DNA of 47,005 bases from Verrucomicrobiales bacterium (GTDB lineage Bacteria; Verrucomicrobiota; Verrucomicrobiia; Methylacidiphilales; JAAUTS01), in contig JAISDC010000046.1 of NCBI GenBank assembly GCA_031265105.1, positions 1-47,005 on the forward strand, in the 5' to 3' direction. Shown here one piece after another: positions 1 to 47,005 of the stretch (position 1 is the stretch's first letter; each line of letters starts with the position of its first letter). The notes under the pieces were generated by a model. The model did no database searches. It was not told the origin of the DNA and worked only from the letters and a program-made list of their open reading frames with translations. Both the position numbers and the translations under genes were made by a program.

Positions 1-1964
1 ATATCACTGCGGCCGTAGCCGGCATAGACTCCAAGATACAAGTCACTGTCAGCGCTGATGGTGAACTTGTGATCCGTGCCGAGATCGACGCCGTAGATGA
101 GTTGTTCGTAGGCTTTGCCCGATACTTGGTTGCTGACATTTAGCTGTTGGCCGTAGCTTCTTATCCAGATGTTTTCGATTATATGGAGCGCGGGCGTCCC
201 GCCCGCTGGCGGGCGGGACGCCCGCGCTCCATAGCGCAGTTCGCCCATACGTTTGAGCAAACTGTTTTGCTGCGCGAACCACATGGCTTGTTGGATGGCT
301 ACGCTGCTGTTGAGGACTGCGCCGGCGGGGCTGGTGCCGTTTTTGACGAAGTGGTCGCCGTCTTTGATGAGTTGGTCAATACCCCAGTCGATCGGATCCC
401 ATTGCCAGTGTTCGGTGCCGTCGCCGCTGACGATGCCGGGGAGGACTTGGTTTGGGTCGGCCTTGCCGTTGCCGGTGGTGTTGATGTGAACTGTGCCATC
501 ACCGTCAGCGGTGTCGATGACAGCGATGGAGCCGCCCTCACCGGTATCGCTGTTGACGCTGATGGTGAGGGTGCCGGTGTGAAGCATGTTGTCGAAGATG
601 ACTTCATAATCGCCGAGGTTCCACACGCCGTTGTTCTCACCGTAGTTGCCGTGGCTGTCTTTGTTGAAAGTCCACACGCTGTCGCTGCCGGTGATGAGGT
701 TGCCGCCATTGAAGCCGCCTTTGCCGGTGGCGCCGGTATCGAGGGTGACGGTGACGACGGCGGCGGCGTGTTGCGCGATGTCGCCGGCGAAGCTGCTGCC
801 GGGGCCGCTGACGGTGAGGTCGAGGGTGGCTGCACCGCTGCCGGTGACGGCGCTGGTGATGACGGCGCCGTTGCTGCCGCTGACGGTGAGGGTGGCGTTG
901 TCGTTGGCGATGAGGTCGCCGGTGAGGGTGCTGTGGTTCAGGTCGATGGTCAAGGTGGAGAGAACGTTACTTACGATATCGCCAGTCAGGGTGGAATCGG
1001 TGATGGCAACCGCCGCCGCGGGCGCGTTTTTTTGCCCGCTAACGATTTCCGTGTTGATGACGATGGGCGCGACCAGGTCGGCGCCGGTGATGGTGACGAT
1101 AGCGGCGGCGGCCATGTCCGCGCCGAAGTTCACGGCACTGTGCCCCGAGACCAAGGAACCGCCGTTGATGATCAAGACAGGGCGCTCGCTGGCAGAGCCG
1201 CTGAGGTTGATTGCCGCGACATTATCGGCGGTGATGTTCACGTTATTGAGCACGGCGGTGCCGGTGATGGCCAGATGGAACCCGCTGGCGGTATGACTTT
1301 TCGGGCCAGTGTGTACAATCACGGCGTCGGTGAGCGTGGCGAAGCTATCTTGACTGCGCACTCCGCGCCCGTCCGAGCCGGTGGCGGTGAAGGTGCCGCT
1401 GGTGATGGTCAGCGTGGAGCTGTTGTACACCGAAACGGCAAAAGCCGCATCCCCCGCCGTGGTGATGGTGACTCCGGACAAACTGACGCTGGCGGCGTCG
1501 GCCGTCACCCCATAACCGCCAAAGCCGGTAGTGGTGATGGTGACCCCGGATAAGTTGGCGTTGGCAAAGGAATTGACCAGCACCCCATGTCCCCGACTCC
1601 CGGTAGTGGTGATGGTGCCGCCGGTGATGGTCATGGTGGAGGAACCGAGCGCCGCCGCGCCGATGCCACTCTGCACCGGCCCGCCGGTGATGGTGGCATC
1701 GCGCAAGTCCAGCCGGCCCTGGTTATAAACGTAGGCGCCATAGTGTCCGTTATTGGCAACGGCGGTGCCGCTGAGGGTGAGGCGGGTGCCGCTGTACCAA
1801 GTCTCGCTGCCGCTGACTTGCAGGGCGGCGGTGCCGGAAATGCCTGCGTAGGTTTGGTCCGCTTCCGTCACGGTGCCGGAGGTGACGACTTTGTTTTCCG
1901 CGAGCACATTCAACGCGGAGGCGCCGAGGGCGCTGAGGATGAGGAGTGTTAGTTTGGGGTGCAT
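1..1964 (-). CDS. Autotransporter-family outer-membrane protein, paralog 1 (5' end complete, 3' end runs off the left window edge)
   Basis: ATG at 1964 gives signal peptide MHPKLTLLILSALGASALNVLA. This frame has no listed ORF in the track, consistent with it staying open to base 1 with no in-window stop. Gly/Thr/Ala/Asn-rich passenger. The last ~300 aa are near-identical to the full-length autotransporter at 13467..16013 (...NSLLKRMGELR...ENIWIRSYGQQ...YAGYGRSDI). Confidence 0.85.
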   Translation of the reverse strand, partial: MHPKLTLLILSALGASALNVLAENKVVTSGTVTEADQTYAGISGTAALQVSGSETWYSGTRLTLSGTAVANNGHYGAYVYNQGRLDLRDATITGGPVQSGIGAAALGSSTMTITGGTITTTGSRGHGVLVNSFANANLSGVTITTTGFGGYGVTADAASVSLSGVTITTAGDAAFAVSVYNSSTLTITSGTFTATGSDGRGVRSQDSFATLTDAVIVHTGPKSHTASGFHLAITGTAVLNNVNITADNVAAINLSGSASERPVLIINGGSLVSGHSAVNFGADMAAAAIVTITGADLVAPIVINTEIVSGQKNAPAAAVAITDSTLTGDIVSNVLSTLTIDLNHSTLTGDLIANDNATLTVSGSNGAVITSAVTGSGAATLDLTVSGPGSSFAGDIAQHAAAVVTVTLDTGATGKGGFNGGNLITGSDSVWTFNKDSHGNYGENNGVWNLGDYEVIFDNMLHTGTLTISVNSDTGEGGSIAVIDTADGDGTVHINTTGNGKADPNQVLPGIVSGDGTEHWQWDPIDWGIDQLIKDGDHFVKNGTSPAGAVLNSSVAIQQAMWFAQQNSLLKRMGELRYGARASRPPAGGTPALHIIENIWIRSYGQQLNVSNQVSGKAYEQLIYGVDLGTDHKFTISADSDLYLGVYAGYGRSD
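183..232. repeat. 50-bp perfect palindrome inside the autotransporter CDS (24-nt arms, 2-nt centre)
   Basis: ATGGAGCGCGGGCGTCCCGCCCGC-TG-GCGGGCGGGACGCCCGCGCTCCAT read directly. Each arm also contains its own mini-hairpin, GGGCG-TCC-CGCCC. It is translated in the gene frame as ...YGARASRPPAGGTPALH... Confidence 0.95.
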
Positions 1965-2003
1965 GTGGGTTCTTTCGATTGTTTGTGGTTGGTTGAAAAT
2001 TTG

Positions 2004-2065
2004 TTAATCCGCAGATTAACGCAGATGTTTTTAAATAATTTAATCTGCGAAAATCTGCGGATTAA
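2004..2065. repeat. Long hairpin element (about 23-bp stem, A/T-rich loop) in the autotransporter-1 leader
   Basis: TTAATCCGCAGATTAACGCAGAT ... AATCTGCGAAAATCTGCGGATTAA. That is 14 + 7 paired bases around a 2-nt mismatch, with loop GTTTTTAAATAATTT. The arm is a stuttered word (CCGCAGATT / AACGCAGAT). Confidence 0.85.
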
Positions 2066-2190
2066 GTAGCTAAAGCTGCGGGACGGTGCTCCCCTCGCCG
2101 CTGACGCTGGCGGATAGTATTCCGCCGGATGGGGAATGAACGGGGTAAAACTCTGCTGGGAAATTAGGGAGTCGGGGCAGGAGTCATACT

Positions 2191-2245
2191 GAGCGCGTGA
2201 GCGCGTGAGCGCGTGAGCGCGTGAGCGCGTGAGCGCGTGAGCGCG
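2191..2245. repeat. Octanucleotide tandem repeat (GAGCGCGT) x 6.9
   Basis: Six perfect 8-bp units plus 7 nt counted directly. It lies 227 bp upstream of the autotransporter-1 start codon. The paralogous position upstream of autotransporter 2 carries 9.9 units. Confidence 0.97.
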
Positions 2246-2288
2246 GCGCACATGGTCTATGACTTATCTTGCTCATCTTCAGCGGATA

Positions 2289-2317
2289 ACGATATGGAAT
2301 CTGGCTGTCTTGCGCAA
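2289..2317 (-). promoter_or_regulatory. Candidate sigma70-type promoter of autotransporter 1
   Basis: Minus strand reads A-tract, TTGCGC, 17 nt, TATCGT. The same -35 hexamer and 17-nt spacing followed by a TAnnnT hexamer is found at the paralogous locus (16358..16386). No experimental support. Confidence 0.35.
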
Positions 2318-2382
2318 GGTTTTTTTAGTTTTTTTAACCACACGAAATGTTTGGAGTGAGGACAAGGTTATATTGACATTGG

Positions 2383-2994
2383 TTATTTTGCGGCGGCGTA
2401 GAGTTTGCCGATTTCGTCCCAGTTGAGGACGTTCCAGATTGCCTTCAGGTAGTCGGGGCGGCGGTTCTGGTATTTCAGGTAGTAGGCGTGTTCCCAGACG
2501 TCAATGCCGCATAGCGGCTGGTGGCCGTCCAGCAGCGGGCTGTCTTGGTTCGGGGTGGAAACTACGGCGAGCTTGCCGCCGCTGTCCGTGACCAGCCAGA
2601 CCCAGCCGCTGCCGAAGCGGCCGGCGCCGGATTTTTCCATCGCCGCTTGCAGCGCGTCGAAGCTGCCGAAGGTGGATTTAATATCGTCGGCGAGCTGACC
2701 GCCGGGAGCCTTGGCGCCGCCGGGGGTCAGGATTTTCCAGAACAGGCTGTGGTTGGCGTGGCCGCCGCCGTTGTTGCGCACCGCGACGCGGACGGGTTCC
2801 GGCACGGCGCTGAGGTTGGCGAGCAAGCGCTCCACCGGCAGCGCCGCGAGGTCGGCATGGGGTGCCAGCGCTTGGTTCAAATTGTTGACATAGGTCGCGT
2901 GATGTTTGTCGTGATGAATTGCCATCGTCAGCGCGTCGATGTGCGGTTCCAGCGCGTTGTTAGCATAACCGAGGGGCGGCAGGACATAAGCCAT
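2383..2994 (-). CDS. sodA: Superoxide dismutase, Mn type
   Basis: 203 aa with [27 protein letters not shown] and [18 protein letters not shown] signatures of Fe/Mn-SOD. The G-G-H and NQD patterns indicate the Mn type. AAGGAA lies upstream of the ATG. Confidence 0.95.
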
Positions 2995-3057
2995 GATTTT
3001 CCTTTCGTTGTTGGGAACAACCTAATGCGCCGTCAGCGTCGCGCAAGGGAAAATTTT

Positions 3058-3122
3058 AACCGCAGAGGCGCGGAGATTTTTTTAATTAAATTAAACCTCC
3101 GCGCCTTTGTGTCTCCGCGGTT
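3058..3122. repeat. Imperfect long hairpin element in the divergent sodA / PHP-phosphatase intergenic region
   Basis: AACCGCAGAGGCGCGGAG, then A/T loop ATTTTTTTAATTAAATTAAAC, then CTCCGCGCCTTTGTGTCTCCGCGGTT. Inner 10-bp stem and outer 6-bp stem, with an extra stuttered word in the right arm. Confidence 0.75.
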
Positions 3123-3173
3123 TTTACAATTTGAGTTTTGAATTTTTTCCCAATCTGCCATTATGCACGGCTT

Positions 3174-3995
3174 ATGCCCGCGCCATTGCTTTATGAAACG
3201 CACATGCACACGCCGTTGTGCCGGCACGCTGACGGTCTGCCCGGCGAATACGCGGCGCGGGCGGCGCAGCGCGGCTTGAAAGGCATCATCGTCACTTGCC
3301 ACAGTCCGATGCCGGACGGTTTTTCCGCCCCGGTGCGGATGCGGCCGGAGCAGTTTGACGAGTATCTGGCGCTCATCGCCGCCGCTGAACGTGAGTGGCA
3401 TGGCCGCGTGGAGGTGCTGCCGGGGCTGGAGAGCGATTATTTCCCCGGCATGGAAAAGTGGCTGGAACAATTGCACGCCCGCGCGCCGTTCCATTACATC
3501 CTCGGCTCGGTGCATCCGCATATCCGGGAATATCTCGACCAATATTTCCGCGGCAACTGGCCGGAGTTTCACCGTCAGTATTATCGCGACCTCGCGGCGG
3601 CGGCGGAGACCGGGTTGTTCGACTGCCTGTCGCATCCCGACATCGTGAAAAACCAGGGCGCGGAATACTGGGACGTGGACGCGCTACTGCCGGACATCCG
3701 CCGCGCGCTCGACCGCATCGCCAGGACCGGCGTGGCGATGGAACTCAACACCTCCGGCCTGTTGAAGACCATCAAGGAAATGAACCCCGCGCCGGCGATT
3801 ATCCGCGAAATCCAGCAACGCGGCATCCCGATGACCGTCGGTGCCGACGCCCACGAGCCGTCGCGCGTCGCCGACCATTACGAGGAGGCGCTGACGCTGC
3901 TGCAAGAGTGCGGCTTTGCCTCCGTCAGCGTGTTCCTGCACCGGCAGCGGCGGGAGATTCCCATCGCCGACGCGCTGGCCAGCCTGCGCCGCTGA
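3174..3995 (+). CDS. PHP-domain histidinol-phosphatase family protein (HisJ/HisK type)
   Basis: ETHMHTPLCRHA N-terminal metal motif plus GSVHPH, SHPD and GADAH motifs. The track ORF begins at TTG 3138; the first ATG, at 3174, is used here. Confidence 0.8.
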   Translation: MPAPLLYETHMHTPLCRHADGLPGEYAARAAQRGLKGIIVTCHSPMPDGFSAPVRMRPEQFDEYLALIAAAEREWHGRVEVLPGLESDYFPGMEKWLEQLHARAPFHYILGSVHPHIREYLDQYFRGNWPEFHRQYYRDLAAAAETGLFDCLSHPDIVKNQGAEYWDVDALLPDIRRALDRIARTGVAMELNTSGLLKTIKEMNPAPAIIREIQQRGIPMTVGADAHEPSRVADHYEEALTLLQECGFASVSVFLHRQRREIPIADALASLRR

Positions 3996-4085
3996 CCGTC
4001 AGCTCGTTGCCGTTCAACTCCTCACCGTCAGCGGGTGTTGATTCTGTTTGCAATTTTCCGCGCCCGTTCCCATGCTGTGAGCCTT

Positions 4086-5093
4086 ATGAGCAGAAAAGTC
4101 ACTCTCTTTACCGGCCAATGGGCTGACTTGCCCTTGGAAACCCTGGCGATAAAAGCCAAACAATTCGGCTACGACGGCCTCGAACTCGCCTGTTGGGGCG
4201 ACCACTTCGAAGTTTCGCGCGCCAACCGAGAATCGTCCTACACCGGCGAAAAGCTGGCCCTGCTCAAGGGGCATGGCCTCGGCGTCTGGTCGATTTCCAA
4301 TCACCTGCTCGGCCAGGCGGTGTCCGATAACATCGACGAACGGCACCAAGCCATCCTGCCGCCGCACGTCTGGGGCGACGGCAAGCCGGCGGGCGTCAAC
4401 GAACGCGCCGCGCAGGAAATGATCGACACCGCCAAGGCGGCGAAAAAACTCGGCGTCCGCGTGGTCAACGGCTTCACCGGCAGCCCGATCTGGCACCTGC
4501 TCTATTCCTTCCCGCCGGTGCCGCCGAAGATGATTGACGCCGGCTTCGCCAAATTCGCCAAGCAATGGAAACCGATTCTGGACGAGTTCCAACAGTTGGG
4601 CCTCAAATTCGCGTTGGAGGTGCACCCGACCGAAATCGCCTTCGACATCGCCAGCGCCCAGCGCGCGCTGGAGGCGCTGGACTTTCATCCGGCCTTCGGC
4701 TTCAACTATGACCCCTCGCACCTCGGCTATCAGGGCGTGGACTACGTGGCGTTCATCCGCAAGTTCCACGACCGCATTTTCCACGCGCATATGAAGGACG
4801 TGTACTGGTCGCCAACCCCGACCGAGGCCGGCGTGTTCGGCGGGCACACCAACTTTGGCGACCCGCGCCGCTACTGGGAATTTCGCTCGCTGGGCCGCGG
4901 CTCGATTAACTTCGAGGAAATCATCCGCGCGCTGAACGACATCAACTACCAGGGGCCGCTGTCGGTGGAGTGGGAGGACATTCGCATGGACCGCGAGCAC
5001 GGCGCCACCGAGTCGGCGGCGTTCGTGAAACGGCTGAACTTCGCGCCGTCGAAAGTGGCCTTCGACGCGGCGTTTGACAAAAGCAACCAATAA
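4086..5093 (+). CDS. Sugar phosphate isomerase/epimerase (xylose-isomerase-like TIM barrel)
   Basis: [27 protein letters not shown] and SVEWED pattern typical of the family. Start moved from GTG 4035 to ATG 4086 (MSRKVTLF). Confidence 0.8.
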
Positions 5094-5121
5094 CCGGCGA
5101 CCCCCAACCAAGGAAAACATT

Positions 5122-6303
5122 ATGAGCAATCGTGTGCTAAAAATCGGCATGATCGGCGGCGGCGGCGGGGCGTTCATCGCGCAACCGCACCAGCGGGCCA
5201 TTCACATGGACGGCACCCGGCGCGTCGTCGCGGCGGCGCTGCACCCCGACCCCAAGGTGGCGCTGACCGAGGCCGCCAACTGGCCGTATCCCGTCAAGGG
5301 CTACGAATCGTATGACAAGTTGCTGGAGGAACAAACCACCGCCGCTGACGGTGACCGCCTCGACTACGTGCTCATCGTCACGCCCAACTTCGTCCACTTC
5401 GACCCCGCCATCAAGGCCGTCAAACTCGGCATCCCGGTGATGTGCGAGAAGCCGCTGTGCATGAGCCTGGACGAGGCCGACCAAATCGTCGCCGCGGTCA
5501 GCGAGAAAAAAGTGCCGTTCGGCGTCGCGCACACCTACCTCGGCCACTGGACCACCCTGTTCAGCCGGCACATCATCCGCAGCGGCCTGCTCGGCGACAT
5601 CCGCTGGGTGGACTCCTCCTACATCCAAGGCTGGCTCGCCACCAAACTTGAGGACGCCGGCAACATGCAGGCGTCCTGGCGCACCAACCCGCAAGCCGCG
5701 GGCAAGAGCGGTTGCGGCGGCGACATCGGCACCCACGCGCTGATGCAGTTGCGCTTCCTCACTGGCCTTGAGATGACCAGCGTCAGCGCCCGCCTGGAGA
5801 ACTTCGTCCCCGGCCGCGCGCTGGACGACCACTTCACCGTCTATGGCAAACTCAGCAACGGCGCGCGCGCCATCATCCGCGCCTCGCAAATCTGCCACGG
5901 CCACAAGAACGACCTGGCCATCGAGGTAGTCGGCACCAAAGGCTCGCTGGCCTGGCGGCAGGAGGAACCCGAGGCGGTGACCATTTACCTGCCCGGCCAG
6001 CCCGACCGCAAGTACTGGCGCGGCGCGGTGTCGGCCAACGACGGCTTCCTCGGCGACCTGCCCGCGTGGCTGATGGCCGAGCCGAAAATCCCCAGCGGCC
6101 ACAACGAGGCGTTCCATGACGCCTACGCGCGGCTGCATCGCTTCTTCGAGGCGGACGTGCGCGCGTACTGGGAGAAAAAACCGTTCAAGAACGACGGCAG
6201 CACCTACGCCAACGTGCGCGACGGCCGTATCGGCATGGCCTTCATCGACGCCAGCGTTGCCTCCTCCGCCCGGGACGGCGCCTGGGTGGACGTGCGGGTA
6301 TGA
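5122..6303 (+). CDS. Gfo/Idh/MocA family oxidoreductase
   Basis: Rossmann N-terminus KIGMIGGGGGAFIAQPH and CEKP motif. ATG 5122 is preceded by AAGGAAAA. Paired with the TIM-barrel isomerase immediately upstream. Confidence 0.85.
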   Translation: MSNRVLKIGMIGGGGGAFIAQPHQRAIHMDGTRRVVAAALHPDPKVALTEAANWPYPVKGYESYDKLLEEQTTAADGDRLDYVLIVTPNFVHFDPAIKAVKLGIPVMCEKPLCMSLDEADQIVAAVSEKKVPFGVAHTYLGHWTTLFSRHIIRSGLLGDIRWVDSSYIQGWLATKLEDAGNMQASWRTNPQAAGKSGCGGDIGTHALMQLRFLTGLEMTSVSARLENFVPGRALDDHFTVYGKLSNGARAIIRASQICHGHKNDLAIEVVGTKGSLAWRQEEPEAVTIYLPGQPDRKYWRGAVSANDGFLGDLPAWLMAEPKIPSGHNEAFHDAYARLHRFFEADVRAYWEKKPFKNDGSTYANVRDGRIGMAFIDASVASSARDGAWVDVRV

Positions 6304-6358
6304 ACCGCTGAAAGTACTTCGGGCCTTGGCGTCTTCGTGGCGCCCGTTGTTTGATGTT

Positions 6359-6430
6359 TTACAGGGAGATCACGGAGTTCATGAAGGTTTTAAGCAAATA
6401 ATCTCAATGTTCTCCATGCACTCCCTGTAA
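6359..6430. repeat. Hairpin element between convergent genes
   Basis: TTACAGGGAGATCACGGAG ... CTCCATGCACTCCCTGTAA. Outer 10 bp are perfect, inner GGAG/CTCC pairs, and the loop is 34 nt and A/T-rich. Flanked by single arms of other word types (CTTCGGGCCTTGGCGTCTTCGTGG; CCTTTGCGTTCTTTGC). Confidence 0.7.
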
Positions 6431-6454
6431 AAAATCCTTTGCGTTCTTTGCCCC

Positions 6455-7795
6455 TCACGGCCGCGGCTGATTGTCAGCGGCGAAGGGTTGCCAATCGGAC
6501 TCCTCCCGGAGTAATTTTCGCGCCAGGCCGGTCACGCTGGTCACCGGGCCGCGGCTAAAATCAACCGGCGTATTCACCGTCACCCAGTCCATGTAATCGC
6601 CAACCAACGACATGTATTGCCACACCTCGCGCTCCTGCTGTTCCGTCGCCGCGACGCACGCCAGGAATTCGGCCTGCCGGCCCGTCAGCCAAACTTCCAG
6701 GCACAACCGGTAAAACTCGATGATTTTCATCCACGCCGGGTGCGCTTGCAATTGCAGATCCGACAAGGCCCCGATTCTGGCGCGCACCGGCTCAACGGCG
6801 GCCAGTTGCCCCGGCGCCGGCAGCTCCCTGATGGCAAAAACTTTGGCGGCCGCCGTCTGCCCCGGCGCCGCCGGCCGCAATGCCACGCTGATTTGTTTGT
6901 ATTGCTCAAGCCGCGCCACCGTTTGCTCCCAATCGCTGATTTTGCCCGGCGGCGGGTCGGCGCTGGCCTGCCACCAACTTTCATTGCGCGGGGCCGGGTC
7001 CAGGAACGAGCGGTCTTGCGCGTAATCGCCCGAACTCAGCCACAACACCAGCGCCTGTTTGGCGGCGGTTTCCACCGTCCCCGCCCGGACCAGCCAGTAA
7101 ACCAGGGCCTGCCGCCAGTGGGATTCCAACACATCGTCAGTGAAGCCGTCCCACGCCTGCACCTGGGCCAAAGTCGGCAGCCGCCCCAGTTGCCGGTAAT
7201 GCCGCGCAATTTTGGCGTAGGTGGCGTGGCGCGATTTCATCATGAGCTGCGTCAGCCCCTCGCGCAGCCAAAACGGCGGTTCCACCAGGCCGCCGTCCTT
7301 GACCGTCATGTGTTGCGACCACACCAGGGCCTGCAAATAACAGGCCATGCAGGAACGGTAAAATTCCTCCCGCAGGATGGCCTGCCGGCCGGCGTCACGA
7401 CCGTCGGCCAGCGCGCCGCGCGCCAGGATGGTGAACACCCGCGAACCGTCGGGCAGCAAGTCAACCTTGCGCGGGAACGAGGCAAACGAGTCGTAAGGCG
7501 GCGGCAGCGGCGTGCTATCCCAGGAAAGTTTCAGGGCGAACCCCGGAATGGCGGTCAGGCCCGTGGTTTGCAGGAAGGTTTGGTAGGCTTGTTCCGCCAG
7601 GGTCAGCATGGCGGCGTTCACCAGCGAATCGGCGCTGCGCGCGCTGATGGGATAATCGTCGCTGCGGTCATTGTACACGCGCACCAACTGCGGCTTGGCG
7701 GCCGCCGCGTCGTCGTCCTGCGCGGTCACCGGCAGCGGCGGCGCCGCCAGCGTCACCGCCAGCGCCGCCGACCATATGGCGATTTTCGGGTTCAT
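6455..7795 (-). CDS. Hypothetical secreted protein
   Basis: 447 aa from ATG 7795 with signal peptide MNPKIAIWSAALAVTLAAPPLPVTAQD. No domain recognised. The upstream part of the 769-aa track ORF is antisense to ispA. Confidence 0.65.
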   Translation of the reverse strand: MNPKIAIWSAALAVTLAAPPLPVTAQDDDAAAAKPQLVRVYNDRSDDYPISARSADSLVNAAMLTLAEQAYQTFLQTTGLTAIPGFALKLSWDSTPLPPPYDSFASFPRKVDLLPDGSRVFTILARGALADGRDAGRQAILREEFYRSCMACYLQALVWSQHMTVKDGGLVEPPFWLREGLTQLMMKSRHATYAKIARHYRQLGRLPTLAQVQAWDGFTDDVLESHWRQALVYWLVRAGTVETAAKQALVLWLSSGDYAQDRSFLDPAPRNESWWQASADPPPGKISDWEQTVARLEQYKQISVALRPAAPGQTAAAKVFAIRELPAPGQLAAVEPVRARIGALSDLQLQAHPAWMKIIEFYRLCLEVWLTGRQAEFLACVAATEQQEREVWQYMSLVGDYMDWVTVNTPVDFSRGPVTSVTGLARKLLREESDWQPFAADNQPRP

Positions 7796-7885
7796 GCGGT
7801 TAGCGGCTGCAACCCTAAGGCCGCGCCCCTGAAACTGCAAACATAATGACTTGCCCGCGGGAAAGGCTTGCGCGATAATTTTTCC

Positions 7886-8767
7886 GTGGACATCAAGACT
7901 TACTGGCAGCAACGGCAGCAAACTTTCGAAACCGCCCTCCAACGCGCCATTCCCCGCGCCAGTTTGCAGCCGCCCACCCTGCACCGGGCCATGCGTTACA
8001 GCCTGTTCGCCGGCGGCAAGCGGCTCCGCCCCATCCTGTGCCTGGCGGCCGCGGAATCGGTCGGCGGCCGGGCGTCGCACGCCATGCCGCTCGCCTGCGC
8101 GCTGGAATGCATCCACACGTATTCGCTGATTCACGACGACCTGCCGTGCATGGACGACGACGATTTGCGCCGCGGCCTGCCCACCGCGCACAAAGTCTTC
8201 GGCGAAGGCATCGCGGTATTGGCCGGCGACGCCTTGCTCACCTACGCGTTTCAACTGGCCGCGCAAACCAAGCCGACCGGGCGTTATGCCGCCGCCGATT
8301 ATCTCACCGAACTGGCCAACGGCAGCGGCCACCAGGGCATGATTGCCGGCCAGGTCGTTGACCTGGAGGGCGAGGGCCGCCAGGTTTCCCCCAAACAGTT
8401 GAAATACATTCACGCCAAGAAAACCGCCGCGCTCATCGTCAGCGCCATCCGTCTCGGCGCCATGTCCGGCAACGCCACGGACCGGCAACTGGCGGCGCTG
8501 ACCAAGTTCGGCAGCGCGCTGGGGCTGGCCTTCCAGGTGATTGACGACATCCTCGACCTCACCCAGACCAGCGCGCAACTCGGCAAAAGCGCGGGCAAGG
8601 ATTTGCAGGCGCGGAAGGCCACCTACCCGGCCATCCTCGGCATGGCCAGGGCGCAAGCCGAGGCCGCGCGCCTGACCAGGCTGGCGCAAACCACCATTCG
8701 CGCCCTCGGCCCCAAAGCCGCGCCGTTGCAAGCCATCGCCGAGTATCTGCTCGCGCGCCAGCACTGA
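7886..8767 (+). CDS. ispA: Polyprenyl (farnesyl/geranylgeranyl) diphosphate synthase
   Basis: First and second Asp-rich motifs [17 protein letters not shown] and FQVIDDILD. Track start is TTG 7868; GTG 7886 (VDIKTYW...) gives a typical N-terminus. Confidence 0.9.
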
Positions 8768-8779
8768 GCGCGGTCACGG

Positions 8780-9925
8780 TCAGCGGAACAGTTTCCCGAT
8801 TTCCGCGACGGCCCGCCGGTTCGCCCCCGGCTCGCCGAGTTGCTGAACCACCGCGCGCAACGCCGTCTTCATCTTCGCCGCCAGCTCGCGGTTGACGAGC
8901 AACCGCCGCGCCGCCGTTGCCAGGGCGTCGGGATTGGCGGCGCCTTGCAAAAATTCGGGCACGATTTTTTTGCCGGCAATCAGGTTGACAATGCTGATGG
9001 CGTCAAGCGTCACCAGCCGCCGGCCGATGAAGAAGGTCAGCGGGTTGGCGCGATACAGCACCAGCATCGGCAGATTCGCCAGCGCGCATTCCAGCGTGGC
9101 GGTGCCGGAGGCCACGAGCGCCAAATCCGCCTGGCTCAGATGCGTGAGCTGGTAGCCGCTGTAGATTTCCAGATTCAACAATTCCGCCCGCTGACGGTGA
9201 ATGAGTTCCTCGGCCAGCGCGCGACTGTCAGCGTCGTTGACCAGCAGTTGAAAACTCACGCCGGGCACCATCGGCGCCAGCCGGCGGCAGGTGTCCAGCA
9301 GCAGCGGCAGGTGCGCGGTGATTTCCTTGCGGCGGCTGCCGGGCATCAGTACCACCCGCTGACCGTCACGCGACTCGACCGGCGCCGCCGGCAATTGCCG
9401 CCAGCGGTCCAGCGCCGGATGACCGATCCAGACGGTGTTGAGCGCGGGCGCGCGCGCGGCGAACCAGTCCTGTTCGAACGGGAAAATCACCAGCAGCAAA
9501 TCGAGCAGCCGCTCCATTTTCGCGGCGCGGCCCGCCTTCCACGCCCACGCTTGCGGCGCGATGTAGTAGATGATTTTGGTGTCGGGCAACAGCGCCCGCG
9601 CCCGCTCCGCCAGACGCAAATTGAAGCCGGGAAAATCCACCAGGATGATGGCGTCGGGCCGCTGACGTTGCAAGTCGTCGAGCACGCGGCGGAACAACCC
9701 GCGGAATTTGCGCAGATTGAGCAACACGTCGGTGAGGCCGACCACCGCGTGTTGCGCCAGGTCAAACAACTGCCGCTGACCGGCGGCCTTCAACTGCGGC
9801 CCGCCGACGCCGAGAAACACGCCGTCCGGCCACGCCTTTTGCAATTCGCGCAGCAACTCCGCCGCGTGCCGGTCGCCGCTCGCCTCGCCGGCGATGAGAT
9901 AGAAAGTGGGAGCCGAGTTTGCCAT
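8780..9925 (-). CDS. lpxB: Lipid-A-disaccharide synthase
   Basis: 381 aa with FYLIAGEASGD N-terminus, VDFPGFNLRLA, PGSR and ASGTATLE, typical of GT19 LpxB. Confidence 0.92.
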   Translation of the reverse strand: MANSAPTFYLIAGEASGDRHAAELLRELQKAWPDGVFLGVGGPQLKAAGQRQLFDLAQHAVVGLTDVLLNLRKFRGLFRRVLDDLQRQRPDAIILVDFPGFNLRLAERARALLPDTKIIYYIAPQAWAWKAGRAAKMERLLDLLLVIFPFEQDWFAARAPALNTVWIGHPALDRWRQLPAAPVESRDGQRVVLMPGSRRKEITAHLPLLLDTCRRLAPMVPGVSFQLLVNDADSRALAEELIHRQRAELLNLEIYSGYQLTHLSQADLALVASGTATLECALANLPMLVLYRANPLTFFIGRRLVTLDAISIVNLIAGKKIVPEFLQGAANPDALATAARRLLVNRELAAKMKTALRAVVQQLGEPGANRRAVAEIGKLFR

Positions 9926-9928
9926 TCG

Positions 9929-10855
9929 TCAGACCAGTTTTTGCGCCCGAATTTGCGCGATGATTTCCGCGGCGAGGCGCAGCGCGGCGGTCGAGTGGTC
10001 GCCGCTGACAATGGGCGCGCCGTGCGTGGCGACACAGTTGGCGAACGACGCCAGTTGCCGCTGCAACGGCTCGTCCTTGCTCACCGGAATTTTGTCGCGG
10101 ACAATCTTGCCGTTGGCGCGCCGGTAAATTTCCCCCTCCTGTTTCATGTAGTCGAGTGACAGGTAGGCGTCGTCCTGGAACACGCGGATTTTGCGCAGTT
10201 TTTCCGGGCTGATGCGGCTGGTGGTGAGGTTGGCGACGCAGCCGCTGGCGAAACGGAGGCGGACGTTGGCGATGTCCTCCGCCGCGCTGAGCACCGGCAC
10301 GCCGACCGCGTCGAGCGACACGACCGGCGAGCGGACGATGTGCATGATGATTTCGAGGTCGTGAATCATCACGTCGAGCACCACGCTGACATCGGTGCTG
10401 CGTTCAGGGTACGGCGACAGCCGATGCGCCTCGATGAAGCGCGGGCGCGTGAGCCGTTCCTCCAGCGCCGTCAGCACGGGGTTGAACCGCTCGATGTGGC
10501 CGACTTGCAAAATCAAATCCCGCGCGCGCGCCAGTTCGACCAGTTGCACCGCCTCGTCCGTCGTGCTGGTGATGGGCTTTTCCATGAGGATGTGCTTGCC
10601 CGCCTCGAGCAATTTTTTGCCCAACTCGAAATGCGCCGTCGTCGCGGCGCTGACGCTGGCGGCGTCAACCGCGGCGAGCAACTCATCCAGCGTGGCGAAA
10701 GCGCGGCAACCGTGCTTCGCGGCGACCTTGCGCGCGCGCTCACCGTCAGCGTCATACACCCCGGCAAATTCCACCTGTTCCAGGCCGGCGTAAATCCGCG
10801 CGTGATGCTGCCCCATGCTGCCGACCCCGACCACTCCGATTTTAATCTTGCTCAT
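9929..10855 (-). CDS. Gfo/Idh/MocA oxidoreductase embedded in the lpx operon (possible GnnA-like UDP-GlcNAc 3-dehydrogenase)
   Basis: KIGVVGVGSMGQHH Rossmann motif and MEKP motif, 308 aa. Located 3 nt from lpxB and 30 nt from lpxI. Confidence 0.8.
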   Translation of the reverse strand: MSKIKIGVVGVGSMGQHHARIYAGLEQVEFAGVYDADGERARKVAAKHGCRAFATLDELLAAVDAASVSAATTAHFELGKKLLEAGKHILMEKPITSTTDEAVQLVELARARDLILQVGHIERFNPVLTALEERLTRPRFIEAHRLSPYPERSTDVSVVLDVMIHDLEIIMHIVRSPVVSLDAVGVPVLSAAEDIANVRLRFASGCVANLTTSRISPEKLRKIRVFQDDAYLSLDYMKQEGEIYRRANGKIVRDKIPVSKDEPLQRQLASFANCVATHGAPIVSGDHSTAALRLAAEIIAQIRAQKLV

Positions 10856-10885
10856 AATTTTTTTGCGCGTCGCGACGGTTGCTTT

Positions 10886-11689
10886 TCATTCCTTCGCGAA
10901 AATCGTCACTCCCAACTCCGCTGACAGTGACGTGATTTCATCCCAACCCAGCAACAGCGTCCGGCCGGCCTCGACCACCACGGCGGAAATTTTTGACTCG
11001 GCGCAAATCCGCGCGGTGTCGGGGCCGATGACCGGCACATCGAAACGCGGATCCTGCCCCGGCTTGGACACCTTCACCAGCAGCGCCCCGCCGCCGCCAA
11101 GCGCGCCGCCGCGCCGGATGGTCGCGTTGGTGCCGTCGTGCCCCTCGACCGCCAGCACGGTGCCCTTTTTCACGACGACGGACTGGCCGATGTCCAGCCG
11201 GCTGATTTCCTTGGCGATGCCCCAGCCGAAATCCGCGTCGCGCGACTGGCGTTTGGACAACCGCGGCCCCGCGACCAGCCCCGCCGGCGGCAGAAATTTT
11301 TCCATGAACGTCGTGGCCGGCAGCAGCCGCACGCCGGCCCGCTCCAGCGCCCCCGCCACCGCGCCGAACAACGACTCGGCATTACGCTCCCGCAACGCCG
11401 CCAGCAGCAGCAGCGCCTTGAAATCCGGGCGAAAATCGAACAACCGGCCCGGCGTGATTTGCCCCGCCATGATGGCCTGGTCAACGGCAGCGTCCTTGAA
11501 AAAAGCCAGCAATTTACCGAGTTGCCCGACCTTCATCCAGCAGTGCCCGTCAGCCCTCGCCGTCAGCGCCGGGTCGGTCTCCCCCGTAAACGCCGCGATG
11601 ACGATTTGGCCCGCGAATTGGCGGCGCGCCTCGTCCAGCAACAGGCTGGGATAAAGACCTTTCCCGGCGATGATTCCCAAAACCGACAT
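10886..11689 (-). CDS. lpxI: UDP-2,3-diacylglucosamine pyrophosphatase LpxI (DUF1009)
   Basis: LGIIAGKGLYP N-terminus, ISRLDIGQSVVVKKGTVLAVEGHDGTNATIRRGG and DVPVIG match my memory of Caulobacter LpxI. ATG at 11689; the longer track ORF is an upstream shadow. Confidence 0.85.
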   Translation of the reverse strand: MSVLGIIAGKGLYPSLLLDEARRQFAGQIVIAAFTGETDPALTARADGHCWMKVGQLGKLLAFFKDAAVDQAIMAGQITPGRLFDFRPDFKALLLLAALRERNAESLFGAVAGALERAGVRLLPATTFMEKFLPPAGLVAGPRLSKRQSRDADFGWGIAKEISRLDIGQSVVVKKGTVLAVEGHDGTNATIRRGGALGGGGALLVKVSKPGQDPRFDVPVIGPDTARICAESKISAVVVEAGRTLLLGWDEITSLSAELGVTIFAKE

Positions 11690-11754
11690 TGAGTAACAGG
11701 TTAGAAGCCGCGCGCGAGTTAGCAATGCGGATTTTTCACCGCCGGGGCGCCGCC

Positions 11755-12648
11755 TCACTCCAATTCCGCCTTGCGCTGCATCAAAGTCCGCAAGCCCTGC
11801 GCGGGCGGTTTGCGGCAGTACAAAATTTGATACAACTCGCTGACGATGGGCGCGTTGATTTTTTGTCCTTGCGCCAACTCGTGCAACGCTTTCACGGTCG
11901 GGACGCCCTCGGCGGTGCCGGCGAGGTTGCGGAGAATTTCCGGCAACTCGCGGCCCCGGCCCAGCGCCTCGCCGACTTTGTGGTTGCGGCTTTCGGGACT
12001 GTAGGCGGTCAGCAGCAGGTCGCCCATGCCGCTGAGGCCGTAGATGGTTGCCGCGCGCGCGCCCTTGGCGGCGGCGATGCGGGCCATCTCCGCCAGCGCG
12101 CGCGTCATCAACGCGGCCATGGTGTTCTCGCCGAGACGCAAGCCCTGGCAAATGCCGCCCGCCAGCGCGTACACGTTTTTCAACGCGCCGCCGAGTTCGA
12201 CGCCGGTCAAATCGGTGCTGCGGTAGGCGCGGAAGACTTTGCCGTGCACGATTTTTTGCATCGTCACGGCCAGCGGCTCGCTGGCGGCGGCCACCACCAC
12301 CACCGTCGGCACGCCGGCCTGCACTTCCGCGGCGAGGCTGGGGCCGCTGACGGCGCCGACATCGTCCTTGCGCCACACTTCGCGGACGATTTCGCTGACC
12401 AGTTGGTGGGTGGATAGTTCGAGACCCTTGATGAGGCTGAACACGGGCGCTGACGGTGACGGGTAGAGTTCCAGCACTTTCCGCACGGCCTGGCACGGGA
12501 CGGCGAGAATCACGTAGTCGCCATGACCGTCAGCGGGCCACGCGGTGTCGCCGATGTCGAGGAAGCGCACCGCGTGACCGTTCAAGGTCAGCGCCTTGCC
12601 GAACGCCGAACCCCAGGCGCCGGCACCGATGATGGTGATGTTTTTCAT
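11755..12648 (-). CDS. gpsA: NAD(P)H-dependent glycerol-3-phosphate dehydrogenase
   Basis: MKNITIIGAGAWGSAFG Rossmann motif, GPSLAAEV and GGALKNVYALAGG. ATG at 12648. Confidence 0.92.
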   Translation of the reverse strand: MKNITIIGAGAWGSAFGKALTLNGHAVRFLDIGDTAWPADGHGDYVILAVPCQAVRKVLELYPSPSAPVFSLIKGLELSTHQLVSEIVREVWRKDDVGAVSGPSLAAEVQAGVPTVVVVAAASEPLAVTMQKIVHGKVFRAYRSTDLTGVELGGALKNVYALAGGICQGLRLGENTMAALMTRALAEMARIAAAKGARAATIYGLSGMGDLLLTAYSPESRNHKVGEALGRGRELPEILRNLAGTAEGVPTVKALHELAQGQKINAPIVSELYQILYCRKPPAQGLRTLMQRKAELE

Positions 12649-13301
12649 TGCTTGGCAAACCGGTTTTCCGTGCCGGCCAGCAGCCGTTTGATGTTCGCGC
12701 GGTGCGTCCAAATCACCATGAAGCACAGGAACAGCGCGAGGCCGGTGTACCATTGGAGGTCGGCGCGCGGCGCGTCCTGCCAGCGCAGCGAGGCGAACGC
12801 GGCCACCGGCAGCGCCACCGCCGCTGACAGTGAGGCGAGCGAGACGTAACGCGAGCCGTAAAACACGGCGGCCCACAGCGCCAGGCACACCAGCAGCGCC
12901 CACGGCAACAGCGCGCCGATGAACCCCGCTGACGAAGCCACCCCCTTGCCGCCCTTGAATCCGAGGTACGGGCAAAACGTGTGACCGAGGACAATCAGCA
13001 GGCCGCAGACCACGATGAACCACGGCGGCAGACTGTCAGCGTCAGCGCCGTGACACACCTGCGCCAGCGCCGCGCCTTTCAGGAACCACACCGGCAAAAA
13101 AGCCTTCAAAAAATCGCCGCCAAACACCGGCAGGCCGTATTTCGCGCCCAACACCCGCATGACATTAGTCGCGCCGATGTTCTTGCTGCCATGCTCCCGA
13201 ATGTCAATGCCGGCGATTTTTCCCGCGATAAACCCGAATGGAATCCCGCCAATCAAGAAACACGCCAAGGCAATGCCGCCGCCCGTAAACCAGTCAGTCA
13301 T
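12645..13301 (-). CDS. plsY: Glycerol-3-phosphate acyltransferase PlsY
   Basis: GSKNIGATNV and FKGGKGVA motifs, multi-TM. ATG 13301 (MTDWFTGGG). The stop overlaps the gpsA start by 4 nt. Confidence 0.9.
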   Translation of the reverse strand: MTDWFTGGGIALACFLIGGIPFGFIAGKIAGIDIREHGSKNIGATNVMRVLGAKYGLPVFGGDFLKAFLPVWFLKGAALAQVCHGADADSLPPWFIVVCGLLIVLGHTFCPYLGFKGGKGVASSAGFIGALLPWALLVCLALWAAVFYGSRYVSLASLSAAVALPVAAFASLRWQDAPRADLQWYTGLALFLCFMVIWTHRANIKRLLAGTENRFAKQ

Positions 13302-13388
13302 CCGGACAGTATAAAACACTCCCCCGCCCCGCGCAACGCAAAGCTGCTGATGGAGAACTCCGGCCATGAAGACGCGGGGAAAATTTCA

Positions 13389-13454
13389 CCACTAAGACAC
13401 CAAGGCACGAAGGCTGTTTTTTTAACAAACCTTCGTGCCTTGGTGTCTTAGTGG
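13389..13454 (-). terminator. Perfect 25-bp-stem hairpin immediately 3' of autotransporter 2 (probable terminator / REP-like element)
   Basis: CCACTAAGACACCAAGGCACGAAGG, 16-nt A/T loop, CCTTCGTGCCTTGGTGTCTTAGTGG. It starts 13 nt after the TAA stop on the minus strand and is followed by TGAAATTTT. Confidence 0.55.
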
Positions 13455-13466
13455 TTCGAATTGTTT

Positions 13467-16013
13467 TTAGAACTGGTGCCGATAGCCGGCGGTCAGTCCC
13501 CAGGGTTTGTCGTACTTGTCGCCGAAGGAGGCTTCGTAGTCGAGGTGGAGTTGATTGTCAGCGTCCAACTGCCAGATGAGGCCGCCGCCTACTTCGGCTC
13601 GTGCACCGTCAGTGTTGGCGCGGGTGGATTGATAGCCGTTTCTGATGGTGCCACCGCTGCTGATGGTTTCGACGCCGCTGACCTTGAGGTAGGGCTGGAG
13701 TGCGCCGCCGTTGGTGAGGTTGATGGTTCTGCCAAAGAGGCTGCCGATGCGGAGTTGCAAGGCGTCGAGGTCTTGGGCGCTGATGGTCAAGGGAGCGGCG
13801 CTGTAATCCTCAGCGAGGATGTGGAGGTAGTTCACTTGGAACTGAGGTTCGATGAACCAAGCATCGCTGAAGGTGAACTTTTTGCCGAGTTCGATACTGC
13901 CACCGAGGTTGACATCGCTGTAGTTGGCTTTGAGTTGGGTATTGGCGTAGGGGGCGTTTAGTTCGTTGTCAACGCTGGCGGCTTTGAAGGTAGCGTCGAG
14001 GTAGAAGCCGCTGCTGTGTAACCACGTGGCATAGAGACCGCCGTAGTAGGAGTTGAGTTTACCGTTAGCGCCGGGGGTGCGGTAATCTATATCACTGCGG
14101 CCGTAGCCGGCATAGACACCGAGATACAAGTCATTGTCAGCGTTGAGGGTGAATTTGTGATCAGTGCCGAGATCCACGCCGTAGATGAGTTGTTCGTAGG
14201 CTTTGCCAGCGACTTTGCCGCTGATGTTGAGTTGTTGGCCGTAGCTGCGGAGCCAGATGTTTTCAATTATATGGAGCGCGGGCGTCCCGCCCGCTGGCGG
14301 GCGAGACGCCCGCGCTCCATAGCGCAGTTCACCCATGCGCTTGAGCAGGCTGTTCTGCTGCGCGAACCACATGGCTTGTTGGATCGCCACGCTGCTGTTT
14401 AGGACGGCGCCGGCGGGGCTGGTACCTTGTTTGACGAAGTGGTCACCGTCTTTGATGATGGTGTCGATGCCCCAGTCGATGGGATCCCATTGCCAGTTCT
14501 CCGTGCCGTCGCCGGTGACTTTGCCGGGGAGGACTTGGTTGGGGTCGGCTTTACCGTTGCCGGTGGTGTCGATGTGGACGGTGCCTGCACCGTCAGCGGT
14601 GCCGGTGATGGTGATGGAGCCGCCTTCGCCGGTGTCGGTGTTGACGCTGAGGTTGACGGTGCCGGTGTGGGTCATGTTGTCGAAGGTGACGTTGTAGTCG
14701 CCGATGTTCCACACGCCGTGGTTTTCGCCGTAGTTGCCGTGGCTGTCTTTGTTGAAAGTCCACGCGCTGTCGCTGCCGGTGATGAGGTTGCCGCCGTTAT
14801 AGCCGCCTTGGCCGGTGGCGCTGTTATCGAGGGTGATGGTGACGGCTGCGTCGTCGTTTTGGGTGATGTCACCGAGCAGGGTGCTGTTGGTGCCGCTGAC
14901 GGTGAGGTTGAGAGTGCCGGAGCCGCCACCGATGACGTCGCCGTACAAGTCGGTGTTGTTGGCGGTGACGTTGACGATGGCGCTGCCGCTCACGTTGACA
15001 GCATTGCTGCCGTCATCCGTGGTACGCACGTCGTTGAGTATAATTTGGTGGTCAGTGCCGCCGCTAACACCGATTTTACTACCGTCCGGATTGGTGACGC
15101 TGATGGAGCCGCCGTTCATTTCCACGGCGGCGGTGACGGCGGACATTACGATGCCGGCGTTGCTGCCGATGAGGTCAACGTCAACCAGGACGGCCCGCTG
15201 GTTGGTACCGCTGTGATAGCTGTTAGCCATGACGGCGATGGCGCCTTGCAGGGTGCCGCCGATGACGGTGACAAAAGCGTTGTCCTCTTCCATCAGCAAA
15301 GCCGACGCCTCGCTTTTGACATTCAGGTTCCTGACGGTGCCCGACGAGCCGGCGTTGGCGTAGAGGCCGTATGACATGGTGCCGGCGGTGGTGATGGTCA
15401 CGTCGGTCAGGTCGTAGGTCGCCCTGCTGGCCCAAATGCCATGCGCATTAAGCACGCCGGACGTGTTGATGGTCAGCCCGGTGCCAGTCAGCGTGGCGTC
15501 GCCGGTGAGTTGAACCGCGGCGCCGGCGAAGTAGCCCTGGGTTTTGGTAAAGTTGACGGTCACGTTTTGCACCTGGCCGATGGCGCTGCCGGTGAGACTC
15601 AGCGCGTAGGTTATGTTTTCCACCCTGGTGGCGGTGGCGCTGATTTGCACGTCGGTCAAACTGACGGTGGCTTGGTCGGTGGCGAACACCGCGTACTTGT
15701 AATTAGTTCTGTCCCAGTCGCTGGTGGTGAGGGTGACGGTGCTGCTGTGCAAGTCCAGCCGCGCGGTGCCGTCCACGTAAGCGCCGTAACCGCCGCGCCC
15801 GCTGGTGTTGCCGTTGTCGGCGATGAGGGTGACGGCGGTGCCGCTGTAGGCGCCCTGATTGGTGACCCACAGGGCGGCTTCGCTGGCGGTGGCTTGGTAG
15901 GTGGCGCCGCTTTCGGCTTCGGTGGAGCCGTCAACGACTTTGGTGGCGGCGAGTACGCTCAACGCGGAGACGCTGAGGGCGCAGAGGATGAGGAGTTTGA
16001 GTTTGGGGTGCAT
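13467..16013 (-). CDS. Autotransporter-family outer-membrane protein, paralog 2 (full length, 848 aa)
   Basis: Signal peptide MHPKLKLLILCALSVSALSVLA and a repetitive Gly/Thr/Asn passenger. RMGELR...IWLRSYG junction, then a C-terminal beta-barrel of alternating hydrophobic strands ending ...WGLTAGYRHQF (terminal aromatic residue). Confidence 0.9.
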   Translation of the reverse strand: MHPKLKLLILCALSVSALSVLAATKVVDGSTEAESGATYQATASEAALWVTNQGAYSGTAVTLIADNGNTSGRGGYGAYVDGTARLDLHSSTVTLTTSDWDRTNYKYAVFATDQATVSLTDVQISATATRVENITYALSLTGSAIGQVQNVTVNFTKTQGYFAGAAVQLTGDATLTGTGLTINTSGVLNAHGIWASRATYDLTDVTITTAGTMSYGLYANAGSSGTVRNLNVKSEASALLMEEDNAFVTVIGGTLQGAIAVMANSYHSGTNQRAVLVDVDLIGSNAGIVMSAVTAAVEMNGGSISVTNPDGSKIGVSGGTDHQIILNDVRTTDDGSNAVNVSGSAIVNVTANNTDLYGDVIGGGSGTLNLTVSGTNSTLLGDITQNDDAAVTITLDNSATGQGGYNGGNLITGSDSAWTFNKDSHGNYGENHGVWNIGDYNVTFDNMTHTGTVNLSVNTDTGEGGSITITGTADGAGTVHIDTTGNGKADPNQVLPGKVTGDGTENWQWDPIDWGIDTIIKDGDHFVKQGTSPAGAVLNSSVAIQQAMWFAQQNSLLKRMGELRYGARASRPPAGGTPALHIIENIWLRSYGQQLNISGKVAGKAYEQLIYGVDLGTDHKFTLNADNDLYLGVYAGYGRSDIDYRTPGANGKLNSYYGGLYATWLHSSGFYLDATFKAASVDNELNAPYANTQLKANYSDVNLGGSIELGKKFTFSDAWFIEPQFQVNYLHILAEDYSAAPLTISAQDLDALQLRIGSLFGRTINLTNGGALQPYLKVSGVETISSGGTIRNGYQSTRANTDGARAEVGGGLIWQLDADNQLHLDYEASFGDKYDKPWGLTAGYRHQF
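14271..14320. repeat. 50-bp palindrome inside the autotransporter-2 CDS (one arm mismatch)
   Basis: Same sequence as 183..232 except A at 14304. In the gene frame that change is synonymous (TCC to TCT, Ser). Confidence 0.95.
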
Positions 16014-16053
16014 GTTGGTTCTTTCTGTTGGTTAGGGTTGGTTATGTTGATGG

Positions 16054-16116
16054 CTGCAAAAGAACGCAGAGAGGAACCTTTTAAAAAATCTCTGTGTTCT
16101 TTGCGTTCTCTTGCGG
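16054..16116. repeat. Hairpin element in the autotransporter-2 leader
   Basis: AAAGAACGCAGAG (16059-16071) pairs with CTCTGTGTTCTTT (16090-16102), including one G-T pair, around loop AGGAACCTTTTAAAAAAT. The right side continues with stuttered words GCGTTCTCTTGCGG. Confidence 0.75.
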
Positions 16117-16232
16117 CCATTAAATGGAGGCGCAGATGACGCTGACAATCGGCGTATTGCCGGATGGGGAATGAAGTGGGTAAAACTCTGCGGGGAAATT
16201 AAGGAATCAGGGCAAGAGTCATAATCAGCGGT

Positions 16233-16311
16233 GAGCGCGTGAGCGCGTGAGCGCGTGAGCGCGTGAGCGCGTGAGCGCGTGAGCGCGTGAGCGCGTGAGC
16301 GCGTGAGCGCG
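16233..16311. repeat. Octanucleotide tandem repeat (GAGCGCGT) x 9.9
   Basis: Nine perfect units plus 7 nt counted directly, 220 bp upstream of the autotransporter-2 start codon. Confidence 0.97.
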
Positions 16312-16357
16312 ATGTACTTACTTTATGACTTAGGTCTCTCATCTTCAGCGAGTTGAT

Positions 16358-16386
16358 AGAGTATCTTATCAACCCGGTTGGCGCAA
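16358..16386 (-). promoter_or_regulatory. Candidate sigma70-type promoter of autotransporter 2
   Basis: Minus strand reads A-tract, TTGCGC, 17 nt, TACTCT. Positionally equivalent to 2289..2317. Confidence 0.3.
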
Positions 16387-16394
16387 GAAATTTT

Positions 16395-16466
16395 TTAACC
16401 ACGGATGGACACGGATTATTTTTTGTTGGTTTTAATCCGTGTCCATCAGTGTCCATCCGTGGTTAA
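16395..16466. repeat. Long hairpin element 3' of the SGNH hydrolase gene
   Basis: TTAACCACGGATGGACACGGATTA, T-rich loop, TAATCCGTGTCCAT(CAGTGTCCAT)CCGTGGTTAA. The right arm carries a 10-nt stutter duplication. It begins 7 nt after the stop at 16473. Confidence 0.8.
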
Positions 16467-16472
16467 ACAGCG

Positions 16473-17276
16473 TTACGACTTACCCTCAAGATACTTGTCA
16501 ATCAGCGGCTGGATGGCGTCCGCCCAGATTTGGTAGCCCTTTTCGTCCGGATGCAGGAAGTCGTACAAGACCTCCCGGCTGATGGTGCCGTCCGGCTGGA
16601 GGAACTGGTCGCCGAAATCGAGGAAGATGACCTTGTTGCCATCGGCGAACCTGGCAATCAGCTCGTTCATTTGCTTGCGCGAGGCCCGGCTGCCGCTGGG
16701 TTTTTCCCCGTTGGGCAAAACGCCGTGGAGCAAAATAACGGCGTCCGGGCAGCGTTCCCGATAGGCGGCGATGATGGCGCCGATTCCTTCCGCGATTTGT
16801 GTCGGGGTATTGGGCACGGTCTTGTTGATGCTGTTGCCGCCGGTGTTGTTGATGCCGATCATGAGCACGATCAGCTTGGGATTCAGGCCGGCGGCCTGTC
16901 CCTGGGCGAGGCGCCAGAGCAGATTTTCGGTGCGATCACCGCCGAGGCCGAAATTCACGGCGTCATACTTGGCGTAGCGTTGCGCCCAAATCTTTTTGCC
17001 GCGGCTCTGCCAGCCGTCGGTGATGGAATCGCCGTCGAAGATGATTTGGCAACTGGCGGCCACCTGTCGGCTGTTTTCAATATTGCGCTTGACGCGATAC
17101 AGCCAGTCAACGCGCGGCATCGCGTGGCTCGCCGGGTTTTGTCCGGCCGCGGCCGGTGCCGGGAAGTCCGGCAGGGCGGCGAGGATAGATGAGTTTTCTT
17201 GCGCCGCGATACCGGCTGCCAGACCGGAGAAAACACCGATTAATACCAATGGGAAACGCATTTTATGTCTTTTCAT
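16473..17276 (-). CDS. SGNH/GDSL hydrolase (PAF-acetylhydrolase-like esterase), secreted
   Basis: Blocks FDGDSITDGW, GLGGDRTENLLWRL, MIGINN and DFLHPD, plus a signal peptide. Paralog of 33967..34725. Confidence 0.85.
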   Translation of the reverse strand: MKRHKMRFPLVLIGVFSGLAAGIAAQENSSILAALPDFPAPAAAGQNPASHAMPRVDWLYRVKRNIENSRQVAASCQIIFDGDSITDGWQSRGKKIWAQRYAKYDAVNFGLGGDRTENLLWRLAQGQAAGLNPKLIVLMIGINNTGGNSINKTVPNTPTQIAEGIGAIIAAYRERCPDAVILLHGVLPNGEKPSGSRASRKQMNELIARFADGNKVIFLDFGDQFLQPDGTISREVLYDFLHPDEKGYQIWADAIQPLIDKYLEGKS

Positions 17277-17290
17277 AATTGATTAGGCTT

Positions 17291-17306
17291 ATTTGATATA
17301 TCAAAT
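17291..17306. promoter_or_regulatory. 16-bp perfect palindrome ATTTGATATATCAAAT (candidate operator)
   Basis: Read directly. It lies in the 78-216 bp divergent, AT-rich gap between the SGNH hydrolase gene and the orphan gene at 17355/17493. Confidence 0.25.
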
Positions 17307-17492
17307 AAATTCACACAGCAAGGATAATTTGCGGATTTTTATGATCTATTTGTTATGGCATCTCAATACGCTGATCATGTATCTCGCCTGCGCAAATTCC
17401 TCTTCCGTGAGGAAGGTAACTCGCTGACGCGGAAACGAACCCCACTAACTAAATCCGCAAACTGCTTGCCATGCGCTGACGATGAGGGTAGC

Positions 17493-18134
17493 ATGAATGA
17501 GATGTCCGACCCCCAGCGGGCCGCCAATCAGCACAATCGGACTTCACCCGCTGGCGGATTAAGTGAAGCCGAGTTTTGGCGGCAAGCGACCATGCCGCTG
17601 GCTATTGCCACTCTTGCTGAAGCCAAACAACAAGCGCGCCGGTTGGTAGGACGCCCGTTAACCAATGTCGCGACCGGCTTGGTGGCCGCCGTCTCCAATA
17701 ATAGTGTCAGCAAAATGACCAGCGGCAGCGCGGTTAAAAAATCCGGTTCCCTGACCGCGCATGCGCTGGCAATTGCAAATTTGGACACATTGTTCAAAAA
17801 CGCCGCGCTGGTTGAAACGCGCGCTGATCGCAACAATAATCCAGACATCATGGCGATTCACCGTTTTTACGCGCCGCTGAATGTCACCGGGGAAATTTAC
17901 GCGGTAAAACTCACAGTCAAATCCTTGACTGCAAAGGAGCAGGGAAACCGGATTTATACGGTGGAAGCTCTGGATATGGCGAAGCCCGACATAAAGCGGG
18001 TTGAACCTGCGAAGAATAATCCTGCAACCTCAATCCAATATGCGGGCTTCATTGGTAAGCTACGTTCTCGGCAGGATATTGTCAACGGGAAAAATGAACT
18101 CCCTGGGCAGTATTGTCACGAGCCTCATGAATAA
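17493..18134 (+). CDS. Hypothetical protein; resembles a module of phage/conjugative-element polyvalent proteins
   Basis: ORF 17355..18134; ATG 17493 is preceded by GAGGG. The motif string TG..A.VS..SVSKM.SG.A.KKS......H..A..NLD.LF..A......R....NP.I.AIHRFYAP....G.IY.VKLTVK......GN.IY..EAL recalls, from memory only, LPD/PBECR-type domains. The region has low GC. Confidence 0.55.
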   Translation: MNEMSDPQRAANQHNRTSPAGGLSEAEFWRQATMPLAIATLAEAKQQARRLVGRPLTNVATGLVAAVSNNSVSKMTSGSAVKKSGSLTAHALAIANLDTLFKNAALVETRADRNNNPDIMAIHRFYAPLNVTGEIYAVKLTVKSLTAKEQGNRIYTVEALDMAKPDIKRVEPAKNNPATSIQYAGFIGKLRSRQDIVNGKNELPGQYCHEPHE

Positions 18135-18263
18135 TCCGTGTATTGGGTGCCGCAAACAGGTCAACTTCAGCGCCGAATTTTTTTAAAAAAATATTTTAAA
18201 AACCGGTTGACATGATTTATCAGGTAGTTCAACATAACCAAATAAACGAAAAGGAGCAAATCA

Positions 18264-19082
18264 ATGAAATCAAGTCTATCAATTGTTATGGCGGCGCTGT
18301 TACTGGCGGCGCAACCTTGGAATCAAGCCGAAGCCACGGTGTTCATTGACCTGAATTTTTCCGGCGATACCGCGAAAAATTCCGGCGTGATGGGTGACGG
18401 CAATGTGGGACTACACGACGGCAGGGGCACTTTTTTGGGCGCGGGCACGGGCGCCTGGGAAAATGTCAACGCCACGGGCAATCCCGCCGGACGCGCTTAC
18501 AAGACCGGGGCCAGTGTCTCAGGTTCAGGCACGGGCAACGGGACGATTTCCTGGATTTCCGCCAAGCCCATGGAGGGCATCACGACGCTCACGTTTTACG
18601 CTTGGGTCAAGCCGAGCGCGCTGATGGAGGGAGGCCGCTTGTGGTCCTGGGGTTCCGGGCGCGCGAACGCTTTGATTCAGGTGGCGGGTGACGGCACGAT
18701 GCGGTTGAATACGGTGGTTAACAGTGAATTGGTGGGCAGCAGCCTGAGTTTCGGCCCCGCTGACAGTAGCGTGCTGGGCAAGGAGGCGATCAGCAAGTGG
18801 CTGTTTGTCGGCGTGACCTATGACAGCGTGGCGGGCACGCTGACCGGGTATGTCGGACGGGCGGAAGACGAGTACCTCGCCAGCGAGAGCAGGGAATACT
18901 CGGCGGGCGCGCTGACCCAGGCCGCGGTGAGCGGGCTGACCCTATTGAATTCGACGCCGTTGGCGACCAACAACCGGCCGTTTGCCGGGTCGCTCGGCGC
19001 TTTTTATCTCTCGGATGAGAAAGTGGATTTCAAGGCGATCTTCAACGCGCAGAAAGCCGCTTTTAAGGCGGTATCAAAATAA
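18264..19082 (+). CDS. Secreted LamG/concanavalin-A-like lectin-fold protein (no PEP-CTERM anchor)
   Basis: Signal peptide MKSSLSIVMAALLLAAQPWNQAEA and strong SD AAGGAG. TLTFYAWVKP...WLFVGVTYD pattern of LamG_3-type domains. N- and C-terminal ends are homologous to the next gene. Confidence 0.75.
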   Translation: MKSSLSIVMAALLLAAQPWNQAEATVFIDLNFSGDTAKNSGVMGDGNVGLHDGRGTFLGAGTGAWENVNATGNPAGRAYKTGASVSGSGTGNGTISWISAKPMEGITTLTFYAWVKPSALMEGGRLWSWGSGRANALIQVAGDGTMRLNTVVNSELVGSSLSFGPADSSVLGKEAISKWLFVGVTYDSVAGTLTGYVGRAEDEYLASESREYSAGALTQAAVSGLTLLNSTPLATNNRPFAGSLGAFYLSDEKVDFKAIFNAQKAAFKAVSK

Positions 19083-19110
19083 ACAAAAAAACAAGAAAAG
19101 CGAGGCTGAA

Positions 19111-20013
19111 ATGAAAACAAGTATATTGGTGATGACGGCGGCGCTGTTGGTGGCGTCACAACCTTGGAATCAGGCAAAGGCTACCGTGTTTATTGACTTG
19201 GACCTTTCTGATCACACTACCGACACTGTGACAAACAACGGCACATGGGGAACTGGAACAGTGGGGCTTCTTAATAGTGGCACTTGGGAATCTGCGGGCG
19301 CTTGGGAAAATGTCAATGCAACAGGCAATCCTGCCGGATTAGCCTATGATACTGTGGCTTCTAACACCATAGCTGGTGGCGGGAAAATCTGGTGGAAAGA
19401 CACTAATATCAGTACATCAGATCTTAATACCCTCACGTTTTACGCGTGGCTCAAGCCAGAGTATATAACGTCTAATGGTGCTAATCGGGTGTTTAATTCT
19501 TATAGTACTAGTAGTACTGGTACTGGTAATATAAATGCCATGATTGGGAAAAATGGTAGTGACATCATGTTACTGCAGATTACGATTAACGGTACAACTC
19601 ATAATTTAAATTTTGGGGATGTTGAATCCAGTGTATTGGGTAATAAGTCGCTCGACAATTGGGTATTTGTCGGCATGACTTATAATAGTGAGAGCGGACT
19701 GAGTACGTACGCTGGGTTGGCAACTGATACTGATCTCGTCAATGTTAATGATGATTTACAGAATGGAGTTATTAAATTTTCGCAATGGTATGAGTTTACA
19801 TTATTGGATGGCAGTTCTAGCGGCAATCGGCCGTTTGTCGGATCGCTCGGCGAGTTTTACCTCTCGGATGAAGTGGTGGATTTTGAGTCTGTTTTCAACA
19901 GTACAAAATATAATTTCATCGCCGTCCCCGAAGTCTCTGCCAGTCTCCTGATGCTCGCGGGTGGCGCGCTGCTGCTGGGCTGGTTGCATCGTCAGCGTCG
20001 GCGGGCTTCCTAA
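19111..20013 (+). CDS. LamG-like protein with C-terminal PEP-CTERM sorting signal
   Basis: ATG 19111 (MKTSILVMTAALLVASQPWNQAKA). The C-terminus AVPEVSASLLMLAGGALLLGWLHRQRRRAS is PE-motif, TM helix, Arg cluster. The track start at 18982 would overlap the previous gene. Confidence 0.8.
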   Translation: MKTSILVMTAALLVASQPWNQAKATVFIDLDLSDHTTDTVTNNGTWGTGTVGLLNSGTWESAGAWENVNATGNPAGLAYDTVASNTIAGGGKIWWKDTNISTSDLNTLTFYAWLKPEYITSNGANRVFNSYSTSSTGTGNINAMIGKNGSDIMLLQITINGTTHNLNFGDVESSVLGNKSLDNWVFVGMTYNSESGLSTYAGLATDTDLVNVNDDLQNGVIKFSQWYEFTLLDGSSSGNRPFVGSLGEFYLSDEVVDFESVFNSTKYNFIAVPEVSASLLMLAGGALLLGWLHRQRRRAS

Positions 20014-20039
20014 GCGGATCAGGCGAAAGATGCCCCTCC

Positions 20040-21542
20040 ATGAGCGCGCCATTCAAGGTCTTGTACAGCAACGACCTCACACACATCGAAACCTGCGTCA
20101 GTCCCTATCACCGCCGGGGTGAAAAATTTAATCGCGACATGCTGAATGCCTCGGTGGATGAAACCGCTGACACTGGCATTGACGCGCATATGCTGCAACC
20201 GGGTTTCGGCTGGATAGCGCTCTGGCAAAGCCAGGTGCTGCCGCCCGCGCGGCATTGGGATTGGCTCAGGAACACGTATGACATTCGGGAGGCGGATCAC
20301 TATCTGGCATATGTGCTGAACGGGGGCGATATTGTCCGGGATTTCACCCGGCGCTGCCGCGAGAAAAACCTGGCGCCGTTCATCTCCTACCGGATGAACG
20401 ACACGCATCACCTCGAAAAGCTGCACAGCCAGCACGCTGACGGTGCGCAGCTCAATGTCAGCGAATTTTACCAACAGCATCCCGAATACATTCTGGAACC
20501 CGCCTCAAACTCCTGGCAGGACCGCGGCCAGAATTGGGCTATCCCGGAAGTCCGGGAGTACAAGTTTTCCTTCATTCGGGAGTTATGTGAAAATTACGAT
20601 CTCGACGGCCTGGAACTGGATTTCGTGCGGTATCCGCGGTTGTTCCGGCTGCATGAGACGCCGCCGGAGCAGCGGGAAGCCATTCTCACCGAATTTGTCA
20701 CCAGAGTGCGGACGCTGCTGGACGCCACGGCGCGGGGAACCAAGCGCTGGCTGTCGCTGAGAATTCCGTTGCCCGCTGACACTCACGGCAAACTGGGGAT
20801 TAATTTCGCTCGGCTGGACGCTGCTGGTGTCGATATGTTTAATTTGTCCAGTTACTATTATACCGTGCAAAATACCGATATATCTCTTATACGACAGGCA
20901 ACTAAAAATACTTCTTTGTATCTGGAAATGACCAACTGTATTTCCGTCGGTGCCGCAGTTGACCAGGAGGATGGCGACAATTTTGAATTGCTGAACGCGA
21001 CGGAAAACCAGTTGCGCACGGCGGCGCAGAGCGCCTATGCCCAGGGTGTTGACGGCATCAGCCTGTTCAACTTTGTGTACTACCGGAAACACGGCTCCGA
21101 AAAAAAGCAAACCGCTGTCAGTGAGCCGCCGTTCGGGGCCATCAAACGGCTGCGGGAGCGCACGGTCGCGACCAACAGCGTCCGGCATTATTTCATCGGC
21201 TCCCATTGGCAGGACGACGGCTCCCTCCCCAAAAGCATGTCCCTGTACGGCCAGTATGCCGAGCTGACCATGAACATTGTCCCGTCCGGCGCTGACCATG
21301 CCGCCTTGTTCGCGCATGTGGACCATGCCGCGGCGGGCGATTGGGAAGTGTGGGTCAACGACCGGCCGGTGTTCCGCTGTGATGCCGTGCCCTGCGAGTG
21401 GCGGACGCCGCGACATGCCGCAAAGGTGCTCGGCTGGCCGATTCCCGTGGAAATCCTGAATGAGGGAGCGAACGAGATTGTGTTTCGCTCGAAGGACGCG
21501 GTGAAATCGGTGCTTGATTTTGTGGAACTCATTGTCTGGTAG
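20040..21542 (+). CDS. Hypothetical glycoside-hydrolase-like TIM-barrel protein
   Basis: 500 aa. ...YRMNDTHH..., WAIPEVREY...LDGLELDFVRYP pattern resembles GH-like (GHL) barrels. Family not assigned. Confidence 0.6.
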   Translation: MSAPFKVLYSNDLTHIETCVSPYHRRGEKFNRDMLNASVDETADTGIDAHMLQPGFGWIALWQSQVLPPARHWDWLRNTYDIREADHYLAYVLNGGDIVRDFTRRCREKNLAPFISYRMNDTHHLEKLHSQHADGAQLNVSEFYQQHPEYILEPASNSWQDRGQNWAIPEVREYKFSFIRELCENYDLDGLELDFVRYPRLFRLHETPPEQREAILTEFVTRVRTLLDATARGTKRWLSLRIPLPADTHGKLGINFARLDAAGVDMFNLSSYYYTVQNTDISLIRQATKNTSLYLEMTNCISVGAAVDQEDGDNFELLNATENQLRTAAQSAYAQGVDGISLFNFVYYRKHGSEKKQTAVSEPPFGAIKRLRERTVATNSVRHYFIGSHWQDDGSLPKSMSLYGQYAELTMNIVPSGADHAALFAHVDHAAAGDWEVWVNDRPVFRCDAVPCEWRTPRHAAKVLGWPIPVEILNEGANEIVFRSKDAVKSVLDFVELIVW

Positions 21543-21565
21543 TCCCGGCATGAAAAAAATTCGAT

Positions 21566-24500
21566 ATGCGTAAAAAATCCCTGGTTATGTTATTTGGAGC
21601 GGCCTGCGCCGCTGTGATTGCCATGCCGCCCGCGGTTGCCGCCGCCGCTGACGCTGGCGAACTGTTCGGCAATTATCCGCCGCCGTATGCGAAACTGCAA
21701 CCGGTCGGCGCGGCGGACAAGCCGTATGGAACGGTTAATTTCTGGAAAACGGACCGGCTGGAGGTGCCGGTTTACTCAGGCAGCGGGAATATGCTGTTGA
21801 ACCCGTCGTTCGAGGAAGGGTTTAAATATTACACGTTTCCGCCGGACATCGGCACCTATGAAAAAGGTTATGAGGAGAAATACTCCATCGACCGGACGGA
21901 GTATAAATTTGGCCGGGCGTCCTTGAAAATAAAGGCGCTGACGCTGACGGGGATTCGGTCGTTCGATAATTTGCAATCGTTCGGTTATCCGGTCAAGGCG
22001 GGCACCGCGTATGTGCTGAGTTTTTACGCGAAAGCCAGCCAGCCGAACATTCGCCTCCGGGTGGGGCATTATTCCGAAAACACGAATGCCAAGGAGAAAA
22101 CCCCTAACGTCTCAAAAGGCGAGTTTGCGCTCACGGACAGTTGGGAGCGGTATGTCATCACCGTCAAGGCCAATTCGACCGGTTATTCCTTTAATCTGCA
22201 AATTCTGGACCACGTGGAAGGCGGGGCCGCGTGGGTGGATGGCCTCCAGTTTGAAGAAGGGGACAGCGCGACGGAATTCGCCGACCGGCCAGTGTCAGCG
22301 ACGCTGGTTACCGCGGCGCCGGGCAATTTCCTGACGCCGGGCCAAAAAACGGACGGCGCGCTGCTGGTGAAAACCGCCGTCCCCGCGCAAAGCGGTGCGG
22401 TGGAAGTCGTCGTCAAGGATTTCTTCTACCATGAAACCAGTCTGGGAAAATTCGAGTTCACCACCGACGCTGACGGTGTGGCGGCAATAAAATTGCCACT
22501 GGACGATTTCGTGGCGCAGCGGACGGGCGTGTTCGTCGTGCGCGCCCAGACCAAGCTCGCTGACGGACAGACCGGGGTTGAATATTCCCGTTTTTCGGTC
22601 ATGCACAACATGCAGGGCCGGCATCGGAACAAGAATATTTTTGCCTATCATCAACTGGTTATTCCAAATCAGGAGGCGGGACTGCAACGCTGGCGGGACA
22701 TCGGCCTGGGGTCGGTCAATTATTTCTTTTACAATTTCCATAACAAACTGCTGTTCGACTTGCTCAAGCAGTATGACATCGAGGACACCGGCGCCCTGAT
22801 GCGCCAGCATTGGGAAAAATCCGGCCCGCGCTTCACGGGCAACACCATCGCCATCCAGGAACACGGGGCGGCCGATCCGAATCCCCAGGTGTTGGTGCAG
22901 GGGATGGTGGAGTGGGACAGCGTCAGCCCGGAGCGGGAACAGGCAGTGCAGTCCGCCGCCAGGGAATGGGCGCGGTATTATCACTGGCGGAAAAATTTCG
23001 CCTTCCATCAGGAAATCGAAAACAAGATGATGCTCAACGGCAGCTACGATGACCTGGCCCGGCTGTTGATCGCGTGCGCGCGGGGCGTGAAAGAAGCCTC
23101 CGCTGATAATCAGGCTTATCTCGAAGGCGGCGCTGCCAATGTGAAGATGGGAACTTCTCTCGTGGATAATTTGCTGACTGCCAGCGAGAAAGTCGCGCCG
23201 GGGTTCAAGTTTGACCGCTTCGCGGTGCACGCTTACGGCCACCCCGAAAGCGAGGAAATGGAGGAGTTGTTAAAAAACTTTTTGGCGGTGCTGGACCGGC
23301 ACGGCTACGGCAGCGCGCCGGTTTATATCAACGAAGGCGGGTATTACGCCCCGTTTAGCATCGAGGATTGGCGGCTGACGCCGTATCGACCGTTCCTCAT
23401 GGATCAATATCATTTGTGGGGCATCAGTTACGACATGGGGTGGGGCGAGCGAGTGTCAGCGGCGCTCAAGGCCAGGGCATGGCTGCTGACGCTGAAACAT
23501 CAGGACCGCATCAAGCAATTCAACATGTGGCGGCCGTTCATCTATCTGGATTGCGACTTGACGCCGCTGGCGGTGCAAAAGACGGTCAATACGCTTTCCC
23601 GGCTGTTTGGCAACGCCTCGTTCAAGCAGGAAGTGTCCTTCGCGCCCAAAAGCAAGGCGTATGTGTTTGAGGACGACGACCAAATCCCCATCGCCGCGAT
23701 TTGGGGCTATGAGGACGCGGTGGAAACCGGCGTGAAGTCGCCCCCGCTGTTGTCCATTCCGTTGAATGGCGGCATTGTCAGCGTGGTGGATCTCATGGAG
23801 AACACCATGCCGATTCCCGCGACGCAGACTTCCCTGCAGTTGCCGCTGACGCCGTTCCCGATTTTCCTCAAGGGTCACCAGGGCGGGCTGAAAAAGTTAG
23901 TCGATGTCGTGGAAAGCATCTCGGTCGAAGACGCCAATTATCCGCCGATTCAGCTTACGTCCCGCCTCAAAGACCGCGACACGCTGACATTGCGGGTTAA
24001 AAATTTGCTGAGCAGGAGTTTTTCCGGCGACTTGAGTGTGCAGAACGGGAGCGCGTCAGCAACAGCGAAGCATCTGGAGATTCCGGGCCTGACGGAAATT
24101 ACCGTCGATGTCAAATTGCGCGCGCCGGTTGCAAACTCGCGGATCAACCGGGACACCATCTCGTGGAAGCTGAATGCATCAGGGGGCAGCAGCTATTCCG
24201 GTGTCATTGTGGAAGAATCCTTCGGGATCCGCAAGGCTGCCGCAAAAATATCCCTGACCGGTGACTTGTCGGAATGGGACGGCATTCCGTATATTGCGAT
24301 GACGAATCTTCGGGTGCGTTCCAAGGAAATCGAGAAGGATTTCCGCATCAGCCAGGGCGGAACCTCAGCACCAGCGGAATTGCAAGCCAGGTTCAAGACG
24401 GCGTGGGACGACGAGTATTTTTACCTGCTGGTCGATGTCACGGACAGCAAGCTGTTTGCCGGCGCCCGCATCACCAATCGGGCGGAAGTGACGGATTGCG

Positions 24501-24931
24501 ACGTGCTGATCGCCTATTTTGACACGTTGTGCGACGGCAAGGACCGGAACACGCTGCGGGTGGACAGTGACGATTATTACTACGCTTTTCTGCCGAAACC
24601 TGAGGAGGGGAAGGTGCTGGTTTATACCCAGGAGACAGCCAATCAGCAGCTAGGCCTTGGGGTGAACGCGGTAAAGGCCAGAACGCTGGTGACGGAAGTG
24701 AAGACGGTGTTCAAGCAAACCGAAACAGGATATTTTTACGAAGTCGCGTTTCCCCAGTGGATGCTGCTGCCGCTGCAACTGCGCGAGGGGGCCGCGTTTG
24801 GATTCGGACTGTTGGTCAACGATAAAAACGATGAGCAGGACGCGGGCCGCAGCTTGAATCTTTCCTATCCGCCAAAGTCTTCCTGCTGGCGGCACGCCAA
24901 CTTCTGGCCTCATGCCATTCTGGAGAAATAA
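21566..24931 (+). CDS. Large secreted multidomain glycan-active protein (CBM4/9-like N-terminal module, clan-A-like barrel, CBM9/DOMON-like C-terminal module)
   Basis: 1121 aa with a signal peptide. NPSFEEG...W motif of CBM_4_9-type modules and a central ...VYINEGGYY... (NE-type acid/base motif). C-terminal WDDEYFYLLVDVTDSKL resembles CBM9. Confidence 0.65.
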   Translation: MRKKSLVMLFGAACAAVIAMPPAVAAAADAGELFGNYPPPYAKLQPVGAADKPYGTVNFWKTDRLEVPVYSGSGNMLLNPSFEEGFKYYTFPPDIGTYEKGYEEKYSIDRTEYKFGRASLKIKALTLTGIRSFDNLQSFGYPVKAGTAYVLSFYAKASQPNIRLRVGHYSENTNAKEKTPNVSKGEFALTDSWERYVITVKANSTGYSFNLQILDHVEGGAAWVDGLQFEEGDSATEFADRPVSATLVTAAPGNFLTPGQKTDGALLVKTAVPAQSGAVEVVVKDFFYHETSLGKFEFTTDADGVAAIKLPLDDFVAQRTGVFVVRAQTKLADGQTGVEYSRFSVMHNMQGRHRNKNIFAYHQLVIPNQEAGLQRWRDIGLGSVNYFFYNFHNKLLFDLLKQYDIEDTGALMRQHWEKSGPRFTGNTIAIQEHGAADPNPQVLVQGMVEWDSVSPEREQAVQSAAREWARYYHWRKNFAFHQEIENKMMLNGSYDDLARLLIACARGVKEASADNQAYLEGGAANVKMGTSLVDNLLTASEKVAPGFKFDRFAVHAYGHPESEEMEELLKNFLAVLDRHGYGSAPVYINEGGYYAPFSIEDWRLTPYRPFLMDQYHLWGISYDMGWGERVSAALKARAWLLTLKHQDRIKQFNMWRPFIYLDCDLTPLAVQKTVNTLSRLFGNASFKQEVSFAPKSKAYVFEDDDQIPIAAIWGYEDAVETGVKSPPLLSIPLNGGIVSVVDLMENTMPIPATQTSLQLPLTPFPIFLKGHQGGLKKLVDVVESISVEDANYPPIQLTSRLKDRDTLTLRVKNLLSRSFSGDLSVQNGSASATAKHLEIPGLTEITVDVKLRAPVANSRINRDTISWKLNASGGSSYSGVIVEESFGIRKAAAKISLTGDLSEWDGIPYIAMTNLRVRSKEIEKDFRISQGGTSAPAELQARFKTAWDDEYFYLLVDVTDSKLFAGARITNRAEVTDCDVLIAYFDTLCDGKDRNTLRVDSDDYYYAFLPKPEEGKVLVYTQETANQQLGLGVNAVKARTLVTEVKTVFKQTETGYFYEVAFPQWMLLPLQLREGAAFGFGLLVNDKNDEQDAGRSLNLSYPPKSSCWRHANFWPHAILEK

Positions 24932-24942
24932 CAAGGTGGTTT

Positions 24943-25728
24943 ATGTCCATGACGAATAAGGTAAAGCAAGCTTTGGTTAACCGGCAGGTGACTTTTGGCT
25001 CGTGGCTGCAAATCGGCGCGTGTCCGGGCGTCGCGGAAATTCTGGCCAATGCCGGTTACGATTGGCTGGTAGTCGATTGCGAGCATTCCGCTATCGATGT
25101 CGAGGGATTTACCGCCTTGGCGCGGGGGATGCACGGGCGGGGGCCGCTGCCGCTGGCCCGCGTCCGGGAAAACGACACGCTGGCCATCAGGCAAATGCTC
25201 GACGCGGGCGCGCAGGGAATCATTGTGCCGTTGGTGAACAACGCTGATGAAGCGCGCCGGGCGGTCGCCGCGGCGAAGTATCCGCCGCAGGGCATCCGCG
25301 GTTTTTGCTTTTCCCGGATGAACGATTACGGCGTCAATTTTGACGAATATGCCGCCGCTGCCAATGACAACATCGCGCTGATCGTGATGATCGAATCAAG
25401 GCAGGCGGTCGAGGAAATCGATAAAATCCTGAATGTCAGCGGAGTAGATGGCGTCTTGATCGGCCCGTATGATTTGAGCGGTTCGTATGAATTGACCGGC
25501 CAAACGAATCATCCGACCATCCGGGCGGCGCGCGAAAAAGTGGCCGCGGCCTGCCAACGGCACGGCAAGTCGGCGGGCTTGCACTTGGTGCATCCCACGC
25601 GGGAGTCGATTCAGGACACCATCGACCATGGTTTTACTTTTATTGCCCTGGGGGTTGACATGGTGTTTTTGAACGAAGCCTCCCGTTCCGCGCTCAACCT
25701 GGCCAGGGAGATTTCAGCCGGGAACTAA
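24943..25728 (+). CDS. HpcH/HpaI-family aldolase (2-keto-3-deoxy-sugar-acid aldolase type)
   Basis: GSWLQIG.PGVAEILANAGYDWLVVDCEHS, RVRENDT..IRQMLDAGAQGIIVP and YPPQGIRG. AAGGTGG lies upstream of the ATG. Confidence 0.85.
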   Translation: MSMTNKVKQALVNRQVTFGSWLQIGACPGVAEILANAGYDWLVVDCEHSAIDVEGFTALARGMHGRGPLPLARVRENDTLAIRQMLDAGAQGIIVPLVNNADEARRAVAAAKYPPQGIRGFCFSRMNDYGVNFDEYAAAANDNIALIVMIESRQAVEEIDKILNVSGVDGVLIGPYDLSGSYELTGQTNHPTIRAAREKVAAACQRHGKSAGLHLVHPTRESIQDTIDHGFTFIALGVDMVFLNEASRSALNLAREISAGN

Positions 25729-25758
25729 CCAGTCAACCGATCAGATTTCCTTCCTTTT

Positions 25759-27825
25759 ATGCCGCTTGCTGAAATTCTTGTCGTTCATCACACCCATACC
25801 GATTGGGGTTACACGTCGCACCCCAGCGTGGTGGAAGCGCGACATTATCGCTACATCGACCAGGCCGTTGATTTGTGCCGCCGGTATCGGGAGCAGGGAA
25901 CTTCCTCGCGGTATCGTTGGACGTGCGAGTCAGCCTGGGTGGTGCATGGCTGGCTGAAGTCACGTTCTCCCCGTGAACGGCGCGCATTGCTCGACTGTGT
26001 GCGGCGCGGTGAAATTGAAGTCGCCGCCATGCCCCTGCATCCGACGCCGCTGGCGGACAGCCGCACGATTGCGGCGGCTTTGCGGATACTCGACGAACTG
26101 CGCGCCGAGGGCATTCCTATTTCCGTGGCGCTGATTTGCGACATTAACGGGTTGAGCTGGCCCTGGGCGGACGCGCTGCTGGATCATGGCGTCACGACGC
26201 TGTGCGCGGCCATGAATTTTGTTTGCGGCGGCGGGCTGCCGCGTTATACGGCGTTTCAATGGCAGAGCGCGTCGGGCCGCAAACTGTTGTGCTGGCAGGG
26301 TGCCCATTACAATCAGGGGGCTTTTTGGGGCATCAACTACGACGCGCCGCAACCGGCGCCCACGGTCAGCGTCCCGGCCCGGCCCGGTAATCAGACGATT
26401 GATGCCGGTGCCACCAGGCGGCGGGAAGTTGATTTGGCCAAGCGATTGGCGGAGCTTAAGGATTATCCCTACGAAAAGCTGCTGCTCCAGGTCACCAATG
26501 TTCCGCCGGACAATGGCCCGCCGCATCCCCAATATTTGGATTACATTGCCGCTTACAATCGACAGGCCCGCTTGAATGAGTGGCCGATGATGCGTCCGGC
26601 GACCTTGCTGGAATGGGCGAATTACTTGTTCGGGCACGCGGCCGGGCTGCCGGTCTTTGCCGGAGACTGGACGGATTGGTGGGCTTCGGGAGTGGCGAGC
26701 ACGCCGCGGGAGACCGCCGCGCTGATGGAAGCTCAGCGCCGCATTCACGCGGCCGAGCAGCGGGGACTGCCCGTGGAACAGGCGGCAGCCGTCAGGCGAA
26801 AGATTTTTTTGGCGGCGGAACACACCTGGGGTGGCAGCACCAGCGCCCTCAAGCCCTATGAGTTGCTGTCGCTCGCCGGACTCGCGGCCAAGCAGGAACT
26901 CATGTATGCCGCTGTGGTTGATGCCAACGAGGCTTTGCGCGCCTCATTGCAACCTCGTTATAGGTTGTTAGATACCCGCCTGGAATCATTCGATCCCTTA
27001 TGGAACGAGTTGGTGCGGGGCAAAGCTGACGTTGTGCCAGTTCAGCCTTTGCGCAAGGTGAAAGCTGCCCGGAGAAAAGTTGACTGGCAGCGATGGATTA
27101 ATCCCGCGACGCTGAAGGTGATCCTTGAGGAACCGCTGAACGGGGAGCGTTCCACCTGGTTTGAGGTTGGAAAATTTGACCGGCCGGAAGCGCACGGTCA
27201 CTGGAACGAGGCGCCCCGCTGGAAGCGCACGGTGCTGAAGTCTGCCCACATTGATTGGGACGCTGCGGGTGATACTGTCCGCATCGAGGCGCGCGTCAAG
27301 CTCGATTATACGGAGCGTCCCCGTTCCCTTTACATCCTGTTTCCGTTTGGCTTTCAAGCGTCACTCCTCGCTGATGTTGGCGGTGCCTGGGCTGATCCTT
27401 GCGGGGAAAATATTCCCGGCTCATGTAAAAACTGGTGGACGGTGCATCGTGGCATTCTGCTGCGTGGACGCGCCGCCTCGGTGCTGTGGACGCCGTGGGA
27501 CGCGCCGCTGGTCATGTTTGATGAACCCTGTCCGACACCGCCCCGCAAACGCAATCCGCGGCACGCGCGCGCTTTGGTGTCCTGGCCGATCAATACTTAT
27601 TGGTTCACCAACTTTTGCGGCTTGAGCGGCGGCGATTACACCTTCCGTTACCGCCTGAAATGGTGGCCCGGCGTGGTGAGTATGCGCGATGTGGAAGGAT
27701 ATTGCGCGAGCGACCCGCTGGCTGATTACCCACAGGTGATTGCTGTCGCGCAAGACACTGTTCCTGTCAAATTGAAAAATAAAATTTCCCAAAAAATTAA
27801 CCACCTGAAAAAAAGAAAAATATGA
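25759..27825 (+). CDS. GH38-N-terminal-domain-like glycoside hydrolase (alpha-mannosidase-like)
   Basis: ILVVHHTHTDWGYT metal-binding start typical of the GH38 N-terminal fold. 688 aa. The stop overlaps the next start (ATGA). Confidence 0.6.
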   Translation: MPLAEILVVHHTHTDWGYTSHPSVVEARHYRYIDQAVDLCRRYREQGTSSRYRWTCESAWVVHGWLKSRSPRERRALLDCVRRGEIEVAAMPLHPTPLADSRTIAAALRILDELRAEGIPISVALICDINGLSWPWADALLDHGVTTLCAAMNFVCGGGLPRYTAFQWQSASGRKLLCWQGAHYNQGAFWGINYDAPQPAPTVSVPARPGNQTIDAGATRRREVDLAKRLAELKDYPYEKLLLQVTNVPPDNGPPHPQYLDYIAAYNRQARLNEWPMMRPATLLEWANYLFGHAAGLPVFAGDWTDWWASGVASTPRETAALMEAQRRIHAAEQRGLPVEQAAAVRRKIFLAAEHTWGGSTSALKPYELLSLAGLAAKQELMYAAVVDANEALRASLQPRYRLLDTRLESFDPLWNELVRGKADVVPVQPLRKVKAARRKVDWQRWINPATLKVILEEPLNGERSTWFEVGKFDRPEAHGHWNEAPRWKRTVLKSAHIDWDAAGDTVRIEARVKLDYTERPRSLYILFPFGFQASLLADVGGAWADPCGENIPGSCKNWWTVHRGILLRGRAASVLWTPWDAPLVMFDEPCPTPPRKRNPRHARALVSWPINTYWFTNFCGLSGGDYTFRYRLKWWPGVVSMRDVEGYCASDPLADYPQVIAVAQDTVPVKLKNKISQKINHLKKRKI

Positions 27826-28271
27826 TTTATAACCGACTTGAAGAGGCCAATCGTTTATACAACTTGCATTCCGGCTTTGCAAAGGCATTTGAGTTTCTGC
27901 AGCAAAGCGGCTTGGCAACGCTGCCCATCGGCAGCTACGAGATCGATGGGGAACATGTTTATGCCATGGTGCAACAAGGCGTTGGCAAGGGGATGGCCTC
28001 GGCCCGCCTGGAAACACATAAAAAGTATATTGATATTCAGTTTACCTTAACAGGGCTGGAGTTGATTGGTTGCGGTCACGCCAAAGAACATCAGCCCGAT
28101 TCCCAGGGCTGGGATTTGGCCAGGGACATCTGTTTTCTGACCGGGACTCCGGACTTTTGGCTGCCGGTGCCTGAGGGCAGTTTCGCCATTTTTTATCCAG
28201 AAGAGGATTTGCACGCTCCCATGTGCGGAAACGAAGCGGTGCGGAAGATTGTTGTAAAAGTGAGCGCCTAG
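27822..28271 (+). CDS. YhcH/YjgK/YiaL-family protein (DUF386; sugar anomerase/mutarotase-like)
   Basis: 149 aa. ...LPIGSYEIDGEHVYAMVQ..., LETHKKYIDIQFTLTGLELIG, F.IFYPEEDLHAP pattern of the family. Confidence 0.8.
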   Translation: MIYNRLEEANRLYNLHSGFAKAFEFLQQSGLATLPIGSYEIDGEHVYAMVQQGVGKGMASARLETHKKYIDIQFTLTGLELIGCGHAKEHQPDSQGWDLARDICFLTGTPDFWLPVPEGSFAIFYPEEDLHAPMCGNEAVRKIVVKVSA

Positions 28272-28281
28272 TTTAACCGTC

Positions 28282-29676
28282 ATGAATTCCACCACTGAAG
28301 AACACGGCTCCGTTGCCACGCCAAATCTCTATACCGTTGGCACGCTGAAATACGACAAGCGCGCCATCGTGATTTTGTTTGGCTGGCTGCTATGGGGTGA
28401 TTTTGCCTTCAATTTTTTCGAGTCGGTTTTCGGGCGGTTCATGCCGTTGTATCTCAAGGAGCTGAACGCTTCCAATGTCTTTATCGGCATTACCACCGGC
28501 AGCGTCGCTGGCTTGGTCAATATCCTCTTTCTGCCCAATATCAGCCAATGGAGCGACCGCTTGCGTGCCCGGCTGGGACGGCGTATTCCCTTTCTTTTGA
28601 TTGTCACTCCCCTGACCACACTATCCCTGCTGGCCATCGGATTCGCGCCGGAAATCGGCGCCTTGACGCACCGGTATTTGCCGTCATTTTCCTGGCTAAC
28701 CCAGACCTCCTTGGTGCTGTCGCTGTTGTGCCTGTTCACGGTTGCGTTTCATTTTTTCAACATGATTTTGGTCAATGTCTTTAACTGGCTGGTGCGCGAT
28801 GTGGTGCCGCAAGTCCTGATGGCCCGCTTTCTCACCTGGTTTCGCGTCGTCGGAACGATGGCGGCCATGTTGTTCCTTTGGTATGTCTTTCCCATCATGC
28901 TTTCCCATCGTAAGCTAACCTTCCTCCTGGTCGGATTTTTTTATCTCGCCGCCTTTCTATTGATGTGCTGGAAAGTAAAGGAAGGCGATTATCCTGAGCC
29001 TGAATCCCGTGGTCCCGCTGATAATTTTTTGCTTCGTTTCATCACTTATTTTCGGGACTGCCTGGGCATTCCGCTTTATCGCAATTTTTTTCTCGTTCAT
29101 GTCCTGTTTGTAATCGGCAATGTTTGCGCCAATTACTCGTTTCTCACTCTTTATGCCCGGCATACCTTGCGCTTGGAAATGGAGGCCATGGGGCAAATCT
29201 ACGCCTATGCCGCCCTGTTGAGCGCCGTGGTTTATATTCCAATCGGCTGGCTGTGCGGCAAGATTGGTGAAATGAAGGTTACGCTGGCCAGTCTGGTCAC
29301 TTTGGTTATCGTGGCCATCCTGGCTTATTATTTGGTAACCGATCAAACCAGTTGGCTGGTCTATAGTCTCGTATCCTCGCTGCCCGCGGTGGGGTGGACG
29401 CTCGGTTCGCTCACGGTCAGCATGCGTTTGTTTCCGGAGAAAAGTTTCGGCCAGTTCGCGTCGGGCATCAATGTCTTCAGTTGCGGCGGCATGATTGTTG
29501 GCAACTATATTTGCGGAGAATACATGGATTTCGTGGATAGTAATTACCGGCTTATTTTCTGGTGGGTCGCGGGTTTTTGCACAGTGGCGATTGTGCCGAT
29601 GGTGGCTGTTTATCGCGGCTGGAAACGACACGGCGGCCCCGATCACTACGTGGCGCCGTCGCCGATACGGGAATAA
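28282..29676 (+). CDS. MFS/GPH-type sugar:cation symporter
   Basis: 464 aa with about 12 hydrophobic segments and [14 protein letters not shown] after TM2 (the D-R-x-G-R-R motif of MFS/GPH transporters). Confidence 0.8.
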
Positions 29677-29680
29677 AATA

Positions 29681-30886
29681 ATGAAACCTGCTCCTCCTGC
29701 TATTCTGCCTTGCCTTCAGGCCCGCCTCCAGGCTCAGGAAAATCTATACGCGCTGCGCAACCAAGTTTCCTCCGCGGCCTGGTCCAATGGGATTTTTGAC
29801 CGTTACGAACATCCGGTGCTCACCGCCGCGCATGTCCCGCTTGCCTGGCGTTTCGATTTTAATCCGGCCACCAATCCGCGCGGCCTCGAACGACTCGGCA
29901 TCAATGCGGTGTTAAATCCCGGCGCCATTGAACTCAACGGCCGTTTTTATCTGATCGCCCGCGTCGAGGGCGCCGACCGCAAATCGTTTTTTGCCGTCGC
30001 GGAAAGCGTTTCCGGCATTGATCAGTTCCGGTTCCATGCAGATCCGATTTTGCTCGACCAAACCGACGATCCCGATGTCAACGTCTATGACATGCGGCTG
30101 GTGAAACACGAGGACGGCTGGATCTACGGGTTGTTTTGCACCGAACGACGCGATCCCACGGCTCCGCAGTTCGACACCAGCAGCGCGGTCGCGCAATGCG
30201 GCATTGTACGTACTCGCGATTTGAAAAACTGGGAAAGACTGCCCGACTTCAAATCATCCTCCGCCCAGCAGCGCAATGTGGTGCTGCATTCCGAATTCGT
30301 CAACGGTCGCTATGCCTTCTACACCCGTCCGCAAGATGATTTCATCTCGACCGGCTCCGGTGGCGGCATCGGCTGGGCTTTGTCCGCGTCAATGAATCCG
30401 GCGGTAATCGGTGCCGAGGAAATCATGGATCCGCGGGTTTATCACACCGTCAAGGAGCTTAAAAACGGACAAGGGCCGGCCCCCTTGCGCACTTCCGCCG
30501 GCTGGCTGCACCTGGCTCACGGCGTGCGCAACACCGCCGCCGGGCTGCGTTACGTGATCTATGCGTTGCTTTCCGATTTGCGCGAACCCGCCAAAGTGTT
30601 GCGGCGTCCCGCCGGCTATTTGATTGCTCCCGAAGGCGAGGAGCGAATCGGCGACGTAGCCAATGTCATTTTCTGCAACGGCGCCATCGCGCGGGAAAAC
30701 GGCGACGTTTACATCTACTACGCCTCATCGGACACCCGCGTTCACGTTGCCACCAGCACCGTGGAGCGTCTGCTTGACTACGTCATGAACACCCCGGCAG
30801 ACCCGCTTATTTCTTCCGAATGTGTGCGTCAGCGCCGGTCATTGATTCGCGCTAACCGTGAATTTTTGGCCGCCGCCCATTTATGA
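29681..30886 (+). CDS. GH130 beta-mannoside phosphorylase (4-O-beta-D-mannosyl-D-glucose phosphorylase-like)
   Basis: ATG 29681. [92 protein letters not shown] and [15 protein letters not shown] closely match my memory of characterised GH130_1 enzymes. Confidence 0.88.
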
Positions 30887-30972
30887 TTATGCGCCACGTT
30901 GACCATCACCCGACCGACGATTATTAGCTAGTGTCGCTGATGGTGATCCATACGCCGGGAGCATCCCGGTGG

Positions 30973-31839
30973 TTATCTCGCCACACCGGACGCTGACAAT
31001 GGGATCGTCTGCGTCTCGGAAAGCTTGGCCCGCTCGGTCGCGTCCTTTTTGGTTAAACCGCCGATAAACTGCACCATGCCGTGATCGCTTCTGGCCAGTG
31101 TCGGCGTCATGACCCCGGCGATGGACTGACGGTCCTCCTGGGCCAAAATGCCGCCATTGGCATCCGCCTCGGTGTAACGGTAATTCTTGGCGCTAATCAC
31201 TTGCACGATATGAAGATTGCCCGTACGGTCAAACGCAATCTGCGGATCGGCAAAGGAGACCACTTTGCCCAACCGGACCGTGTTGTACATCAAATTCTGA
31301 TCCGGTTCCTCCACCCGCAAATACAAATTCGCCTCGTTCACATCCAAAAACCGCACCAGACTGTACACTCGTTTCACGCCGGTGTTGTAAACGTCTTGCG
31401 TCCAAATCGTCTCGCCCTTGCCCACGGTAAAATAAAGTTTGCCGGTCATGATGGGCTTCAGACCGGGAATGTGAACGATGGCTTGCGCGGTATAACCGCC
31501 GGTGGCGCGAATGGCGTAATAAGGCAAAATGTCCACGCTGATCCGCTTGGTTTCCCCGGGCGCCAGGTTAATTTGTTTGGCGGTGATGCTTTTAACCTGA
31601 TTGACCACGCCGCTGGCTTGGTTGAACACCAAAAAGCCCAGCCACGACTTACCGTCGTCATTCACGCTCAGGCTGAATGGAGCGTCGGTCACGTTGGTTA
31701 ACTCCAGGGTCAGGTCAATCGATTCATATTGCAGGTAAAGACTGCGCTGTTGGGAAAATTGCACCTCCACCTGCGCTGACACTGGTGTCACGACCAGCCA
31801 TGAAAATATCCCGGCACAAACCGCACAAATAAATCTCAT
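30973..31839 (-). CDS. Hypothetical secreted protein
   Basis: Signal peptide MRFICAVCAGIFSWLVVTPVSAQ. The track start at 31845 is TTG; the first ATG is at 31839. No domain recognised. Confidence 0.6.
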   Translation of the reverse strand: MRFICAVCAGIFSWLVVTPVSAQVEVQFSQQRSLYLQYESIDLTLELTNVTDAPFSLSVNDDGKSWLGFLVFNQASGVVNQVKSITAKQINLAPGETKRISVDILPYYAIRATGGYTAQAIVHIPGLKPIMTGKLYFTVGKGETIWTQDVYNTGVKRVYSLVRFLDVNEANLYLRVEEPDQNLMYNTVRLGKVVSFADPQIAFDRTGNLHIVQVISAKNYRYTEADANGGILAQEDRQSIAGVMTPTLARSDHGMVQFIGGLTKKDATERAKLSETQTIPLSASGVAR

Positions 31840-31845
31840 TGACAA

Positions 31846-31874
31846 ATATTATCGTAACAGCGTCAGCGTGACAA
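31846..31874 (-). promoter_or_regulatory. Candidate promoter TTGTCA-17-TAATAT directly abutting the start codon
   Basis: Minus strand reads TTGTCA cgctgacgctgttacga TAATAT ttgtca ATG. The -10 hexamer ends 6 nt before ATG 31839. Confidence 0.35.
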
Positions 31875-31898
31875 TATTCATTTCCACCCCTGACAACA

Positions 31899-31930
31899 AA
31901 AAGGCAGGAGGAAATATCCTCCTGCCTTTT
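31899..31930 (-). terminator. Intrinsic terminator after the FGSW-repeat gene (potentially bidirectional)
   Basis: AAAAGGCAGGAGGA-AATA-TCCTCCTGCCTTTT, a 14-bp stem including A/T runs on both sides. It lies 27 nt downstream of the stop at 31957 on the minus strand. Confidence 0.75.
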
Positions 31931-31956
31931 CGTCAATATCAGCGGCAACTGCCGAT

Positions 31957-32733
31957 TCAGGCAACCGTCGCGGTATTTTTCGCGGCGGCCAGGGCTTTTA
32001 GCCACGAACCGAAGAAGCGCGGTTTGCAGGCGGCCGCGAACAGCGCCGGGGCGTGTCTGCGCACCTCGCCGCTTTGCAGCCGTATTCCCTGGCGCTGCAA
32101 GTCACGGATGCCGTCAATCACCATCGCACTGGTCCAGCGCCGGCGGCGGCGGATGCTGGCGTAATCAATCCCGGCTTTCTCCACCGCGGCGCCCCAGTTG
32201 CCGAACCGCCGGCGGGCGGTGGCGATCAGCGGGTTGGCAGTTTCATCCATGGTCTTCGAACTGAGATCCACGCCTTGCTCCTTGAGCCGGCGGATTTCGT
32301 CCAGAATGGTTTCCTCATTCCAGGAGCGATAACGGTAAATTTCGTTCGGCGCCAAACCGGCTGCCGTCAGCGCCGTTTTCCACGAGCCGAAATGCTTCGG
32401 GCGAATCGCCGCATAGACCATGCTGTTATAGGAACTGAGCATCATCGCGCGGAACGAAAGATCGGCACCCTGTTTGAATAACTCCTGAATCTGCGCCACG
32501 ATGCCGTCCTTGGTCCAATGCTGGTACTTGCGGACTTCATTGTATTGGATGCCGGCTTTTTCAACGGCGGCCTGCCAGCTGCCGTAGTAGCGGATGCCGG
32601 CCGCGAGCAATTCCTGGAAATTCTTGCGCACATGATGGGAATAGAGCGGCTCGCCGCGCAAATTCCATTGCCTGATTTCTTCCAGCACGATTGCTGCCGA
32701 CCATTTTCTATTTTTACGTGAACGTGTTTTCAT
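31957..32733 (-). CDS. Protein made of four tandem ~62-aa FGSW repeats (homing-endonuclease-associated-repeat-like), no catalytic domain
   Basis: Four units W(S/T/N)xxxIxxxIxxLxxxGxxL...(Y/F)G(S/N)WxxAxxxAG(I/L), starting at WSAAIVLEEI, WTKDGIVAQI, WNEETILDEI and WTSAMVIDGI. Confidence 0.75.
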   Translation of the reverse strand: MKTRSRKNRKWSAAIVLEEIRQWNLRGEPLYSHHVRKNFQELLAAGIRYYGSWQAAVEKAGIQYNEVRKYQHWTKDGIVAQIQELFKQGADLSFRAMMLSSYNSMVYAAIRPKHFGSWKTALTAAGLAPNEIYRYRSWNEETILDEIRRLKEQGVDLSSKTMDETANPLIATARRRFGNWGAAVEKAGIDYASIRRRRRWTSAMVIDGIRDLQRQGIRLQSGEVRRHAPALFAAACKPRFFGSWLKALAAAKNTATVA

Positions 32734-32914
32734 TGTAGCTTGACCTTTCTTTGTCAGTTTGGGGTTAAAAACACATCAACAGTAATTGTTTTTTCAATAA
32801 TTGCAAGAACGGCATAACTCGCGCCGGTTTATGTTGTTCGTAACTCACTGATTTTAAAATAGTTATAAATGTATTACATTTTAGTAATTAAGATGATAAT
32901 CAATACCGATAATA

Positions 32915-33868
32915 TCAATCCACCAATGATCGCCAGGCGGCGACCACCTGCGCGGGGGTAATCGCCCGCAGGCACGCCATGCGGTTAGCCCGCTGGCAGT
33001 GACGGCGCAGGCACGGACGGCACGACAAGTCTGTTGTTAGTAGTTTCACCTGCCGGGCGCGCGGCGCGGTCTTGCGCGGGTCAGTCGCGCCAAACAAGGC
33101 CACCAGTGGACGGTCCAGCGCCGCCGCCACGTGCAGCGGGCCGGAATCCGTGCCGACCACCGCGCGGGCCGCGCCCAGCAGCGTCAGCAAACCGCGCAAG
33201 TCCGTCTGGCCGCGCAAATCCAGCAGATTGGGCGCGGTGGCCGGGAAAAAATTCCCTTGGCCGACCAGCACAAATTTTTCCTCTGGCAGCAGCCGCGCCA
33301 GTTGCTCGTAATTCCGCCACGGCCACAGTTTCGTTTCCCATCTGCTGTACGGGTGCAGCACGGTGTAACCGCCCGTCCGCAATCCGGCGGGTAATTCATC
33401 CGGCGGTCTAACTAATAATTGAGTATCAGTCATGGCGTCGCCGCTGGCGGTGCCGGTCACGGTCAGCGCCGCGGTCAGGTAACGGTCCGCCGCGTGAGTC
33501 TGGACATCCGCCACCACCTCGTCGTAGGCCAGCCGCGACCACTCGCGGCCCGATTGCAGGCCCACCCGCCGCGTCGCGCGCACCGCCCGCGTCATCAACG
33601 CGCTGCGCGCCAGTCCTTGCAAATCCAGCGCCAGGTCGAACTTGTGTCGCCGCAGGGTTAGCAGCCAGCGCGCGAACGCCGCCGGCGCGGCGCGCAGCCG
33701 CCGGCGCGGAAAGGTGATGAGTTCATCCACCCACGGGCACGCCGTCACCAGCGGCGCGTAATCCTCGTCCACCAGCCAGGTCAGCCGACCGCCGCGTGAC
33801 TTCAGCACCGGCGCCACCGTCAGCGCCTGCGCCACATCGCCGAGCGCGGTCGGCTTGATGACCAGCAT
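32915..33868 (-). CDS. Glycosyltransferase family 9 (LPS heptosyltransferase-like)
   Basis: MLVIKPTALGDV N-terminus and GTDSGPLHVAAALDRPLVALFGATDP. Track start is GTG 33874; ATG is at 33868. Confidence 0.88.
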   Translation of the reverse strand: MLVIKPTALGDVAQALTVAPVLKSRGGRLTWLVDEDYAPLVTACPWVDELITFPRRRLRAAPAAFARWLLTLRRHKFDLALDLQGLARSALMTRAVRATRRVGLQSGREWSRLAYDEVVADVQTHAADRYLTAALTVTGTASGDAMTDTQLLVRPPDELPAGLRTGGYTVLHPYSRWETKLWPWRNYEQLARLLPEEKFVLVGQGNFFPATAPNLLDLRGQTDLRGLLTLLGAARAVVGTDSGPLHVAAALDRPLVALFGATDPRKTAPRARQVKLLTTDLSCRPCLRRHCQRANRMACLRAITPAQVVAAWRSLVD

Positions 33869-33910
33869 ATTCACTGCGCCAGCCTAACCGCGCGCCGTGA
33901 AGTTACGAAC

Positions 33911-33946
33911 AAAAAAGCCGCTGACAGTGACTGCACTGTCAGCGGC
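33911..33946 (-). terminator. Intrinsic terminator built from an inverted pair of the abundant CCGCTGACAGTG motif
   Basis: Minus strand reads GCCGCTGACAGTG-CAGT-CACTGTCAGCGGC followed by TTTTTT. It lies 21 nt after the stop of the SGNH gene at 33967. Confidence 0.8.
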
Positions 33947-33966
33947 GGTTGGTGAATATCGCAATG

Positions 33967-34725
33967 TTATTGCAAATATTTGTCAATATACGGCTGAATG
34001 GCGTCAGCCCAGATCTGGTAACCGCTGGCGTTCGGATGCAAAAAGTCGGGCATGATGTCCTTGCCCAGCGTGCCGTCGGGTTGCAGGAATTTGTCGCTGA
34101 AATCCACGAACACCACCTTGTCGCCGTCGTCCAGTTTGGCGATGGCGGCGTTGACTTCCTTGATTTTCGCGCGCCAGGGATGGTCGGCCTTTTCGTTGCG
34201 CGGGAAAATGGCTTGCAGCAGAATCACCGCGTCGGGGCAGAGCTTGCGGTATTCCGCGACTATCGCCGTGACCCCGTCGATGATATCCTCGGCCGAGTTG
34301 CCGATGTTGTTGGTGCCGATCATGATGGCAACCAGCTTCGGTTGCAGGCTGCTCATCTGGCCCTGCGACAGGCGCCACAGCACGTTTTCCGTGCGGTCGC
34401 CGCCGATGCCGAAGTTGAACGCGCCGTATTTCGCGTAGCGCTCCTGCCAGATTTTCTGCCCGCCGCCGTGCCAGCCGTCGGTGATGGAATCGCCGTCGAA
34501 TACCAGCTTGATGGACTGCGTGCGGTTTTGCGTCTGGGCGGCGTCATTGCTGCGTTTCACCCGCTCCACCCATTCGGCGCGCGGATAGGGGAAGACGGTG
34601 ACCTTGACACCGGCCGGACGGAACGGCAGTTCGGCGGGCATCGGCCACACTTTGGGATTGTTTTGGGCGTTAACGGCGACTACGCTCACGAGCGCCACGA
34701 CGGAGGTAAGAAGGAATTTTTTCAT
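33967..34725 (-). CDS. SGNH/GDSL hydrolase, secreted (paralog of 16473..17276)
   Basis: FDGDSITDGW, GIGGDRTENVLWRL, MIGTNN and DFLHPN blocks. ATG 34725 (MKKFLLTSVVALVSVVAVNA) with GGAAGGA upstream. Confidence 0.88.
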   Translation of the reverse strand: MKKFLLTSVVALVSVVAVNAQNNPKVWPMPAELPFRPAGVKVTVFPYPRAEWVERVKRSNDAAQTQNRTQSIKLVFDGDSITDGWHGGGQKIWQERYAKYGAFNFGIGGDRTENVLWRLSQGQMSSLQPKLVAIMIGTNNIGNSAEDIIDGVTAIVAEYRKLCPDAVILLQAIFPRNEKADHPWRAKIKEVNAAIAKLDDGDKVVFVDFSDKFLQPDGTLGKDIMPDFLHPNASGYQIWADAIQPYIDKYLQ

Positions 34726-34811
34726 TCCTTCCAATTTAATGAATCGCCGCTGATGGTCAACTCTCAAATTGCGCTGACCGTCCGCGCTGTCTCCGAGATT
34801 TTCGTCAGCGG

Positions 34812-35588
34812 TCAATGGTCGGTTGGCTGAAAGAATCGTTGTTCCGTCGGAATGGCCAGGGTGGTTTCCAGTTTTTGAATATGTTCCTTGACCATATCCC
34901 AGCGATGCTGGTCAACGCCATGTTCCTGGCAACTCTGCCACAATTGTCGCCAATACTCGTAAGCTGCCTGGTCTTGCTTCGCCTTCTCAAGCATAAGACC
35001 GACAGATCTTTCCAGATATAACGGCGCCTTCGGCCGCTGCAACGCTTCTTTATAACATTCCGCGGCTTGCTCGTAATTACCCAAACGCCGCCAATACAGG
35101 TCGCCCAGGCGCTGGTATAAAATCGGCTTTTCGGGAATCACCCGGATGCCGCGCTCCAGCAAATCCTTGCCCGCCTCAATCCACCTTCTGGCATCATGCT
35201 TGCGCCGGTCGATGCCTCCCTTGACCGGGCCGTGCTCGACCGCCACGCTCGCGTTCCACGCCAGATTCCACGCCCCCATGTCCCAAAAAAACGCCACCCG
35301 CGGCTGCAACAGCACGCACATTTCCGCCAGCGCCGCCACCCGCTCCCATTCCTGTTCCTGCCAAGCGCTGGTCAGCGAAAGCCACAGCGAATCCGCCGCC
35401 AGGCCGCGAAACCCGCCCAACGCCGCCATGGTGAAGCCCTGTCCCAGACTGTCACGCAATTGGTAACTCATCGGCAAGTCCTGCCCCACCATCACCACTT
35501 TGCGCTCGGCGGCCAGCCGGTTTTCCCAACCGACTTTTCCCGCGCCCCAGATGACGATCAGCGCCAGTGCCAGCAACCGGAGTTTCAT
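34812..35588 (-). CDS. Membrane-anchored TPR-like hypothetical protein
   Basis: N-terminal hydrophobic anchor MKLRLLALALIVIWGAG and helical-repeat-like segments (LGDLYWRRLGNYEQAAECYKEAL). 4-nt overlap with the permease gene. Confidence 0.6.
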   Translation of the reverse strand: MKLRLLALALIVIWGAGKVGWENRLAAERKVVMVGQDLPMSYQLRDSLGQGFTMAALGGFRGLAADSLWLSLTSAWQEQEWERVAALAEMCVLLQPRVAFFWDMGAWNLAWNASVAVEHGPVKGGIDRRKHDARRWIEAGKDLLERGIRVIPEKPILYQRLGDLYWRRLGNYEQAAECYKEALQRPKAPLYLERSVGLMLEKAKQDQAAYEYWRQLWQSCQEHGVDQHRWDMVKEHIQKLETTLAIPTEQRFFQPTDH

Positions 35589-36466
35589 AATTCGCGGCTC
35601 TCAAATAACAGCGAGGACACTCCCAGCGCGATGACCGTGTATCCTCCCGTATAAAGCAGGATGTGCCGCGTGTTGAGCCACAGCACCCGGTTGCCGCCGA
35701 TAATTTCATCAATCAAGTTGAACGTCTGGAAATCCGGGATGAGCAGCGAAATCGCCGCCAAAAAAACGGTGGTGAGCCAGCTGGCGCCACTCTCCGGCGC
35801 CAGCCAAAAATCCCGCGCCACCGACTGCAAGTGGCCAATCAAATACACAAACAGGGTGCAGCTGACAATGAACACGGTGGAGGAGGCCAGCGTGGAGAAA
35901 AACACGCTGATCACCGTCACCAGGCACAACTTTGCCCACACCAGCGTCAGCGCCTGCCACATCGCCGGATCATACGCGCCGGCGCGAAACTCATTGATCT
36001 GCTGCAACTGCAATTCGGTCGGCTGCCCCTGGCTGGTCGCCATGATGTCGTTGGTCAGCGAACTCTCGTGGCTCCACATCACCAGCATGAAAATCCCCGC
36101 CATCAGCGCCATGAACAGGGTCAGCAGCAGCGTCAGCCCCAGATACTTGCCGACGATGAATTCAAACTTCCGCACCGGCTTGCTCAACAGCGTGTAAATC
36201 GTGCGTTTTTCCAACTCCGCCGGAATCAGCATGGCCGCCCCTAACAAGGCAACCAGCAGGCCGATCACGCTGATGGCGGCGTAGGCCAAATCCTTCATGA
36301 ACTTGAACTCGTCGCCGCGAAAATCGAACTGCGTGTAAAAGCTCGACCCGCCCAGCATGATCAGGCAGAACACCGTCAGCACATACAACACTTTTTGCCG
36401 GATAGCCTCGGTAAAGGTGTTGCCGGCGATGACCCAAATATGACGCAAACTGTTTTTCATGATCAC
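35585..36466 (-). CDS. ABC-2 type transporter permease
   Basis: 293 aa with about six hydrophobic segments. Overlaps the ATPase stop (GTGA); an alternative ATG is at 36460. Confidence 0.75.
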   Translation of the reverse strand: MIMKNSLRHIWVIAGNTFTEAIRQKVLYVLTVFCLIMLGGSSFYTQFDFRGDEFKFMKDLAYAAISVIGLLVALLGAAMLIPAELEKRTIYTLLSKPVRKFEFIVGKYLGLTLLLTLFMALMAGIFMLVMWSHESSLTNDIMATSQGQPTELQLQQINEFRAGAYDPAMWQALTLVWAKLCLVTVISVFFSTLASSTVFIVSCTLFVYLIGHLQSVARDFWLAPESGASWLTTVFLAAISLLIPDFQTFNLIDEIIGGNRVLWLNTRHILLYTGGYTVIALGVSSLLFESREL

Positions 36467-37311
36467 TTGCTCACTGCGCGAATAAAATAATCCTCAAGCT
36501 GCTGCTTCGGCTGCGTCACCGCGATCAGCTCCGCGCCCGCGTTTTGCAGCCAGGCCGCCAGCTGCTCCTGCAACTCCGGCGTCAGGCCGCTGACGGTGAC
36601 TTGGCGCTGTCCTTGCACCGATAGTAACTCGTCCAGCGTCCCCTCCTGGATTTTTTTGCCGCGATGAAGAATAATCACCCGGTCGGCGACTTCCTGCACC
36701 TGCTCCAGCAAATGCGAGGAAAAAATAATCGTCTTGCCGCGCTTTTTCAGCGCCAGAATCAAGTCGCGAATCTGCCGCGAGCCGACCGGATCGACGCCTG
36801 CCGTCGGCTCGTCCAGCAACAGCAAATCCGGGTCGTGCAACAGCGCCTGCGCCAGCCCGACGCGCTGCAACATGCCCTTGGAATAAGTTTTCAAGGCTCG
36901 GCCCGCCGCCGGTTGCAGGCTCACCAACTCAAGCAATTCCTCCACCCGCGCGCGCAAGCGCCGGCCGTGCAAATCCGCCAGCTTGCCGTAATAATTCAGC
37001 ACCTCGCGTCCCGATAAAAAACCGGGAAAATACGGATTTTCCGGCAAAAAGCCGAGCCGCCGCCGCGAGGCCAGCGAACCGGCTTCCTGGCCAAACACCC
37101 GCGCCTGCCCCGTCGTCGGTCTGATCAAGCCGAGCAACAACTTCAGCGTCGTGCTTTTGCCGGAACCGTTGGGGCCGAGCAAACCGAACACCTCGCCCCG
37201 CCGGACTCGCAGGTCCAGGCCATCCAGCGCCAGTAATCGTTTGCGCGTCCATTCCAACGTGAAAGTCTTGGTCAGGTTCGCGGCGCTGACGGCGAAGTCT
37301 GGTTCGTTCAT
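36463..37311 (-). CDS. ABC transporter ATP-binding protein
   Basis: Walker A GPNGSGKST, signature YSKGMLQRV, Walker B LLLLDEPTAGVD. Confidence 0.93.
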   Translation of the reverse strand: MNEPDFAVSAANLTKTFTLEWTRKRLLALDGLDLRVRRGEVFGLLGPNGSGKSTTLKLLLGLIRPTTGQARVFGQEAGSLASRRRLGFLPENPYFPGFLSGREVLNYYGKLADLHGRRLRARVEELLELVSLQPAAGRALKTYSKGMLQRVGLAQALLHDPDLLLLDEPTAGVDPVGSRQIRDLILALKKRGKTIIFSSHLLEQVQEVADRVIILHRGKKIQEGTLDELLSVQGQRQVTVSGLTPELQEQLAAWLQNAGAELIAVTQPKQQLEDYFIRAVSK

Positions 37312-37580
37312 GGCAGAATATTGAATCCTTTCAATTGCGCATCAACCGCCGCGTCACGGCTCTCGACCGACTTGATATGCCCGTTCAAGTGACTGCGCGC
37401 GATGTCATCCGCCATTGCCGCCACCTCATCGTCAGCGCCTTGCAGGAACAACTCTACCCGCCCGTCCGGCAGATTGCGGACATAACCGGTTACGTCGAAC
37501 CCCGCCGCGATTTGGCGCACTGAATAACGAAACCCGACGCCCTGCACGCTGCCGGTGTAGAAAAATTTCCGCGCCTTCAT
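37308..37580 (-). CDS. acyP: Acylphosphatase
   Basis: 90 aa with VQGVGFRYS and GYVRNLPDGRVE motifs. 4-nt overlap with the ABC ATPase gene. Confidence 0.9.
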   Translation of the reverse strand: MKARKFFYTGSVQGVGFRYSVRQIAAGFDVTGYVRNLPDGRVELFLQGADDEVAAMADDIARSHLNGHIKSVESRDAAVDAQLKGFNILP

Positions 37581-37826
37581 GGCGACAGATCATAAAAGCG
37601 CGCTACACTGCTGGCAACATGAAACCCGCCCGCCGGAAAGTTGTCCGACCGAAAAAAAACGCCGCTGACCGTGACTGTGCTCCCACCAGGCGCGCCGTCC
37701 GCGCCGAGTTGTACCGGCCGGAGAACCTCGAAAAAGCCCGCCGTCTTGACCGCGGCCCGATTGTATAAAGCGCCGCTGACGATGTCTCGAAATCAATCCG
37801 CCTGATTTTCGGTCGGCGCTTGCCGC

Positions 37827-37860
37827 AAAAAATAAAAACGCCCGGCCGGACGGTCAGGCG
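37827..37860 (-). terminator. Probable intrinsic terminator of the rplS operon
   Basis: Minus strand reads CGCCTGACCGTCCGGCCGGGCG (GC-rich imperfect hairpin) followed by TTTTTATTTTTT, 25 nt after the rplS stop. Confidence 0.6.
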
Positions 37861-37884
37861 CTGATATTGAATGCAAACCGTGAA

Positions 37885-38259
37885 TTATTTCGCGGCGGCT
37901 TTGGCAGCTTTGGCGGCCTTGCGGTCCACGGATTTGACTTCCATGGTGCCCTTCTTCTTGCGGAGATAGCCGAGGCTGGCGCGCCGGACTTTGCCCTGGA
38001 TTTCGACCACGACTTTTTCAATGAAAGGCGAGTGAATCGGGAACACGCGCTCGACTCCCTCGCCGTAGCTGATGCGGCGGACGGTGAAAGTGGCGTTGAT
38101 GCCGCTGCCTTTCTTACCGATGACGATGCCGGCATAGTTCTGGATGCGTTCTTTTTCGCCTTCCTTGACGCGGGTGGAAACCTTCACGGTGTCGCCGACG
38201 CTGAAGCTCGGTATTTCCTTCTTGAGTTGTGCGCTCTCGATTTTTTCTATCGCTTTCAT
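37885..38259 (-). CDS. rplS: 50S ribosomal protein L19
   Basis: ...FSVGDTVKV..RVKEGEKERIQ.Y.G.VI...G.G...TFTVRR.S.GEGVERVFP.HSP.I... plus a Lys/Ala-rich C-terminal tail. Confidence 0.95.
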   Translation of the reverse strand: MKAIEKIESAQLKKEIPSFSVGDTVKVSTRVKEGEKERIQNYAGIVIGKKGSGINATFTVRRISYGEGVERVFPIHSPFIEKVVVEIQGKVRRASLGYLRKKKGTMEVKSVDRKAAKAAKAAAK

Positions 38260-38270
38260 ATCATTTGTTT

Positions 38271-39011
38271 TTATTGCTGGTCGTTGGCCGCCGCGTTTAA
38301 CGGCGACTTTACGCTACCAATGTTCTTGCTTTTTTCCAGCAGGTCCTTCCGACGTTCCGACGTCCTCCGGGCTGCCTGTTCTTTTCTCCATGCGCTAATG
38401 GCGGCATGGTGGCCTGTTAATAAAATCTCCGGCACTTTCCTGCCGCGAAACTCTTCCGGGCGCGTGTATTGCGGGCCTTCTAGCAACGCGTCGGCGCCGA
38501 ACGAATCCATTTGCGCCGAGGCCTCGTTGCCCAGCACGCCGGGCAACAGCCGCACCACGGCGTCAATGACGATCAGCGCCGCGATGGTGCCGTTGCTGAG
38601 GACATAGTCGCCAATGGACAATTCCTCGTCAATCCAGCCCTCGCGCACGCGTTCATCCACGCCCTCGTAATGTCCGCTGACAAAGATCAATCGTTCCAGC
38701 TTGCTGTATTCCAGCGCCTTCACTTGGTCGAATTTCACGCCTTCCGGCGTCAGGTACACGACCCTGCCCCTGACCGTTTCCCGCGTTTGCACGCTCTCAA
38801 TGCATTCGACCAACGGCTCGCATTTCATCACCATTCCGGGGCCGCCGCCAAACGGGCGGTCATCCACCGTGCGATGTTTCGCGTGCGCGTAGTCCCGAAT
38901 GTCATGGACATCAATTCGCACCTGCCCGCCGCGCTGCGCCCGACTCACGATGCTGGCCTGCAACGGCCCCGCCAGCATTTCGGGAAACAACGTCAGGACG
39001 TCAATTTTCAC
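38271..39011 (-). CDS. trmD: tRNA (guanine37-N1)-methyltransferase
   Basis: [36 protein letters not shown]-like [21 protein letters not shown]. Confidence 0.95.
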
Positions 39012-39023
39012 GTCCCGCCTCCC

Positions 39024-39260
39024 TTAGTTGGTTTCCACTAACTCAATCCGCACTTGCTTGCTGCCATTGGCAGCGGCGGCATTGCACAGGTTGCGAATCG
39101 CGGAAATCGTGCGGCCTCTTTTGCCGATTACCCGGCCCATGTCGAGCGAATTTAAATGCACCAGACAGTCAATGCTATCCGGCCGTTCTGTCATTTTGAC
39201 CTCCACTTCCCCCGCGTGTTGCACCAATGCGGAAACCACAAATTCCACAAAGTATTTCAT
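39024..39260 (-). CDS. KH-domain RNA-binding protein (UPF0109/YlqC-like)
   Basis: 78 aa with VIGKRGRTISAIRNL GxxG loop. Conserved position between rpsP and trmD. Confidence 0.85.
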   Translation of the reverse strand: MKYFVEFVVSALVQHAGEVEVKMTERPDSIDCLVHLNSLDMGRVIGKRGRTISAIRNLCNAAAANGSKQVRIELVETN

Positions 39261-39290
39261 ACGCGGTACAGTTCACTGTCAGCGCCGGTC

Positions 39291-39545
39291 TCAGGCCTTG
39301 GCGGCCTTGGCTTGCGCCTTTTTCACCAAGTGCCTGACCGTGTCACTGGCCTTGGCGCCCTGGGCGAGCCAATGTTCGACGCGCTCCAGTTTGAGTTGTT
39401 TTTCCTGGTTCTTGCCGATCGGATCGTAGGAACCCACAATCTCGATGAACTTGCCGTCACGGGGCGCGCGCTTGTCCGCCACCACCACGTTGTAAAACGG
39501 CCTGTTTTTCGCGCCCTCACGACGCAAACGAATCACTACTGCCAT
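39291..39545 (-). CDS. rpsP: 30S ribosomal protein S16
   Basis: MAVVIRLRREGAKNRPFYNVVVADKRAPRDGKFIE.VG.YDP. Confidence 0.95.
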   Translation of the reverse strand: MAVVIRLRREGAKNRPFYNVVVADKRAPRDGKFIEIVGSYDPIGKNQEKQLKLERVEHWLAQGAKASDTVRHLVKKAQAKAAKA

Positions 39546-39566
39546 ATATAATCACCTATTCTTTCG

Positions 39567-40904
39567 CTACTTGCCCGCCGACCCTATGCCGCCGAGCAGT
39601 CGCTTTAGTTTATTCTCCCGATTGCCGCCCTTGAACAGCTTGCCCATCATTTTCTGCATGGTACGGAAGCGATGCAACAGTTCGTTGACTTCCGTCACGC
39701 TGGTGCCGCTGCCCGTGGCTATCCTTTGGCGACGCTTCGCATTCAAAACTTCGGGGCGCCGCCGTTCCTGCGCCGTCATGGCGCTGACAATCGCCTCCGT
39801 CCTCTTTAACACTTTATCGTCCAGAGAGAAATTTTGCATACTACCCATGCCGGGCAACATGCCAAGCAGATTTTGCAGCGGCCCCAATTTTTTTAGCTGC
39901 TTCATCTGGTCCATGAAATCCTGCAAGTTGAATTCCGCGTTGCGTAATTTGGACTCCATTTTGGCGGCGTCCTCCAAATCAATCTGCTCCGCGACCTTCT
40001 CCACCAGCCCGTACAAGTCGCCCATGCCCAGCAGCCGTTGGATGAGACGGTCAGCGTGGAACACCTCAAACTGCTCCGCGCGCTCGCCGGTGCCGATGAA
40101 CTTGATGGGCACCCCGGTCACCGCCTGCAACGAAAACGCCGCGCCGCCCTTCGCGTCGCCGTCGAACTTTGACAGCACAATCCCCGTCAGCGGCACCGCC
40201 GCGTGAAACGCCCGCGCCACCTCCGCCGCGCTCTGGCCCAGCGCCGCGTCCGCCACCAACAGCGACTCGTCCGGGGTGATTTGCGTCGCGGCATTTTTTA
40301 GCTCGGCCAACAACTCCGCGTTGATTTCCGTGCGTCCCGCCAAGTCGAAAATGGTCACATCAAACCGGCCATTGGCAGCGTGCGCCAGCGCCGCCTGCAA
40401 GTGTGTTGGCAAATTCATCCCCGGCGCCGGCGCGAAAACCTCAAGTTCATGCTGCCGTCCCAAAGTTTGCAACTGTTGCACCGCCGCCGGACGACTCAAA
40501 TCCGCCGCCACCAGCAAGACTTTTTCCCGCTGTTTCTTCAACATCAGCGCCAGCTTGCCCGCCGTGGTGGTCTTGCCCGCGCCGTTCAAACCGCACAGCG
40601 CCACCGTCAGCGGACGCCGCGCTGACAGTGCGCCGTCGCCCGCCTGGAAAATCGCCAGCAACTCATCGTGCACCACCTTGACGAACATATCGCCGGGCCG
40701 GATGGATTTGCTGAATTCCTCGCCCAGCGCCTTGGCCTTGACCCGCTCGCAAAAATCCCTAGTAACCCGGTAATTGACATCCGCCGCCAGCAGCGCCAGC
40801 CGCACCTCGCGCAACGCCTCCGCCACATTGCTTTCCGTCAGCCTGCCGTAACCGCGCAGCTTGGAAAACACGCCTTGAAATTTATCTGCCAATTGCTCCA
40901 GCAT
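39567..40904 (-). CDS. ffh: Signal recognition particle protein
   Basis: GLNGAGKTTT P-loop, DLAGR, and an M-domain with Met-rich LLGMLPGMG. Confidence 0.96.
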   Translation of the reverse strand: MLEQLADKFQGVFSKLRGYGRLTESNVAEALREVRLALLAADVNYRVTRDFCERVKAKALGEEFSKSIRPGDMFVKVVHDELLAIFQAGDGALSARRPLTVALCGLNGAGKTTTAGKLALMLKKQREKVLLVAADLSRPAAVQQLQTLGRQHELEVFAPAPGMNLPTHLQAALAHAANGRFDVTIFDLAGRTEINAELLAELKNAATQITPDESLLVADAALGQSAAEVARAFHAAVPLTGIVLSKFDGDAKGGAAFSLQAVTGVPIKFIGTGERAEQFEVFHADRLIQRLLGMGDLYGLVEKVAEQIDLEDAAKMESKLRNAEFNLQDFMDQMKQLKKLGPLQNLLGMLPGMGSMQNFSLDDKVLKRTEAIVSAMTAQERRRPEVLNAKRRQRIATGSGTSVTEVNELLHRFRTMQKMMGKLFKGGNRENKLKRLLGGIGSAGK

Positions 40905-40986
40905 GGGAAAAATAATCTAGGGACGAACCAGCCCCAGCGCAAAGCAAAACTCCACCCGCTGACCGTGCCCGCCGGATTGGTCACCG

Positions 40987-41805
40987 TCAGCGCCCGCGAC
41001 CGCCGCCCCAGCCGCCGCCGCGTCCGCCTGGGCCGCCTGGACCACCGCCACCGCCACCGCCGGGACGGATTTCGGCGTCAATGCCCCGCGATTCCTGCTC
41101 CACGGCTTTCATGTAATCGGGATAGGTTTTCCACCATTCGCGGCGCTCCTGCAAATAATCAAACAACGGCAGATTGGTGTTCAGCCGGCTGAGCAAGGTC
41201 TCGCGCTCGGTCAGCATGGCCTGGATTTTCTCGCCGTCGGGGCGTTTGGCGATGGCGGCCAGCACGTCGATTTTCATCATCTGGTACAACGCGGCATCCT
41301 GCGGCACCAGGCTTTCCTCGCGACCATACCAAAACTCGCCGGCTTGAATCGCCGCATATGCCTTGTCAAAATATTCCAGGATGCCCTCGGGAGTCTGGTT
41401 GTCGGCGGAACGCTGTTTGCGGAACACTGCCGGTGACCGGCGCGACAGGGATTGTTTCATGAGAAACAGGTATTCCTCGGGCTTGATGCCGTACAGCCGG
41501 TTGGCGGTCTCGCCGAGGATGGGATTGACATAGGCGTCAATTTCCAGGATGCGCTTGGTAGCCTTGTCGTTCTGTTCCTGGACTTTCTTGACCAGTTCAC
41601 TGACATTGTTGACGGCTTGCATGCCGAGCGTGAACTCGTCGTTGGCATCCTGGTTTCGTGCCGTGCCGCTGACGGTGGTCGTGCCGCTGCCAGTGGTCGC
41701 GGCGGTGGCGCTGCCAGTGGCGGCGGCCTTGCCGCGATAATCCTGCCCGTGCGCCGGCGGCCAGGCCAGGGCCAGCAATCCCAGTATCAGCGTAATCGGT
41801 TTCAT
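40987..41805 (-). CDS. Hypothetical secreted protein with Gly/Arg-rich C-terminal tail
   Basis: Signal peptide MKPITLILGLLALAWPPAHG and tail RPGGGGGGGPGGPGGRGGGWGGGRGR. 4-nt overlap with the upstream gene. Confidence 0.6.
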   Translation of the reverse strand: MKPITLILGLLALAWPPAHGQDYRGKAAATGSATAATTGSGTTTVSGTARNQDANDEFTLGMQAVNNVSELVKKVQEQNDKATKRILEIDAYVNPILGETANRLYGIKPEEYLFLMKQSLSRRSPAVFRKQRSADNQTPEGILEYFDKAYAAIQAGEFWYGREESLVPQDAALYQMMKIDVLAAIAKRPDGEKIQAMLTERETLLSRLNTNLPLFDYLQERREWWKTYPDYMKAVEQESRGIDAEIRPGGGGGGGPGGPGGRGGGWGGGRGR

Positions 41806-42362
41806 TGATATTTCCCCAGCGCGGTTTGGTAATATTGCAGATGTTCCTGAATCAGGCGGATGATGTCGGTCACCTGGGTGTCCGCCGTTTGATACAAACC
41901 CAGATACCGTTGCAATTCGCCAACCGAGCGCCCGAAATCGCCGCGCGACTTGGCAAACATATTGTCAGGATCGGTGTCCTGGATGGCCTTGCTCATTCGT
42001 TCCTCGCGCTCCTTGTCCGACAGGCTGTAACCGGCCTGCCGTTTTTGCTTTTCCTGCTGTTCCAGGAATTGTCGTCGTTTGCCCGCGCCGCCGCCGGAGC
42101 GATAATAACGCGAAATATCCTGCGCCTTGGCAATCACTGTCAGCAGCAGTTGATGCGTGTCCTCATCGTGCATCCGGGCGGACAGGTTTTTATCCAGCGC
42201 GCTCAGGTTTCGCGTGAACGCGCCGGTAATCTGGCTGAGGTCAATGTTGCTGGTGTTGCGAATCGGATCCAAGTCCTGCGCCCGCAAAGGCACGGTCAGC
42301 GCCAGTGTCGCGAGCGTCACGGTCAGCGTCAGTTTCAGTTTCAATGCCGTTTTTTTCATCAT
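41802..42362 (-). CDS. Hypothetical secreted helical protein
   Basis: Signal peptide MMKKTALKLKLTLTVTLATLALTVPLRAQD. No domain recognised. Confidence 0.55.
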   Translation of the reverse strand: MMKKTALKLKLTLTVTLATLALTVPLRAQDLDPIRNTSNIDLSQITGAFTRNLSALDKNLSARMHDEDTHQLLLTVIAKAQDISRYYRSGGGAGKRRQFLEQQEKQKRQAGYSLSDKEREERMSKAIQDTDPDNMFAKSRGDFGRSVGELQRYLGLYQTADTQVTDIIRLIQEHLQYYQTALGKYQ

Positions 42363-42392
42363 TACCTCCCGCCTTTAATCTACCTCATTTTA

Positions 42393-43541
42393 TCACCGCG
42401 TTGTTTTGAAATCCTGGTCCGCCGCGCGCTCGAACGCCGCCTTCGCCTCGTTGGCCTTGGGCAGGTTGGTTTGCTGCACCAGCCACAACACCATCTTGCC
42501 GGTGTTTTTATAGACGGTGGTGTTGGTGCCGTGCGAGCCGCTATGCCCCATCGAGTTGTCGCTGCAAGCCCAGCCGAGACCGTAGCCGTTTTTCACCGCG
42601 TCGCCGGTTTGCTTCTTGCCCAGTTCCGCGACCGCGGCGGCGCTGAGGATGCGGGTGCCGTGGAACACTCCTTTGCCGGCGATCATTTGGTAAAATTTCA
42701 CCAGGTCCTCCGGCGTGCTGAACAGGCCGCCCGCCGCCTCGGCGAAACGCTTTTCACGGTTGTCGAGCGGATATTGCAACTGGCCGATGTCCACCGCTTC
42801 CAGCTTGCCGTCCTTCACACAGTAAGCTTTCGCCAGTTGCTCCAGTTGCGCGCCCGTCGGCCAGAAGGTCGTGTTGGTCATGCCCAGCGGGTTGAACAAC
42901 CGCTGTTGCAAAAACTCGTCATACGGCTGGCCGGAAATTTTTTCAATAATCGCGGCGATGATGTTGATGCCCTGGTTCGAGTAATTGTAATCCGCGCCGG
43001 GCTGGAAGCGCAACGGCGTGATGGCGCTGACCGTGACGCCCTCCTGAAACGGCAGCACGTCAATTTTGCCCGCGCGTTGCTGCGCCAGGTTCACCCATTC
43101 CATGCCGCTGGTGTGCGACAGCACCTGCCGCACGGTGGGCGGGTTGGTCGGTTCCTCGACATGCCAGCGGGTTTCGCCGCTGCCGGTGAGGATTTTCAGG
43201 TCTTTCAATGCGGGCAGATAGTTGGCGACCAGCTGGTCGAGGTCGAGCTTGCCCTCGTCCCACAAAATCATCGCCGCCGCGCCGCATATCGGCTTGCTTT
43301 GCGAGGCCACCCAAAACAAGGTGTCGGCCTTCATCGGCTTTTGGTTCTCGATGTCCGCCCAGCCGACGCAGGTGAGGTCGAGCACCCGCTCCGGGTCGGC
43401 GACCACCGTGACGACGCCCGGCAAGTCGCCGCGGTCGATGTACGGTTGCAGGATGTTCTGATACTGCTGCGCCTGGCCGCTGACGGCGAGCGCGCCGAGG
43501 GTCACGGTCAGCGCCGGCCAGGTTTTTATCGTGCCAGTCAT
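42393..43541 (-). CDS. Serine hydrolase, beta-lactamase/transpeptidase-like (class C / PBP4* type)
   Basis: S-x-x-K motif (VASQSKP) and Y-S-N motif (NYSNQG), with signal peptide from ATG 43541 (MTGTIKTWPALTVTLGALAVSGQA). Confidence 0.82.
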   Translation of the reverse strand: MTGTIKTWPALTVTLGALAVSGQAQQYQNILQPYIDRGDLPGVVTVVADPERVLDLTCVGWADIENQKPMKADTLFWVASQSKPICGAAAMILWDEGKLDLDQLVANYLPALKDLKILTGSGETRWHVEEPTNPPTVRQVLSHTSGMEWVNLAQQRAGKIDVLPFQEGVTVSAITPLRFQPGADYNYSNQGINIIAAIIEKISGQPYDEFLQQRLFNPLGMTNTTFWPTGAQLEQLAKAYCVKDGKLEAVDIGQLQYPLDNREKRFAEAAGGLFSTPEDLVKFYQMIAGKGVFHGTRILSAAAVAELGKKQTGDAVKNGYGLGWACSDNSMGHSGSHGTNTTVYKNTGKMVLWLVQQTNLPKANEAKAAFERAADQDFKTTR

Positions 43542-43554
43542 AAATCGGGATTTT

Positions 43555-44859
43555 CTAAATCGTCGTGTTGTCCGGCACAATCGTGCCTTTCGGAATAATC
43601 ACAATGCCCTCGCGCACATAGTACAAGGTCGAGTCAAAATGCGCCGGCTTGTCCGCGCCGCTGATGGTGACGTTCCGGCCGATGCGGGCGTTTTTGTCAA
43701 CGATGGCGCCGCTGATCTTGGTGTTGGCGCCGATGCCGACATGCGGAATCTTGATGTTCTGGTCCGCCTGCATATCCTCGTCGCACTGGTAGAAGTCGGC
43801 GCCCATGATGATGCTGTCCTTGATTTCCACGCCGGCTTCAATGCGGCTGCGGATGCCGATGATGGAATGGGTGATGTTGGCGTTGGAAATGATGCTGCCC
43901 TCGGACAGCACCGCCTTTTCCACGCGGCTTTCTATCACCTTGCTGGCCGGCAGGGTCAGGCGCTGCGAATAAATCGGCGAGTTGCCGTCGTAAAAATTGA
44001 ACTGCGGCACCGGGTTGGTCAGGTCCAGGTTGGCGTCATAGAACGCCTTGATGGTGCCGATGTCCTCCCAGTAGCCCTGGTAAATGTAGGAAAACACCTT
44101 CTTGTCGGTGATGGCCTGCGGAATGATGTCGCGGCCGAAGTCGGTGTTGCTCATGTCAAACAGCGCCTCCTCCAGCACCTTGCGGCTGAACACGTAAATG
44201 CCCATCGACGCCAGATACAGGTCGCCGGCCTGGTGACCTGACAACCGGCTGCGGGTGGCGTCGCTGATGCGCAGCGAGTCCAGCAGGGCGTCGTCCTTCG
44301 GCTTTTCCACGAACCGGGTGATGCGGCGGTTGTCGTCCACCTGCATGATGCCGAACCCGCGGGCCGGCTCGCGCGACACCGGAATGGTCGCCACGGTGAT
44401 GTCAGCGCCGGTCTTGACGTGTTGCGCCAGAATCCGCCGGTAATCCATGCGATACAATTGGTCGCCGCTGAGAATCAGCACCAGGTCGTGCTGGTGGTTG
44501 GACAGGTGACTGATGTTCTGCCGCACCGCGTCCGCCGTGCCCTGGTACCAGCCGGTCATGTCGCTGTTCTGCGTGGCGGCGAGAATGTCAATGAAATCGT
44601 AAGGATAATAGTCGTCGAAACTAAAACTCTGGTAAACGTGGCGGTGCAGCGAGGAACTGAGATATTGCGTCAGCAAAAAGATGCGCTTCAAGCCCGAATT
44701 GATGCACAGGCTGATCGGAATATCCACCAGCCGGTACTTGCCCGCCAGCGGCACCGCCGGCTTGGCCCGTTCCTTGGTCAGCGGAAATAACCGGGTGCCC
44801 GCGCCCCCGCCCAGAATCACCGAGATTACCCGGCTTGAATCAAAAAAATTTTGTTCCAT
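43555..44859 (-). CDS. glgC: Glucose-1-phosphate adenylyltransferase
   Basis: ILGGGAGTRLFPLTKERAKPAVPLAGKYRLVDIP and a C-terminal left-handed beta-helix repeat region. Confidence 0.93.
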   Translation of the reverse strand: MEQNFFDSSRVISVILGGGAGTRLFPLTKERAKPAVPLAGKYRLVDIPISLCINSGLKRIFLLTQYLSSSLHRHVYQSFSFDDYYPYDFIDILAATQNSDMTGWYQGTADAVRQNISHLSNHQHDLVLILSGDQLYRMDYRRILAQHVKTGADITVATIPVSREPARGFGIMQVDDNRRITRFVEKPKDDALLDSLRISDATRSRLSGHQAGDLYLASMGIYVFSRKVLEEALFDMSNTDFGRDIIPQAITDKKVFSYIYQGYWEDIGTIKAFYDANLDLTNPVPQFNFYDGNSPIYSQRLTLPASKVIESRVEKAVLSEGSIISNANITHSIIGIRSRIEAGVEIKDSIIMGADFYQCDEDMQADQNIKIPHVGIGANTKISGAIVDKNARIGRNVTISGADKPAHFDSTLYYVREGIVIIPKGTIVPDNTTI

Positions 44860-44922
44860 ACGAAACAGTCTATTTAAGATTTGACGTTATAGGAAACAAG
44901 GCGGTAAACAAGATGTTTCTTT

Positions 44923-46773
44923 ATGTGCGGAATCATTGCTTACGTGGGGGATCGCGAGGCGCAACCCATCCTGCTGGACGGCCTGAGCCGGCTGGAATAC
45001 CGCGGCTACGACTCGGCCGGGCTGGCGGTACACACCGCCGGCGGCCTGCGCGTGCAAAAAAAGGCCGGCCGCATCGCGTCATTGTCAGCGGCGGTCGCGC
45101 GCCAGCCGGTGTCGTCAACCTCAGGCATCAGCCACACCCGCTGGGCGACGCACGGCGAACCGACCGACGCCAACGCCCACCCGCATCTCGACCAATCCGG
45201 CCACATCGCGCTGGCGCACAACGGCGTGATTGAAAATTTCCACGAGCTCAAGCAGGCGCTGACACTGCAAGGCCACGTCTTCCACTCCGCCACCGACACC
45301 GAGGTGCTGGCGCATCTCATCGGCGAACATTACCAAAAACTCGCCACCCTCAGCGGCGTCGCGCGGCTGTCCGCGGCAGTGCGGGCCGCGCTCGGCGAAG
45401 TCAACGGCACCTACGGCATCGCGGTCATCCACCGCGACCTGCCGAACGTGGTCATCGGCGCGCGGCGCGGCAGCCCGCTGGTGGTGGGCCTCGGCGCGAC
45501 GGAAACATTCCTGTGCAGCGACGCCGCCGCGCTCGCGCCCTACACGCAAAAGGTCGTGTACCTGAAGGATTTCGACTTCGTCACGCTGCAACCCGGCAAG
45601 TTCGACCTGCAAAACCTCGGCGGCCGCGACACCGATTACGAAATCAAGGAACTGGACTTCAAGCCCGAGGCGGCCGAGCAAGGCGCGTTCGCGCACTTCA
45701 TGCTGAAGGAAATTTTCGAGCAACCCGAAACCATCCGCAACGCCATGCGCGGCCGCGTGGACAAAGACACCGCCACCGCGCACCTCGGCGGCCTGAACCT
45801 GACCGGCGAACAATTGCGCGACCTCCGGCGCATCATCGTGCTCGGCTGCGGCACGGCACTGTACGCGGGGATGGTCGGCAAACACATGATTGAAAACGCC
45901 GCGCTGCTGCCGGTGGAGACGGATTTTTCCAGCGAGTTCCGCTACCGCAACACCCCGCTGGAGAACGACACGCTGTTCTTCGTCGTCAGCCAGTCGGGCG
46001 AGACCGCCGACACGCTCGGCGCGCTCCGCGAGGCGCAACGCAAAGGCCACCGCGCGCTGGGCATCTGCAACAACGTCGGCAGCACCATCGCCCGCGAGAG
46101 CGACGGCGGCGTGTACATGCACGCCGGGCCGGAAATCGGCGTGGCGGCGACCAAGTCCTTCATCTCGCAGGCGACCGTCTTCGCCCTGCTGGCGCTGAAG
46201 CTGGGCCGGCTGCGCCACCTGTCAGCGTCAGCGGGCGGCGAAATCATCGAGGCGCTGGAAAAACTGCCCGCGCAAGTCGAGGTCATCCTGCAACAAAGCG
46301 ACGCCATCAAAAACATCGCGGAAAAATACGCTGACAGTCGCAGCATGTTATTCTTCGGCCGGCTGGGCAACTACCCCGTCGCCCTCGAAGGCGCGCTGAA
46401 GATGAAGGAAATCTCCTACCTCCACGCCGAGGGCTACCCGTCGTCCGAATTGAAACACGGCGTCATCGCGCTGATTGACAAACACACCCCGTCAGTCGTC
46501 ATCGCCCCGCACGACAGCCTGTACGACAAAAACATGAACAGCCTCCAGGAAATCAAAGCGCGCCGCGGCCCGGTGATTTGCCTGACCACCTGCGGCGGCA
46601 ACGAGACCGGGTGCCTCGCTGACGAGGTCATCAAAATCCCGCAAACACTGGAACTGCTGCAACCGATCTTAAACGTCGTCCCGCTGCAACTGCTCGCCTA
46701 CCACACCGCCGTCACCCTGGGCCGCGACATCGACAAACCGCGCAACCTGGCCAAGTCAGTCACAGTGGAGTAA
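44923..46773 (+). CDS. glmS: Glutamine--fructose-6-phosphate aminotransferase
   Basis: MCGIIAYVG N-terminal nucleophile, two SIS domains (SQSGETADT), C-terminal LAKSVTVE. Confidence 0.97.
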   Translation: MCGIIAYVGDREAQPILLDGLSRLEYRGYDSAGLAVHTAGGLRVQKKAGRIASLSAAVARQPVSSTSGISHTRWATHGEPTDANAHPHLDQSGHIALAHNGVIENFHELKQALTLQGHVFHSATDTEVLAHLIGEHYQKLATLSGVARLSAAVRAALGEVNGTYGIAVIHRDLPNVVIGARRGSPLVVGLGATETFLCSDAAALAPYTQKVVYLKDFDFVTLQPGKFDLQNLGGRDTDYEIKELDFKPEAAEQGAFAHFMLKEIFEQPETIRNAMRGRVDKDTATAHLGGLNLTGEQLRDLRRIIVLGCGTALYAGMVGKHMIENAALLPVETDFSSEFRYRNTPLENDTLFFVVSQSGETADTLGALREAQRKGHRALGICNNVGSTIARESDGGVYMHAGPEIGVAATKSFISQATVFALLALKLGRLRHLSASAGGEIIEALEKLPAQVEVILQQSDAIKNIAEKYADSRSMLFFGRLGNYPVALEGALKMKEISYLHAEGYPSSELKHGVIALIDKHTPSVVIAPHDSLYDKNMNSLQEIKARRGPVICLTTCGGNETGCLADEVIKIPQTLELLQPILNVVPLQLLAYHTAVTLGRDIDKPRNLAKSVTVE

Positions 46774-46842
46774 TTGCTCGACGCGCTGGCGGTCCGTCGC
46801 CGTAACCGGCCCGTCCGTTAGCGTAAAAAAACTGCGTCAGCC

Positions 46843-47005
46843 CTGGGAGCGCCGTCGTCCCCGACGGCTGGTTCACCTGCCAAGGTCAGTCAGCCGGCTG
46901 GAAGCCGGCGCTCCCAGTGCTGGCGCCGGGGTCTACACAAGGAGCGCCGACTGTACTGGGAGCGCCGGCATCCTTGCCGGCAGACTAACCTTGGCAGGTG
47001 AACCA
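46843..47005. repeat. Composite nested-hairpin repeat element (may continue beyond the window)
   Basis: 18-bp perfect outer inverted repeat TGGTTCACCTGCCAAGGT (46869-46886) / ACCTTGGCAGGTGAACCA (46988-47005). Three full copies of the box CTGGGAGCGCC (46843 +, 46907 -, 46956 +), each fused to its own 6-7-bp GC hairpin (46851-46868, 46893-46909, 46964-46981), plus a partial box at 46939. Confidence 0.85.

Follow-up and report, generated by a model that had tools for sequence, protein, structure and literature searches.

Uptake sequences and other hyper-abundant oligomers

Sequence-specific DNA uptake with genome-wide uptake sequences has been documented in two proteobacterial families only. The published sequences of this kind (DUES) number from hundreds into the thousands in a genome and take up as much as ~2% of the chromosome. 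Cognate receptors are ComP in Neisseria and, by prediction, ComN in Pasteurellaceae, and in both Neisseriaceae and Pasteurellaceae about half of the uptake sequences lie in terminator-like inverted pairs. Redfield et al. reportedly dealt in 2006 with a Hin-type and an Apl-type of the Pasteurellaceae USS. The DUS of Neisseriaceae is a short asymmetric word, found about once per kb and making up 1-2% of the genome, which is present on both strands and occurs between genes as well as inside them, where the reading frame permits; its inverted pairs can act as terminators, and related lineages have dialects one or two positions apart (Frye et al. 2013, PMC3630211; Helsem et al. 2025 preprint, 10.1101/2025.10.24.684340). 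In the USS of Pasteurellaceae, a core is accompanied by a weaker flanking segment, most copies lie in coding sequence, where they skew the usage of codons and dipeptides, two dialects occur partly at homologous positions, and one-mismatch variants are enriched (Findlay & Redfield 2009, PMC2817400; Bakkali 2007, PMC1939737). Frequent terminators apart, the word described below shares the sequence traits listed here for the DUS and for the USS.

Two further types of oligomer invite comparison. Chi and KOPS/AIMS are, like the present word, species-specific, asymmetric and over-represented. The orientation of Chi and KOPS strongly follows that of replication, and Chi occurs in E. coli about once per 4.5 kb. 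Cyanobacterial HIP1 (GCGATCGC) is hyper-abundant (15- to 300-fold) both inside and outside coding DNA and has lineage variants, and its conservation above background between close genomes has been used as an argument for selection (Xu, Lawrence & Durand 2018, PMC5861425); in the model of Elhai, HIP sequences arise by repair-driven conversion of near-matches (Elhai 2015, PMC4390886). The word in this study shares these features of abundance, variation and conservation, but HIP1 is palindromic, 8 bp long and associated with orphan methyltransferases, whereas the present word is asymmetric and ~14 bp long.

A hyper-abundant word of about 14 bp

The window analysed here is the whole stretch of 47,005 nucleotides from an uncultured Verrucomicrobiales bacterium known from metagenomes, and the entire analysis is based on ~130 kb of metagenomic contigs. 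Unlike the hosts of DUS, the organism belongs to the Verrucomicrobiota and not to the Proteobacteria, and unlike those of USS it is uncultured and known from sequence alone. A field of CGCTGAC/GTCAGCG extends over both strands of positions 1..47005, with 117 copies (62 on the + strand and 55 on the - strand; 2.5/kb) compared with 32 expected from an order-3 Markov model. The hexamer occurs 153 times on the + strand (72 GCTGAC and 81 GTCAGC), close to the ~145 counted by eye in the initial annotation, whose composition-only expectation of ~30 was reproduced; the order-3 Markov expectation of 74 comes from a model that is itself inflated by the motif. A literature search on the word itself or on uptake sequences in Verrucomicrobia returned nothing relevant.

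The logo over all copies in the window reads g(-3) C(-1) GCTGAC, not-T, g, T, G, a, and carries no information outside positions -3 to +10. The full motif is g-n-CGCTGAC-n-n-T-G-a, ~14 bp long, asymmetric rather than palindromic and spaced at about one per 400-700 bp. The extended core CGCTGACNNTG is matched by 66 of the 117 copies (1.4/kb; 1.5% of the window DNA). On the + strand these start at 425, 806, 878, 2099, 3889, 5343, 9189, 9660, 10003, 10648, 10919, 11838, 12448, 12822, 13676, 14894, 17474, 20165, 20435, 21290, 21646, 21936, 22468, 23982, 30991, 31774, 33919, 36588, 37663, 37774, 40620, 40957, 41667, 43025 and 45257. Copies on the - strand, given as starts of CANNGTCAGCG, are at 44, 500, 2923, 4023, 5778, 8434, 8775, 10741, 12583, 13037, 14132, 14588, 19987, 20453, 22290, 23773, 26361, 31858, 33458, 33815, 33934, 35942, 37427, 39274, 40602, 40982, 42291, 42318, 43503, 45080 and 46223.

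The consensus g-n-CGCTGAC-n-n-TGA has no core in common with either the DUS or the USS: the word here, CGCTGACNNTGA, is unrelated to the DUS GCCGTCTGAA and to the USS AAGTGCGGT, and its flank is GC-rich and bipartite where that of the USS is AT-rich. If it is an uptake sequence, it arose independently. For the longer form GCTGAC-N-GTGAC, all 12 positions listed in the initial annotation are right, but a thirteenth copy starts at 42. The idea that the motif is a phased direct repeat of TGAC, read by a tandem-binding protein, was rejected, as only 13 of the 153 hexamer copies have this form and the sister dialect described below lacks such a repeat.

Codon usage, reading frames and flanks

The excess could in principle be an artefact, caused by codon usage, amino-acid composition, a single recurring protein motif or a family of dispersed repeats. 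Part of it does fall in the recurrent peptides Leu-Thr and Ala-Asp, and two paralogous autotransporter genes have some copies in common. However, coding DNA contains 103 CGCTGAC copies compared with 24.8 after synonymous shuffling, 45.3 after synonymous shuffling that also keeps dinucleotides, and 11.4 after codon-order shuffling, with z = 13-26 under all three. For the 11-mer CGCTGACNNTG, 55 copies stand against 6.5, 15.9 and 1.3 in the same three codon-preserving nulls, and both words taken together span z = 13-44. Density is higher in non-coding DNA (3.68/kb at 49% GC) than in coding DNA (2.34/kb) and peaks in AT-richer intergenic DNA. Moreover, the word is missing in relatives of the same GC content and codon usage. 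The shuffles, the dialect comparison and the non-coding density refute an artefact of codons or composition, and the probability left to any explanation of this type is negligible.

The word bends codon choice. GCT provides 8.7% of all Ala codons but 43% of those before GAC, 29 of the 33 GCT-GAC pairs are preceded by a codon ending in C, and the dipeptides LT and VS are over-represented. Among coding copies, the sense frames xxC-GCT-GAC and xCG-CTG-ACn account for 29 and 28, the antisense frames for 26, 12 and 8. All five of these frames are in use, on both strands, while CGC-TGA-C is found at gene ends only. The initial view that the motif is not a peptide effect is thereby borne out. A dispersed repeat of the REP or MITE type was also rejected, because the flanks carry no information beyond -3 to +10; 103 of the 117 copies (88%) lie fully inside genes, 11 are fully intergenic and 3 straddle a stop codon.

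Strand balance and motif-poor regions

The + and - copies of CGCTGAC are balanced in the window (62:55) and in five other loci (29:28, 8:5, 7:7, 28:19 and 26:17), and no orientation bias was detected in these six loci of 4-47 kb (binomial p = 0.22-1.0), in agreement with the initial annotation. This argues against Chi or KOPS, which are replication-skewed, and that reading was rejected. The broader proposal of a recombination or nuclease-control signal (Chi-like), or of another tag by which a nuclease of defence or repair recognises self DNA, would account for a lineage-specific, over-represented and asymmetric word, and selection to look like self could explain its full density in a phage-like element. 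Against it stand the missing orientation bias and a density roughly tenfold that of E. coli Chi, and it is considered very improbable.

Spacing is clustered (CV 1.29) and not more even than random. The longest stretch free of CGCTGAC, 4.46 kb at 26372..30827, covers GH38, DUF386, MFS and GH130 sugar-utilisation genes. It corresponds to the gap between copies at 26365-30828, whereas with randomly placed copies the largest gap has its 95th percentile at 2.9 kb. GC3 is 0.59-0.67 in the genes of this motif-free sugar operon and 0.75-0.88 in motif-rich genes. A second stretch, 18941..19990, contains neither GCTGAC nor GTCAGC and coincides with an AT-rich ORF (18982-20013, GC 0.46) adjoining an LPD3-domain gene; the zero density noticed there in the initial annotation holds from 18935 to 19991, and the stretch is probably foreign DNA. 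The proposal that the motif marks native versus foreign DNA fits the low-GC3 sugar operon and the AT-rich ORF, but a phage-like island on contig L213 has 17 copies in 7.3 kb, at the full chromosomal density. In Pasteurellaceae, USS likewise accumulate in prophage and temperate phage DNA (PMC6776037), so that a word-rich island is tolerable for an uptake sequence. The density of the island does not discriminate between the hypotheses.

Copies at gene ends

Three genes take their TGA stop from the motif (3993-3995, 8780-8782 and 40987-40989), and inverted pairs are found at 3991-4003, 33917-33946 and 40957-40992, as initially described. The clearest is a terminator-like hairpin on the - strand at 33917..33946, in which two inverted copies form a perfect 13-bp stem (GCCGCTGACAGTG / CACTGTCAGCGGC) with a 4-nt loop and a TTTTTT tail. 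It lies just downstream of a GDSL lipase gene (33967-34815, -), has the top terminator-like score in the 30-47 kb region and an RNA fold of -26.9 kcal/mol. An imperfect hairpin of an inverted pair (40957..40992, -) is located at the 3' end of a 272-aa ORF (40987-41805, -), whose stop is supplied by the right-hand copy. At 3990..4033 (+), three copies span the end of a PHP gene (3138-3995) and the adjacent intergenic DNA: CGCTGAC at 3990, which contains the stop and overlaps an inverted GTCAGC at 3998, and GTCAGCG at 4027. The copy at 8779..8785 (-) includes the stop codon of lpxB (8780-9925, -). An intergenic copy, CGCTGACCGTG (37663..37673, +), is found ~210 bp downstream of rplS (ends 37885), in the spacer that separates this gene from an acylphosphatase gene (starts 37580); an A-run directly before it on the + strand is a T-run after it on the - strand, and no clean hairpin was found at this position.

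In all, a single site in the window is a clean terminator (33917-33946), and one or two further hairpins at gene ends are weaker. The description of the motif as terminator arms applies to ~2-3 places and is not general among the 117 copies. Convergent pairs number 12 overall, compared with ~10 estimated from site counts, and are not above chance. Only ~3% of the copies are in terminator-like inverted pairs, far fewer than the approximate half in Neisseriaceae.

Lineage restriction and the sister dialect

CGCTGAC reaches 2.2-3.4/kb in the window and in the loci L001, L081, L212 and L213, and 1.7/kb in L083; these six carry the form CGCTGAC..TGA. It stays at or below 0.4/kb in 78 other LpxB loci and in Ffh relatives at ~75% identity or less. 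A sister lineage (Ffh 86% identical) has g-n-CGCTAAY-g-g-C-g-A at 2.1-2.9/kb instead, on L082 and L210, which are independent contigs from two different samples. In their coding DNA, 44 and 29 CGCTAAY copies compare with 4.7 and 4.4 in shuffles, while CGCTGAC is at z ~0. Neither CGCTGAC..TGA nor CGCTAAY..CGA was found in the more distant relatives L084, L087, L088, L002 and L003, nor in L086 (Ffh 84% identical), whose 2.6 kb are too short to call. The word is therefore shared by contigs of the lineage and replaced by a variant in its sister, and the likeness to DUS and USS suspected from the window is upheld at the sequence level, including the dialect.

A scan of metagenomes with the inverted-pair pattern CGCTGACNNTG-N(0-30)-CANNGTCAGCG gave, among the matches listed (L090-L209), almost only chance hits or repeat arrays, and so added no genome to the sample. 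Among the 105 loci matched by the same pattern in IMG/VR, no motif field was convincing. One IMG/VR locus, L251, has 24 CGCTGAC in 13.7 kb at 66% GC, without the TG extension. An exact-protein look-up with the GlmS of the window returned no match.

The logos of both dialects share the same asymmetric 14-bp architecture and differ at two positions (G5 to A and T10 to C, both transitions). The variant bends codon choice in the sister lineage too, as 14 of 20 and 8 of 14 rare CTA Leu codons lie inside CG-CTA-A. At three aligned positions of the ffh-rpsP operon, the window has CGCTGAC/T where L082 has CGCTAAC/T, for example by a synonymous change of CTG to CTA. This homologous conversion rests on the three ffh-operon sites, since alignments of glmS and glgC show almost no sites common to both dialects. 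Between strains that are 97% identical, motif sites are kept in 74 of 79 cases compared with 0.79 for random 9-position windows (p = 3e-4), where 74/79 counts shared sites from both genomes and corresponds to ~42 independent sites, 37 of them shared. At ~80% nucleotide identity most motif positions differ, even within one dialect. Conservation at 97% combined with turnover at ~80% fits a balance of drive and mutation.

The word could also be a by-product of biased repair or mutation, such as very-short-patch-like correction tied to a non-palindromic methyltransferase that converts near-matches. In favour of this, both differences between the dialects are transitions, and all resident DNA, prophage-like islands among it, would be exposed to such a process, which would differ from lineage to lineage and could shift with methyltransferase specificity. 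The deamination-type neighbours are, however, not depleted (observed/expected 1.30 for TGCTGAC, 1.85 for CGTTGAC, 2.35 for CGCTGAT, 1.05 for CACTGAC and 1.02 for CGCTAAC), which argues against a repair-driven, HIP1-like origin; one-mismatch neighbours in general are mildly enriched, and the only clearly depleted one is CGCGGAC (0.39), a synonymous transversion partner. In addition, the information spans ~14 bp, more than typical methyltransferase targets, and the known effect of VSP repair on CCWGG in E. coli is small. VSP-type repair was rejected on the neighbour ratios of 1.0-2.35, and the wider class of repair or mutation biases is regarded as improbable.

A binding site of an abundant chromosomal DNA-binding protein, kept by selection, as has been suggested for HIP1, for nucleoid organisation, compaction or another density-dependent function, is a further candidate. 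The bipartite ~14-bp footprint with two unspecified positions resembles a protein site, the dialect would imply a co-evolving recogniser, sites are kept above background between close strains, and the phage-like island also bears the word. Yet most positions differ at ~80% identity, even within one dialect, and we know of no nucleoid protein that imposes a specific 11-14-bp word more than once per kb in coding DNA at a cost in codons and amino acids. On balance this explanation seems unlikely. A related possibility, likewise unlikely, is that the word marks a new orientation-independent self-recognition or chromosome-organising system in Verrucomicrobiota that is not involved in uptake. A cytoplasmic protein would then read a ~14-bp word every ~0.5 kb, its specificity would drift between sister lineages, and resident phage-like elements would be selected or driven to bear the same word.

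A possible uptake sequence and its recogniser

Hyper-abundant words with this pattern and with dialects are so far known only as DNA-uptake sequences of Neisseria and Haemophilus relatives. Judged from the sequence comparisons, the chances are roughly even that the present word serves lineage-specific self-recognition in the manner of DUS and USS. In such a system, word-bearing DNA would be preferred by a component that binds DNA sequence-specifically and most likely belongs to the uptake machinery. Repeated uptake from conspecifics and homologous recombination would spread copies wherever coding allows, and this molecular drive would continue until ~1.5% of the chromosome consisted of the motif. 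In the sister lineage, the recogniser would have changed its specificity for two letters of the word (G5 to A, T10 to C), and the genome would then have been rewritten to CGCTAAY-g-g-C-g-A, partly at the same sites. We infer a role of the recogniser in uptake, with the word maintained by drive and not by selection for a task on the chromosome.

Motif-rich contigs of both dialects, L213 for CGCTGAC and L210 for CGCTAAY, carry a gene for ComEC (PF03772 + PF13567); to our knowledge, ComEC is nearly universal. No gene for a pilin, ComEA or DprA and no receptor candidate was found in the ~130 kb sampled, and a search of all lineage loci for a prepilin N-terminal motif was negative. In contrast to Neisseriaceae, no ComP-like receptor was identified in the sampled DNA. 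The clustered spacing, the ~3% of copies in terminator-like pairs and the finding of ComEC alone were counted against an uptake function.

Significance

Should the word have a role other than in uptake, it would stand beside HIP1 as a second unexplained hyper-abundant word, with a clean two-position dialect. As an uptake sequence, it would be the third such word, unrelated to those of the two proteobacterial families and with dialects of its own, and self-recognition of this kind would have evolved repeatedly and outside the Proteobacteria. It would also provide a sequence handle with which to bin this lineage and to assign its phages and islands to their host. Between them, the genomes of the two dialects make up a natural experiment, in which a protein with differing DNA-contacting residues would be the candidate receptor.

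Abundance and architecture of the word

On the forward strand of the window (47,005 bp, 59.3% GC), 72 copies of GCTGAC and 81 of its complement are present. The resulting 153 copies lie close to the approximately 145 counted by hand in the initial annotation, which had also placed 12 of 12 GCTGAC-N-GTGAC copies correctly; a 13th starts at position 42. CGCTGAC is the sharper core: it has 62 copies on the forward and 55 on the reverse strand, where an order-3 Markov model expects 32 in total. Alignment of all copies yields a logo of g(-3), C(-1), GCTGAC, not-T, g, T, G, a, and beyond these ~14 positions information is essentially nil. This indicates that the copies are independent occurrences and rules out a dispersed repeat family. 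The longer form CGCTGACNNTG is present 66 times, corresponding to 1.4 per kb and 1.5% of bases.

The word and coding constraints

A table of 41 genes, built from ORFs, codon score and Pfam hits, covers 94% of the window. Its coding DNA contains 103 CGCTGAC (57 sense, 46 antisense), against 24.8 after synonymous shuffling, 45.3 when dinucleotides are also kept and 11.4 after codon-order shuffling. The excess persists, within the window, under a codon-preserving shuffle of the kind proposed in the initial annotation (z = 13-26 across the three nulls). For CGCTGACNNTG, 55 copies are observed in coding DNA, and the same nulls give 6.5, 15.9 and 1.3, respectively.

Sense copies are read as xxC-GCT-GAC (n = 29) or xCG-CTG-ACn (n = 28), while antisense copies use all three frames (26, 12 and 8). 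The CGC-TGA-C frame is confined to the supply of stop codons, at 3993, 8780 and 40987, as noted earlier for these three genes. GCT accounts for 8.7% of Ala codons overall, but for 43% of those preceding GAC, and in 29 of the 33 GCT-GAC pairs the preceding codon ends in C. Two dipeptides are also in excess, Leu-Thr (122 versus 85 expected) and Val-Ser (83 versus 59). The word distorts coding instead of following it. Non-coding DNA amounts to 2,990 bp with a GC content of only 49%, yet its 11 copies give a density of 3.68/kb, versus 2.34/kb in genes. Artefact explanations are excluded.

Orientation and mutational neighbours

The absence of strand bias, suggested from the window, is borne out in six loci with orientation ratios of 62:55, 29:28, 8:5, 7:7, 28:19 and 26:17. 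This symmetry argues against words of the Chi, KOPS or AIMS type, and a Chi-like or self-tag signal ranks last, as improbable, among the readings left once artefacts are set aside. An origin in DNA repair is scarcely more probable: a Vsr-like process should deplete the transition neighbours of the word, but these occur at 1.0-2.35 times expectation. The only clearly depleted neighbour is the synonymous transversion partner CGCGGAC (0.39), and several one-mismatch variants are enriched, as is the case for USS.

Distribution among relatives and the sister dialect

The LpxB encoded in the window is 98% identical to that of the MAG Verrucomicrobiales bacterium Gx481_bin192, whose contig L001 shares 97% DNA identity with the window and has a CGCTGAC density of 2.96 per kb. 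This density does not exceed 0.4/kb in any of the other 78 LpxB loci, which range in GC from 38 to 63%. Ffh and GlmS searches supplied graded relatives: L081 (same species, 2.2 per kb), L083 (Ffh 81% identical, 1.7 per kb) and L212 (GlmS 81% identical, 3.4 per kb); L213, reached through ComEC, has 2.6 per kb. The word is therefore common to five related loci (1.7-3.4 per kb), in answer to the question whether sister genomes share it. No enriched word of this kind was found in the more distant L084, L087 and L088 (Ffh ~75% identical or less), or in L002 and L003. The nearest outgroup MAG, L002 (records P0015/P0132), bears the alphaproteobacterial name 'Blastochloris sp.', although outside the clade no LpxB, Ffh or GlmS comes closer to those of the verrucomicrobial window than its own (57-70% identity); the MAG is probably mis-binned or mis-named.

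Two sister loci, L082 (Ffh 86% identical, JGI sample 3300042616) and L210 (GlmS 82% identical, a 367-kb contig of sample 3300042591), show CGCTGAC only at background level (0.2-0.3/kb), and synonymous shuffling reproduces its coding counts (z about 0). The word in greatest excess there is instead CGCTAAC/T (2.1-2.9 per kb): coding DNA has 44 and 29 copies, where shuffling of synonymous codons gives 4.7 and 4.4 (z = 13-21). The logo of this dialect (g, n, CGCTAA, Y, g, g, C, g, A) shares the 14-bp architecture of the window's word and differs from it at two positions (G5 to A, T10 to C). CTA, the rarest Leu codon, is found inside CG-CTA-A in 14/20 and 8/14 cases.

In an alignment of the ffh-rpsP-KH-trmD-rplS operon, three positions read CGCTGAC/T in the window, L081 and L083 versus CGCTAAC/T in L082, e.g., the synonymous change of CCG-CTG-ACG to CCG-CTA-ACG, showing that part of the motif set was rewritten in place. 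Elsewhere the sites mostly differ between lineages, including lineages of one dialect at ~80% nucleotide identity. Between strains that are 97% identical, 74/79 sites are conserved, versus a fraction of 0.79 among random windows of 9 positions (p = 3e-4); the 74/79 counts shared sites from both genomes, and ~42 sites are independent, 37 of them shared. Taken together, these results agree with a force able to generate and preserve copies at any place, and not with a position-tied function. A selected binding site of an abundant chromosomal protein, as proposed for HIP1, ranks second among the explanations and is considered unlikely.

Foreign DNA, repeats and gene ends

The proposal that the word marks native versus foreign DNA holds only in part. 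A sugar-utilisation operon of low GC3 occupies the longest motif-free stretch (26365-30828), and in the AT-rich ORF at 18982-20013 the only copy lies at the extreme end. Yet a phage-like island adjoining comEC in L213 (12681-22265; small terminase, D5_N/DUF5906 (D5-type) primase, LPD3 protein, amidase/virion-like protein) carries 17 CGCTGAC in 7.3 kb, the chromosomal density of the host word. As temperate phages of Pasteurellaceae accumulate USS (PMC6776037), this island is compatible with uptake without being discriminating. Window segments 17355-20013 and 31957-32733, encoding an LPD3 (large polyvalent protein-associated) domain protein, a LamG-like protein, the AT-rich ORF (343 aa, GC 0.46, without a family match) and an HNH_repeat protein, are probably foreign.

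Perfect tandem octamers, TGAGCGCG on the forward and CGCGCTCA on the reverse strand, form arrays of 7 copies (2190-2245) and 10 copies (16232-16311; TRF: 16227-16311). Each array precedes the ATG of a reverse-strand autotransporter gene by ~215-300 bp, and the two genes are paralogues (3-1964, partial; 13467-16013, PF03797). The orthologous site of the sister strain (L001 2752-2775) has only 3 copies, indicating between-strain variation in copy number, as in phase-variable contingency loci. L081 carries seven copies of a palindromic octamer, AGTGCACT, near a contig end (139-391), spaced by multiples of 21 bp; the window lacks this octamer. At 10886-13367, lpxI (10886-11689), gpsA (11755-12648) and plsY (12645-13367) form a compact lipid gene cluster in which plsY and gpsA overlap by ATGA; the mechanically listed long ORFs 10886-12496 and 11755-13023 extend beyond the real genes.

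Copies placed as putative terminator arms are rare. Two inverted copies form a perfect 13-bp hairpin with a T-tail after the GDSL lipase gene (33917-33946, reverse strand), the best terminator-like structure in 30-47 kb, and a weaker pair follows a 272-aa ORF (40957-40992). Such use involves only ~3% of copies, with no overall excess of inverted pairs, whereas about half of the copies of DUS and USS families lie in terminators.

Uptake genes and interpretation

In each dialect a motif-rich contig encodes ComEC (PF03772 + PF13567). The ComEC/Rec2 homologues of L213 (10001-12265, with 11 word copies in the gene) and L210 (3794-6076) contain DUF4131 and Competence domains; a Lactamase_B domain was not detected in either. 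A YebC/TACO1 gene lies just upstream of comEC in both, and in L213 a beta-lactamase-family gene lies between the two. Because ComEC is widespread, it lends weak support to uptake. No pilin, ComEA or DprA gene was found within the ~130 kb sampled.

The word is asymmetric, 10-14 bp long, unbiased in orientation and present at >1/kb; it lies inside genes at a codon and amino-acid cost and is denser between them; and it is restricted to a single clade, with a two-position variant in the sister lineage. To our knowledge, biased DNA uptake with subsequent recombination, the mechanism behind DUS and USS, is the sole established process that yields such a combination. For this reason the first-ranked reading is an uptake or self-recognition sequence of the DUS/USS type, with about an even chance of being correct. 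The word shares its copy number, its symmetry of strand and frame, its clade restriction and its dialects with the DUES class; it has no sequence similarity to DUS or USS.

Text searches of the literature found no report of this word or of uptake sequences in Verrucomicrobia, and a 2025 survey lists uptake sequences in two families only. The word is therefore a new candidate, and may represent an uptake sequence in a new phylum, with its own dialect pair.

Follow-up and report, generated by a model that had tools for sequence, protein, structure and literature searches.

To our knowledge, nearly all contingency loci described so far come from pathogens adapted to a host, such as Neisseria, Haemophilus, Campylobacter and mycoplasmas, and those known to us act through the gene's own reading frame or promoter. 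In the opa genes of Neisseria, a (CTCTT)n repeat in the signal-peptide coding region sets the frame; these genes are present in multiple copies that switch independently and combinatorially, with most of them OFF. The (CAAT)n repeat of Haemophilus influenzae lic1A operates with alternative start codons and gives more than two expression states, and a frame change in the poly-C tract of N. meningitidis siaD leads to Rho-dependent polarity, with premature transcription termination downstream. The heptanucleotide (ATCTTTC)n of H. influenzae hmw1A and hmw2A is transcribed in the 5'-UTR, where a hairpin between the repeat and a G-rich arm is cut by RNase III and expression falls steadily as the repeat number rises (PMC12721329). 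Rho attenuation controlled by an upstream ORF (uORF) is established for tnaC-tnaAB, mgtL and others, and phase variation can also arise from invertible elements in which a rut site is exposed in one of the two orientations, as in fimS and the C. difficile flgB switch (PMC12360218).

Here, we analyzed a 47,005-nt contig of a Verrucomicrobiales bacterium (JAISDC010000046.1 of assembly GCA_031265105.1; hereafter the window), for which an earlier note had described a perfect 8-bp repeat array upstream of a surface-protein gene and proposed a slipped-strand switch. Tandem Repeats Finder and direct reading both placed the array, (TGAGCGCG)7.0, at 2190-2245, with a period of 8, 100% matches and no indels. 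The paralogous locus, which had been said to carry a different copy number, indeed has about 10 units to the 7 of locus 1: Tandem Repeats Finder reported 10.8 copies at 16227-16311, and the array is perfect over 81 nt of these. In both arrays the unit length of 8 is not a multiple of 3. Both genes lie on the minus strand, and the gap from the array to the main ATG is about 225 nt at locus 1 and about 217 nt at locus 2. A search for two consecutive units with up to two mismatches gave 15 matches in the window, all of them within the two arrays, where shuffled sequences led us to expect 0.15. Alignment of the two intergenic regions revealed conserved blocks flanking the array on both sides. In two termite-gut metagenome runs containing the window, word depth over the array was 100-1000 times the flank depth, and the contigs, built with k=31, collapsed the array and broke at it. 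Runs of this kind include SRR14710921. No tRNA or tmRNA genes were found in the window, and no Rfam family matched the window or eight related loci. The slipped-strand idea of the earlier note is supported in part, the array being a very good candidate for such a switch of a surface-protein gene. The coordinates of the features are collected in Table 1.

Table 1. Features of the two array loci in the window.
Feature	Positions	Strand	Description
Autotransporter paralog 1	1..1964	-	ATG at 1964; signal peptide MHPKLTLLIL...; runs off the left end of the window
Read-through frame f1, locus 1	1949..2189	-	Open from the array; stop 1951-1949, 13 nt past the main ATG; ORF 1949..2251
Long palindromic (REP-like) hairpin, leader 1	2004..2065	-	Predicted by folding; about 40 nt before the main ATG; crossed by f1
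Post-array block, locus 1	2124..2189	-	Conserved, pyrimidine-rich (GTATGACTCCTGCCCCGACTCCCTAATTTCCCAGCAGAGTTTTACCCCGTTCATTCCCCATCCGGC); C 40%, G 15%
Second-frame stop TAA, locus 1	2164..2166	-	Within the conserved CTAATTTC motif
uORF of locus 1, state A	2184..2276	-	ATG 2276-2274; 30 codons; TGA 2186-2184 directly after the array
Array 1	2190..2245	-	(ACGCGCTC)7.0 in gene orientation, perfect; encodes (RSRAHALT)n within the uORF
Promoter, locus 1	2289..2336	-	Putative; -10 TATCGT 2294-2289, 17-nt spacer, -35 TTGCGC 2317-2312
A-tract UP-like element, locus 1	2320-2336	-	Assigned from sequence
Autotransporter paralog 2	13467..16013	-	848 aa; Pfam PF03797 Autotransporter beta-domain, E 5e-41
uORF of locus 2, state B	16199..16342	-	ATG 16342-16340; 47 codons; TAA 16201-16199 in TTAATTTC
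Array 2	16231..16311	-	(ACGCGCTC)10.1, perfect
Promoter, locus 2	16358..16386	-	Putative; -10 TACTCT 16363-16358, 17-nt spacer, -35 TTGCGC 16386-16381

We then scanned one genome per bacterial species for four repeat units, and compared the loci by sequence analysis of MAG contigs throughout. What had been described as a feature of two paralogs turned out to be one cassette with shared flanks, present at no fewer than 50 loci in termite-gut Verrucomicrobiales MAGs and placed before several unrelated kinds of surface protein. At least about 50 loci came from a single MAG, Verrucomicrobiales Gx481_bin192, with further loci in Gx481_bin94 and Pc512_bin95, and the repeat unit was present in at least four species-level genomes. 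All Verrucomicrobial loci had common flanks. Four-unit matches in Streptomyces, Myxococcota and others were also considered as cassettes and were rejected, as they were single matches in high-GC DNA with unrelated flanks. The complete arrays (n=44) were perfect and ranged from 4.1 to 12.2 units, arrays at contig ends reached at least 14.8 units, and in nearly every cassette found the array was perfect with at least four units. One cassette (L013, + strand, near 6500-6610) carried the variant unit (CGCGCTCT)7 instead of (CGCGCTCA)n. This variant indicates that the unit can change and then spread through the array by slippage, and also that the search pattern is in part responsible for the units being identical from locus to locus. 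A protein-database search with the product of the open frame described below returned two matches only, both from the same termite MAG lineage, so the cassette is rare in public data.

Three groups of contig-end loci from Gx481_bin192 and bin94 (L007/L057, L054/L063 and L028/L030/L056) combined different promoter-side flanks with identical sequence after the array, and in two of the three groups the unit numbers also differed. Either the repeated cassette has affected the assembly graph, or recombination at the arrays exchanges upstream halves.

Among the products of the genes led by the cassette are autotransporters, beta-helix proteins of the PATR/PEP-CTERM kind and a CsgG-like lipoprotein, which are typical targets of contingency switching, along with two families without a Pfam match, and the occurrence of the cassette before unrelated families shows that it is portable across gene types. 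Both window paralogs start with MHPKL(T/K)LLIL..., and paralog 1 shares 80-87% identity with paralog 2 and MAG homologues in their C-terminal parts. In termite-gut runs, the signal-peptide region of paralog 1 (window 1908-1958) had about 65-140 times the depth of single-copy flanks, which suggests a very large community gene family with the MHPKL...LLIL signal peptide. Next to locus 2, an ORF at 17355-18134 (+) that adjoins a GDSL lipase contains a Large polyvalent protein-associated domain 3 (LPD3, E 5e-22), which is typically found in proteins of mobile elements. Elsewhere in the window, positions 40987-43600 hold several imperfect tandem repeats of 12, 18 and 24 nt (GTGCCGCTGCCAGTGG...) in long overlapping ORFs. 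No cassette motif was found near these repeats, and the region may be another repetitive surface-protein gene.

A promoter-like element TTGCGC-17-TATCGT (2317-2289, minus strand) had been pointed out upstream of array 1, and its conservation at about 50 related loci now lends weight to this assignment. An A-tract followed by TTGC(G/A/T)(C/T)-17-TAnnnT was present 5' of the array in every cassette with enough upstream sequence (about 50 loci), with TATCGT, TACTGT, TAACAT and TAATGT among the variants of the -10 element. The cassette would be transcribed from this putative sigma-70-like promoter. A search for RNA runs covering the locus found none. By-eye comparison of the post-array block with consensus sequences gave no convincing match to sigma-54, ECF-type, Bacteroidetes-type or second sigma-70 promoters, and these candidates were rejected. 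At the window loci the uORF ATG lies only 12-15 nt from the -10 element, which would leave the mRNA nearly leaderless. No canonical Shine-Dalgarno sequence was found before the uORF ATG, which is directly abutted by GAAG.

Many MAG cassettes (L003, L017, L037, L039, L059 and others) have an insert of 75-100 nt at the predicted 5' end of the transcript, closed by GTTATCGG...CCGATAAC and with inner stems, and in these cassettes the -10 element and the uORF ATG are 36-110 nt apart. The insert occurs in at least two sequence classes and is absent from window positions 2277-2288 and 16343-16357. A search of Rfam gave no match for it. Possible explanations are a stem-loop that stabilises the 5' end and a small mobile insert.

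In about 50 of 52 cassettes, a conserved ATG precedes the array by 30-32 nt, most often 31; in the window it is found at 2276 and 16342. Across 37 sequence variants, the first ten codons of this uORF contained no stops, compared with 92 and 55 in the other two frames. Where N-terminal codons differed between variants, substitutions in the uORF frame were conservative, with a mean BLOSUM62 score of +0.36 vs -1.07 and -1.05 for the other two. The consensus of these codons, which precede the array, is M-x-x-(I/L/V)-(S/G/A)-H-(N/K/R)-(V/I/L)-(S/E)-x, and the repeat unit, which is stop-free in all sense frames, would be translated as (RSRAHALT)n. The variant unit of L013 is likewise stop-free in all sense frames. 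A small ORF on the opposite strand (ATGGGGAATGA...) was rejected, its ATG being lost in 9 of 31 loci. The array had earlier been placed in a transcribed leader, with hmw, where repeat number tunes expression, as the closest precedent. An untranslated leader that works by its length is improbable here: the array lies inside a conserved, ATG-initiated putative uORF, and the three frames that leave it have very different fates.

Because the unit is 8 nt long, the gain or loss of one unit shifts a ribosome to another frame. In most loci, the first early-stop frame ends 0 to 5 nt after the array, at the TGA of GTATGAC, and the second ends 23 to 29 nt after it, at a T(A/G)A in TTAATTTC; at least 29 of 31 aligned loci retain this stop. 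In the third frame, f1, most loci have no stop for 150-460 nt past the array. We counted stops from the conserved block to 36 nt before the main ATG in 25 loci, and found 3 per 1460 codons in f1 vs 50 and 60 in the other sense frames; the antisense frames were similar to the latter. This openness holds even though parts of the leader are unrelated between subfamilies. It was also seen in 8 of 10 loci that had been set aside for an unclear downstream gene, where f1 had no stop over 276-457 nt. The end of f1 falls between -36 and +16 nt of the main ATG in 23 loci, which puts the stop of the leader ORF at or next to the downstream start, as would be expected for translational coupling. In 6 of the 23, stop and start overlap as ATGA, a classic arrangement for translational coupling. 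Some loci depart from this pattern: in one subfamily (L017, L031, L034 and L067) two frames instead of one allow long reading, which means that the logic varies between loci; L035 and L041 have a stop within the open frame; and several loci have no recognisable gene start anywhere near the end of the open frame.

Both window loci are in early-stop states. At locus 1, the seven units give a 30-aa uORF whose stop lies 222 nt before the main ATG. When we simulated other unit numbers at this locus, 8 or 5 units led to a 111-aa or 103-aa uORF in f1 that ended +13 nt from the main ATG. At locus 2, 9 or 12 simulated units extended the uORF to the stop codon 16034-16032, which precedes the main ATG by 21 nt, with 9 units giving 100 aa. 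Read-through would thus be reached by the gain of one unit at paralog 1 and by the loss of one at paralog 2. As in contingency loci, the repeat lies inside a reading frame, and a change of one unit switches between products of 30-47 aa and of 100-111 aa. Among 36 loci with both flanks, 27 were in the first early-stop state (A), 7 in the second (B) and 2 in the read-through state (C), or 3 if L009, with its misplaced anchor, is included; the loci are paralogous, so these locus, stop and state counts are not independent. State A was reached with arrays of 33 to 98 nt, and its occurrence at many array lengths shows that it is not merely an inherited length.

One same-locus comparison was made. 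L036 is the syntenic orthologue of window locus 2, with 89% identity over window positions 13466-17368. The flanks of the two arrays are about 97% identical, and the arrays measure 81 nt and 41 nt, a difference of exactly 40 nt or five units (10 vs 5), as a result of which the two loci are in different frame states. Within this single orthologous pair, the array therefore differs in copy number between lineages at one locus. The intergenic leader (window 15990-16480) shares about 97% identity with L036 vs 89% for the whole locus (3.9 kb, mostly autotransporter coding), and this higher conservation suggests that the leader is under purifying selection. When metagenomes were scanned with the GDSL lipase next to the locus, no close relative was identified, all relatives having at most 50% identity, and exact-protein look-ups gave one Logan contig only, which ended inside the array.

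Across loci, the post-array block contains 33% C, 34% U and 17% G. RNAalifold predicted no conserved secondary structure in it, with three weak pairs only. With this composition and this lack of structure, the block is a candidate Rho-loading site; a conserved peptide is an alternative candidate. Variation within the block had no clear three-base periodicity, and what is conserved may be the RNA or DNA and not a peptide. An inverted repeat around the array (AGTCATA/TATGACT) was rejected as a conserved stem because its arms changed without compensating changes, and the TGA within it is better explained as the stop codon of the first frame.

GC-rich and REP-like hairpins follow the post-array block, and a terminator scan found no canonical intrinsic terminator. 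The leaders are predicted to fold strongly, with z-scores of -7.1 (leader 1), -4.1 and -6.2. The minimum-free-energy fold of the full leader contained no complementary arm and no long hairpin of the hmw kind, the array folding as short local CGCG hairpins, and the main ribosome-binding region was not sequestered in the predicted folds. REP-like palindromes (for example TTAATCCGCAGATT...AATCTGCGGATTAA and CCACGGATGGACAC...GTGTCCATCCGTGG) lie at window positions 2004-2065, 16030-16100 and 16395-16460, both in leaders and upstream of promoters. Related palindromes recur beside the cassettes of the MAG loci, and the open uORF frame crosses those in leaders. The leaders of L005, L013, L021, L059 and L068 contain more tandem repeats 100-400 nt past the array, translated for instance as ...VRTFSRKVRTFLES..., and in these leaders f1 is open for up to 457 nt, with no recognisable gene start near its end.

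We consider it probable that these loci undergo slipped-strand phase variation through a frame-gated uORF, acting by translational coupling, by protection from Rho, or by both. The array would be the hypermutable core of a portable promoter-leader cassette that precedes many surface-protein genes. Transcription would start at the conserved sigma-70-like promoter, and the uORF would be translated from the conserved ATG 31 nt before the array and on through the array. Slipped-strand mispairing would add or remove a unit and so place the ribosome in another frame. In two of the frames, the ribosome would meet the conserved stops 0-5 nt or 23-29 nt past the array; in the third, it would translate the entire leader and terminate at the main start codon or beside it. 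This read-through state may turn the gene on or raise its expression by either of two routes. Ribosomes arriving at the main ATG could act by translational coupling, that is, by termination and reinitiation, or they could cover the C-rich unstructured stretch and the leader hairpins and thereby block Rho or terminator hairpins. In the early-stop states, about 200 nt of naked leader would be left, and the gene would be off or down. The analysis shows how the cassette is built and conserved, how unequal the three frames are, and that copy number differs among loci and within an orthologous pair; we infer a high slippage rate, translation of the uORF and an effect of unit changes on gene expression, and that read-through is the ON state is our guess. 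If it is, fewer than 10% of loci would be ON in the consensus genomes, which would resemble other large families of variable surface proteins. On a wider scale, the chances seem to us about even that the cassettes form a genome-wide combinatorial lottery of surface proteins. In such a lottery, at least 50 independent three-state switches would use one portable repeat-gated leader-ORF cassette and would work through uORF read-through (coupling or anti-Rho), not through the gene's own frame or promoter.

Several other explanations share part of this evidence. The array could be transcribed and untranslated, with its length grading expression through RNA structure, processing or spacing, much as the hmw repeats in the 5'-UTR of H. 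influenzae act through a hairpin cut by RNase III (PMC12721329). The position of the array between a conserved promoter and the gene fits such leader tuning, as does the strong leader folding (z-scores from -4.1 to -7.1). However, tuning by length leaves unexplained why an ATG is kept at a fixed distance and followed by stop-free N-terminal codons, and why two conserved stops come after the array and one frame is open to the main start; the array itself is also predicted to form only short local CGCG hairpins, without a complementary arm. We therefore regard this explanation as unlikely.

We judge it quite improbable that the array is a neutral passenger, namely an unstable microsatellite without a regulatory role in a module spread by duplication and recombination, the open frame being a relic of former coding sequence. 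Paralogy and gene conversion could account for much of the recurrence of the cassette, slippage alone would be expected to yield a variant unit such as (CGCGCTCT)7, and the predominance of state A could reflect shared ancestry. Yet the open frame persists through unrelated leader segments and extra tandem repeats and repeatedly closes at the main start codon, state A occurs with array lengths from 33 to 98 nt, nearly all cassettes found have perfect arrays of at least four units, and unrelated gene families stand behind them. The tandem 8-mers might also serve, as RNA or DNA, as a multivalent site for a TRAP-like oligomeric regulator or a small RNA, with copy number setting the occupancy. One unit recurring at no fewer than about 50 loci in at least four species-level genomes would suit a binding array, and so would the adjacent block, which is highly conserved and has no predicted structure. 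No candidate partner was identified, though, the unit looks uniform in part because of the search pattern and does have a variant, and the three-frame architecture would be left without an explanation; this possibility is in our view very unlikely.

The preferred reading, a repeat-gated uORF, would have several consequences. The cassette appears to be a simple-sequence contingency locus with a new design, in which an uncultured termite-gut member of the PVC superphylum places dozens of autotransporter and PEP-CTERM proteins under one reusable module. In the open-access literature searched, neither repeat-gated leader ORFs nor phase variation in Verrucomicrobia came up. If confirmed, the design would be a new way to couple slipped-strand mutation to gene expression and would provide a compact, portable three-state stochastic switch. 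It would also mean that large-scale stochastic surface variation exists in insect-gut commensals, perhaps directed against phages, protists or host factors. For annotation, it matters that ribosomes probably translate the 'intergenic' leaders and that assemblies break there.

Like the hmw repeats, the repeat of the cassette has a unit that is not a multiple of 3, lies between the promoter and the start of paralogous genes for large adhesins, and differs in copy number between them. Unlike hmw, the cassette has no predicted arm, its array sits in a conserved uORF with frame-specific fates, and it occurs at 50 or more loci rather than two. The hmw precedent invoked in the earlier note therefore stands for the position of the array and the type of gene, whereas no arm is predicted and the uORF architecture is left unexplained by the hmw model. 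The resemblance to opa lies in a multi-copy family of outer-membrane proteins, each copy with its own frame-setting repeat. In opa, however, the repeat is inside the regulated ORF, whereas that of the cassette is in a separate uORF 214-227 nt upstream and the frame of the gene is constant. With uORF-controlled Rho attenuation the cassette would share the principle that exposure of a naked C-rich leader depends on whether a leader ORF is translated, and with rut-carrying invertons the principle that a stochastic DNA change decides termination. Its input differs from both, being a frameshift in the uORF caused by repeat slippage and not a ribosome stalled by a metabolite or a DNA inversion, and the role of Rho in it is putative. 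Finally, the cassette is like lic1A and siaD in that a repeat drives a frame change at the 5' end of a reading frame. The repeats of those two systems are part of a functional gene or of an operon's first gene, whereas the ORF of the cassette appears to be product-less and to act in cis.
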